A DNA stretch of 64,000 bases from Octopus vulgaris (lineage: Eukaryota). The stretch covers positions 49,724,001 to 49,788,000 of the forward strand of contig OX597818.1 in NCBI GenBank assembly GCA_951406725.2, in the 5' to 3' direction. The notes below the pieces were generated by a model. It saw only the letters and a program-made list of their open reading frames with translations, had not been told where the DNA came from and searched no databases. Positions 1 through 64,000 of this stretch are shown here, piece by piece (the stretch's first letter is position 1; each line of letters begins with the position of its first letter). Both the position numbers and the translations under genes were made by a program.

Positions 1-385
1 ATAGAAACGTATCACCAGTATCAAAGCATAAAAAAGCATTCTAAATGCTCTGAAATCATCAGAACACTTGAATTTATCCAGCAAGTTCAACAGACCATTG
101 ATTACAATCCCAGAAAGTCCATGAGGTCAATTGTAAAAGATCTCCATTTGACAGAAGGAACAGTCAGAAATGTTGTTCATGAAGACATCAGATATAAGTC
201 TTATATGATGAGGAAAGGTCAATTTGTCAGAAAAAGCAAAAGAAAATCACTACATCAGATCTAAAAAGCTTTTAAACAAACTGAAAAATCCAGCAGAGGA
301 AGATTTGATTTGATTTTTCTCAAACAAGAAAAACTTTGACCAAGATCAAAAAATTAATAGAACTGACAGATGGTTATGTGTAGAC
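1..385 (+). pseudogene. Degraded Tc1/mariner-superfamily (DD37D/maT-like) transposase fragment
   Basis: Manual translation gives ...NPRKSMRSIVKDLHLTEGTVRNVVHEDIRYKSYMMRKGQF, then after a frameshift SKKLLNKLKNPAEEDLI*FFSNKKNFDQDQKINRTDRWLC. This is an HTH plus a decayed FSDEK catalytic motif, with a stop and a frameshift. Confidence 0.75.
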
Positions 386-574
386 AGCCAATGCTAGTGT
401 GTTTATGCCCCCATAACTTAGCGCTTCAGCAAAAGAGATGAATAGAATAAGTACTGGGCTTACAAAGAATAAGTCCTGGGGTTGATTTCTTCGACTAAAA
501 CCCCTTTAAGATGGTGCTACAGCATGACCACAGTCAAATGACTGAAACGAGTAAAAGAATATATATATATATGT

Positions 575-862
575 TACTGGCACTTGTGCCAGTGTGCAGG
601 CGACACGTAAAATTACAAAAAAAACCCGATTTTTTGTGGCCATTGCCAGTACCGCCTGACTGGCCCTCGTGCCAGAGTCACGTAAAAGCACCCACTACAC
701 TCTCAGAGTGGTTGGCATTAGGAAGGGCATCCAGCTGTAGAAACTCTGCCAGATCAAGATTGGAGCCTGGTGCAGCCATCTGGTTCACCAGTCCTCAGTC
801 AAAATCGTCCAACCCATGCTAGCATGGAAAGCGGACGTTAAACGATGATGATGATGATGATG
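575..862 (+). mobile_element. 5'-truncated RTE LINE 3' UTR copy ending in (GAT)n
   Basis: Contains the cacccactacactctc..ggaagggcatccagctgtagaaac..gttaaacgatgatgat tail shared by about 20 copies in the window. The copy at 16120-16780 links this tail to an RTE ORF C-terminus. Confidence 0.8.
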
Positions 863-1232
863 TATATATGTATATACATATAAGAAATTAAATGAAGAAC
901 AAAGGAATAAGAAACTATGCCATGAACTTCATTAGCTCACAGCTGTTTCTGTCATACAATCTAATGCACTCATAGTTGAGTGCTTGTGCATCACCCAGAC
1001 AGTCATTGGAGCTTTGAAAATGAAGTGCTATTTTATTTGAGAAATCATTTACATTTCTATATATATGAAGCTTTAGGGTGGTACACAACCCTATAAGTAC
1101 CTTGCATCTTATAGTAGAAACAGGTGTATGCCAATGAAGTTGATGACAATTTTTTATTCCCTGTCATTTATATAACTTATTACTGCTCTGTACTCAAATG
1201 ATATTATCTTTCTGAAACATAAGCATACTGGT

Positions 1233-1320
1233 GGAGGCACACGGCCTAGTGGTTAGAGTAGCAGACTTGCAGCTGAGGGATCACAGGTTCGAATCTCAGA
1301 CCGGGTGATACGTGTGTTTA
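1233..1320 (+). mobile_element. tRNA-derived SINE head (third family; relatives at about 11345-11425 -, 22500-22640 +, 29915-30140 +, 55216-55530 +)
   Basis: A-box-like cggcctagtgg and B-box ggttcgaatc are present. There is no complete cloverleaf, and dispersed diverged relatives exist. Confidence 0.6.
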
Positions 1321-1359
1321 TGCTCCAAGCATAACGGTCATTTTCATAGCATATTTTGA

Positions 1360-1434
1360 TTGCTTTGATAACTGAAGAGATGCTGGTGCAGATTTCCGCC
1401 CTGACATCTGAAACTCAGAGTTTTATCATGGCAA
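1360..1434 (+). ncRNA. Minimal type I hammerhead ribozyme candidate
   Basis: tgataa CTGAAGA gatg..catc t GAAAC tcaga GTT ttatca. Stem I is 6 bp plus a ttgc/gcaa extension, the core is intact, stem III is actc-a-gagt, and the triplet is GUU. Confidence 0.7.
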
Positions 1435-1627
1435 GCGAATAATTGTCACATATTATATTACAAATATATATATATATATATTTACAAAATAAATATAAGA
1501 TTATAATATATTATAAAATATTATAATAATCCAGGTTTCTCGGAGCACTAGGCCACTTGGTGTAGAATAGATATACTATTAAATTAGTATCTAATTCTCT
1601 CACCCTTATTAATTAATTATATATATA

Positions 1628-1659
<32 letters not shown>

Positions 1660-1858
1660 TTCCCTGTAAATTTGGATTTATTCCCTAATATTTATTATTA
1701 TTATATATATATATATATATGTAATATGTGCACATTATCAACCTCTCATATTGACCATTATTTGTACCATTGCCTTTTCCATACATTACTCTCTTCCACC
1801 ACACTTTTAGCATTCAACACCTTCCAGCATTATCATACACACATAGTATACACAGACA

Positions 1859-1897
<39 letters not shown>

Positions 1898-2478
1898 CTG
1901 GTACAGGCATGGTTGTGTGGTAAGAAGCTCCATACTTAAGCTCCATGCAGCTCTGGCAGAAGGTAACGACAAACTTCTGCTGATTCTTTCGCCACAATTT
2001 TCTCTTAATCTTTCCTCCTGCATCTAGCAGCTCACCTCCGACAGACCCGCGTCCCATCCAGATAGGGAACCTACGCGCCAATGATACCAGGCAACCACAA
2101 CAAACAACATATACACACTGACTTCTAACACCAGGTTATTAGTATCACTATGCTCCCACTGTCCTTTCAAAATCTTGTGAACTTCCCTGCCTTCTCTAGT
2201 CCCCAGTCCACCCCACTGTATATATCTCCCTGTAATTTGGGTGTACCATGTCTGTCCCCTTCCCAATCACATCTTCACCATCTTTCTCTTCCCTCTCTCT
2301 CCCTATCTGAGATAGCCATGTTTCTCTTCTAATGCAAAACACCTTCTCTGTCCCACAATACTACTCCACCCCTAGTTGAGGGCTCTTGTCCTGCAAGTTA
2401 CTTGGTGACCTTACTGTTGCTGGTACCATGTAAAAAGCACCCTGTACAGAAGGTACAATAGTCGGCATTAGGAAGGAC

Positions 2479-2797
2479 TGGCAGAATCGTTAGCACGCCG
2501 GGTGAAATGCGTAGCCGTATTTCGTCTGCCATTACGTTCTGAGTTCAAATTCCACCGAGGTCAACTTTGCCTTTCATCCTTTCGGGGTCGATAAATTAAG
2601 TAGTAAAGAAATAGGTATTTCGTCTGCCGTTACGTTCTGAGTTCAAATTCCGCTGAGGTCGACTTTGCCTTTCATCCTTTCGGGGTTGATAAATTAAGTA
2701 CCAGTTACGCACTGGGGTCGATATAATCGACTTAATTCATTTGTCTGTCCTTGTTTGTCCCCTCTGTGTTTAGCCCCTTGTGGGTAATAAAGAAATA
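2479..2797 (+). mobile_element. tRNA-headed SINE with Meta/Nin-like central domain, inserted into an RTE 3' UTR
   Basis: The gcctttcatcctttcggggtcgataaattaagtacc core is duplicated internally. A 15-bp TSD ggcattaggaaggac lies at 2464-2478 and 2798-2812. Confidence 0.8.
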
Positions 2798-3353
2798 GGC
2801 ATTAGGAAGGACATCAAGCTGTAGAAAGCCACGCTAAAACACAGCAAAGCTAGGTGCAACCTTCTGACTTGCCAGTTGCTGTCAAACTGTCCTATCATGC
2901 CAGCATGGAAAACAGACATTAAATGAGGATGATGATGGTGATGATGATAATACATACATCTACACACACACACACACAACACACACACACACACACACAG
3001 AGTAGTCTATTACATTACATTCATTATTTATTTATTTCTTGATAACACTTTGTTTTCTGAAGTGTTGGACGGTTTTGCTGTGTTGCTGCGCCCTGACCAT
3101 TGACACACTTTCACTCCATCTCAGTAGAATTGTGTCATTGATAGGGGTGTGGTGGAGAGATAAAAGGCTTTTGGTGCTTAATGGTGGACAATGCTACAAG
3201 GAAATGCATGAGAGGTGACAGTAACAGATATTTATGGTCTTAAATGGCAAAAATGACTCATTCAAATTACTCTTCCTTGATGAAATGCTGTCCATATATC
3301 TATATATATATATATATATTATCTATCTATCTATCTATCTATCTGTCTGTCTT

Positions 3354-3391
<38 letters not shown>

Positions 3392-3433
3392 AATCTATCT
3401 TTCTATCTATCTATCTATCCAACTATCTATCTA

Positions 3434-3467
<34 letters not shown>

Positions 3468-3786
3468 GATCTGTCTGCCTGCCTGCCTGTCTGTGTTTGT
3501 GTGAATTTGTGTATCATGACAACAACAGAGGAAAGTGAGTAGTGACTGTCAGTACAAAATTGGTGATATGAAATAGTTAGTTGTAACAGGCAGGTTCTTG
3601 TTTCCTTACTTTCCAGAGCAGAATAATACACTAGATAGGAGAATTATGGAAGGTGTTGAATGGTGGGGTTAAATGCTAAAAGTGTGGTGGGAGAGAGTTA
3701 ATGTATGGAAAAGGCAATGGTACAAATAATGGTCAATATGAGAGGTTGATAATGTGCACATATTACACATATATATATATATATAC

Positions 3787-3838
3787 AATAATAATAATAA
3801 TAATAATAAATAATATAATAATAAGATAAATAATAATA

Positions 3839-3915
<77 letters not shown>

Positions 3916-3941
3916 GTAATAATAATAATAATAATAATAAT

Positions 3942-3995
<54 letters not shown>
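3787..3995. repeat. (AAT)n microsatellite; expanded 3' tail of the adjacent CR1-group LINE fragment
   Basis: About 70 AAT units abut gaaattattgtatac, the 3' end of the element at 3996-4420. Confidence 0.9.
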
Positions 3996-3997
<2 letters not shown>

Positions 3998-4420
3998 AAT
4001 TATTGTATACACCTGTCTGGAAAGCAAACAGTGTATGAGTCAGATACATGCTTGCTTGTGTATGGAGGGGAGAAAATCAGGTGTAGTGTTGGCGAATCTC
4101 AGGAAGCATGGAAGTTTTGAAGGATGCAGTGCTCCGACAACTAACAACTGATGCCGGCAGTTTGTTCCATGCTTCAGCAACTCTCAGCGTGAAAAATTGT
4201 TTTCGAAAGTCATGGGAGCTGTGCTGTTTTCTGACTTTGTAAACATGTCCACAGATGGAGTTTGAAAAGGTGCTCAGAGTTGTTGTTAGTAAGATGGTTA
4301 ATAATTTTATGGGTGTCTACCAAGTCAGCTGCCAGACATCGGAGTTTCAATGGGTCCATGCCCAGGGAAGTAAGGCATTCAGAATATGGCAAATGCCTGA
4401 TGGAGGGTATTCTCTTGGTA
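3996..4420 (-). mobile_element. CR1-group LINE 3' fragment
   Basis: Translation PYSECLTSLGMDPLKLRCLAADLVDTHKIINHL. The same family occurs at 18560-19065, 21355-22300, 34975-35330 and 51080-51495. Confidence 0.75.
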
Positions 4421-4875
4421 TTCTCTCTCTCTCTCTAGTTAATTTAGATAGGATACAAATTATATGAGAATGAGTGCTCAACACTGCATTGGTGGATAAA
4501 GTTTCTTTATTTGTGTATTAAGGCTACCATTGGTTTCATGCTAAGAAAAAGATATCTTAATATCTTAACAATTATTCCTCCATGTGATCGGCTTGGATAA
4601 TTGTTAAGATACTAAGATATTCTTTCATAACCTGAAACCAATGGTAGCCTTAATACACACACACACATACACACACACATCACTATCTTCATCATCGTCA
4701 TCGTTGTATCCACACTTCCATGGTGGCATGGGTCAGAAATATTATTTGAAGCATTTTCTTTTTCTTTTTATGACAAGATGCTTTTCCTAATACCAACCTT
4801 TTTACTTGCCTCTTATGAGGTAAGGACACTGTGTACTCTTCCTAAATCTGGAATGTTATACAACACACACACATG

Positions 4876-4909
<34 letters not shown>

Positions 4910-5299
4910 CACATATATTCCTCTACATACACACACACATATACATAAACATACACTCAAATTAAAATCCATAAATGATAGCATTAAATACCGGAATATT
5001 TATGAATATATCTAAAGTGAATATGAGAAAGTACTGTTATTGCCAAGAACACAAAAGACGTGAGGAATCAGACAGAAAAATATTTTTAATGTCTTCACTG
5101 TGGAAGGAATGACTTAATTTTTCAATTAAAGCTTTGTTTGGCAAAAAAGTGGAAAGGTTGTGTAGCTCTAAACAACAGAGTCTCCATTGTAAAACAACTT
5201 TCGAGCATTCAAGGAAGAAATCGAGGGATAATAGAGGCGGTGTTCTTTGACACTTTTTAAAGAAATAAATGGATCTTAAGAAAACTGGTCCCTTTTACT

Positions 5300-6410
5300 G
5301 GTATGAAAACAGACTCACACACACATACTCACTCACTCACTCATACACATACTCACACATGCATACATACATACAGTCATAAACAGATTCACACACATAT
5401 GCATACACACTCACCCACACAGAATATGCATGTAAATCTACTATTCACAAATAGACATACACACATACATACAAATATGCATACTCACGTATGATATACA
5501 TACACAAATATTCATACATAAATGCATGCTAACAAATGTACACATAAATTAAACCAGTCATATACACTCACAGTCACACAAACTCATATACGTACATACA
5601 TACATACATACGATATATACATACATACACATACATACATACACACACACACATACATACATACATACATACATGCATGCATGCATACATACATACATAC
5701 ATACATACATACATACATGCATGCATGCATACATACATACACACATACACACATACATACATGCATACATACATACATACACACACACACATACACACAC
5801 ACATACATACATACATACATACATACGTACGTACGTACATACATACATACATACTCGCACATATTCACACACATACACCACATTCATGCTCATATATTCA
5901 CATACGTTTGTACACAAATTCACGTGTACGCGCACATACATGCATACATACATACATACATACATACATACATACATACATACATACACACACAATAAGA
6001 CATTCACGTAATTAAATACGTGCACATATGTTCACATACGCTCACACGTTCCCCCCATATCCACACACACACACTCAATTTTCGCACACGTACAACAGAA
6101 CATTTTCACACACACACACACACACACATATACACATATATAACTACGCCCCCATACACGCATATACGTGCATGTACTCAAATTCACAACTCCCTCATAC
6201 ACACATCCACAAGCTATAGACACACCCACACATCATCAAACTCCTATACGCATATTACAAGGCTTCACATTAACCCAAATACACACAGATACATATTCCA
6301 CATGAACAAAAATATTCAAAAGCAGAAAGAAAAAAAAAACCGCGCACACATACACACAAACATATACACATAAACAGTGAACGAAACTCATATATACACA
6401 CACAAAGTGC
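5300..6410. repeat. Compound (TACA)n/(CA)n microsatellite tract
   Basis: Direct inspection; it explains the HTYI/MYVC low-complexity ORFs. Confidence 0.95.
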
Positions 6411-6796
6411 AAAGCCAAGATATTTAATGAAATAGCTCTGAGTCACATTGCTATTTTGCAGCTAATAAAAGAGCCAAAAAGTTTAAAGACTCGCTGACAG
6501 TTTTATAATAAAGAGATCTGCCATAGAAGAAAGACTTGTCGTCTTCAATGGGTGTGTTAAGGGTTTGTTGTTCGTGTTGTGTTTTTGAAGTCTCGTGTAT
6601 GGCTGGTGTTAAGAGGTAGTTCTTTACGGAAAGAGTTGGGGCAAACAAATGAACTTCTTTATCGTATAGCTTTAATGGTTTCAGATGAAATGGAGAACGA
6701 TTTTCTTACACTCAAACTAAGCTGTCAGGAATTTACAAAGTATATATTTTGTTACACGTATGTACATGGGAAATCCCGAGTTGTATAGAAAAAAGA

Positions 6797-6974
6797 TACA
6801 TACATACATACGTACGTACATACATACATACATACATACATACATACATTCATGTATGCATACATACACACACACATACATACATATATACATACATACA
6901 TACAACATGCATGCATGCATACATACATGCATACATACATACATATACACACACACATACATGCATGCATGGAC

Positions 6975-7005
<31 letters not shown>

Positions 7006-7134
7006 CACACACACATACATGCATACATGCATGCATGCATACATACAACATGCATGCATGCATACATACATACATGCATACATACATACATACATACATA
7101 CATACATACATACATACATACATACATACATACA
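6797..7134. repeat. (TACA)n microsatellite
   Basis: Direct inspection. Confidence 0.95.
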
Positions 7135-7398
7135 CCAGTAATAATTGGAGCATTAAGTTTTGTTAGTAAATGCTTAAAGGAAAACCTGGATAAACTGGGA
7201 TTTTCAGAAAGAGAAATCGACCGGCTAATTCGTACATTACAAATGCAATCTGTAAGTGGAACAGTAAAAATATGCAAGACTTTTCTCAAGTTCCAAATGT
7301 GAATTTGTGTCAACTACATCCCAAAAACGGAGCCTTGTATCTTTGTTGGAAACAGGCTTCCTCCTCAGTGGAAAACTTATAATAAGATACATACATAC
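7135..7398 (+). mobile_element. 3' end of an R4/Dong-like (restriction-like endonuclease) non-LTR retrotransposon
   Basis: PVIIGALSFVSKCLKENLDKLGFSEREIDRLIRTLQMQSVSGTVKICKTFLKFQM* (stop 7300-7302) resembles the R4/Dong C-terminus (PxxIGALG..LQ..GT.KI..FL). A short UTR is followed by (TACA)n. Confidence 0.6.
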
Positions 7399-7913
7399 AA
7401 ATATATAGCTATATATATAAAATTATAAATTAGGATATCTGAGAGATACCACCATGCTGAAATAGCAGTCAAAACCTCTGGTGCTATATAAACATTGTAT
7501 GTGGCTTTAGAGTCAGGTTTTGACTGCTATTTCAGCATGGTGGTATCTCTCAGAGACCCTAATTTATAATTTTAAATAATTATTACCTTTGTAGGGTTTT
7601 TATTCCCATGCTGACCACTTGATAAGATCGATATTTAAATATCGATCTTATCCTTATTTATAAATAGCTATATATATATATATATATATATACACCGTTT
7701 TGAAGTGCTAAGTTGAAAGAATTGCCCTCCAGTATTTATTTCTTGGGATCCATTTCTTGTACCTACTCTATCGGTTTCCTTAGCTGAACCGCTAAGTTAT
7801 TGGAACGTAAGCGTAAACAAGCAAACACCGGTTATAATATGAATGAATTTGTATGTGAACGTGTATGTGTGTGTCTGTGTGTACATACATGGATATATAG
7901 ATATACTGATATA

Positions 7914-8100
7914 CCAGTGGTAGAGTAATATGCTTTATTTTAAGCAGCAGAAAATTCAACAAAATCTGTTACTCTGAGTTTCTCGTTGCCGTTCATCAGA
8001 CAGTTTTTGCTAGTTTTTTCTAGCAAAAACTGTCTGATGAACGGCAACGAGAAACTCAGAGTAACAGATTTTGTTGAATTTTCTGCTGCTTAAAATAAAG
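7914..8100. mobile_element. Palindromic Penelope-terminus-like insertion carrying a hammerhead motif on each strand
   Basis: Perfect 81-bp inverted arms at 7933-8013 and 8020-8100 with a T6 spacer. A 14-bp TSD gatatactgatata lies at 7900-7913 and 8101-8114. ctgt CTGATGA acggcaacga GAAAC tcaga GTA acag lies at 8030-8067. Confidence 0.75.
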
Positions 8101-8257
8101 GATATACTGATATATACAGACAGCTATACAAAATATAGATTCATTTATCATCATCACCATTGACATAGTTTTACGTCCGTTTTCCATTGTTGCCATGGGA
8201 TAGACGAGTTGCCAGGATCTAAGGCAATCCATATAGGAAATTACCGCTCTTCACACA

Positions 8258-8490
8258 CATGTATGTATGTATGTATGTATGTATGTATGTATGTGTGTGT
8301 ATGTATGTATGTATGTATGTATGTATGTATGTATGTGTGTATGTATGTGTGTATGTATGTATGAATGTATGTATGTATGTTTGTATGTATGTATGTATGT
8401 ATGTATGTGTGTATGTATGTATGAATGTATGTATGTATGTACGTACGTATGTATGTATGTTCAGAGATATTGAGATACTTGGTAAGAAAT

Positions 8491-8569
<79 letters not shown>

Positions 8570-8583
8570 AACACACACACAAA

Positions 8584-8650
<67 letters not shown>

Positions 8651-8692
8651 ACACAAACACACACACACACACACAAACACACACAAACACAA

Positions 8693-8723
<31 letters not shown>

Positions 8724-8763
8724 AACACACACACACAAACACACACAAACACACACACACACA
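8258..8763. repeat. (TATG)n followed by (CA)n microsatellites
   Basis: Direct inspection. Confidence 0.95.
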
Positions 8764-9183
8764 CCACAGAAGGCGGGTGTGAATGAAAGTGTCCGCTTGT
8801 GTAACTGTGACTGTATTCACGAGTAGTGCGTGAGCGTGGGAGTGAGTAAAGTATAAAGTGGTGATGAAGAGAGAGAGGGAGTGTGTGTGTAAAAGACAGA
8901 AAAAGAAATGGAGATAGGAGGAGGAAGGGGAGGAGAGAGAGAGAGAGAGCAAAGCGATAGAGACAGAACAAGTGAATAAAAAACAGTGAAAGAATAATAA
9001 AGAAGAGAAGAGAGAGTGAGAGCGGTATAAAAAATGGAGGAGAGAAAGGGGAAAGGGGAAGGTATAAAAACAGAGTGAAAGAGAGAGAGTATGAAGCTGA
9101 GAGTTCGTGCGTGCTTCTGATAAAAACAAGAAGAAAAAGACAGAGTGAATGATAAGAGAGAGAAGAGAGAAAAAGGGTAACAA

Positions 9184-9216
<33 letters not shown>

Positions 9217-9769
9217 AAACAGAGTCTTAGTGATAAAGGCAGAAAGAGAAAATGATAGAGAGAAGGGTAAACAGATGGATGAGGTGAAGGAGGAGGAGGA
9301 GGGGGTCATGCAGAGACTAAATATGAAATTGTACAAGTTTCTAATTTTGGCACAAGGCCAGCAATTTTTAGGAGAGAGGATTACATCAACCCCTGTGCTT
9401 AACTTGTACTTATTTTATCGACCCCCTAATGTATGCTTTAAGATCAAATTCACTCACAAGGCTTTGGACAATCTGGGACTATACTGGAAGACACTTGCCC
9501 AAGGTGCCATACAATGGGATTGAACCTGGAACCACCTGATTCAGTTAGTGAGATTAAAAATTTCACACAGTTTACTGAAGTCTCTATGGTGTAGTATTTT
9601 TCTTTTCTTTTGTCTTTTTTTTTTCTTTCTTTCTTGTGATTTTATTCTAAACAAGGTATGAATTCACTTTTGTGAATTAAGAAGACCTTTTAGTCCCACC
9701 TTGTTGAGGCCATGACATAGATTCAGATATAAGAACTGGAAAATATAGGAATTCCCACAGTTATCCAGT

Positions 9770-11195
9770 AGCTTAGTAGATAAAGCAATTAAGGATGTGA
9801 AGACAGGGAAAGCCTCTGGCCCATCAGGTGTCACTCCAGTGCCTATTAACCCTTTCGTTACTGTATTTATTTTGAGATGCTCTGTTTCTTTCAATTACTT
9901 GAAATATAACAAAGAATTTAGTAAAATAACTTCGTTATCATTCAGTTAGTGTTAGGAACATAAATTGTGACTAAGGTTTGCTGGAAGATTTTAATTCAAA
10001 CTTATGAAAACAAGACATTTGTTCTACAGAGCCAGAGCCGTTTTCAGCCGGGTTGGTAACGAAAGGGTTAAAATGCCTGGCAGTGTGGGATATGACCTGG
10101 TCACCCATACAGTTAATCAGGTTGTCTACGAGGAAGTCATACCCAGTGATTGGTGTAGCAGCATTATAGTCGAGTGCTACAAAGGCAAAGGTGATGCCCT
10201 AGGCAGAAAAAATTACAGGGCATCAAATTGCTGGACCAGGTGATGAAAATTACAGAAAGGGTCGTAGCTTAATTAATTAGGAAGAGAGTTAGTGTAGATG
10301 AGATGCTGTTTGGATTTGTACTGAGAAGAACTACTGATACTATTTGCCTGGTGAAATACTTGGCCAAAAATGAACCTCTATATTTGGCTTTTGTTGACAT
10401 GGAGAAAGCCTTTGGCAAGATCCCCTGCTCCCTTATCTGGTGAGCAATGTGAAAGTTAGGGATAAATGAATGGTTTGTGAGAGCTGTACAAGCCATGTAC
10501 AGGGATGCTGTTAGTGAGGTGAGAATTTTTAATGAGTATAGGAAGGAGTTTAGTGTACAAGCAGGAGTCCACCAGGGTTCAGTTCTTAACCCCCTCTTAT
10601 TTATCAAATTCCTCCTAACTATAACTGAGGAATTTAAAACTGGCTGCCCTTGAGAGCTCCTCTATGCCAATGACTTTGTTCTTATTGCTGAATCACTACC
10701 AGAACTAAAGAAGAAATTTCAGGTATGGAAGCATGGACTGGAATCAAAGTATTGAAAAGTAGGGGAACAGACAAATCCCAGATTCCTTCAGGAAGATGGC
10801 CCCGCTTGATATGTAGAAAAGGTGTTGGGAGAAACTCCATAAGATGTACCCAGTGCAAGCTATGGACACATAAGAGGTACAGTAGTATCACTGGAAAACT
10901 AACAGAAAAAGTAGTCTTTATATGTGGCAGATGTGCAGGTTCATTAAACACCAGGAATGTACAAAATATAAACTCTCTCATTTGTCAAGAGGGATCTTTA
11001 GAAGTAGTAGACAGTTTCCATTATCTTGGTGACCAATTTAGTAGTCTGGGAGGTTGTTCCGAAAGCATAGCTATTAGAATAAGAATAGGCTGGGCTAAGT
11101 TCAGAGAGCTACTACCTCTGTTAGTAACAAAGGGTCTCTTCCTCAGAGTGAAAGGCAGACTGAATGATACTGTGTATAAACAGCTATGGTACATG
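9770..11195 (+). mobile_element. Degraded RTE-clade LINE reverse transcriptase fragment
   Basis: Frameshifted pieces include KTGKASGPSG, IPSDWCSSIIVECYKGKGDAL..NYR, AFVDMEKAF, GVHQGSVL, LYANDFVL, C-x2-C SIRCTQCKLWTHKR and FHYLGD..RIRIGWAKFRELLPLL. Confidence 0.85.
9850..10067. mobile_element. piggyBac-type MITE nested in the RTE fragment
   Basis: TTAA on both flanks (9846-9849, 10068-10071) and TIR ccctttcgttac/gtaacgaaaggg. A second copy lies at 56116-56337. Confidence 0.85.
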
Positions 11196-11432
11196 GTAAT
11201 GACATGCATACTGGCCTCCTCTCTCCACACCACCAGTGTTATCCAAGGGAATGGTAAAGGCTGACACAGCTTGGCACCAGTGATGTCACAACTCATTTCT
11301 ACAGCTGAGTTAAGGTGGAGCAACGTGAAATAAAATGTCTTGCTCAAGAACACAACACGCAGCCCGGTCCGGGATTCGAACTCACAACTTCACGATTGTA
11401 ATCTCGACACTCTAACCACTGAGCCATATGCA

Positions 11433-11465
<33 letters not shown>

Positions 11466-11467
11466 CG

Positions 11468-11672
11468 CGGGCATGGCTGTGTGGTTAAGGAGCTTGCTTC
11501 CTAGCTACATGGTTTCGGGTTCAGTCCCACTGCGTGGCACTTTGGGTCTTCCACTATAGCCCTGAGCCGACTGAAGCTTTGTGATTGAATTCGGTAGGCA
11601 GAAGTTACTGCCGTGTGTGTATGTGTGCGTATAGCTGCTCAGTGCCTCTCCGAAAGAGAGAGAGGGATATGT

Positions 11673-11724
<52 letters not shown>

Positions 11725-11936
11725 TGTGTCTATGTTTGTCCCCCCACCACCACCATCACTTGACAACTGATGTTGGTGTGTTCATGTCCCCATAACTCAG
11801 CGGTTCGGCAAAAGAGACCGATAGAATAAGTACTAGGCTTACAAAGAATAAGTCCTGGGGTCGATTTACTCAACTAAAGGCGGTGCTCCAGCATGGCCAC
11901 AGTCAAATGACTGAAACAAATAAAAGAATAAAAGAA
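11468..11936 (+). mobile_element. tRNA-headed CORE-like SINE with internal (TA)/(TG) microsatellite
   Basis: A-box-like tggctgtgtgg, B-box-like ggttcagtccc, and a 3' block ending ggtgctccagcatggccacagtcaaatgactgaaac. There are more than 12 copies in the window. Confidence 0.8.
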
Positions 11937-11943
11937 AAAAAGA

Positions 11944-11978
<35 letters not shown>

Positions 11979-12036
11979 TATATATATATACAAATATACA
12001 TATATTGTGTGTGTATATATATAAATATACTTATAT

Positions 12037-12076
<40 letters not shown>

Positions 12077-12435
12077 GCCTCGTCTGGCACCTGTGTCGGT
12101 GGCACATAAAAAACACCATCCGAGCGTGGCCGTTCGCCAGCCTCGTCTGGCACCTGTGTCGGTGGCACATAAAATCACCCACTACACTCTCGGAGTGGTT
12201 GGCGTTAGGAAGGGCATCCAGCTGTAGAAACACTGCCAGATCTGACTGGCCTGGTGCAGCCTTCAGGCTCCCCAGACCCCAGTTGAACTGTCCAACCCAT
12301 GCTAGCATGGAAAATGGACGCTAAATGAATGATGATATATATATATATATATATATAAATTAACATCTAATGTAGGATTAAATTTTTCGAAAAAAATTCT
12401 ATCAATGGCCAGCAAATTAAAAAATACTTTTATAT

Positions 12436-14552
12436 GATTGATTGATTGATTCTAGTTTCAGCTTATGAGCTGTGGCCATGCTGGGGCACCGCCATTTGGT
12501 GTTGCTACTTGGTTTCACTTCATGAAGGCTTTCTAGCAACTGCTATTTGGTGCATGAGAGAGTTCGATGCAGCTGCCCTCATCTGCCCCTCCTGCCGTAA
12601 AGTTGGTTCATCTGGGACACCTGACAGGAAGAGATCCAGCTTCATTTTAAAGACATCTGTATCCACCCCATGCAGGTCTCTCAGGTTCTTCGGGAGGATA
12701 TTGAAGAGCTGTGGGCCTCGGAAGCCCAGGCTATCACAGAATCTTGTCCTACATCTTGATGGCAAGTTTGGAGTCCTAGGCACCACGCAGTGGCGCCCAG
12801 TTCTGGCATTTGCGTAACTCTCGATGCCAAAGTTCAGGACACTTCCCTCCAGGATCTTCCAGATGTATATTATGGCATATCTTTCCCGCCTACGCTCCAA
12901 GGAATATAATTTTAATCTCTTGAGTCTTTCCCAGTAGCTTACATTCTGCATAGAGGCTATCTTCTTCGTGTAGCTACGTTGGATCGCCTCGAGCTCTGTG
13001 ATCGACTTGACACTGGATGGTGACCATAACTGAGAGCAGTAGTCAAAGTGGCTTAGGACAAGTATCCTCCAGAGGACCATCATGGTTTCTTGTTCTCTTG
13101 TTCTAAAGGTTCTGAGGATCCATCCGGCCAGTCGTCTACATTTCATTGCCAATTTAGCAACATGTACACGAAAGGTCGCGTCATCACTCATGTAAATACC
13201 TAGGTCACGCACTGATTGTGCCTCTGGGATTGCTATTCCTCCGGGTCCAGTGTATTCATTGGTATTGCATTTAGTTTTGCATGCTGATAGTATAGAGCTT
13301 GAAACTTTTCAGCATTGAACTGCATGCTATTCTTTTTCGGCCCACTTGTATATTTTGTCTAGCTCACATTGCAGGTGTTTAGTGTCCTCAGGGTTCTGTA
13401 TTGCCTGTGAAACTTTTGTATCATCTGCATAACTTGTGATCGTGGCTCTCTGCGTGGCTGAGGGCATGTCTGAGAGGGCCATTATGAACAGTAGTGGTCC
13501 CAGAACAGTGCCCTGCGGAACACCGCTCACTATTTGCGTGTTAATGGAAGTGGCCCCATTGGCCACTACCACCTGACTTCTATCTTTCAGAAAGTCATGA
13601 AGCCATTCTCCCAGTTTTCCAACTATGTTGAGATCACGCAGTTTGTGACATATCATTCCATGATCGACTTTATCAAAGGCCTTTGCAAAGTCGAGATATA
13701 TCACTTCCACATTTGAGTGGTTGAGCAGCCGTTTCAGCACCCAGTCATAGTGTTGTAGGAGCTGAGTTAAACAGCTTCTCCCTGGTCGGAAACCATGTTG
13801 GGTGTCGGGCAGCAAGTCATTTTCTTCAAGGAAGGTGATCAGCTTCCTTCTGACTATTCGTTCCATGACCTTGCTGATGTGTGAGGTCAGAGAGATAGGT
13901 CTATAGTTCTTGGCTTCCGCTCTGCTACCTCCTTTATGAATGGGGCATATTTTACCTTCCTTCAGTTTTCTTGGAAGTTTGCCAGCTGCAAGGAAGCTCT
14001 GAAAGAGGAACTGCAGTGGTCTTGCTAGGACTCTCTTACATGCTTTTAGGAGGATTGCCGGGAATCCATCGGGGCCAGTAGCTGAGTCTGTTTTCATTTC
14101 ATCTATAGCCTTGATTACATCGTCTTCCTTTATATCGATGTAATCTATCGTCACCGCCTCTGATTTTATATCTGCAGTGGTAAAAAAGTCAGTTGGATTG
14201 GTGATTTGGAGATGCCCAAGGGGTGGAGTGAAAACACTCTTGAATTGCTCATTCAGTATTTCACTTACCCTCATTGGTTTTCCTGTAAGTGTGCCATCCT
14301 TTTCGAGGAGTGGCCCTATTCTACAGTGCACCGTAGCTGTTTCTTTGGCATACCTGTAGAAAGCTCTGGGGTTAGATTTTATGTTGTCTATAGCCCAGGC
14401 TTCTTTGTCTGCTCTTTCCTTTTCATGGGAGAGTTGCAGACATTTTTCGATTTCCAACAGTTTTATTTTTAGGCGGGACTTTTCACTGCTTTCAATCTGT
14501 TTGTTTAGGCGATTTGAAAATTTTGTACGCCGTCTCATTAGAATTTTCCTCT
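12436..14552 (-). mobile_element. 5'-truncated, relatively young CR1-group LINE (RT domain and C-terminus) with (ATCA)n tail
   Basis: ORFs 13327-14679 and 12520-13212 contain NYRPISLTS, QHGFRPGRSC, YLDFAKAFDKVDH, GVPQGTVLGPLLF, YADD, RDLGI and LERRRERY. Frameshifts occur near 13260-13335, and the tail gattgattgatt is at 12436. Confidence 0.9.
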
Positions 14553-14566
14553 CTCTATACTTATAT

Positions 14567-14628
<62 letters not shown>

Positions 14629-15155
14629 GTATATATATATGTATATAATTATCGCCATCAAATGAAGCATGTGCTTCACTCAGTTCTTAGTGTTTCTTGT
14701 TGCAGTCTTTCAAATGACAATAGATTTGAATGACAAAATTGTTGATGCTGGAAGTTAATCAATTGTGTAATTTACATTGATCACACCACACTGTGTGGTA
14801 TTTCCCATTGTGTTTACGGAAGTAGTTTCTGTGAGATAAGCGCATTAACATTGTTTAGGGAAGGAAATATTTATTTCTGCCACTTCACTGAGTAATTCAA
14901 TGCAATTAAACAACATGATTCATCCCAACTGAATTTTGAAAGTTTTAAAAGAAATTTATTTCTTTACTCTTTTACTTGTTTCAGTCATTTGACTGTGGCC
15001 ATGCTGGAGCACTGCCTTTAGTCGAGCAAATCGACCCCAGGACTTATTCTTTGTAAGCCTAGAACTTATTCTAAGTTACGGGGATATAAACACACCAGCA
15101 TCGGTTGTCAAGCGATGTTGGGGGGACAAACACAGACACACAAACATATACACAC

Positions 15156-15228
<73 letters not shown>

Positions 15229-15308
15229 AGCTGGTTCATCTGAAGCGACAAGTACGCCGATGGGTAAAGTTCCTTCTTTTTAGTGTTTCCAAATCCAAAT
15301 TAAGAAAT

Positions 15309-15371
15309 TTTGAGCTGACGATAGAAATGCTGATTTTATTTGGCTAATCTTGAAACGTTGACGTACTCAAA
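15309..15371 (+). ncRNA. Minimal type I hammerhead ribozyme candidate within a (TA)n-flanked insert (15227-15649)
   Basis: tttgag CTGACGA [30-nt stem II] GAA ACGT tg ACGT A ctcaaa. Stem I is a perfect 6 bp, the core is intact and the triplet is GUA. Confidence 0.7.
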
Positions 15372-16119
15372 CGATCTATGTACTTGTGATATTTTTCTGT
15401 ATTTACCTCCAAACCTTCGTGAGCTGTCTGGAGTAAACATTATCTGAGAGAAATTTTCTTTAAGTAGTAGAAACGGCTAAAAAACTTTTTTGGCTGCTAT
15501 TTCTACCAAGTTCAGTATGTGGCAAAGTAATTTATTTTACTAAGCCCTAATTATATAATGTAATATTTTGAATTCGCCTTAAATGGTCCTTTTACATACT
15601 GAACACTTGGTGAAATTGATTGATTAATTAATTTTACCCTCAATTGTTGATATATATATATATATATAACTGGTACTTAATTTATCAACCATGAAAGCAT
15701 GAAAGGCAAAGTCGACTTCGGCAGAATTTGAACTCAGAACATAAAGACAGATGAAATACTGCTAAGCATTTCCCCCGACATGCTAACGTTTGTCAGCTCA
15801 CTGCCTTTTGAAGCATTTATATTAATTGTGACTTTGTTTATGGCTCAAATAATCTTTCCCAGAAGCTTGTTTCACACCATTAAAAAAGAATCCATAAAAA
15901 GTACCTGTGTCGGGTTTCAATTAGGAAGAGAATTGTACACAAATGAGTTGCTTTTCTCAATCCTTCACTGTTCAACTTGTGACAATTGAAATCTGCTTTA
16001 AATGTGTGTAGACTAATGATGAACTGACATGGAATGTCATGACTGTTATTTGACTGAAATCAGTATAGCAAAGGTAGGTTTAGTCTGTGAAATACTATTA
16101 TGAAATATTTGGTGAAGCA

Positions 16120-16780
16120 TGACCGGATGAGGTGGTGAAGCATGACCGGATGAGTTGGTGAAGCATGACCTTTGAGCATTGGGCCTCACCGAGGCAATGA
16201 CTAGTGACCAGGACCTCTGGAAATATGCTGTGCTTGAGAAGACTTGACAAGCACAAGTGAGACCATGACCTTGTGGCCTATGCCAGGGGTGTAACCAGCC
16301 CACTTATGCATGCCTTTCCTTCATTGGAAACTAAACTCTGCTTGCAAAAACCTGTTGAGGCAAGTGAAATTGAAATCGAAATCAAATTCGATGACTGGCA
16401 TCTGTGCTAGTGAAGCATTAAGAGTACCATATGAGTGAGATCGTTGCCAGAGCAACAAGCTGGCCTCCGAGCCGATGGCATGTAAAAAACACCATTCTGA
16501 GTTCAATTCCCACTGGACTGGCTCCTGTGCAGGTGGCAAATAAAAACACCATTTGAGCATGGCCGTTGCCAGTACTGCCTGGCTGGCCCTCGTACCAGTG
16601 GCTCATAAAAGCACCCACTACACTTTCGGAGTGGTTGGTATTAGGAAGGTCATCCAGCTGTAGAAACTCTGCCAGATCAGATTGGAGCCTGGTGCAGCCA
16701 TCTGGTTTGCCAGTCCTCAGTCAAATCGTCCAACCCATGCTAGCATGGAAAACGGACGTTAAACAAGGATGATGATGATG
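16120..16780 (+). mobile_element. RTE LINE ORF C-terminus plus complete 3' UTR
   Basis: DEVVKHD..ALGLTEAMTSDQDLWKYAVLEKT* is followed by a UTR with internal ~66-bp units and a (GAT)n tail. A similar copy lies at 38228-38870. Confidence 0.8.
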
Positions 16781-17039
16781 TTAACCATCAAAACTTATGC
16801 AGCATGAGCATCTATCTACAAATCTAAATCTATCAAGGTCCCTTACTGTACAGAAAAATGGAAAAATTGTTGTTGAAAATTCTAAATTATCTTATTTTTT
16901 AAAGAAATTTTTCAGAGCTTCTTTGTTATTTTAAATAATCCAAAATTGTGAATTAAAACACAAAAATAAAGGCTATTTTGATATAACTTCCATACACAAC
17001 ACTCCAATTGTATTGTGTCAGTTGGTTTACATATTACTC

Positions 17040-17438
17040 CTTTACTCTTATACTCTTTTACTTGTTTCAGTCATTTGACCGTGGCCATGCTGGAGCACCG
17101 CCTTTAGTCAAGCAAATCGACTCCAGGACTTATTCTTTGTAAGCATAGTACTTATTCTATTGGTCTGTTTTACTGAACCACTAAGTTACGGGGACGTAAA
17201 CATACCAGCATCGGTTGTCAAGCGATGTTGGGGGTACAAACACAGACACACAAACATACACACACACACACACATATATATATGACGAGGGATTTTTTCA
17301 GTTTCTGTCAACCAAATCCACTCACAAGGCTTTGGTCGGCCAGAGGCTATAGTGGAAGATTCTTGCCCAAGGCGCCACACAATAGGACTGAACCCGGAAC
17401 CATGTGGTTGGTAAGCAAGCTACTTACCACACAGCCAC
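17040..17438 (-). mobile_element. CORE-like SINE
   Basis: Reverse complement of the family at 11468. Confidence 0.8.
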
Positions 17439-17462
17439 AGAGAGGGAGAGGGAGAGAGAGAG

Positions 17463-17517
<55 letters not shown>

Positions 17518-17756
17518 AAAAACAGAAAGAAAGAAAGAAAGAGGCAGAAAAAGTGAGAGAGAGAATCATTATTATTTTCTATTTTCCTTTTTAATGTTCA
17601 CTCAACTGAAACGAATTAAATTTAGAATGCTAACATTAGAAGATAATGGAATTATCTACAGTGGAATTGAATATGGGTAATGGACGTGGGAACTTTTCAC
17701 CATTCTTTATCTCTCTCTCTTTGTATCTCCTCCTCCCCCTCTCTCTGTGTATGTGT

Positions 17757-17805
<49 letters not shown>

Positions 17806-18559
17806 AATGCACACACACAGTGTTTGAAGTGGTGTACAGATATTGTATATTGAGAAAAAGGAGGCATTCAAAATTTTGGATCAATTTTGATTTTGTCTTG
17901 ACGAGTTCGTAAACGAACGAAAACGCTAATAAATGATTATCCAAAATTCTGACTACCTCCCTTTTTCTCAATACACACACCCTCCCATACACACACACAC
18001 ACATGTACGTACGTACGTATGTATATACGATATACGCATACGTATATATTTGTGTATATGTGTAGAGTGTTAGGTGTGATGTACAGATTTGAATATTGAG
18101 AAAAAGTCGTCAGAATTTTGGAAAGAACTTATTTTATTATTACATCTTCATTTGTGTCTATGTATATACGTTTTAATAAGTAAAGTTGTTGCCGATGTCT
18201 GTCTATTTAAATATCTTGATGTTGACTATTTTATTCCATCTTGTATATTGTTAGTTCAATCTATTGTGTTTTACGTTGGGTTTTTTTAATACCCTGCATT
18301 GACACAGTATTGAACACAAGATGGACAATTGTTCCTATTGCGACATCCATTCTTTCACAATTTAAATTTAAGAGTAAAAAAAAAGAATGAAAAAAAAGCG
18401 GATGTCGAGAACCACTTTCCAGCAGACGAGATCTTGTCTCACACAAATTTGAAACCATGTACTGACGAAGTTTCTGAAATTCCAAATAGGAGAATGATTT
18501 AATCCTTTGAATTTGTAAAATTAAGGATTATTTTTCTGAGCACTAACATGTTCTAGGCG

Positions 18560-19065
18560 GGTTCTTCTGCTCTTCTAATTCAATCCTGCCATATTCTGAA
18601 CGCCTTACTTCCTTGGGCATGGACACATTGAAACTCCAACGTCTGGCATCTGACTTAGCAGACACCCATAAAATTATTAACCATCTTACTAACAATAACT
18701 CTGAGAACCTTTTCAAACTCCACCTGTCTAACACCCGTGGACATGTTTACAAAGTCAGAAAACAGCACAGCTCCCATGACTTTCAAAAATATTTTTTCAC
18801 GCTAAGAGTTGCTGAAGCATGGAACAAACTGCCAGCATCAGTTGTTAGTTGTCGGAGCACTGCATCCTTCAGAATTTCCATGCTTCCTGAGATTCGCCAA
18901 CACTACACCTGATTCTCTCCCCTCCATACACATACAAGCATGTATCTGACTCATACACTGCTCACTTTCCAGACATTTGTACATTACTGCATATGCTTTA
19001 TACGCACTTTTGACAAGTTGTGGTGCACCTGAGCACTGTATACAATAATTTCATTATCATTATTA
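18560..19065 (+). mobile_element. CR1-group LINE 3' fragment
   Basis: NTRGHVYKVRKQHSSHDFQKYFFTLRVAEAWNKLPASVV; ends in an (ATT)n-like tail. Confidence 0.8.
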
Positions 19066-20016
19066 TATTAAAATATTTCCCATCTCTGTTCTAAAGGTTT
19101 CGTGTTTTTTTTTTCGTTCTTTTAGAAAATAGAAGTTATCTCCCTTACATCTGCCTGTCTGAAGGCACGTTTTATGTCCTTTGACCTACTGTTAAAACCA
19201 TGGACCAGAGAGCCAACGGTAACAGCAACCACAGACCATTGTGCACCTACAAGAAACTACAATACCAGCCAACATTCCTTCAAATCACATCCTATCGCCT
19301 TAACAAGGAAGGACACATTTCATCAGAAGTCTGTCCCTGGTTTTTGGCTATTCAAAGAGAGGCCGAAAGGTATTTTACTAAATACACACACTCGAAATTT
19401 ATAGCAGATCTCGAGATACAACAGTTTTAACAGTCCGCAACACCATTGAGGCCTGTTTTGTGTTTTACTAAGTTAGTTTTTACTGCTAAACCCATTATAT
19501 CGATGAATAGATCTCGTTGAGATCTTTCTTTTGCACCATTAATTATTTTTCTCTCACCTCCAGATCAAAAGTTATGGAAAGAAATGAAGAAAAGGCCCAA
19601 GTTGAAGATCATTTTTTGAAGCGAAACAAATGACAGGGAAATGTCAATTATGTTAACATCTGCTGAGCAGCTGATTTCCACAACTGTACACAGTTTCATT
19701 TTTCTGTCCCAAAAAACTACGTCAGGTCTACTGTTTACATTTTATTGAGGCTTTCAGTGGGACCTTTCACCAGTACTCCTTCATGCATGCACGTATGTAT
19801 GCATGCCTGCTTGCATGCATCTATATATGTTTTCTTGTTTTATTTTTTGAATTTTGTCTGATCCACGCAAGCATGGAAATAGGGGTGATAAAATGAAACA
19901 AAACAATATGTACTAGAAAACATTTAACCAAAACTCCAAGTGGTGGAACTGGAAGTGAAACCACTTGAAAATAAAACAAAATTTGTAACCCCACAGACAT
20001 GTCTCTACTTATATAT

Positions 20017-20400
20017 ACTCTTTTACTCTTTTACTTGTTTCAGTCATTTGACTGCGGCCATGCTGGAGTACTGCCTTTAGTCGAATCAAATCGACCCCGG
20101 GACTTATTCTTTGTAAGCCCAGTACTTATTCTATCGGTCTCTTTTGCCGAACCACTAAGTGACGGGGATGTAAACACACCAGCATCGGTTGTCAAGCAAT
20201 GCTAGGGGGACAAACACAGACACACACATACATATATAACAGGCTTCTTTCAGTTTCCGTCTACCAAATCCACTCACAAGGCATTGGTCGGCCCGGGGCT
20301 ATAGCAGAAGACACTTGCCCAAGGTTCCACGCAGTGGGACTGAACCCGGAACCATGTGGTTGGTTAGCAAGCTACTTACCACACAGCCACTCCTGCACCT
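20017..20400 (-). mobile_element. CORE-like SINE, full length
   Basis: Reverse complement of the 59053-59452 copy. Confidence 0.85.
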
Positions 20401-21354
20401 ATACTAAAACAATTAAAGACAAAAACATATTTATTCATACAATGTAATCTTTTATAAATAAAATCAAAGATCACTTAATTTTTATTGAACATTTACATCT
20501 TTTCCATAAATATTTGTAAATATTTCTTCTAATTACTTATTTGCTACTGTTTTGTTGAAACATAATCTTGTTGCTTATGTTTAAAGAATATTTAATGTTT
20601 ACATTGTAATTTTACATGATGCTTAATTATAATTAGTTTTTTTCAAATGTATTTCACAGAATCCGTGCTAGTACAGCGCTAAGAGCACCATACGAGCGTG
20701 GTCATTGCCAAAGCATCAAGCTGGCCTTCATGCCGGTGGCACGTAAAAAACACCATTCGAGCGTGATCGTTACCTGCGTCACCTTACTGGCACTTGTGCT
20801 GGTGGCATATGAAAAAACATTCGAGCGAGGTCATTGCCACTGCCGCTGGACTGGCTCCTGTGCAGATGGCACATAAAAAGCACCATTTGAGTGTGGTTGT
20901 TGCCATAACTGCCAGAGTGGCCCTTGTGCCGGTGGCATGTAAAAGCACCCACTACAGTCTCAGAGTGGTTGGCGTTAGCAAGGGCATCCAGCTGTAGAAA
21001 CTCTGCCGGATCAAGATTGGAGCCTGGTGCAGCCATCTGGCTCACCAGTCCTCAGTCAAATCGTCCAACCCATCCTAGCATGGAAAGCAGACGTTAAACG
21101 ACGATGACGACGACGACGATGATGATGATGATGATGATGATGACATCTCTGTTATGATGAAATGGCCAAAAACTAATTATTATAATTTACTGATGTAATA
21201 TTCTGGTGGACCTTCATAGCCATTCAATGTTAAAAACTAGTTTTATAGATACTTCTCTTAGTTGTTTCCGTCATTTGACTGCAGCCATGCTGGAGCACCA
21301 CGTTTAATCGAGTGCATCAAAAGTTTAAAAGAACAAGGAGTGCTGAACTAGTAG

Positions 21355-22300
21355 TAATATAATAATAATAATGAAATTATTGTATACAGTGCTCAGGTGC
21401 ACCACAACTTGTCAAAAGTGTGTATAAAGCATATGCAGTAATGTACAAATGTCTGGAAAGTGAACAGTGTATGAGTCAGATACATGCTTGTGTATGTATG
21501 GAGGGGAGAAAATCAGGTGTAGTGTTGGCGAATCTCAGGAAGCATGGAAGTTCTGAAGGATGCAATGCTCCGACAACTAACAACAGAAGCCGGCAGTTTG
21601 TTCCATACTTCAGCAACTCTTAGCATGAAAAAATGTTTCTGAAAGTCATGGGAGCTGTGCTATTTTCTGAATTTGTAAACATGTCCACGGGTGGAGTTTG
21701 AAAAGGTGCTCAGAGTTATTGTTTGTAAGATGGTTAATAATTTTATGGGTGTCTGCCAAGTCAGCTGCCAGACGTCGGAGTTTCAATGTGTCCATGCCCA
21801 GGGAAGTAAGGCATTCAAAATATGGCAAATGCCTGATGGAGGGTATTCTCTTGGTTGCATGTCACTGAATGGTTTCCAGATGATTAATAGCCTTGGCAAG
21901 ATAGGGGTTCCAGACCGGTGATGCAAATTCCAGATGAGGTCACACCATAGCTATATAAAGCCTCAGATAGATAGCCGGAGAGTGGCTCACAAAGGACTTG
22001 GTAAGTGATGCTAAGACACCCTCAGCCTTCTTGGCAATGTTAGCAATGTGTTTTGTCCAATACAAATCGCTGTCGACAATAATGCCCAGGTCACGTTCAC
22101 AAGAAGACTTTTTGAGATTAGTGTTGTGGAGGGAGTAAGTAGACGCTGGGTTTTTCCTCCCAAAATGCATGATGGTACATTTGTCTACAGCCAACTTGAG
22201 TTGCCAGTCCATGATCCATTGCTGCATTGTGTCCAGGTCTGATTGCAATAAAGATCTATAATGTACAGGATCTGACCTCTTTATTTCGAGGTACAGCTTG
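21355..22300 (-). mobile_element. CR1-group LINE 3' fragment
   Basis: QSDLDTMQQWIMDWQLKLAVDKC..ERDLGIIVDSDL..LYIAMV continues into the same C-terminus and (AAT)n tail as the other copies. Confidence 0.8.
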
Positions 22301-23691
22301 ATGAGATGAGAACAGGGCTTCTGTAAACACTTGCTTGTAGTCTCAATACTTCTCTAAATTTGTCACCAGCCCTAAACTAAAGGCCCATTCCCCACGCTGC
22401 AGAGAGTAGGACCATGTCGAAATGACCTTCAGTTAATGAATGAAAATTTTGTGACTTTGTTATTACATAATAACTTTTCCTGTAGTTGTCCCTCTAGAAA
22501 TATGACCTGGTTACTGGTGAAGACACGTGACACAGTTAAGGTGTTCGGTTTACGATCATGAAGTCGCAGGTTCGATTCCTTGATTGGTTGGTGCGTTGTG
22601 TTCGAGAACAAGGTATTTCCTTTTATGTGGCTCCAGTCAACTGTAAATAGGTACAAGTTCGGTGTTGGTGCAGATCTCTCCTCCTACTATTTGTCACATC
22701 CAGGTAAGGGGGACGAGATGGCCTCTTTGTCTGCTTGGGACTACAAAGACACTTAAAACTGTCAGTGGAATCATAGTTTGCGTTGCCAAGTCATTCTCAA
22801 TCGAAAATGATGGCTGACTGTATAAATGCCAATATAAGGGAAACAACTTCGCTTTTGCTAATTTCAAATTTCCCAAAATTATCTCCCCTTGACTGATAGT
22901 TGCTTACAATTACTTAACCGGTTCAAATTTCGAGCGAGATTTCAGAGAATCTTCATGTATGCCAGTCAGTAGCTCTATTTCTATTTCTAATTGTCGACAG
23001 AATAAAATTTACTTCGTTGAGAATAATCGTTACTCTCAGTATTTAACTTTAAAAATCTGATCCACTCTACTTTGCATTATCTGATAGAGTTTCACAACCC
23101 TTAGAGTTTTTCCCAACTAACTGCATGAAAATTTGTAATCGTTCGAAGCTTTTCAACTCACTATATTACATTCGTAAAATCCCACTGCACTTATATTTAG
23201 TATGCAGGATGCTTCTTTGTAATATTGGCGCAAGTTGGGATATTAAGTAGACTAATACGTTTTCTTGAATTTGTTTTTGCGGGCTTACAACTTTAAGGGA
23301 AACAACTCTAAACATTCTGTTGTGCCTGGGGAGAGTCATTTTCTTTTTGTGCTTTATAATTTAACATACACACCGGTAAAATTTCCACTTATTTCTTATT
23401 TTTTACTGGTGAGTGTGTTAAATTATAAGGCATAAAAAGAAAATGACTCTCCCCAGACACAACAGAATATGCTTCAACACACGAACTCATATAAAGAATC
23501 TTGCAAACCAAATCTAAAAACGAAATAACTGTAAACGTTGACAACCATAAAAGTGAGCACCGTATCTGTCCGTGTACAATGAACACTGGAATATTAAACG
23601 CTACCAAATTTCAGCAGAACATATTCAGGAAAAAGATCGCCAGGAACAAAATTAGTGCGTATAGGACCCAGGGTATTTTTGAGACATTTTA

Positions 23692-25385
23692 GGTCCAGCC
23701 TTCTTAGGTCCAACCTTTCTCTCAAGGCACTAACACTCTGTCGAGTATACACACTGACATTACACATCCATCGGAGCATGCTGGCTTCATTCCTTGCGAG
23801 CTTACGCATGTCCTCAGCAGTCATGGCTGTTCATACAGTCTACCTTTTACTCTGAGCAAGAGGCCCTTTGTCACCAGCAGAGGTAAGAGCTCTCTGAACT
23901 TAGCCCAGGCTATTCTTATTCTAGCAGCTACACTTTCAGTGCACCCTCCCCTGCTACTGACTTGGTCACCTAGTTAACGGAAGCTATCAACTATTTCTAG
24001 TTTTTCTCCCTGGAATGTGGTGGAAGTTGTTCTCTGCACATTTTCAGTGTTTATTGCTCCTGAGCATTTGCCACATACAAAAACTATATTCCTAGTTAGC
24101 CTTCGTTTGATATTGCTGCACCTCTTATGTGTCCATAGATTACACTTGGTACATCTTATAGAGTTTCTACCTACGCCTTTTCTACAGATCGAGCAGGGTC
24201 ATCTACCTGAAGGGATTTGTGGTTTGCCTGCCTTCTTACTTATTAGAACTTTGATTTTAGCTAGGTTGACTCTAAGGCCCTTCAATTCTAATCCTTGTTT
24301 CCATACTTGAAACTTCTCCTCTAGTTCTGATAGTGACTCAGCAATTAGAGCAAGGTCATCAGCATAGAAGAGCTCCCAGGGGCATCCTGTCTTGAATTCC
24401 TCTGTTATTGCCTGGAGGACTATGATAAATAGGAAGGGGCTGAGGACTGAACCTTGGTGGACTCCTACCTCTACCCTGAATTCTTCACTGTACTCGGCCA
24501 ACCCTCACCTTACTGACAGCGTCCCTGTACATGGCTTGCACAGCTCTCACTAACCATTCGTCTATCCCTAGTTACCTCATTGACCACCAGATAAGGGATC
24601 GGGGGACCCTGTCAAAGGCTTTCTCCATGTCAACGAAAGCCAGGTACAGAGGTTTATCTTTGGCTAGGTATTTCTCCTGCAGCTGTCTTACCAGAAATAT
24701 AGCATCGGTGGTGCTTTTCCCTGGCACGAAGCCAAACTGCATCTCATCTAAACTGACTCTCTCCATGATCGTCATTACCTGATCCAACAGCTTGATACAT
24801 CTGTAATTATTTGTATCTAAAGCGTCACCTTTACCTTTGTAGCAGTTGACTATTATGCTGCTACACCAGTCATTGGGTATGACTCCTTCGTGTATCACCT
24901 GGTTAACTATACGGGTGACCAGGCTATAGCTGACACTGCCAGATATTTTGAGCATCTCTGCAGTAATTCCTGATGGGCCAGGGGGCTTTCCCTGTCTTCG
25001 TACTTTTAATTGCTTTATCTACCAAGGTACTGTCAACTCGGGTAGCTGGTCCTTCTGTTGGGTTGACATTCGGCAGACTCTCTTTCTCCCATTCATTTTT
25101 TTTATTTAGCAACCGTTCATAGTGGTGTCTCCAAACCTCTCTTTGCAGCCCCATTTAGTGCAAGAGAGTCATCATCCATGCGAACACATTTCTCTCCCAC
25201 AACATCACGATTCTCTCTCACACACTGTCTTGCAACACGAAATACCTCAAGTCTTTGGTCCTCATGGCACAGTACATTGGCAAATTTTTTCTTATCTGCT
25301 TACTCTCTGGCTAAATAAACCTGTCGCTTAGCTTCTCTTCTGGCAGTCCGATGCAATTCCCTGCTACCACCGTTCTTCCAAGCCT
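23692..25385 (-). mobile_element. Degraded RTE-clade LINE RT fragment
   Basis: QFGFVPGKSTTDAIF, AFVDMEKAFDRVPR, GVHQGSVLSPFLF, FYADDLAL and ARNEASMLRWMC, with frameshifts. Confidence 0.9.
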
Positions 25386-25874
25386 GATGTGTGTGTGTGT
25401 ATATATATATATAGTGGCACTATTAAAAGTGAAACTATTTATAACTTACTCCATTGAAGGTTTCACTTTTATTCAAGTTTTGAGATATGATACAGAACCA
25501 GTGCCAATGTTGCATCATTTTAATCCCCCAAAAATGACATGACACTTCTGCGGTGTGATAGTATTACCATGTAAAATCTGATTTGATTTGGTTGAGGCAT
25601 TTGAGAATGCATTGGGAACAGACAGAGATACTAAGGACTTTATATGTAGATAATGTTTCTTAGAGGAAGGAAAACCTTGACCTGAATCTTTGCAACAGAG
25701 TGAACTCAGTTAAAATCCTCAATTGTGAGAAGTGGTGTTAAATCAGGTGAGAAATGGAGATGACCACCCAAGAAGAAAACTCTCAATTGTGAGAAGTGGT
25801 GTTAAATCAGGTGAGAAATGATGACCACCCAAGAGCAGGAAGTCTCTGACTAGCATCCACAGTTTTTGTCATTA

Positions 25875-26250
25875 CATTAGCATGCCAGACGAAATGCTTA
25901 TCGGTACTTCATCTGCCGCTACGTTCTGAGTTCAAATTCCACCGAGGTCGACTTTGCCTTTCAATCTTTCGGGGGTCGATTAAATAAGTACCAGTTATGC
26001 ACTGGAGTCAATATAATCGACTTAATCCATTTGTCCTTGTTTGTCTCCTCTGTGTTTAGCCCCTTGTGGGTAGTAAAGAAATAGGTATTTTGTCTGCCGT
26101 TACATTCTGAGTTCAAATTCCACCGAGGTCAACTTTGCCTTTCATCCTTTTGGGGTCGATAAATTAAGTACCATTTGTGTACTGGGGTCGATCTAATTGA
26201 CTGGCCCCCTTTCCCAAAATTTCAAGCCTTGTGCCTAGAGTAGAAAAGAA
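25875..26250 (+). mobile_element. Meta/Nin-like SINE (internally duplicated)
   Basis: Same family as 2479-2797. Confidence 0.75.
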
Positions 26251-26693
26251 TAAATTTCACTCACAAAGATTTGATTGAAGACTCTCTTATTCAAGTTGAC
26301 ACACAGCCAAACAGAAAAGCATGTAGATGTAAAGTGACCTTTCTAACCATACAGCCTTGACAGCATCTATGCTGTGAGACAACTGGGATTTTGATTGATG
26401 TTTCAGACATAGCAATTGAAAGGTTAGTAACATGTTGATATAGAAGGCCTACCTTTAGTCAACTTGGATTTGCTTTTTATTACATTTCCTGTTTTTATTG
26501 ATCTAACCTAAAATGTCTTGCTATATCAATATTAGCAGTAACTTCATTATTTCTATAGGAGGTAGAAGAGGAAAAGGAAGAAATACAGAGTTTAATGTCC
26601 AAAGAGAATATAATGGAAGATACAAAGATCATAGCCAGAGTGAAAAGAAAACAATGTCACTGAAAGAAAGTCACAATTGTAGTTTGGAAAATA

Positions 26694-27260
26694 TTGGGTT
26701 GTCCGGAAAGTTCGTGCCGATTTTTAAAGGAAAGAAAAAGGTCAATAAATACTTGCCATTACATTTTTAATCAACCAAATATGAACCATTTTATTGCACA
26801 ATGCGTCTCCATCTTTCCTTTAACTTGAAAATACCCTCTTCTCAGAATTGAGGTGGTTTTTATGGCAAAAAATTCATCAAGGTATCTTTTTGCGTCATCC
26901 AAGGAATTGAAATTTTTACCATTAAGACTATTCTGTAGAGACTTGAAGAAGTGGAAATCCGAAGGAGCAATATCTGGTGAATATGGAGGGTGGGGTAACA
27001 CATCCCAGCTGAGCTGCAGCAATTTTTGTCTGGTTCCCAAAGCATCAAGTGCCGAAAATGAACTTTCTTATCTTCCATTTTAAAGGGTTACAGAATTAAC
27101 ACAGGTTATAGGAACATAAACCTTCTTCCACGGAAAGATAGCTTAAACTGTGCTCTAAATGGAGGTGTAGTCAAATCCTATTTTATGGACTCAACCATGT
27201 TCTAAAATAAGTCAAAAGGTAAGCTACTATAAATCGGCACAAACTTTCTGGACAACCCAA
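26694..27260 (-). mobile_element. Internally deleted mariner element
   Basis: TIRs ttgggttgtccggaaagttcgtgccgattt / aaatcggcacaaactttctggacaacccaa with TA TSDs (26692-3, 27261-2). The transposase remnants are MEDKKVHFRHLML and WDVLPHPPYSPDIAPSDFHFF. Confidence 0.9.
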
Positions 27261-27378
27261 TAGATTACAAAAAAAAAAAGCATATTTCATTGAAATCAGT
27301 GATTCTCAAACCAGCTAATAACTCCCTCTCATCAAAAACAATATTAGGGAATACTTTTTCTCTGCACTTCTTTATTAA

Positions 27379-27996
27379 CCCTTTAGCATTCAGATTACAC
27401 TGTCAAATATAATATTATCATTGTTTTGAATTAACCAAGGTGGTGAACTGGCAGAATTGTTAGTACGCTAGGCAAAATGCTTAGCAGTATTTCGACTGCC
27501 GCTACGTTCTGAATTCAAATTCCGCCGAGGTCGACTTTGCCTTTCATCCTTTCGGGGTCGATTAAATATGTACTAGTTACGCACTGAGGGTCGATATAAT
27601 CGACTTAATCCGTTTGTCTGTCCTTGTTTGTCCTCTGTGTTTAGCCCCATGTGGGTAGTAAAGAAATAGGTATTTCGTCTGTCATCACGTTCTGAGTTCA
27701 AATGCTGCTGGGGTCAAATTTGCCTTCCGTCCTTTCGGGGTCGATAAAGTACCAGTCATGCACTGGGGTTGATGTAATCAACTGGTCCCCTCCCCAAAAA
27801 TATCAGGATTTGTGCCTATTGTAGAAAGGATTATTTTGAATTAATCATGCATTGTCTCATAGATTTGAGATTTTGACAATGTGACTATTTTTAGAATAAC
27901 ATTGTCAAATAGGTGCAAGAGGCCAGATCAAGCCAGTTAGAACAGAAAACAGGTGGAATATTTTGGCCAGATATGGTCAGTTTAAATTCTAAAGGG
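27379..27996. mobile_element. piggyBac-type MITE with a nested Meta/Nin-like SINE (27438-27830)
   Basis: TTAA|ccctttagcatt ... aattctaaaggg|TTAA. The nested SINE is flanked by ttgttttgaattaa / ttattttgaattaa. Confidence 0.75.
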
Positions 27997-30509
27997 TTAA
28001 TGAGAAGACAAAGATTTGTATTCACATAATTCTTGTTACTTTGCTAGGTTATGGGATAAGTTTAAACATTTCAAAACTGCTCCCTTGTCATATCCATCCC
28101 CATCACTTCCAAGTGGCACTTGTGCCTGTGCTAGTAGGGTGCCAAGAGCACCATCCAAGTGTGATCGTTGCCAGAGCAGCCAACTGACTTCCGTGCCAGT
28201 GGCACGTAAAAGGGCACCATTCGTGTGTGATCGTTACCAACATTGCCTTACTGGCATCTGTGCTGGTGGCATGTGTAAAAAGATTCAAGCGAGGTCGTTA
28301 CCAGTATCGCCTGACTGGCACCTGTGCCAGTGGCACATAAAAAGCACCCACTACACTCTTGGAGTGGTTGGCGTTAGGAAGGGCGTCCAGCTGTAGAAGC
28401 TCTGCCAAATCAAGATTGGAGCCTGGTGCAGCCATCTGGTTTGCCAGCCCTGTCAAAATTGTTCAACCCATGCTAGCATGGAAAGCGGACGTTAAACGAT
28501 GATAATGATTCCCACCCATAGGATTCATAGTCTTGTAAGATGCACAGCAACCTCACTAGGTGGTGGCATGAAAATATCTTAACATAGTGTTAGGAAAGGC
28601 ATTTAGCTATAGAAGCCATACCGAAGTATGTCGTAAAGCATGATACAGTTTTTGGATTAGTCAGATCCTGTTGTAATTGTAGTTGTGATACCTGTGCCAG
28701 TGGCACGTAAAAGAACCATCCGAACATGGCCGTTGCCAGCGCCGCCTTGACTGGCTTCTGTGCCGGTGGCATGTAAAAAGCACCAACCGACCGTGGCCGT
28801 TGCCAGCCTCACCTGGCACGCAAAAAACACCCACTACACTCACGGAGTGGTTGGCATTAGGAAGGGCATCCAGCTGTAGAAACTCTGCCAGATCAGACTG
28901 GAGCCTGGTGCAGCCTTCTGGCTTCCCAGACCCCAGTCAAACCGTCCAACCCATGCTAGCATGGAAAGCAGACGTTAAACGATGATGATGATGTTAAACC
29001 ATGGAATATGGTAAAACTTAGCTAAAAAGTCAAAAAAAAAAAAACACTAGTAAAAAGGTAAATTATATCTAACTTGCTGAGTATCATAAACTCCATTATA
29101 ACAATGAATATTTCCTGCACATAAAAATAATAAAGCCTTAAACACAGTATGAATATATAAATGAAATAAAGGCATTTTTTTATACATAAATGATTTGTCT
29201 ACTTACATTTTAATCCAAACAACCTGGATGGATTCTATCCTCGAGTTAAATATAAATACTTTAAGCAAACAATATTTCAAGTTACCAACTGATGATGTCT
29301 GACTTGAACACAATAGCTCGATTTATTTATTGACATTCTACATATATCATCATCATCGTTTAGCGTCCGCTTTCCATGCCAGCATGGGTTGGACGGTTCA
29401 ACTGGGGTCTGGGAAGCCTGAAGGCTGCACCAGGTCCAGTCTGATCTGGCAATGTTTCTACGGCTGGATGGCCTTCGTAACGCCAACCACACCATGAGTG
29501 TAGTGGGTGCTTTTTACGTGCCACCAGCACAGGTGCTAGGCGAGGCTGGCAACGGCCACGAACGGATGGTGCTTTTTACGTACCGACACGAGGCCAGTCG
29601 GGGTGGCACTGGCAACGTTCGGATGGTTCTCTTACGTGCCACCGGCACTGGTATCACAACTGCAATTTCCATTGATGTTGATCGATTTTGATTCTCACTT
29701 GCCTCAACAGGTCTTCACAAGTAGAGTTTTGTGTCCCAAGAAGGGACACATATATGAAAAGCAAAAATGATTTAATATTTTTAATTAAAGAATGGAACAA
29801 AACAAATTGAAAAATTATTTTTAATTAAGTTTTCCATTTTTCCCCCTGAAGTCATATTTTTATAAACAAAATTTCCTTGACAAATAATTTAGTTTAACTG
29901 ATGTGATGAAGAGAAGGTGCATGACCTACCATACCAGTATTCTAATTACAAGATTGTGGTTTCGATTCCCAGAGTGGGTGGTGCATTGGGTTCTTGAGCA
30001 AAATATTTCATTTCACACTGCTCCAGTCTACTCAGCTGTAAATAGGTCGCCCTGTTGATGGATTGGTGTCCTGTTCAAGGAAAATGTGATCTTGGTCACT
30101 AATGTGCCATGGGAACTGAGGTACTGACCCTGTGTGTCCCCTAGGACTCAACAATAGTACTTACTTGTGGAAAGACTGAAGAGTCACAGAAACCATTTAA
30201 AATGCAGATACAGTATTGATGAGTATGTATTTTTGCAGATGTCTGTGCCAAACTTTTGTGAGGTGATCTTTTACACACACACATTTGAAATGAATACAAA
30301 ATTACAAGATATTTTGAAAGTTCCTCTACACATATTTCCATATTTTACAGACCATTTATCAAATGTATAATATATAGAAATATGAAGTCATTGAAAATAC
30401 TGTCATACACACACAATCATTCCGATTAGATGTGAAAGCAGCAACTGCTAGCTGCACGGTCAGTTTCTTTGCCAATTACATCGTTAGAACCAATTTAATT
30501 CAAAAACTG

Positions 30510-31325
30510 GGGCTAATGCAGTTTCGCACCTCTCCTTGAAAAATGCATAAAAAAAAAACAAATTTTTCTGAATCTACGTTTTACGAATATGCAAAAAAAA
30601 AAATTAACTAAACACATTTAAACTTCGTATACTGGTAGAATGTGTTTATAAAGCATCTTTTTCTCTTGGCTTTATTGAGAAAATTCTATAGTTTGTAAGA
30701 TATTTTTTTCTTCAATTTCAACCAATCACTGACGTCCATTGAGGTAAAAACCATTCTGTGCCGTATGAATATGTCCCTCGTTTAAGAAACAGATTGGGTT
30801 TATTTACATTTCTGAAGAAAAAAAGATACCCTTACCTCCCATCCCTAACTAACTCTAAAACAGATTGAAATGCAATAGATCGATACTAGGGTCATAGTTA
30901 TGGGTGACAATTTCATATAACACCGCTAGAAAAAACTGCTGTTCAAATCAAATCGACAAAATTTAAAACTGGGGGGGGGAGTGAATTTTGAGCCCCTTAT
31001 TAAACTTTATAACATTAATGTTTGTTTCTCATAAAATAGAGTATAATTAATTTACATTAAATTATTATTATTATTTACGGCAAACTCAAGTAAAACGCAA
31101 ATTGTTTTCACTTTAATGTTTTCGTCTGTATTTAATTTCGATTTGCAAATGTTCGTCAATTCGGTACGATCTCTTTAAAGTAAACAAAATCGAAAATTTT
31201 AATTGGGGGAGGGGATAATTTTTTTTGTATATTCATAATCTCCAACATCTAAAACGTAGGAATCCGACAACTTTTTTTTTAAAAAAATACATTTTTCGAA
31301 GAGAGGTGCGAAACTGCATTAGCCC
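30510..31325. mobile_element. Non-autonomous TIR DNA transposon (MULE-like MITE)
   Basis: Perfect 25-bp TIR gggctaatgcagtttcgcacctctc / gagaggtgcgaaactgcattagccc, with further imperfect subterminal symmetry. The TSD is diverged, so the superfamily is uncertain. Confidence 0.7.
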
Positions 31326-31742
31326 TACAAAATCATAATTTCAGGCATACCCCCACAAATGTGGCCCCTCCAAACACACACACCACCGATTTTGTTTCCC
31401 CGAGACTTTCAGAAAACTGGATGTGTTTCATACGGTACAGATTCTGATTATATTGGAATTAGTGTAAAAAGTTTTCTGAAGGTGACGAGGGAAGCCTTTG
31501 AAAATTCAAAGTCAGCGGTTTCTGCATACTTCAAGAAAAATAGGTTTTTTTTTTTTTAATGAAATATTCTGCACATACCCCTCAGATGATGTAGATAACG
31601 ATTATATCGGAATTTAATACGAAGAAAAGAAAAATTTGGTGGGCTCACACACATACACATTCTAAGACACACCAAGTTTTTTCGAAGTCCAGAGCTAAAA
31701 CACTGTAGAAGACGGGTTGGTCACTTAGATTGCCTTTAGTGC

Positions 31743-32023
31743 GGCATTCTTTCGATATAACTCGACAAAATCAAAACATTTCACTTCGGGTATCTCCGTG
31801 GAAGTAAATGACAGTTCGATTCTGTTTTCTGTTTGGAAATTTGCGGATTTTACATACACACATGAAACGGTTAAGAACAAATGTGCAAGGCTTTTTTTTT
31901 TTTTTACTTCAAGTTTAAAATGAGACATTGCTGGCATAATTTCGTTATATCTATACTCCACAACCCACAGAAATACTGAAAGTGAAATGTTTTGATTTTG
32001 TCGAGTTATATCGAAAGAATGTC
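31743..32023. mobile_element. Merlin-like MITE
   Basis: 42-bp perfect inverted repeat at 31745-31786 and 31980-32021 with a GG terminus. The 8-bp TSD tttagtgc lies at 31735-31742 and 32024-32031. Confidence 0.75.
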
Positions 32024-32271
32024 TTTAGTGCAAGCAATTCCTCATCGGGGCAGAATGTTCACATCTTCGTAGAAAGTATTGCTTCAAGATGATACAGAAA
32101 ACACTTACTCAGCAAGCTTTAGTGAATTTCTTCTATTGAAGATTAATTACCAAAGCAATGAAATAAACAGAATTTGTCACGAGTTATGAAAAACAAAGAT
32201 TTATATTCTGTAGCACTTGTTTTAACGCGCAAGATCTAGGTTTAGTCCCTTGTGGGCAATAAAGAAATAAG

Positions 32272-32311
32272 GGTTAATATCTAGATCCGGGTGCGGATCT
32301 AGATATTAACC
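32272..32311. mobile_element. 40-bp hairpin mini-transposon (Merlin-like)
   Basis: ggttaatatctagatccg-ggtg-cggatctagatattaacc with 8-bp direct repeats gaaataag at 32264-32271 and 32312-32319. Confidence 0.65.
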
Positions 32312-33680
32312 GAAATAAGATCTATGTTTACAATCGACGAGAAGCAAATTAAACTACATCCAAGACGGTGCTGCAGTCCAATGACAAACATATAAGAGAT
32401 AAAAGAATCTCCGTAGTTTATTTCATTGGTAGCTCAACCTGTCACAGAAAATATCAATAGCTTCGAATCGACTCGGGAAATTCTATAGTGGCTCGACCTG
32501 CAAGAATTAGCTGAATTTCGTTGAAATCACACTCCTGCTGTCTTAAAACGCCCATTAAATTTTGCTGCCAGGTGTCCGGTATCTTTGAGGTTATGGATAA
32601 ATAATCTAATTACAGCTCTTGGTCTGGCGAGACGAAGCAACAGAAAAAGTTTTAATACCAGCGAACATATTAGCTCCCAAAAAATCTTTAGATTCATGTC
32701 TGTATAGTTTGAATACAAAACAAACTTGACTTCCAAATAGGATTTTAATTAGTATTGCTAATGAAGACGAGCATTTTAAGATTCAGAAAGATCACTTAAG
32801 GCCAATTAATGATGCTAACTGCCACAACCATTTCTTACTAGAGAAAATTCATGTGACCTGTAAATATTTATTTATTTGTAATAATTTATCGTAATAAATT
32901 ATCGAAACTTTATTTCTAATATATTCAAGAAGATACTCGGAGTTTTATATAACACTAATTTAATAAAAAGAAATTGTCGCCTCACTCATGTGTGCTTTAA
33001 AAATAAAAACATCAAGTTAAACAATCTCACATTTAACATATAAAGAAATGAAATAACTCGGTTACACGTTGGCAAAAAATGGGAGTGTGTGGGGAAACAA
33101 AACTGGGAAATCCAAGAAAAATATAGGACAAAATGAAAAGTGATATAATGCAATTTAATTGGCACAAACTAGGGTAAAATTACAGATTTATCGGGTGTTA
33201 ATCTTTAATTTTACCCAAACGGGCTCATACCATAAGAACTGAAAAAGAGATTTTAAAAATTAAGCAAAAAACTAAATAAAATCTTTTTTTTTTTATTTTG
33301 GATATTTTGGACATAAAAATATCGATGAGATACAAGCATTGAAGTAAAATAGAATAATGTAACGAGATTTACAATACATTATCGAATGCATTGGTTTAAC
33401 CATGTAAAGACCACTTTCATTTTTGTTTTTTAATGTTTTTTTTTCTACGTAGTATGAAACATTTTCAGTGAGTCCAATGTATAAACAAAAGACGGTATAT
33501 ACACGAACTGAAAGAAAAAAAAGAATGGTAAAGTCGTGGTAGGTGTTGCCTGGATATACCAATTAGTGAGGCTTTTATACCAATTAATGAGGCTTTTAAA
33601 ACAAATCATTATTCCAAACAGAACGAAGAAGCGAATGAATGTTGGTTCTTACAAGAGCGGTCGGCAGATCCAGTTACATT

Positions 33681-33893
33681 CTACAGTGTTTCGACATGTG
33701 TGACAGTTTTCCCGGTTTTCTTTAAAACTTCCAAAACATAGTCAGCCGATTGTGTAGTTGTAACTAATACAGTTTTCGTCTCGTAACTCACATCAACTTT
33801 CTCAATATTCTCGGCCTTTGAGAGGACCCTCTTCGCAGCTGACGTACAGCCATCACAGGTCATATCCACGTGGAATTTGTGTGTTTGAGACAT
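33681..33893 (-). CDS. ATOX1: Copper transport protein / copper chaperone ATOX1 (HMA domain), single-exon CDS
   Basis: 70 aa, MSQTHKFHVDMTCDGCTSAAKRVLSK...EVLKKTGKTV. It has the MxCxxC copper site and the conserved LKKTGK loop of the Atox1/Atx1 family, with an intact ATG-to-stop frame. Confidence 0.93.
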   Translation of the reverse strand: MSQTHKFHVDMTCDGCTSAAKRVLSKAENIEKVDVSYETKTVLVTTTQSADYVLEVLKKTGKTVTHVETL

Positions 33894-35601
33894 ATTGCAG
33901 GGGTAGATTCAGAGGACAGCAAGCAACACCGATGTGATCTGAAGCAGAATCAAAGGGCACCTGTTACATATATTTAGTCAACAACTATTATCAATATCCG
34001 GTTTACTTTCGTATAATTTATCTATAAAACGAAAATTGCCAAATCTTATTTTTGAAATATGCAAATTTATTTTTAATTTTTGGAAATTCAAAATAGTACA
34101 CAAAGCAAATAGAATTATTATAGATTTTATATATTTTCTCAAAGATACCAAAATAATGTCCGTATGACGGTAATTTTGCTCCGTTCATGTCATGTTGACC
34201 TACTTTTTTATCAGATTATTTTGATAAGGGTATGAAATGAATTTAAAACTAAACGATAAAATATACACAGGTTGAATTAAAGCTCATGTGTGTGTGTGTA
34301 CGCGAGTACACACACACACATACTAGCGCAAACACGCTATCTTAGGATAATTCCTTTATCACTGACATTGGTTTTCATACATGTTGACCTTCCTTTTGAT
34401 AGACTGTAGGATGAGTAATTAGGGGGAAATTTTTCTTGTTATTTCTAGCTTGAGTAGACCCACTATGAAAGCCTTCCATCCATATTTCTGTAGGTATATC
34501 AGGAACTATATTCTATTTACTTTATTACCCACAAGGCACCTTGCCAGCCCCGTCTGGCACCTGTGCCGGTGGCACGTAAAAGGCACCCACTACACTCACA
34601 GAGTGGTTGGCGTTAGGAAGGGCATCCAGCCGTAGAAACATTGCCAGATCAGACTGGGCCTGGTGCAGCCTTCTGGCTTCCCAGACCCCAGTTGAACCGT
34701 CCAACCCATGCTAGCGTGGAAAACGGACGCTAAATGATGATGATGATGAAGGGGCTAAACATAGACGGGACAGACAAACGAATTAAGTCGATTACATCGA
34801 CCCCAGTGCGTAACTGGTACTTAATTTATCGACCCCGAAAGGATGAAAGGCAAAGTCGATCTCGGCGGAATTTTGCAGGAACTATATTCTGTAGTTTGAA
34901 AGTTGTAGCATGTGGTTTGAGGGAACGCTGGCTCTGCATTTAGCTGGTTAATCTGTAGTGAAGTTGATCCCCGGAGTATGGTTGATTCACAAACCTATGA
35001 TAACTTGGTAAACACCCACAAAGTTATCAACCACCTCACCAACAACAACACCGAACACCTTTTTGATCTCCATGTGTCTAACACACGTGGACATGCCTAC
35101 AAAGTCAGAAAACAACACAGCTCCCATGACTTTCGGAAACATTTTTTCGCGTTCAGAGTTGCTGAAGCATGGAACAAATTGCCTGCGTCAGTTGTTGACT
35201 GCCATGACACTGCATCCTTTAAGGCCCTCATGCTTTCCGAAATCCGCCAAAACTACACCTGATTATATATGCACTTTAGATGAGTTGTAGTGCACCTGAG
35301 CACTGTACACAATGTTTTTATTATTATTATAAAAGCCTGTGTATTTGTGTCCGTTGTTTTCAGATTTGAGTGAATTGGGCTAAGATTTACCTGCTTTTTC
35401 TATCAGACATGATGGCCACTCAGAAATTCTGCCACTAGTTGCTACATAGATGTTCCCTTACACATTACTGTTTAAACTGACGTTTAGTTTTGGTTCGGCA
35501 GACCTAGGATTAAAGGCATTCCAACCATGACATTTTTTAAAGACATAAGTGTGATTTGAGAGAAAGTAACACACACACACATATATATGCACATACTTAT
35601 A

Positions 35602-36009
35602 TACTCTTTACTCTTTTTCTCTCTTTTACTTGTTTCAGTCATTTGACTGCGGCCATGCTGCAGCACCGCCTTTAGTCGAGCAAATTGACCCCAGAGCTTA
35701 TTCTTTGTAAGCCCAGTACTTATTCTGTCGGTCTCTTTTGCCGAACCGCTAAGTGATGGGGACGTAAACACACCAGCATCGGTTGTCAAGCAATGCTAGG
35801 GGGACAAATACAGACACACAAACATATACACACACATACATATATACGACAGGTTTCTTTCAGTTTCCGTCTACCAAATCCAATCACAAGGCATTGGTTG
35901 GCCCGGGGCTATAGCAGAAGACACTTGCCCAAGATGCCACACAGTGGGACTGAACCCGGAACCATGTGGTTGGTAAGCAAGCTACTTACCACACAGCCAC
36001 TCCTGCACC
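35602..36009 (-). mobile_element. CORE-like SINE, full length
   Basis: Reverse complement of the family consensus seen at 49317 and 59053. Confidence 0.85.
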
Positions 36010-36700
36010 TATATATAAATATTCTTTTACCAATTTCAGTCATTTGACTGTGACCATGTTGGAGCACCACCTTAATAGGTTTTAGTTACAAAGATCAACT
36101 CCAGGACTTATACTTTGTATGTCTAGTACTGATTCTATCGATTTCTTTTGCCGAACCATTACGCTATGGGGGCATTAACACACCAGCATCGGTTGTCAAG
36201 TGATGGCAGTGGGGACAAACACACACACACACACAAACACACACACATATATATAACAGAAAGAATCCCATTGTGTGTAGTGCCAGTGGCACTTAAAAGT
36301 CACCTTACTGGCACTCGAGCCCCGTGCTAGTAGGGTATTAAGAGCACCACCCAAGCGTAATCATTGCCAGAGCACCTATCTGGCCTCCATGCTGGTGGCA
36401 CATAAAAGACCATTCTAGCGTGATTGTTGCCAGCATCGCCTTACTGGTACCTGTGCTGGTGGCATGTGTAAAAGATTCAAGCATGTGTAAACGATTGCCA
36501 GTACCGCCTGAGTGGCCCCGTGCTGGTGGCACATAAAAAGCACCCACTACACTCTCAGAGTTGTTGGCGTTAGGAAGGGCATCCAGCTGTAGAAACTCTG
36601 CCAGATCAAGATTGAAGCCTGGTGCAACCATCTGGTTCACCAGCCCTCAGCCATTCGCCCAACCCATGCTAGCATGGAAAGCGGACATTAAACGATGATG

Positions 36701-36737
<37 letters not shown>

Positions 36738-37342
36738 TTCATTTTGGGATTTGGTTTGCAAGATTCTTTATGTGAGTTCATGTGTTGAAGAATATTCTTC
36801 TGTGTCTGGGGAGAGTCATTCTCTTTTGGTGCCTTATAATTTAACACACTCACCAGTAAAATTACCACTTATTTCTTATTTTTATTTTCCTAAAATTTTC
36901 GTTGCGTCTTGCAACCTTTTCAATAGTCTTGACTCTGTCCATTATTTACACTGCTTTCCTTTTTCTTTGTTTGTTTGAAAATTTTAGGAAAATAAAAATA
37001 AAAAATAAGTGGAAATTTTACCGGTGAGTGTTTTAAATAATAAGGCACAAAAAGAACATGACTCTCCCCAGACACAACAGTATATATATATATATATAAA
37101 CTGAAAGGAGCCTGTTGTATATATACAACAGGCTTCTTTCAGTTTCCATCTACCAAATCCACTCACAAAGCTTTGGTCATCCCAAGGCTATAGTAGAAGT
37201 CACTTGCCCAAGGGTGCCATGCAGTGGGACTGAACCGCAAGCCATGTGGCTGGGAAGCAAGCTTCTTTATCTCTTTTAGATTGCCATAAAGACATTGCAC
37301 AGAGAGGGACACTACAACACATGTGGGGACATATAACATGCA

Positions 37343-37377
<35 letters not shown>

Positions 37378-38227
37378 TTTTATATATGAACCTATATTGT
37401 GTCAGATGACATTTCAAGGTGTTCAGATATAAAGTGTGATAAAAATTTCAGTAGTTCAAATTTTGACTTTATTTATTTGTTTTGTGAATGATTTTTATCA
37501 ATTTTTTCATTGGGGACCAGATGGAATTTTCTGAGGGAGATTTTCAACATCTGGATATCCTTCTTGTCACCAACTCTCACTTGTTTCCAAAGCAAGTTAA
37601 TATTTCCCCTTTGATTGAATCAGCATCTAAAATGCATTGAGAAAGAAAAACAAAAAACAAAAAAACTACTTTCATCTCTAGTGTAAAAGAAAGCTTATTT
37701 GTTAATCTGTATAATTAGCGGTCCAGTTATCATCATCATCATTGTTGTCATCTGACGTCCGTTTTCCATACTGGCATGGGCTGGATGGTTTGACTGAAGT
37801 CTGCAGAACCAGCAGCTGCACCAGGCTCCAATCTAATCTGGCAAAGTTTCTACAGCTGGATGCCCTTACTAACGCCAACCACTCCAAGAGTGTAGTGGAT
37901 GCTTTTTACGTGCCACCAGCATGGGGGCCAGTCAGGCGGTACTGGCAACGACCTCGCTCAAATCTTTTTACACATGCCACCAGCACAGGTGCCAGTAAGG
38001 CGACGTTGATAACGATAGGCAACGTTGGTAACATTGTGTAATAATGTTAGCATATCTTTTCTTCTACAACCACTCTGAGAGTGTAGTGAGTGCTTTTTAT
38101 GTGCCACTGGCACAGGAGCCAGTCAGGCGGGCCTGGCATCAATCACGTTCCGATAGTGCTTTTTACATGTCACTGGCACGGGAGCCAGTCAGTGGCTATA
38201 AGCAATAAATATAATACAAATTACCTC

Positions 38228-38870
38228 TGAGACCTTTGGAAATATGCTGTGCTTGAGAAGACCCGGCAAGCCAAGTGAGACCATAACCTCATGGCTTATG
38301 CCAGGGGTGTAACCAGACCGCTTATGCGTACCTTTCCTTTATTGGACACCAAACTCTGCTTGTGAAGACCTGTTGAGGCAAGTGAAATCGAAATTGAAAT
38401 CAAATTCAATGACTGACATCCGTGCCAGTGGAGTGCTAAGAGCACTATCCGAGCGTGATCGATGTCAGAGCAGCTAACTGGCTTCCGTACCGGTGGCAGG
38501 TAAAAAGCATGATTCAAGCGTGATCGTTACCAGCACCGCCTTACTGGCACTTGTGCTGGTGGCACGGGAAAAAACATTCGAGCGAGGTCGTTGCCAGTGC
38601 CGCTGGACTGGCTCCTGTACAGGTGGCACATAAAAAACACCATTTGAGCATGGCCGTTGCCAGTACCACCAGACTGGCCCTCGTGTTGGTGGCACGTAAA
38701 TGCGCCCACTACACTCTCGGAGTGGTTGGCGTTAGGAAGGGCATCAAGCTGTAGAAACTTTGCCAGATCAGATGGAGCCTGGTGCAGCCATCTGGTTCGC
38801 CAGCCCTCAGTCATTCATCCAACCCATGCTAGCATGGAAAGCGGACATTAAACGATGATGATGATGATGT
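38228..38870 (+). mobile_element. RTE LINE 3' end with full UTR; flanked by opposite-strand copies (37735-38200, 39012-39300, 39595-39850)
   Basis: gacctttggaaatatgctgtgcttgagaagac (DLWKYAVLEKT) is followed by the UTR and (GAT)n. Confidence 0.8.
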
Positions 38871-40291
38871 CTCTAATTATTCATGTTAAATAAAAGTGTG
38901 AACTGAACAAGTTGGAATGGAATGAAGTCTTTATCCTCTGGATGTACTGGCATTCCATTGGTTACAATGACAGTGTGGATTCAAGTTGATCTGATCAACG
39001 GAACAGCCTGCTCATCATCATCATCATCAACATCATCATTGTTTAACGTCCGCTTTCCATGCTAGCATGGGTTGGACGACTTTGACTGAGGGCTGGCGAA
39101 CCAGATGGCTGCACCAGGCTCCAATCTTGATCTGGCAGAGTTTCTATAGCTGGATGCCCTTCCTAATGCTAACCACTCCGAGAGTGTAGTGGGTGCTTTT
39201 TACGTGTCACCGGCACGGAGGCCAGTCAGGCGGTACTGGCAACAACCTCACTTGAATGTACTGGCAACGACCTTGCTCGAATTACTGGCAACGACCTATG
39301 AAATTAATATACATGCAGCTGGCTGAGTACTCCACAGACACACATACCCTTAACATAGTTCTCAAGGAGGTTCAGCATGACACAGAATGTGACACGGCTG
39401 GCCCTTTGAATGACAGGTACAATCTCCTTTTGCCAGCCGAGTGGACTGAAGCTACATGAAATAAAGTGTCTAGCTCAAGGGCTCAACACACCGCTGGAAA
39501 TTAAACTCATGGCCTTACAGTCACGAACCAGATACCCACACCACTGAGCCATACGACTTCCTCTGAATGAGGTGTACAAATACTCAACAAGACATCATCA
39601 TCATCATCATCATCGTCGTTTAGCGTCCGCTTTCCATGCTAGCATGGGTTGGACGGTTCTACTGGGGTCTGTGAAGCCAGAAGGCTTCATCAGGCCCAGT
39701 CAAATCTGGCAGTGTTTCTACGGCTGGATGCCCTTCCTAACGCCAACCACTCCGTGAGTGTAGTGGGTGCTTTTTACGTGCCACCCGCACATTTTACGTG
39801 CCACCCGCACATTTTACGTGCCACCCGCACATTTTTATGTGCCACCCGCACAAAAAATAAAATAAACAAGAAAAAGAGAGAGAGAGAAAAGAATGAGACG
39901 AGAAATGGGGGAGAAAGGAATTGACAAAGAAAAGATATCAGAACTCATGGGAATTTATGAAAAATACCACATGATTTGTTTTCCTTGACATTTATCTGTA
40001 AATTGCAGTAACAGGATGTTGAAAGTATAAAATATTTCAGTCACCTTTTATCATTATAGCAAATATATATATATATACAGATAAGAGGTAACATTATTTA
40101 TTCACTAAATGCAAGATCATATGCTTTGCAGACAATGGAAGTAATATATTTTCACACACACTCACACACACACACACTCACAAACATACACACACACACA
40201 CTCTTGTACAAACATACATACATAATACATACATATATATATATATACATACACATAGGTGTGTGTAAATAATCTTTATTCATATACATAC

Positions 40292-40363
<72 letters not shown>

Positions 40364-40610
40364 GTTTAAATATTTGTTGTGCAAGATTTTTTATGTGAAG
40401 TCGTGTGTTGAAACAGATATTGTTTAGTAAGGAGAGACACAAATATGAAAGAAGAAAACAAAGGACACACAGGAGTGTGACGAAAGAACTCTGGCCGAAA
40501 TAAGATTAAGATTAATGTAAAAAATAAATAACACTGAAGCAAAATAACACCAAATATATAGTGCGTGTGTTTTTATTGGCTAAACTGGCAATATGACCAT
40601 TCCGAAATAT

Positions 40611-40659
<49 letters not shown>

Positions 40660-41699
40660 AGCCTCGTCTGGCACCTGTGTCGGTGGCACATAAAAAACAC
40701 CATCCGAGCGTGGCCGTCTGGCACCTGTGTCGGTGGCACATAAAATCACCCACTACACTCTCGGAGTGGTTGGCGTTAGGAAGGGCATCCAGATGTAAAA
40801 ACACTGCCACATCTGACTGGCCTGGTGCAGCCTTCGGGCTTCCCAGACCCCAGTTGAACCGTCCAACCCATGCTATCATGGAAAGCGGACGTTAAACGAT
40901 GACGATGATGATGATGATATATATATATATATATAATATACATTTATTTATAAATATATATAGTATATATTATGTATAATATATATATATATATTATTGT
41001 ATGTGTATGTATGTATGTATGGGTGTGTGTGTGTTGGTGCAAAATTGTGATAATTGATAAGGGATGAGCATGTCTACATCCTGTGTGTGTTTTTTTTGTG
41101 TGTTCCTCTGCCATCCTTCTGTGCAGTTTTTATTCCCCCCCTCTCTCTCTCTCCATTTCTCTCACTGTATGTATATGTATATATATATATATATATGTCA
41201 TTGTCATCATCATCATCATCTTTTAACGTCTGCTTTCCATGCTAGCATGGGTTGGACGATTTGACTGAGGTCTGGCGAACCAGATGGCTGCACCAGGCTC
41301 CAATCTTGATCTGGCAGAGTTTTTACAGCTTGATGCCCTTCCTAACACCAGCCACTCCGAGCGTGTAGTGGGTGCTTTTAGGTGGTACTGGCAATGGCCA
41401 CGCTCAAATAGTGTTTTTTACATGCAACATGCACAGGAGCCAGTCTAGCGGCACTAGTAACAACCTCACTCGAATGTTGTTTTTCACGTGCCACCAGCAC
41501 AAGTGCCAGTAAGGCGATGCTGGTAATATATGATATATACATGCGTATATAGTTACACAATTATAAAGGGTGAAAAATAATATACAGAAAAATATATAAA
41601 GCAATAAAATATATATAAGAAATATATAAGAAATGGCAAGACATATGGAAGGCTTGTACGTGGACATAATATAAAAAGCAGGTTCTATCTGTGATCTTG

Positions 41700-42022
41700 T
41701 GGGGTGGGTTCCAAAAACGTAGCAAATGTTTTTCCATATATGGACATGACCCAAAAATTTCAGTTCTTCAATTTAGACATGTAGCAGGGTCTTAAGAACT
41801 TTTTCAGATGAGCCATCTTTCCATATCACAAAGACTGCACTTTCCACTGCTGTTGGTGTAAAGCTTACACTTGGCCAAGATCTTCCAGTGAATCTTCTAG
41901 CTGGCACCTTTTTCTTTTAAGGACCATATATGACTGGAAAATTTGATTGTTTTCCGTGATTGTTGAACCTGGCTTTAAAATTTCCCTCTGTGAGACCTAT
42001 ATATTTCTTTGGTGGGTGCAAT
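41700..42022 (-). pseudogene. Degraded Penelope-like GIY-YIG endonuclease fragment
   Basis: Minus-strand translation gives KKYIGLTEGNFKARFNNH..SHIWSLKEK..IHWKILAKCKLYTNSSGKCSLCDMER..CLN*RTEIFGSCPYMEKHLL, with stops and frameshifts. Confidence 0.7.
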
Positions 42023-42970
42023 GGGCTTCTAATGAAACTCAGTAGAGCAGAAAATCCATGAATCACAATTGTGGTGTATACACATAATAATTAATCAAAT
42101 TATGCAGAAGTGAGAGGTAATGAATATTTTTTACCTCTCATTTCTCCTGAATTTTGTGTGTATATATATATATAATGGAACAAAAATGCAATAGAAGACA
42201 ATTAAACATTCGTACAGATGAATGATACAAAGGCGGACAAGAGAAACAACAATTAGAAGGACAGGAAAAAAAGACGGGTCATTTGTGGCTTTCTTTCATC
42301 AGTCAAGTTTACCAGAAGTCCTTACTGTTTCAGGCTGTTACACATGGAACAGTTCGATCTGGCTTCCCTCAAAACAATCTAAGCTAAGAGCATTAGATAT
42401 TTTGGTAAGAAAGATAGTAAATGTGTACGACAACAAAGACAAAAAAACGGAGAGCATGTACGCAATTACAAATACAACCAACAAGAAAATAACAACAGGT
42501 GTCTTTTGACTGAGAATGAATTAAATTGAGCTGGTGCGTATGAAGTGAAAGCCTAAAGGCAGGAACATGGGAGATGGACACAAGAGGTGTTGGTGGCTGG
42601 CAGTCAGGCCAAGAAAGAAAGATCTTGGTTGGCCAGACACGAGTCACATTCTTTGCAGCTTTATTAATAAAGTATATATATTTAGATATATTTACATACA
42701 TACATACACACCTATATATATATATATATGGACATTGATGATGTAGTATTCAGACAGTTTAAATATATATTAACTAAATTTGACTGAAATTGATGGGTGA
42801 GTGTTTGACCAATCAGATTTGCAAGGAGCCATGACAGCTACAATTAGTGGGTTCAATTCAGCCTGAGGTTAGCTCATCAGTTTTCGGTCATTTGTTTATA
42901 TTTAAAAATTGTCGCTTCAAAATCGGAGATTAAATATCATTATGATATATATTATATAGTTATTGTACAG

Positions 42971-43027
<57 letters not shown>

Positions 43028-43687
43028 TTCATATATATATATTATAAAGAGGAGGAGGGGTGGGGTCAGAGGGAGAGAGAGCCAGAGTCAGACGTAGGTG
43101 GAGAGAGAGATAAAAATGTAGTTAAATGGTGATTAAGTAGTGGCAGATGGTATCATTCCTAAATGTTATCTAATTCGAAATTTTGCTTATCCCTGCCCCT
43201 CAAACATGCTTTGAATCACCTCAGTACCTCAATATCATTAGCTATGAGTCAGACACAATCACTACACATATCAAGAAAAATACTCTTATACTTTTCCTCC
43301 TCTAGATATATCATGTGATTAGAACCTTCAAGGTCATTAGAAGAGCAGACAGCAAGATAAATCTTTTGAGGAAGAATTTTCATCAAGCACTTTGGTCTTT
43401 TAGGTCCAGACCGTCTAAGGGAACTGAGCCCTTTGAGATCATGACTCCTATTTGTCTTTGAAATATCACCTTTAGTGAGCATTGAACTCAGATGTCTTGC
43501 AAACAACTTGCACATGTAAGTGCTACCAGTCAAAAACTCCACATACCGGAAGCCAGCAAGTGTATGGGGTAATCAGGAGAGAATGCGCGCCGTTTCAGGG
43601 CCTACCTCTTGACGGCATCAATGCGCACCGGCCCCCCTCACTGATATGAAGCCCCACTTGCTAGATCAGCTGGTTATCAAATAAAGC

Positions 43688-43768
43688 TCAATATTCTTCT
43701 AGCCATCGCTCATCGTATCTTTTTAACCAAATCCAGTGGCTAGCCTTCTCCAGTGTAGTTTGGATATC
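43688..43768 (-). pseudogene. Possible C-terminal relic of an R2/Hero-type (RLE) retrotransposon
   Basis: DIQTTLEKASHWIWLKRYDERWLEEY* resembles the EKASxWxWLKR terminal motif I recall from Hero-type elements. The match is short. Confidence 0.45.
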
Positions 43769-44150
43769 TTAGGATTTATTTTATTTCTCTTAACTGTGGT
43801 GTATACCGGTGGCCACCACAAGAAATTGCACTGTGGGTATATTTCAAATTGGGGAACATATTTAACATAGTAAAGACTGTATTACAAAGGTTGGCCTTTC
43901 CATTCAGGGTTAGAAAGTACTTCAAACCCCAACAGCTACTAACCCACATCATAGCTCAGTTGTGACTCACAATGAAATATTGTTCCCACATCTGCAACAG
44001 ATGTGTTTGGTTAAGAAGTTTACTTTCCAATTGCATGGTTTTGGTTTCAGTCCTCCTGTGTGACACTTTCGATAATTGTCTTTAACTACAGCCTTGGACC
44101 AAATCAAGCCTTGTGAGTAGATTTTGTAGATGGAAAGTAAAAAAAAATTC

Positions 44151-44192
<42 letters not shown>

Positions 44193-44306
44193 CTCTGAAC
44201 CAGGTATAAACAGTAGCTGCATGACAATGTGAAGTATGTTTGCCACTTAAATGTGGTTAACCACTAAGGGTGGATGCTACTGTAGCTTGTAGCCCCAGGA
44301 GATAGG

Positions 44307-45626
44307 CTGGATAATTACTCCAACGAACTCCCACACCGCATCAAAAAGGAATTTATTTTAGAAGGACTCAAATTCATCTTAGAGAATAATTTCTTCACCT
44401 TCAACAACAAATTCTACAGACAGAAATCAGGGACGGCAATGGGAACGAAAACAGCTCCCACTTACGCCAACCTAGTCATGGGATACCTGGAAATCACCTA
44501 TAATAACGTTCTTAACCAATTTGGCACCACTCTCCACACACACATAGAGAAGAACTGGAAGAGATATCTTGATGACTGCTTCATCCTTTGGCCCGAAACC
44601 ATCGAGAAGCTTAAAGAATTTCACACCCTTATAAATGGGCTCAACACAAACATTATTTTCACAATAGAATACAGCCCTCAACAAATTCCCTTCCTCGACA
44701 TCCTCATTAAAATTCACAACAAAAAAATAGAAACAGACATATACTACAAGCCCACAGACTCCAAGCAATACCTCCCTTTCAATTCATGCCACCCTAGACA
44801 CGTTAAAATTAACATTCCCTACAACTTAGCCAAGAGAATTTGCACTATAGTCTCCAATAAAAACACCCGTCTCTTACATCTACAAGAACTTAAGGACACA
44901 TTAACAAGCAGGGATTACCCCACGTCACTAATTGACAATGGGATCCAACGTGCCCTAAAACTCAGCACACAGGAACTTAGACGCCCTAAACCTGTTACAT
45001 CGAAACCCCATACTCTATCATACATCTCTACACACAACCCCCTCAACAATGAAGCTTTTGACACCATCCTCCAGAACATTCCTGTATTAAAAAAGGACCA
45101 TAGAATGAACCAAATCCTCCTAACACACGAAATCATAAAGAGCAAAAGGCAACCCAAATCATTGAAAACCATCCTAACAAATGCCAAAGTACTGCCAACC
45201 ACAACAACTAAACCCACAGTAAACAAATGCAATAGACCCAACTGTGGTATATGCATCAACCTAATAGAAGGTCCGGAATTCCTTTTTAAACAAGGACAAC
45301 GTTTCACAGTAAAACACAACTTCACATGCGCATCAGAAAACCTAGTATATGTCTTAACTTGCTCGGGCTGTAATGAACACTACATAGGCCAAACTAAAAA
45401 TAGCCTTCGCCAACGCATGACTGTCCACAGATCCCAAATAAAAATACAGGAATACAGAAAAATAGCACTTAGTGCACATATTGATACCTGTGCCGCACAA
45501 CTTCATCCCAATTTTAGAATCTTTCCCCTCTACAAATTTAAAGACAATGCCACTCATACCCAGCGAATAACCATGGAATCTCACCTTAATAATAAATACA
45601 GACCACTTCTAAACACATCCCCCTAA
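44307..45626 (+). CDS. Penelope-like element RT (3' part) + Cys linker + GIY-YIG endonuclease, 5'-truncated open frame
   Basis: The frame is open from 44307: NNFFTFNNKFYRQKSGTAMG, WKRYLDD, IPFLDI, YYKPTD..YLPFNSCHP, KCNRPNCGIC, NFTCASENLVYVLTC..HYIGQT..RMTVH. Confidence 0.92.
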   Translation: MDNYSNELPHRIKKEFILEGLKFILENNFFTFNNKFYRQKSGTAMGTKTAPTYANLVMGYLEITYNNVLNQFGTTLHTHIEKNWKRYLDDCFILWPETIEKLKEFHTLINGLNTNIIFTIEYSPQQIPFLDILIKIHNKKIETDIYYKPTDSKQYLPFNSCHPRHVKINIPYNLAKRICTIVSNKNTRLLHLQELKDTLTSRDYPTSLIDNGIQRALKLSTQELRRPKPVTSKPHTLSYISTHNPLNNEAFDTILQNIPVLKKDHRMNQILLTHEIIKSKRQPKSLKTILTNAKVLPTTTTKPTVNKCNRPNCGICINLIEGPEFLFKQGQRFTVKHNFTCASENLVYVLTCSGCNEHYIGQTKNSLRQRMTVHRSQIKIQEYRKIALSAHIDTCAAQLHPNFRIFPLYKFKDNATHTQRITMESHLNNKYRPLLNTSP

Positions 45627-46615
45627 CACGAACCCACAACAAACACACTTACACCTGCACACACGCTACACACACTTTTACCCAGATATTAACACCATGA
45701 CACACGCAAATATATGGTTCCACACATACACATAATTTGATACGGGTGCAAAACATCCAACACTATTTTTGGGAAATGACTGTAAATATTAACTTCACAC
45801 AAACACGTTGCTTCCCGATACAGGCACAAGGCCAGCAGAACTATAAATATTGAAAATTGTACCCACACACACACACACATATACACACACGCGCGCCCCA
45901 ACATACATATAAACACACACACACATACATACATATAGCTCTTCCTGTCCTAAATGAACTTACTTATCCAGCTCAAATTCAGTCAAGCGGAAAATACACT
46001 CCTTAACTACTCACTAAAAAGCTATTTAAAATATCCACATGACATCTACTGACAAGCCTGAACAATAAGAATTTTCAACAATGCTATTTTCGAAAACTCC
46101 ATACTCCACCCACACCAACATTCATTCTAAACATTCACATGACCTCTCTATTATGACCACATCCATGTGACCTCTTTATTATGACCAATAAGAAATTTTA
46201 GGCGCGACACTAGCCAAATTTTAACATCTCTGGAGCCTATTTTCTTACCCCAACACCAACTTCCATTCAAACATTCATGTGACCCCTTTATAATGACCAA
46301 TCAAAATTGTATTGACCATTGTCCACAAGAAATTTTAGGCACGAAACCAAGCAAATCTTAAATAACTCTGGAGCCTCTTTTTTCACATATAAGAGACAGC
46401 AAACCCAACATAAATTCAGATAAGAGAAAAAAATCTATCAGAAAGGAACTCTATCTCTCTTAAAAAATATCTTTTGATAAGCATAACAAATGCGCAACCG
46501 GTAAAAACTTTCACCTAATTAAATACACTCTGCCTTACTTAAATTATTTTGTCAGCATTTTCTTCATTTCATTTTTTTATATATCACAACTCGTGTTCCA
46601 CATCTCCTTTTTTAA
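45627..46615 (+). mobile_element. 3' UTR / pseudo-LTR of the Penelope-like element
   Basis: Follows the stop codon. It contains ~130-bp imperfect direct repeats (about 46110-46380) and a hammerhead-like motif at 46471-46507, and ends in (TA)n. Confidence 0.6.
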
Positions 46616-46767
46616 ATATATATATATATATATATAACGGGAAGCTTTATGAAAATAGACAAAAGACGAAGGCAGGTTTACAGAAAATAAACAAAAGACG
46701 AAGGCAGGTGGAATACAAACAAACAATTGTATTAGTATGGCGCTCAGGAAATATAAATAAAACAAGT

Positions 46768-46803
46768 CTTTAACGTTTCGAGCCTACGCTCTTCAACAGA
46801 AAG
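46768..46803 (-). ncRNA. Minimal hammerhead-like motif, A6U variant
   Basis: Minus strand reads cttt CTGTTGA a gagc gtag gctc GAAAC GTT aaag. Confidence 0.55.
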
Positions 46804-46861
46804 ATACACAGAGAAAAAAACACAGAAAGAAGGAGAGAAAAAAAATTTTTGCGTGCAGAAG

Positions 46862-46920
<59 letters not shown>

Positions 46921-46971
46921 AGATCATTAGCCACTACACACATTTTTTCTCTCCTTGTTTTTACTGTGTCC

Positions 46972-47007
46972 CTTTCTGTAGAAGAGCATAGGCTCGAAAC
47001 GTAAAAG
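46972..47007 (+). ncRNA. Minimal hammerhead-like motif, A6U variant
   Basis: cttt CTGTAGA a gagc atag gctc GAAAC GTA aaag. Confidence 0.55.
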
Positions 47008-47808
47008 ACTTTTTCTATTCCTGAGCGTTATACTAATACATCTGTTTGTTTTGTACACCACCTGTCTTCGTCTTTTGTTTTTTTCGTAAACTCTCCCTAT
47101 ATATATATATATATAGGGAGAGTGTATATATATATATATACACACATATATACAATAGGCCTCTTTCAGTTTCCGTCAACCAAATCCACTTACAAGGCTT
47201 TGGTCGGCCCGAGGCTATAGTGCCACACAGCGGGACTGAACCCAGAACCATGTGATTCATAAGCAAGCAACTTACTACACAGCCACTCCTACGCCTATAA
47301 TTGACTTTCACCCCACTTCCTGTCACCAACCCTCACCTGTTTCCAAGCAAGGTAATATTTTCCCATGGCCAGACAAAAGTTTTCACAGAATATCGAAAAT
47401 GAATGGCATTCATTTGCAACAATCTCATGATGTCGAGACAAGGAGACACAAACACACATACACTCATAAATATACATACATATATATATATATATATGTG
47501 AGATGGGTTTCTTGTAGTTTCCATCAGCGTAATCCCCTCAAAGTTTTGGCCAGTCTATTGCTATATCAAAAGCCACTTGCTTCGGATGTCAAACAAATGG
47601 GATGCAAATTTCTTACGCTATGCTTTGTGACAAAGTATAATAATACTAAAAAAAAAAAAAAGGGGTGGTAAGTAACTTGCTTACTAACCACATGGTTCCG
47701 GGTTCAGTCCTACTGTGTGGCACCTTGGGCAAGTGTCTTCTACTATAGCCTCAGGCCGACCAAAGCCTTATGAGTGGATTTGTTAGATGGAAACTGAAAG
47801 AAGCCCGT

Positions 47809-47863
<55 letters not shown>

Positions 47864-48470
47864 ATATGTGTATGTATGTATATGTTTGTCCCCCCAATAT
47901 CGCTTGACAACCAATGCTGGTGTGTTTATGTCCCCGTAACTTAACAGTTCAGCAAGAGACCGACAGAGTAAGTACTAGGCTTACAAAGAATAAGTCCTGG
48001 GGTCGTTTTGCTCGACTAATGGCGGTGCTCCAGCATGGCCACAGTCAAAGGACTGAAACAAGTAAAAGAGTAAAGAGTATGTAGTTCTCATTGAATTTCT
48101 TCAGATCAAAACTTCCTAACTGCATTCGAGACTTAATCAAAATCTCAGGGTTGTCTCCCCTATCTTAACTACTTACAAGCAGAAAATGATTCTGTCAGTA
48201 AATGCATAATTCCAACAACAGTTTTGCAATATGCTGCATTAAGCATGCTAGTGACTACTTTACAGTTCCGTTTTCATGCAGCAGATATTCCTGGTTATTT
48301 CCCCCAGTCATTCTACATATCAATGTAATGAAGTTATTGTATACAGTGCTCAGGTGCACAACTATATTAGATTGGAACAAATATTGGTACTATTTTTGAA
48401 TGGTTGGTGTTTAAACATGATTATTTTTTTACATGACAGGAGTATGTGACATATATATACATTGAGGCCG

Positions 48471-49047
48471 ATGCCAGTACTGCCTGACTGGCTTCCATGC
48501 TGGTAGTATGCAAAAAGCACCATTTGATCGTGGTCATTGCCAGTACCACCTGACTGGTTTCCATGCTGGTGGCACGTAAAAAGCACCATTTGATCGTGGT
48601 CATTGCCAGTACCACCTGACTGGTTTCCATGCTGGTGGCACGTAAAAAGCACCATTTGATCGTGGTCATTGCCAGTACCACCTGACTGGTTTCCATGCTG
48701 GTGGCACGTAAAAAGCACCATTTGATCGTGGTCATTGCCAGTACCGCCTGACTGGTTTCCATGCTGGTGGCACGTAAAAAGCACCATTTGATCGTGGTCA
48801 TTGCCAGTACCACCTGACTGGTTTCCATGCTGGTGGCACGTAAAAAGCACCATTTGATCGTGGTCATTGCCAGTACCACCTGACTGGTTTCCATGCTGGT
48901 GGCACGTAAAAAGCACCATTTGAGCGTGGCTGTTGCCAGTGCCGCCTGACTGGCTTCCGTGCAGGTGGCACATAAAAAGCACCATTCAAGTGTGGTTGAT
49001 ACCAGTACCACCTCACTGGCACTCATGCTGGTGGCACGTAAAAAGCA
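48471..49047 (+). repeat. 66-bp tandem array (about 8-9 units, six nearly identical) within an RTE 3' UTR (element ends at about 49213)
   Basis: catttgatcg recurs at 48521, 48587, 48653, 48719, 48785 and 48851. The overlapping ORFs show 22-aa periodicity. Confidence 0.92.
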
Positions 49048-49316
49048 TCCACTACACTCTCGGAGTGGTTGGTGTTAGGAAGGGCATCCAGCTGTAGAAA
49101 CCTTGCCAGATCAGATTGGAGCCTGGTCCAGCCTTCTGGTTTGCCAGCCCTCACTCAAACCGTTCCAATCATGCCAGCATGGAAGGTGGATGCTTAACGA
49201 TGATGATGATGATAATACATATATTTTCTGAAAGGTGACATTTCAACACATCTTTCTATATGATTACTGTATAGATAGATTTTTCTACTGTTTTTACATT
49301 AGAAGTGAAGATGATA

Positions 49317-49713
49317 GGCGCAGGAGTGGCTGTGTGGTAAGTAGCTTGCTAACCAACCACATGGTTCCGGGTTCAGTCCCACTGTGTGGCATCTTGGGCA
49401 AGTGACTTTTGCTATAGCCCCGGGCCAACCAATGCCTTGTGAGTGGATTTGGTAGACAGAAACTGAAAGAAGCCTGTCGTATATATGTATATATATATAT
49501 ATATGTGTATGTGTGTCTGTGTTTGTCCCCCTAGCATTGCTTGACAACCGATGCTGGTGTTTACGTCCCTGTCACTTAGCAGTTCGGCAAAAGAGACAGA
49601 TAGAATAAGTACTAGGCTTACAAAGAATAAGTCCCGGGGTCGATTTGCTCGACTAAAGGCGGTGCTCCAGCATGGCCGCAGTCAAATGACTGAAACAAGT
49701 AAAAGAGAAAGAG
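49317..49713 (+). mobile_element. CORE-like SINE, full length
   Basis: ggcgcaggagtggctgtgtggtaag..cttgggcaagt..gactgaaacaagtaaaagag. Confidence 0.85.
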
Positions 49714-49719
49714 TATGAT

Positions 49720-50390
49720 GCTCTTTTATTTCAAAAAAGGAAAAACCACTCTATAAACAGGGTAATAGAGGATATATGAAGTTTATGGAGATGGTGCCAC
49801 AACTGTGAGAACTGTTTGTAAGTAGTTTGCTAGAACCAAGAGTGAAAATTTTGATCTAGAAGACCATGAGTATTGCAGAAAGCCTATAGTTTGTTGTTGA
49901 TTGAATCAAAACTCTAATAAAAAAATAATCTAGGTCACGCAATACAAGATGTCGCAAATACTCCACTTATTTCATGAGAGTTATAAGGCATTTAAAAGGG
50001 CAGCGAGCTGGCAGAATTGTTAGCACGCCGGGCGAAATGCGTAGCCGTATTTCGTCTGCCGTTACGTTCTGAATTCAAACTCCGCTGAGGTCGACTTTGC
50101 CTTTCATCCTTTCGGGGTCGATAAATTAAGTACCAGTTACGCACTTGGGTCGATGTAATTGACTTAATCCGTCTGTCAGTCCTTATTTGTCCTCTCCGTG
50201 TTTAGCCCCTTGTGGGTAATAAGGAAACATATAAGGCATTTAAAAACACTTGGATATGTGAATTGCTATGTTTGAGTATCTCCTAATTTATCAGAAAAAA
50301 ATTTAATGGAGAAAATGTAATGGAAGCCCTTTAATCATTCTAAAAGCTGGTCAGTATCTGAAGAAGGTGATGTTATTGAAAGTTCATTAT
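49720..50390 (+). pseudogene. Highly degraded mariner transposase N-terminus, interrupted by a Meta/Nin-like SINE (49998-50229)
   Basis: FYFKKGK..VYGDGATTVRTVCK*FAR..NFDLED..RHLKTLGYV. The SINE has a 16-bp TSD tataaggcatttaaaa at 49982-49997 and 50230-50245. Confidence 0.65.
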
Positions 50391-50398
50391 CCATCCAG

Positions 50399-50962
50399 GG
50401 CAAGACTTCCGCCTGTCCCCTACCAAAAAAACCACCCTTTTTTAAAACGTTTCTTTTTTCTTTTTTTTTTTGTCAAACCCTCTTTTTGGCTACGGGGAAT
50501 ACGAATCTGCAAAAAAATGGCAAAAATCGACAATTCTAAATTACCATCCCACCCCACCTCACCCCCATTTTCTTCATTTTTTATCTTTTTTCAGAATTTT
50601 TTTTCTCAAAATACACGGAAAAATATGGAGATTATGATTCTGAAAAAATTTTCCAAAAACCTTTGTGAAATTTTTTTTAAGAATTTTTTCTTTTCTAAAT
50701 ATGCGGAAAAATAGACATCAGGATTCGGACAAAAATTTCAAAACATTTTTGTACTTGCGGTTTTAGGGTTAGGGTTAGGGTTTTAGGGTTAGTGTTGCAG
50801 AAAAAAGTCAAAATTGAAGGAGTTAGGGACAAAAAACTTTCACAATGCCAATTTTTGGCTATTTTCCAGAACCTCCATATCTTAAAATGGGGATTTTTGG
50901 AAAAAAAATTTTTTTAAATAAACAAATTTGGAAGAAAATGGGGAAAGGACGGAAGTCTTTCC
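50399..50962. mobile_element. Merlin-like MITE with internal TTAGGG-type repeats
   Basis: TIR ggcaagacttccg / cggaagtctttcc and 8-bp TSD ccatccag / ccatcctg. ttagggttagggttaggg lies at about 50763-50793. Confidence 0.6.
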
Positions 50963-51929
50963 CCATCCTGTTGCAGATGATACCTACCATCTAACATAGT
51001 AACAAACTGGATATGAACAACAAGTAATATCACCTGCTTATCCATTTGGCCATGGACAGATGAATGTCATCTCTAAATAATAATAATAATAATGAAATTA
51101 TTGTATACAGTGCTCAGGTGCACCACAACTTGTCAGAGTATATGCAGTAATGTACAAATGTCTGGAAAGCAAACAATGCATGAGTCAGATACATGCTTGT
51201 GTATGTATGGAGGGGAGAAAATCAGGTGTAGTGTTGGCGAATCTCAGAAAGCATAGAAGTTTTGAGAAAATCAGGTGTAGTGTTGGCGAATCTCAGAAAG
51301 CATGGAAGTTTTGAAGGATGCAGTGCTCCGACAACCAACAACTGATGCCGGCAGTTTGTTCCATGCTTCAGCAACTCTCAGCGTGAAAAAATGTTTCCTG
51401 AAGTCATGGGAGCTGTGCTGTTTTCTGACTTTGTAAATATGTCCACGGGTGTTAGATGGGTGGAGTTTGAAAAGGTGCTCAGAGTTATTGTTTAAGATGA
51501 GGTTAGTAGAAATCGAAACATTTACAATGTAGGAAAGCTTTAGTTATAGTTCAAGAAAGTATAATCCTCATCACCGAGGCAGATTTTCTATGGTTGATGC
51601 TCCTTCTGTCACCAATCCTTACTAGTTTCCAAACATGACCATTCACTCACTCACACATTTCCCTCAACCAAATCCACTACAAGGCTTTGATTGACCCAGG
51701 GCTATCGTAGAAGACACTTGCCTGGGGTGCCACACAATCGGAGCAGAACCTAAAAACGTGTGATTGGAAATTCAACTTCTAAACCACACAGCCATGCCTG
51801 CACCCTACACTAATCCCTGATTATTTGTTACAGGAGTAAAATAACCGAGAAAATTATTATTACTGGCAGAAAATAAATTTATTAGTTGTTGACCTTAAAT
51901 TTGATAAACAAAGAAAAACAGCTTCAGAT

Positions 51930-53308
51930 GTTTATTGAACAAAGTTTATTGCACATTTATAATGTGTTAATTAACTGTAATACAATTACAAGTTTATTCC
52001 ATACATTTTCAATGCATTATTCTTAATGAGTACAAATGAGACAATCATTTAACACTTGGGAAGAAGTTAAATTTATCAGAAAACAATTTTTATTTCCTGG
52101 AAAAAATATACAAAAATAAATATTTCAATATTGGTCTGAAAACAAATTTTTGTTGTTTTTTTTTTTCCCAATTTCTCAAAAGAAAAAGAACTATTTTTCT
52201 TTTTTTTTTTTTACTTGCTGTACATTTATACACCTTATGCATCATGATTTGCTTTTTTTTGTTTTTCTAAAAAAAATTTTATGAAAAAAAAAAAAGAATC
52301 GCTATTCTATTTTCTGACAGATTTATCATTTACCTAACTTCTAAGATAACAATACCTATTTCTTTATTACCCACAAGGGGCTTAACACAGAAGGGACAAA
52401 CAAGGACAGACATAGGTATTAAGTCGATTACATCGACCCCAGTGCGTAACTGGTACTTAATTTATCGACCCCGAAAGGATGAAAGGCAAAGTCGACCTTG
52501 GCGGAATTTGAACTCACAACGTAAACGACAGAAGAAATATGGCTGCACATTTCGCCCGGCATGCTAACATTTCTGTCAGCTTGCCGCCTTCTTCTAAGAT
52601 AACAACAGTTTTCAATGAAGAGTATTTGCCTGAACTTAAAATAACACCAAATCAATAAGAATTTTTTTTTTTTAAATGTCTTTTAAATATGTCTTTTATA
52701 ATAAATTTTTCTACACAAAGCCTCAATTGGATGCTTAAAGTGCCAGATTTGTATACAGATATGTTATTGTTTAAGTAACTAATTTACACACAAGCCTGAT
52801 TTAGTATTTTACACTGATGACAAGTTTGGAGACAAATTAAACTTATTTAAGATGCTATATAGGAAAGATTAAAAACATGGTTACAGAAATTTTGATCATA
52901 AATTGTAACTATACAAGTTTGAAACATTCTAAGTGTTGAACTTATACATTTGATAATTTCAAAACAATTTAATCCAGTATTCAGTGTAACACACACAATG
53001 AAATATAAATTTACCATATAATTATAGAATTTGACTAATAATATACAATTTACAAAAAAAAAAAAAAAAAAAAAAAAAAAATTCTTTACTGCCCACAAGG
53101 GGCTAAACATAGAGGGGACAAACAAGGACAGACAAAGGGAGTAAGTCAATTACATTGACCCCAGTGCGAAACTGGTACTGTATTTATCGACCCCGAAAGA
53201 TGAAAGGCAAAGTCGACCTCGGCGGAATTTGAACTCAGAATGTAACGTCAGACGAAATACTGCTAAGCATTTCGCCCGGCGCGCTAACGTTTCTGCCAGC
53301 TCGCCACC

Positions 53309-53340
<32 letters not shown>

Positions 53341-53840
53341 TTCAGTCAAATTTGCATTATTATCAAGTTTCTGATTGTTGACACTAAAAATATAATTAAA
53401 AAAAAAAATTTAAATGATTTTATCTTCAGGAAAGAAAAGTCACACTGCTCTGTACAATAAAGATAGATATTTTTCTGCCCTGTTCCCAGAAATTTTCTTA
53501 ATTTTTTTTTTTTATTACTGAGATATTTAATCTATGAACATGAGGATGATTGGTTTAAGAAGCCGTAACTAAGTAAACAAGAGGATATTTAACAAGTTAA
53601 TTAGAAGCATGAACAGAACAAGATAGGAAATAAAGAAACAAGTAAAACCTTTAACAGAATTAAATTCTGTTGAAATATTAAAATTTATTGAGTTATCAGC
53701 AGAAGTTTTATCAATGTGTGATCAAATTATCCTGTTTGGGGGACAAGAAAACAGGTGGCAAAGTGCATGCAGTAATTAGAAGAATTATACTATAGATCAA
53801 ATGAAGTATAATTTAAGAATTAGCAGCAAAAAAAAATAAA

Positions 53841-53880
<40 letters not shown>

Positions 53881-54168
53881 CATATAAATGTTTAATTAAA
53901 TTCTAATGAAGGTTCCTTGAGAATTGTTTGAAAAAAAAAAAAAAAACCGTGACATTTTATTAATAAATCATGATGTCAAAAGAATATATATATAGTATCC
54001 AAATCGCTAACATTCTGCTGACCCACCCGAGTTTCCAGTATTTAGCAGTTGTGTAGACGCAAGAAACTGCTAACACGATTTCAGAGAAATGTTCAGTTCT
54101 TTTCTTGTAGTTAAGGACTTATGAATAATCAGAATAAATGCAACAGAGAGATTTACATCACCCATTGT
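51930..54168 (-). other. SEC31: Putative SEC31 3' UTR (about 2.2 kb)
   Basis: AT-rich, mostly repeat-poor sequence downstream of the stop. A cluster of minus-strand AATAAA lies at 51931-51936, 51945-51950 and 51993-51998. The actual 3' end is not known. Confidence 0.4.
52353..52590 (-). mobile_element. Meta/Nin-like SINE in the putative SEC31 3' UTR (second copy 53082-53308)
   Basis: 15-bp TSD cttctaagataacaa at 52338-52352 and 52591-52605. Confidence 0.85.
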
Positions 54169-54351
54169 TCATTGTACTTGGAGATTGTTTGCCGTTTGCA
54201 TTAACACTTTTAAACTAGGCATAAAGCTTCCAATTTCAGAAAAGTTTCCGTGCTTAATCATGTGAGCATGGATTTGTAGTCCTGTGTCGTAGTCATATTG
54301 TTGCAACGATTGTACAATTTGATGCAAGCCTTGAATGATGTTCTGGGACAG
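54169..54351 (-). CDS. SEC31: SEC31 (COPII outer coat) last coding exon
   Basis: ttcatttcag|LSQNIIQGLHQIVQSLQQYDYDTGLQIHAHMIKHGNFSEIGSFMPSLKVLMQTANNLQVQ* matches the SEC31A C-terminal domain (..SNFSETSAFMPVLKVVLTQANKLGV). Confidence 0.92.
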   Translation of the reverse strand: MSQNIIQGLHQIVQSLQQYDYDTGLQIHAHMIKHGNFSEIGSFMPSLKVLMQTANNLQVQ

Positions 54352-54925
54352 CTGAAATGAACAATAGAAAAGATGGAAACGTTTACTTAAAAAGACAATG
54401 AAAAAATGTTTGAAAAACAAAAAAAAAGAAAGACAACAAAGTGTGCATAAATCTGTGTACCAGGATTTCTTTTATCTTTTATTGCTTGGCATTAGGAAGG
54501 GCATCCAGCTGTAGAAACACTGCCAGATCAGACTGGAGCCTGGTGCAGCCTCCAGGCTTCCCAGACCCCGGTGGAACCGTCCAACCCATTTTTGCATGGA
54601 AAACAGACGTTAAACGATGATGATGATGATGTTTCACTCATAGGATTGTAGCCATGCATGAAGGGTTTAGTCGAACAAATCAACCCCAATAATTATTTTT
54701 TATGTTTGGTACTTATCCTGTTGGTCTTTTTTTTTGCCAAACAACTAAGGTATGGGGAACAGGTGTAGGAGTGGCTGTGTGGTAAGTAGCTTGCTTATGA
54801 ACCACATGGTTCCGGGTTAAGTCCCATTGCGTGGCACCTTGGGCAAGTGTCTTCTACTGTATAGTCTTGGGCCGACCACATCCTTGTGAGTAGATTTGGT
54901 GACGGAAATTGAAAGAAGCCCGTCG

Positions 54926-54964
<39 letters not shown>

Positions 54965-56115
54965 ATGGTGAAGTCAGCAGTTTGGGACAACTGAGGTTTA
55001 ATCCTCATAAGTTTGTCAACAAAATCAAATTGGTGAGTAATGATAAAATTTTGTTTTCAGCTATTCTTACAATATTACACAGACATGAGTAGATGCCTTT
55101 CTGGAATCTTACCAGGGAACCTTTTCAAGCAAATCTATAGCCAGATGATCTTTCAGAAAGTTAATAATTCAATAATGAAGGATAGAATATATTATTCATT
55201 CCTTAGTTAGGTAGAAGGCGCGTGGCTTAGTGGTTAGGGTGGCTGGCTTGCAATTGTAAGATAGCGAGTTCATCTCTCAGTGGCACATTGTCTCCTTGAG
55301 CAAGACACTTTATTTCATGTTGCTCCAGTCTACTCAGCTGGCAAAAATGAGTTGTGCCTGTATTTCAAAGGGCCAGCCTTGTAACATTCTGTGTCACACT
55401 GAATCTCCCTGAAAACTACATTAAGGGTACGCGTGTCTGTGGATTATTCAGCTACTTGTACATAAATTTTATGAGCAGGCTGTTCCATTGATCGGATCAA
55501 CTGGAACCCTCATTGTCATCACCAACGGAATACCAGTAAAAATTAAGTAGACAAGAGCAACTAAAATATTAAACTTCCTCCTAGACACATAAAAATGTTC
55601 TTGATTACATCTTTTAGTTCTACAAAAAATGGTGGATGCTACAAGTGAAAGGCTAAGTAAGATGGCAATAGAAAAGAAAATCAAAAGGGATTATGTATAT
55701 TTTTTTTTATTTATGCGCCCTTTTCAAGCCTAGCCAGGTTCGTGTTCCCCCACCTCCCAGCTGGACGGGGCGCCAGTCCATCACAGCGTTACTCAAGAAA
55801 CAGGAAGAAAGAGTGAGAGAAAGTTGGGGTGAAAGAGTACAACAGGGGTCACCACCACCCCCTGCCGGAGCCTCCTGGAGCTTTTTAGGTGTTTTCGCTC
55901 AATAAACACACACGTCTGGTCTGGGAATCGAAACTGTGATTCTCCGACCATGAGTCCACTGCCCTAACCACTGGGCCATTGCACCTCCACATTATGTATA
56001 TTTAGTGATAAGTTAATACCAAAGTTAAATGTACTGGATTAGAGCTACAGAAATATGTGACAAAACATTCTGTTGTAATACCAATACAATGATAACTAGA
56101 AAATTAGAAGTTTAA

Positions 56116-56337
56116 CCTTTTCGTTACTATATTTATTTTGAGATGCTCTGTGTTTCTTTCAATTACTTTAAATATAAACAAATAATTTAGTAAAATAACT
56201 TTGTTATCATTAAGCTTAGTGTTAGGAACATAAATTGTGACTAAGGTTTGGTGGAAGATTTTAATTCAAAACTTATGGAAACAAGACATTTGTATACAGA
56301 GCCAGAGCCGGTTTCAGCCGGGTTGGTAACAAAAGGG
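56116..56337. mobile_element. piggyBac-type MITE in a SEC31 intron
   Basis: TTAA flanks; near-identical to 9850-10067. Confidence 0.85.
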
Positions 56338-56914
56338 TTAAAGATCATCGAATGACTGACATTAGGTATTGTTAAAAAGATTATGCTTTTAGACTATTAA
56401 CCTCATCTATAAACAAGAGGCCAATTGATCAAGGAATTATAATTTTTCTGAAGATCACTGCAGAGCTACTTCAATAAAAGAAGAAAAGGTCAGTTGGTGA
56501 AATTGAAGCCCGAAGTTAAAACAACAATCTAAAACTAATGATAATTGCAATACAAAGTACAACGAGAGTTCAGATTAAAGAAGTAACCACATGGCTAAGC
56601 CCTTCTGTGCCGGTGGCACCAAAACTGATCATGGCCGATGCCAGACCCCTCTGGCACCTGTGCAGGTGGCACGTAAAAAGCACCCACTACACTCGCGGAG
56701 TGGTTGGCGTTAGGAAGGGCATCCAGCTGTAGAAACACTGCCAGATCAAGATTGGAGCCTGGAGCATGCCTTCTGGCTCCCCAGACCCCGGTCGAACCGT
56801 CCAACCCGTGCTAGTGCGGAAAACGGACGTTAAACGATGATGATGATGATGATGAAAGTACAAGTCTGTGTCTGTGAAGGAGAGGGGGAGTTATAAAACT
56901 GCAAAGTATCATAC

Positions 56915-56986
56915 CGAATTTTCTCTTAGCTTGTCATATAAAGCTTCCAGTTTCTTAACTACATCTTCCAGTTTTCTTTTAGTTTG
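56915..56986 (-). CDS. SEC31: SEC31 penultimate exon (72 nt, phase 0)
   Basis: tttag|QTKRKLEDVVKKLEALYDKLRENS|gtatga, compared with SEC31A QTKRKLDDASKRLEFLYDKLREQT. Confidence 0.92.
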
Positions 56987-57169
56987 CTAAATACGAAAAA
57001 GAGATAAAAAATCAGCATTTAAAAAACTGTGAAGTGGACATCCTACATCATAAAATATCAGGGAAAGAAGTAAATAAATGGAAACCATGCTTTGTTAAAA
57101 TAATTAAAAAAAGAAAAAAAATTAAGAATCTCAGAACTTGTTAGATTATTATTACTATATATTACTATA

Positions 57170-57597
57170 GGTGCAGGAGTGGCTGTGTGGTAAGTAGCTT
57201 GCTCACCAACCACATGGTTCCAAGTTCAGTCCCACTGCATAGCACCTTGAACAAGTGTCTTCTACTATAGCCTCGGGCCGACCAAAGCCTTATGAGTGGA
57301 TTTGGTAGACGGAAACTGAAAGAAGCCTGTCGTATATATGTATATAAATGTGTGTGTGTGTGTGCGTGTGTGTGTGTGTATGTGTGTGTGTTGTGTATCT
57401 TTGTTTGTCCCCCTATCATCGCTTGACAACCGATGCTGGTGTGTTTCGGTCCCCATAACTTAGTGGTTTGGCAAAAGACCCAATAGAATAAGTACTAGGC
57501 TTACAAAGAATAAGTCCTGGGGTCAATTTGATTTGACTAAAGGCGGTGCTCAAGCATGGCCGCAATCAAATGACTGAAACAAGTAAAGAATAAAGAA
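57170..57597 (+). mobile_element. CORE-like SINE (intronic), followed by an inverted degenerate copy at about 57645-58035
   Basis: Family consensus on +, then its reverse complement. Confidence 0.8.
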
Positions 57598-57816
57598 TGT
57601 TGTATTTGAAAGTTATGTATAACAGATGGTGGGATTTTTCTATCTTGTTTCAGTCATTAGACTGAGGCCATGCATCAATCCCCATACTTATTATTATTTT
57701 TTAAAGCCTGGTACTTATTCAATCAGTATCTTTTTGCCAAACTGCTAAGTTACAGGGACATAAACACACCAACACTGTTTGTCAAGTGGCAGTAGGGGAG
57801 AAGCATAGACACAATG

Positions 57817-57873
<57 letters not shown>

Positions 57874-58751
57874 CATACAACAAGCTTCTGTCAGTATTTG
57901 TTCACCAAAATGCTCACAAAGTTTCGGTCAACCCAAGGCCATAGCAGAAAACACTTTCCCAAGGTGTCACACAATGGAACTGAACCCGCAGCTATGTGGT
58001 TTGGAAGTAAGCTTCTTGCCACTCAACCATGCCTGTGCCTGTTTATTGTGCAATAAAAATTAGTTTTGGGGACTAAAACTAGTTTCTTTGTTCTACATTT
58101 CTGAACTGAATGTGAATCGATGTGTTACTTGTATTTGTTTCAAGTAGAGTTAACTGGACTTTGAGATCATTCAACAGAGTCCCATTTGTTTTGAAGCAAT
58201 CCAACATAGCCTGAGAATAATTGAGTATCTTTATGTGTTGCTTTCTACTGCTCCGAATTCATGTGTGTGTGTGAGTGAGTGAGTGAATGAATGAATGAGA
58301 GAGAGATGAATAGTAACAGAAATGGATAATGGTAAAGTCTCCTCAAAGTCACTTACTAATAATATCAGTAACAGATGGTGGGATTTTATTGGAGTGTGTG
58401 TGTGTGTGTGCATCGACAGCTCGACCTACAGACTAACTCAACCACATATTTACAAACACTGGTCATTCTCTTAACTTGAAAAATCTGGTCACTTTGTTAG
58501 TGACCAGCTTGACCTCTAAGAAGAACTTAAATGAAACTCAAAGAAAAACACTTTCCCAAGGTGTCACACAATGGAACTGAACCCGCAACTTTGTGGTTTG
58601 GAAGTAAGCTTCTTGCCACTCAACACAGATACACAACACACACACACATATATATATATATACATATATACGACGGGTTTCTTTCAGTTTCCGTTTACCA
58701 AATCCACTCACAAGGCTTTGGTTGGCCCAGTCTGTTGGTTGAGCTGTCGAT

Positions 58752-58787
<36 letters not shown>

Positions 58788-58817
58788 AAATGTGTGCATT
58801 TGTTGACCTAAAGAATC

Positions 58818-58996
58818 TCAGATGAAGAATCTTTGGAATATCTAACAAATCTTCACTGTGCCACTAATAGACTGGATTTGGAGAATCTGTATCAGTTTTT
58901 TTTTTACTCTTTCTTCGAAAAACCTAGTATTTCTAGGATTTTGTGTAAATGTGTAGGCTCAAAGCCTGATGCACTTATGATGATAGGTACGAATGT
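58818..58996 (-). mobile_element. Second, more decayed R4/Dong-like C-terminal fragment
   Basis: TFVPIIISASGFEPTHLHKILEILGFSKKE*..LIQILQIQSISGTVKIC*IFQRF is homologous to 7135-7302. Confidence 0.55.
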
Positions 58997-59052
58997 ACAT
59001 ATGTACATACGTATGTATTGCCGTGCATATTTAGATAAAAAATTATGAAATA

Positions 59053-59452
59053 GGCGCAGGAGTGGCTGTGTGGTAAGTAGCTTGCTAACCAACCACATGG
59101 TTCCGGGTTCAGTCCCACTGCGTGGCATCTTGGGTAAGTGTCTTCTGCTATAGCCCCGGGCCGACCAATGCCTTGTGAGTGGATTTGGTAGACGGAAACT
59201 GGAAGAAGCCTGTCGTATATATGTATATATATATGAGTATGTGTGTGTATGTGTGTGTGTGTGTTTGTCCCCCTAGCATTGCTTGACAACCGATGCTGGT
59301 GTGTTTACGTCCCCGTCACTTAGCGTTTCGGCAAAAGAGACTGAGAGAATAAGTACTGGGCTTACAAAGAATAATTCTCTGGGTCGATTTGCTCGACTAA
59401 AGGCGGTGCTCCAGCATGGCCACAGTCAAATGACTGAAAAGAGTAAAAGAGA
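59053..59452 (+). mobile_element. CORE-like SINE ending about 25 bp from a SEC31 splice donor
   Basis: Full-length family copy. Confidence 0.85.
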
Positions 59453-59477
59453 AAGGATGTTTCATTGTTTTACTTAC

Positions 59478-59615
59478 AGCATTTGATGCAACTTTTAAAC
59501 AGTTTTCAACCAAAGCATCAAATATGTCTTGTAAAATTTGATGTTCATTTGGCAAAGGTCCTTTTACAACTTCAGGTACAGGTTCTGGAGCTTGGTTAAC
59601 TACAGGTGCTGATTG
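59478..59615 (-). CDS. SEC31: SEC31 exon (138 nt, phase 0)
   Basis: tttgtag|QSAPVVNQAPEPVPEVVKGPLPNEHQILQDIFDALVENCLKVASNA|gtaagt, compared with SEC31A KKPIPDEHLILKTTFEDLIQRC. Confidence 0.9.
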
Positions 59616-59709
59616 CTACAAACAGTAAAATATTTTAATAAGTTTTAATAAAAAAACATACAGGTGTTTAAATTTATAAGTGAAATCATAAAAGTAAAAT
59701 ATTATTAAA

Positions 59710-60614
59710 CTAGCAGTATCGCCCGGCGTTGCTCGGACTTGTAAGGGAAATAACTATATAAGCATTTTTAGAGAGTAATAGCCAAAAAATAGCAAAAAAA
59801 TGCATTAAAAATGGAAAAAAAATTATGGTAATTTTTTTTTTTAAATCGTTGACTCATCGTAGACATTTTTAGAGAGTTACTTCCCTTATATAATAGCGAA
59901 AAAATGCATTAAAATGGAAAAAAATGATGGTAAATTTTCTTTTAAATCGTAGACCCATCGTAGATGCGCGCTAATACCCAGAAGGGCTCGATATGAATCA
60001 CGGCTATAAGATACCCGGTTTTGGTTAAACTGCACCGCAAAATGTGGGAGTAGTTAGGAATCTAAATCATAGGAGACAGACACACAACTTCTCTTTTATA
60101 TATAAAGACTAGCAGTATCACCCGGCGTTGCTCGGGTTTGTAAGGGAAATAACTATATAAGCATTTTTAGAGAGTTACTTCCCTTATAAATTCGGGCTTT
60201 CTTAGCCATTTTTATTTTGGTGTCTTCAAGCCATGAAGTCGTTGTTCTAAAAGAACGCTGGTTTCCTTCACAACGCATTACGACGTTGATTTCTTTACAC
60301 TCCCTTCCCCACAGCTTCACGAGGGAGGAAAGGAGGAGAAGCAAACAGGTGCAGCTGTGAGCGTGGATGCCAACTCCGCCGCCATCGACATACGATGCAT
60401 TTTATGCATTAAAATGGAATAAAAAATGATGTTAAATTATTTTTTAAATCGTAGACTCATCGTTGACGCGCGCTAATAGTCAGACGGGCTCAATATGAAT
60501 CACGACTATAAGATACCCGAATTTGGTTAAACTGCACCGCAAAATGTGGGAGGAGTTAGGAATCTAAATCGAAGGGGACAGACACTCACACAACTAGATT
60601 TTTATATATATAGA
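59710..60614 (-). mobile_element. Non-autonomous Helitron, head-to-tail dimer (units 60109-60614 and 59710-60108)
   Basis: On the minus strand: host A | TCtatatatataaaa ... hairpin cccgagcaacgccggg ... CTAG | TCtttatatataaaa ... hairpin ... CTAG | host T. There is no TSD. Confidence 0.85.
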
Positions 60615-60622
60615 TATCTTAC

Positions 60623-60751
60623 CGGCAATTGAGGCTGATGTTCCTGGGGGTTGTAAATGTTTGGATAACTGTTGACAGGTTGTTGTTGTTGATCAGTGTT
60701 TCCAGGAATTCCATACATTTGATTGGGAATTGCATTTGGAGATTCAAATTG
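60623..60751 (-). CDS. SEC31: SEC31 proline-rich-region exon (129 nt, phase 0)
   Basis: ttgcag|QFESPNAIPNQMYGIPGNTDQQQQPVNSYPNIYNPQEHQPQLP|gtaaga, in frame with the downstream exon. Confidence 0.75.
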
Positions 60752-62471
60752 CTGCAATTTACATAAGCAAAGATTAACAGCAGTTCTACAGGTAATTTTC
60801 TAAAAATAACATAAGCTTAATTCAGGTAAGTCTGCAGGTAGAAGAAACCATTGATATTAAAAGGCGATTTTTAGCTGAACTAATTTTCAGTCTCTATCAA
60901 ATATATGACGTTTGGTGCACCTACAGGAGACTGAATATGAAAACCATATCATATTAATACAATGTGATAGTTGTTAAATGGTTAATGAATTTTAGCATTA
61001 TAAGAAAGTTCAAATATTCACTCTTTGGTGAACACATAGTTAATGAAAGAAATAAAGGCAGAAAATAATTTGTAAAAAGAAACACATTCTTTTTTTATAT
61101 TGATATAAAGTTGAGCATTATTAATCAATATGAATTATCATCATTGATTGGAGCAGGCTTGGCAGTTTGGTAAAGAAGTTCACTTCAAAACCATGAGGTT
61201 TAGAGTTAGGTTCTTGAGTATGGCACCTTGGGCAAATGTCTTCTACTGTAGCCCCAGGTTGGGCAATCCTTTGGGAATGAATTAGGTAGATGGAAATTGC
61301 ACAAAGCCTTTCATGTGTGTGTGTGTATATGCACATCATCATCATCATCATCATTAAACATCCATCTTCCATGCTGGCATGGACTGGATGGTTTGACAGG
61401 ACTGCACCAAGCTCCACTGTCTGTTTCGGCATGGCTTTTGCAGCTGAATGCCCTGCCTAATGCCCATCACCTTGCAGAGTGTACTGCATGCACATGCATG
61501 CCAATTCGAATGTCTGCATTCTGCACAGTGCTAAGCTATGGACAGTGATGTTTGTTCACATTTTTGTGTCAACAAATATTACAGCAGCCCCGCACTTGAA
61601 GACAAGTGGAATGAAAACTCCTTACCAAAAAAAAAAAAAAAAAAAAAGAGAAAGGTTAGTGAAAGAAAGGGCATCCAGCTGTAAAGCAATGCCTCAGCAT
61701 ATACTTGTGTGTGGGTTGTAAATGTAAAACAAACGAGTGAGTGATTGTCTACAACTTGTACTGTGTATAGAAACCAACAATGGCTCATGTCCTGTTCCAT
61801 CGTTAGTTGCTTAATTCATCAATAGTTGTAGCACCACTGTCCTTCGTCAGTCTTGACCATTGTTTTAGAAGGATACTCGCAGGTCAATATGAATAACATG
61901 TCAATTTAATGTTCTATCTTTTAAGGCAAAAAGATATTGGTATCTCGGAAAGTCTTTTTGTAGTGGAGCACAGACATACTGTCTCCTCTCGCTGCCTGTT
62001 CTGTTGTTGTTTTAAAAGCCCTCTGGTCCTCTGAACTAGCAAAAAGGGTCCTCCATCAGTTTTAATGATGAGTGCTCAGTTATTTGAACAACTGAACTAC
62101 CTACTCATTAAATTAGCATGTAAAAGGCTGAGTACTCAAAAAGCACATGTACTCTTAACGTAGTTCTCAGACTAAATTAGCATGACACTGTGACAAAGGA
62201 AACCCTTTGAATTGCATGAACAATCCATTTGAGTCTTTCATATTTCCTGTCTAGCCAGTTTCACCTTCAAAGCTTGCCTCAGATGCTATAGAGAAGGACT
62301 GAACCTGAGCCCTCATCTTATTGCCAAATCCAACCCCACTTTATTGACATTAGCCCTTTTAAACCAATCCTTCTTCTGTAGAGTGCCAATCATTAGGAAT
62401 TTCCTCTTCATCTACATTATTCCCTTAGATATCAGTCTATTAATGTTCAAACTGATTCATATGAATCTCAC

Positions 62472-62519
62472 CAGCCTTGGAGGGCCTGGGAAAGTCATGG
62501 GTACTGCACCTTTTCCAAG
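62472..62519 (-). CDS. SEC31: Candidate 48-nt SEC31 exon (phase 0-0)
   Basis: ttttccttttctgctttag|LGKGAVPMTFPGPPRL|gtgaga, with a strong polypyrimidine tract and donor. There is no homology support. Confidence 0.55.
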
Positions 62520-63613
62520 CTAAAGCAGAAAAGGAAAAAAGCAGTTGTAAGGCTAAAACCACAATGGCTTAAACTAAACACTTTACTAAAGAGCTGTTTT
62601 TAGATACAGTTGCAAAATAAATATTCCCACAACTAGAACCAGTTGTGAGACTTGACTACACACCAACATAATTAAAAAACTGTTGGAATTGTAATTGCTT
62701 GACAAACGGCTTGCTATAGACCATGTGTTGAAACTGAAACATTTTACAATGTGAGAAAAGTCAACACACACACACGCCCACACACAAACAATATGAAATT
62801 TTTTTTGTTTTCTTGACAGTATGCTATAAAATGTCAAAATGTTTTCTTATACACCTATAACCTGGTCACTGAAATGAAATACTTCCCAAGGCATTGTTAA
62901 AGATATGAAATAGTTGTTAAGACGTTTCTACAAGGTTTCATACTAGAGCTTCAGAAATATGCTATCTATAGATAGCATATCAAGTAATAGAGATACTATT
63001 TATAGTCTTATCAAGCTTCTGAAGTAGCAATCATACAGACATTTTTCTTAAGATGGTGGGAAAACCAGATTAAGTACAACTGCTATATTTCTAAGAAATA
63101 TAACTATGTGGTTAATGAGTTTATTTCACACTCTTAAGGCTCTAGACTAGATCCCACTGCAGGACACCTTGAGCAAGTGTTTTCTACCACAGCCATGGGT
63201 CAACCCAAGTATTGTGAGTGAAACTGGGTGGATGGAAACTATGCAGAATCTGGCTGAAAATTTAATATAGTACCACTAGGTCCTTAAGTGCTTTAGCAGA
63301 GTCCATTCTGTTGTAAGCATTTAGCTTACATGTCTCTGGTCGGAGGGTAACTCTTGGGCCATGGTTTCAGTCTCAGAGACCTTCCAAATGTCAGGTGGGC
63401 TGGTCCTTCAACCTCTGACAGTCACAAAATACAATAAAAAAGCAGCACAAGTGACCACAGAGAAGTTCCCTTATTGGTTTAATGACTTTGTTGGTTCATA
63501 ATAACAACAGAAACTTTACAAAAAAAAAAAAAAAAAGAAATCACATACAGTTTAGAAAACTTGAAACATTAAAGAAACTATCATCAATTTATTCTGTATT
63601 CTTGATGAACCAG

Positions 63614-63728
63614 ATTTATGATTAAAAATGTTATTAATGGGCCATATTTATGATTAAAAATGTTTTTAATGGACCATATTTATGATTAAAAATGTTTTTA
63701 ATGGAGCAAATTTATGATTAAAAATGTT
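63614..63728. repeat. 32-bp minisatellite, about 3.5 units
   Basis: atttatgattaaaaatgtt recurs at 63614, 63646, 63678 and 63710. Confidence 0.9.
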
Positions 63729-64000
63729 CCATACATTACATCTAGAACATTATTTGATGTATGCTTCCTTTTATTTTCAAGATGGCAGGGAAATCTGATT
63801 GCTATTTATAACAAATCAAGTCCCATGTAAAAGGATTGGATTGATTGATATCTCTAACAACCACATTAAGGCTACCATGGCTTCTTGATTTCTTTGTTGT
63901 TTCACATAAGATTGATGTTGAAGGTAGTGGTGATAGAGTATCAGTAAAGTTGACACTTATAGGCATAAACATACAAATTTTATTTGAAATTATTTTCAGG

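Follow-up and report, generated by a model that had tools for sequence, protein, structure and literature searches.

Minimal hammerhead motifs in an Octopus vulgaris window are likely the truncated ends of Penelope-like elements

A repeat-rich window of the Octopus vulgaris genome (64,000 nucleotides; GCA_951406725.2, contig OX597818.1, positions 49,724,001 to 49,788,000) contains more hammerhead-shaped motifs than shuffled sequence, and these are likely leftover tails of Penelope-like elements (PLEs), of a known and mostly inert kind. The reading favoured here, with good confidence, is that minimal type I hammerhead motifs occupy short inserts that are the 5'-truncated, often inverted 3' ends (pseudo-LTRs, pLTRs) of several PLE families, and that most copies in the window are probably inert. 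The motifs are likely neither an active ribozyme layer nor tandem retrozymes, and mostly decayed. The original prediction had placed Penelope-type minimal type I hammerheads in pLTR-like termini of several unrelated families, often inverted and biased towards microsatellites, and this much is borne out. The features are listed below with coordinates and strand; a palindromic insert is given as having no strand.

882..1058, minus: insert with a decayed hammerhead relic (motif 934-1013); 5' core altered at two positions, G17, stem II long; short TA-rich runs flank both ends
1360..1434, plus: minimal hammerhead motif of type I with its core intact; stems I and II of 6 and 4 bp, U17, extra U preceding G12; (TA)9 at 1464 adjoins the 3' end of the insert
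4512..4659, no strand: head-to-head palindromic insert (site 4590-4649); GAAA, palindromic stem III and UA kept in both arms, 5' core strand absent or garbled in the arms and mostly missing from site 4590
7914..8100, no strand: head-to-head palindrome, almost perfect, that carries an intact-core motif in two identical copies, 7966-8003 (minus) and 8030-8067 (plus); the left arm is the longer; a 14-nt direct repeat lies on either side (7900-7913, 8101-8114)
15228..15649, plus: insert between (TA)24 and (TA)9 (motif 15309-15371); intact core, 6-bp stem I, weak stem II
17823..17975, plus: insert flanked by (CA)n runs (motif 17892-17933); stem II of 5 bp, a base inserted in the core, one stem III pair disrupted; its own 3' end recurs inverted on the left, and again near 18080-18125
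18420..18464, plus: weak remnant of hammerhead-like form, decayed; U4A, palindrome imperfect; no better than chance
36737..37080, no strand: head-to-head insert between (TA)n tracts (motif 36890-36926, minus); U3-A8, 5-bp stem II; right arm begins at GAAA, left arm longer
44307..45626, plus: 5'-truncated Penelope-like ORF; partial RT, CX4CxxC linker, GIY-YIG with CCHH
45627..46615, plus: likely 3' UTR or pLTR of that ORF's element, ending at (TA)10; contains motif 46470-46507 (U3-A8, A13C, 4-bp stem II, ACCGGT palindrome, weak 2-bp stem I)
46636..46862, minus: U6-core family copy between (TA)10 and (TA)27 (motif 46767-46804); A6U
46917..47097, plus: second U6-core family copy between (TA)27 and (TA)9 (motif 46972-47007); A6U

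Anatomy and enrichment of the motifs

Ten hammerhead motifs had been proposed, and a layout of GAAA, short self-complementary stem III, U-N and closing stem I is recognisable at all ten coordinates. Their quality is uneven: the motifs are real, yet the consensus core CUGANGA/GAAA/UH is intact at only three sites (1360, 15309, and 8030 together with its mirror at 7966) and off-consensus at the other seven. The closing stem I spans 3-6 bp at nine of the ten, giving type I topology, and 2 bp only at 46471. As had been foreseen for most of the set, stem III is a palindrome that is perfect or has at most one central unpaired base (7/10); the exceptions are 15309, with two central bases, and the imperfect stems of 17892 and 18420. 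An extra base after A9 and a G10.1-C11.1 pair are found together at 46768, 46972 and 36890, the last being an additional U3-A8 motif absent from the original list. The pair stands alone at 1360, 17892 and 46471, and the extra base alone at 8030 and 15309. This anatomy agrees with the published consensus for minimal hammerhead ribozymes (min-HHRs), in which there is an extra base after A9, G10.1-C11.1, a palindromic 15.2-16.2, a common U17 and a U3-A8 variant.

The expected enrichment over dinucleotide-shuffled sequence was found. A strict descriptor (zero core mismatches, U3-A8 permitted, stem II of at least 2 bp) was compared with 60 local dinucleotide shuffles. With stem I of at least 4 bp it gave 4 matches against a shuffle mean of 0.07, and with at least 3 bp it gave 6 against 0.48; neither count was reached in any of the 60 shuffles. 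In a relaxed scored scan of 930 candidates, sites 1360, 15309, 8030, 46768, 17892 and 46972 took ranks 1, 2, 4, 8, 9 and 11, and 11 candidates scored at least 7 against 2.8 in 30 shuffles, figures that somewhat flatter the set because the scoring was devised with the sites already known. At scores of 4 or less, shuffled and observed counts overlap. Six of the ten motifs therefore score above shuffled controls, and four (934, 4590, 18420 and 46471) are in the chance range on structure alone: 934 and 4590 ranked 90 and 57, and the parse originally given for 18420 and 46471 was not recovered. The Rfam comparison went the other way: none of the 105 matches at E <= 1 in the window is to a hammerhead family, most being miRNA or snoRNA models that fall on microsatellites or palindromes. 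Two further candidates were set aside. The minus-strand stretch 37517-37554 has a high score (U3-A8, stem I of 7 bp) but lacks a stem II and is probably due to chance, and 18092-18138 overlaps a repeat terminus.

Insert geometry and the Penelope-like ORF

Bounding of the inserts by (TA)n, another feature of the original prediction, holds for part of the set. Five of the ten motifs are within 150 nt of a (TA)n tract of n at least 5, as against 17% of random positions (binomial p 0.016), although three of these five form one cluster. The other five lie away from such tracts: among them, 4590 adjoins (CA)n, 17892 lies between (CA)n runs, 8030 lies within the 14-nt direct repeat, and 18420 has no such tract within 1.1 kb. 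Head-to-head arms were found by self-BLAST at 4512-4659, 7928-8105, 17823-17975, 36792-37085 and 46676-47091; in an inverted-repeat search they are swamped by microsatellites. The last pair joins the two U6-family copies, which are identical at 138 of 153 aligned columns. Inverted, 5'-truncated copies with a one-sided tail have been described for PLEs, as has a microsatellite insertion bias for Neptune and Naiad PLEs (Craig et al. 2021, PMC8557442).

The ORF at 44307-45626 appears from its sequence to be a 5'-truncated Penelope RT-GIY-YIG of Neptune/Nematis type. It matches PF01541 (E 2.8e-5) and PF00078 (E 9.6e-4, below the PF00078 cut-off), and is 43-60% identical to the six full-length homologues tested, with the alignment starting at their RT region. 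A CX2-5CxxC linker is present at residue 308, and linker and CCHH are found together in 116 of 120 homologues. The order of RT, CX2-5CxxC linker and C-terminal GIY-YIG with CCHH is that of the EN+ Neptune and Nematis PLEs (PMC8557442), which share with the window 5' truncation, inverted copies, one-sided tails and microsatellite bias; the copy here differs in being truncated and in having a hammerhead that is off-consensus at the family level, and its clade is placed by motifs. In the best homologue the alignment begins at about residue 319 of 753. With about the first 318 of some 753 residues missing, this copy cannot mobilise anything, and it is physically linked to one of the ten motifs (46471), so the role of mobiliser once proposed for it falls away. 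A full-length ORF with an upstream pLTR was not found, there being no upstream PLE match elsewhere in the window. The search for PLE relatives with flanks gave one weak, unrelated locus from 59 candidate stretches in genome contigs and none from 68 in viral contigs.

Motif 46471, about 850 nt past the ORF and ahead of a (TA)n boundary, lies in repeated sequence. Across 45500-46860, summed depth of public contigs (run X1) rises from 3,000-41,000 at the end of the ORF to 200,000-335,000 at 46420-46511, where a further run (X4) gives 146,000-257,000. Overlapping public contigs connect 45943 to 46492, and opposite-strand joints are seen in other copies; the skipped repeat at 45855-45942 is bridged by none of the contigs listed.

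A pathway that would produce such inserts can be proposed. Here, the GIY-YIG endonuclease, with its Zn-finger-like linker, would nick AT-rich or microsatellite DNA, and reverse transcription of the element RNA would begin close to its 3' end and as a rule break off early, so that only the hammerhead-bearing end would be copied. A second, inverted and truncated copy would often be joined head-to-head, with additional sequence on a single arm. Within the parent element, cleavage by the hammerhead would depend on dimerisation through the palindromic stem III and would be weak, perhaps aided by protein; in solo fragments the hammerhead would decay. In palindromic inserts the mirror arm is predicted to pair the hammerhead away: folding of three of the five places 33-52 motif bases in pairs with the mirror arm and none inside the motif, and in the other two (17823 and 36737) the motif retains part of its own predicted pairing. 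For the nine sites not linked to the ORF, a PLE origin is likely from the geometry of the inserts, as are this insertion mechanism and the inactivity of the copies. Counting against the PLE reading are the five of ten sites that lie away from (TA)n, the tie of a single motif in ten to the PLE ORF, the unbridged repeat within that tie, and the lack of any full-length parent of the other families in the window.

The PLE min-HHRs of Cervera and de la Pena (2014, PMC4209133) are the closest known system. They share type I topology, a tiny palindromic stem III, the extra base after A9, G10.1-C11.1, a tolerated U17 and the U3-A8 variant, and they likewise comprise many unrelated families per genome, mainly solo copies from truncated PLEs, with opposite-strand pairs 100-700 bp apart. 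They are also treated by Lunse, Weinberg and Breaker, as cited in PMC6765202. The window differs in its family-level cores, described below.

Core variants at the family level

Public contigs define the core letters of two families. In the abundant 46768/46972 family, U at core position 6 is the norm, and N7 and position 17 vary; in the family of the ORF-linked motif 46471, U3-A8 and A13C are the norm. By comparison, A6 and GAAA are present in all 56 representatives in Figure S3 of PMC4209133, but the descriptor used there required both.

Hundreds of contigs match the U6 motif only and lose their similarity on either side of it (loose ends: 339 and 200 in run X1, 376 and 276 in X4). Within the motif, only N7 and 17 vary at a level of at least 20%. 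Together these two features look like selection on the motif in parent elements, as read from the sequences. Variable sites number 3 of 38 motif bases and 9 of 141 flank bases, which is no real difference, and so only which sites vary is informative. CpG decay was rejected as the source of the N7 variation, A7 being frequent and G8 invariant. The confinement of motif variation to N7 and 17 speaks against pure neutral decay.

It is possible, if doubtful, that U6 has replaced the "invariant" A6 in several very abundant Penelope-derived families and is still selected, cleaving as a dimer or with the element's protein, a natural high-copy variant missed by standard descriptors, beside a second family that spread with a likely dead core (U3-A8, C13). 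The U6 pattern had no match in viral contigs and one in metagenome contigs (L002), which has a U6 core, good stems and C17 but is otherwise unlike anything in the window and matches no PLE; as a single copy it could have arisen by private mutation within an ordinary family, and it is not counted as support. Nothing relevant to an A6U hammerhead was found by title and abstract, a coverage that leaves the 2017 variant set of Lunse et al. outside, nor in PMC12602865. The phage Bcep176 hammerhead (Perreault et al. 2011, PMC3088659; PMC7151607) also has a natural substitution at core position 6. There the change is A6C, in one phage motif whose activity is low and favoured by Mn2+, whereas here A6U is fixed in a high-copy animal repeat family.

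Alternative readings and wider meaning

The original prediction went further, to an unusually dense, unannotated self-cleaving RNA layer. An active, host-relevant layer that trims or destabilises read-through transcripts is improbable. Cores are intact at three sites; 1360 and 8030, on the same strand and 6.6 kb apart, have an identical stem III palindrome and could in principle form a heterodimer; and the motif sequences are present in public runs guessed to be RNA. Dimer folding is predicted to be favourable by 2-16 kcal/mol, with some dimer folds differing from the hammerhead fold. Against such a layer stand the seven off-consensus cores, the lack of motifs in tandem arrays (0/11 motifs inside the nine arrays of period at least 25 in the window), and mirror copies on opposite strands, which in read-through RNA are predicted to bury the motif in a long hairpin. 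Published min-HHR monomers are weak or inactive: the S. mansoni monomer had no detectable cleavage and its dimers were weak, and the Anolis PLE hammerhead required protein, was dispensable for insertion in vitro and had no RNA-seq ends at its site. Both the class and its high copy numbers are already in print (PMC4209133, PMC7229834). At the other extreme, chance arrangement in AT-rich repetitive DNA would account for the four motifs within shuffled background and for the Rfam result, but none of the 60 shuffles reaches the strict counts, the core position that varies in the U6 family is N7, and the motifs are located in inserts of PLE geometry. Chance is already refuted for the top six sites and is highly improbable as a general account.

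The prediction also spoke of dedicated non-autonomous families, where 5'-truncated longer elements fit at least equally well, with depth rising 3'-ward and some contigs continuing upstream. For the U6 family at least (46636-46862 and 46917-47097), a retrozyme-like or SINE-like element that parasitises Penelope RT, has master copies of its own and carries a variant ribozyme that works is a minority possibility. Its summed depth is 2.3-4.1 million against 20,000-41,000 at the end of the PLE ORF and falls sharply past 46834, so that most copies are short, and the motif is common to contigs with unlike flanks. Reports on animal retrozymes trace them to PLE pLTRs and describe dispersed monomers left behind by them. 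However, there are no tandem units of the family in the window, some of its contigs extend upstream with shared sequence (loose ends behind 46846), as truncation predicts, and A6C in a phage hammerhead has a rate below 0.1 per minute, in agreement with earlier mutations at position 6. The animal non-LTR retrozymes (Cervera and de la Pena 2020, PMC7229834; Li, Clavereau and Pollet 2026, bioRxiv 10.64898/2026.07.22.740005) are likewise non-coding, PLE-related carriers of type I hammerheads that can exceed 100,000 copies (axolotl), but they are head-to-tail tandem units of 150-450 bp yielding circular RNAs, an arrangement that the motifs here do not have.

On the PLE reading, the window extends to an octopod cephalopod the list of animal lineages strewn with minimal hammerheads of Penelope type; no study of such hammerheads in octopus or cephalopods was found in the literature searched. 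What is of use here lies in the two core variants seen at family level. Should U6 cleave, a class that probably numbers tens of thousands of copies escapes ribozyme descriptors. Should neither variant cleave, families have been amplified with dead ribozymes, which bears on the role of hammerheads in Penelope elements, and the likely dead-core family (U3-A8, C13), if true, is a natural test of whether cleavage matters to Penelope mobility. If the window is typical, its density of five intact-core motifs per 64 kb is higher than the counts of PMC4209133 (about 4,000-9,000 per genome).

Hammerhead motifs and their enrichment

What the window holds is genuine yet unremarkable: likely Penelope end-fragments, decayed, that carry minimal hammerhead motifs. 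The original prediction, which proposed Penelope-type, hammerhead-bearing ends, was right about the class of element and overstated its activity. The DNA is animal in composition, has a GC content of 38% and no long host ORF, and contains many microsatellites, SINE-like repeats and LINE fragments. A CR1/L2-like RT fragment at 12520-14679 (-) is frameshift-broken and ends at (TA)25, RTE-like fragments lie at ~10070-11260 and ~23830-25020, and a 66-bp unit is repeated 8.7 times in tandem at 48472-49047, within a SINE-like repeat.

Hammerhead-like anatomy is present at all ten predicted sites, which are named here by their starts (934, 1360, 4590, 8030, 15309, 17892, 18420, 46471, 46768 and 46972). 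Their intactness was overstated, as the strict core occurs only at 1360, 8030 with its mirror 7966, and 15309. Accordingly, the strict descriptor CUGANGA/GAAA/UH finds four motifs in the window: 1366-1428, 7966-8003 (-), 8030-8067 and 15309-15371. Enrichment was assessed against 60 block-wise dinucleotide shuffles of the window, using a descriptor that permits U3-A8. There were six matches with a stem I of at least 3, versus a shuffle mean of 0.48, and four with a stem I of at least 4 and a stem II of at least 2, versus 0.07; neither count was reached in any of the 60 shuffles, so the predicted excess over shuffled sequence is borne out. A relaxed score, devised with the sites already known, gave 930 candidates in the window and placed six of the ten sites within the top 11, with 11 candidates scoring at least 7 versus 2.8 expected (30 shuffles). 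Sites 934 and 4590 ranked 90th and 57th, and 18420 and 46471, as originally parsed, were absent from the candidates. An Rfam search of the window returned no hammerhead family match. One motif had not been listed previously:

36890-36926, minus strand: additional motif with a U3-A8 core and a 5-bp stem II

None of the resulting 11 motifs lies inside a tandem array of the window, which places them outside the definition of a retrozyme. The intact-core motifs 1360 and 15309, like the 4590 relic, have an additional U after stem II, ahead of G12, which may be a family trait. At 37517-37554 (-), a 7-bp stem I, U3-A8 core and GAAA occur without stem II, by chance or as another relic. By eye, a tRNA-like SINE head (1230-1330) lies immediately 5' of the 1360 insert; it could provide a Pol III promoter, or the adjacency may be coincidental.

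Insert geometry and the Penelope ORF

Motifs lie in the following head-to-head structures:

4512-4659: head-to-head palindrome holding a hammerhead motif
7928-8105: head-to-head palindrome holding a hammerhead motif
17823-17975: head-to-head palindrome holding a hammerhead motif
36792-37085: head-to-head palindrome holding a hammerhead motif
46636-46862 / 46917-47097: head-to-head pair with hammerhead motifs

The arms of the inserts at 7914-8100 and 36737-37080 are unequal, one extending beyond the other, and a 14-nt direct repeat lies on both sides of the former. This is the pattern described by Craig et al. for Penelope-like elements (PLEs), in which copies are strongly 5'-truncated, a second truncated copy is present in inverted orientation, and a tail occurs on one end only. 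In predicted whole-insert folds, three of five palindromes pair the motif with its mirror arm, leaving no internal motif pairs, and in two of the five the motif retains some of its own pairing. A palindromic head-to-head insert at 7414-7578, followed by a longer arm up to (TA)12 (7669), has Penelope-like geometry and has kept no hammerhead.

Colonisation of (TA)n tracts holds for only part of the set. Five of ten sites lie within 150 nt of (TA)n with n of at least 5, versus 17% of random positions (p 0.016, counting sites that are not independent); of the remaining five, some adjoin (CA)n or brief TA-rich stretches and others lack a nearby tract. Craig et al. ascribe the microsatellite bias of Neptune to its CX2-5CxxC linker.

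In the ORF at 44307-45626, part of an RT is combined with a CX4CxxC linker and with a GIY-YIG domain that has CCHH, the same domain layout as Neptune/Nematis. Its best named relative is an Argonauta hians protein (58% identity), which, together with the types of repeat present, makes an octopod cephalopod the likely source of the DNA. Full-length homologues align with it only from ~residue 319 of 753; the ORF is therefore 5'-truncated, and this copy cannot itself mobilise anything, so the role suggested for it was overstated. The unit bearing it is bounded by (TA)17 and (TA)10. The 117 nt between (TA)17 and the truncated ORF start (44190-44306) match no other part of the window by self-BLAST and may be another element's end in inverted orientation. 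The PLE 3' region holds, at 46109-46381, two 135-nt direct repeats, 73% identical, with no recognisable hammerhead, and some contigs skip 60-68 nt there. Five RT-GIY-YIG relatives (P0033, P0071, P0088, P0110, P0115) are filed under bacterial symbionts of bivalves and are likely host contamination in symbiont assemblies.

Core variants at the family level

Assembled contigs from four of 24 public sequencing runs were compared with 45500-46860, which holds 46471 and a copy of the 46768/46972 family, at 80% likeness and with differences reported from 20%; reference bias is possible, as contigs that have diverged could be lost from the alignment. The region is multi-copy throughout, two skipped repeats excepted. 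Contig depth climbs toward 46420-46511, overlapping contigs join 45943 to 46492, and other copies have opposite-strand joints.

Two core variants emerge as family norms, and these are the part deserving bench test. The ORF-linked motif 46471, which lies 3' of the ORF, combines U3-A8 with C13. No run of the four has a substitution at 20% or more in 46462-46504, which makes this combination the norm of its family. A 3-nt insertion after 46505 is common (24-90%), and stem I is weak even so. The second variant is the A6U core of the 46768/46972 repeats (U6 family). Within 46767-46804 (-), the only differences from the window reported are at position 17, where A (68-90%) creates the usual GUA site, and at N7, with C at 7-24% and A at 17-47%. 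No difference is reported at position 6, making U6 the norm, and variation at the free position N7 confirms the motif register. The post hoc chance that two variable sites of 36 would be N7 and 17 is ~0.002, or 0.02 if the loop is also regarded as free. In hundreds of contigs the likeness is confined to the motif, with divergence on either side. The summed depth over this family of 2.3-4.1 million, versus ~30-75 for several of the longer individual contigs listed, suggests tens of thousands of copies, although summed depth is not copy number and is inflated by overlapping contigs.

These features were compared with published accounts, including two reviews (PMC6765202, PMC6155905). Minimal hammerheads in PLE pseudo-LTRs (pLTRs) are described by Cervera and de la Pena 2014 (PMC4209133) as having many families per genome, mainly as solo copies, with opposite-strand pairs and a U3-A8 variant; dimers cleave weakly and monomers not detectably. 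A6 and GAAA occur in 56/56 representatives there, as demanded by the search descriptor. A natural A6C hammerhead has low activity (Perreault et al. 2011, PMC3088659; PMC7151607). Literature searches showed no report of an A6U hammerhead by title or abstract, and Lunse et al. may already include U6/C13 variants. An Anolis PLE hammerhead is assisted by protein, and insertion in vitro does not require it (Frangieh et al. 2024). Cervera and de la Pena 2020 (PMC7229834) count >6,000 motifs in a coral and, for axolotl, as many as 120,000 copies of retrozymes, and retrozymes are reported to derive from pLTRs (Li et al. 2026, bioRxiv 10.64898/2026.07.22.740005). The Octopus vulgaris repeat annotation counts 31 recently active Penelope-like families, its accessible text making no mention of ribozymes. 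In an animal-like metagenome contig (L002, 1490-1545 (-)), a minimal hammerhead with the U6 core, C17 and well-formed stems occurs as a single copy.
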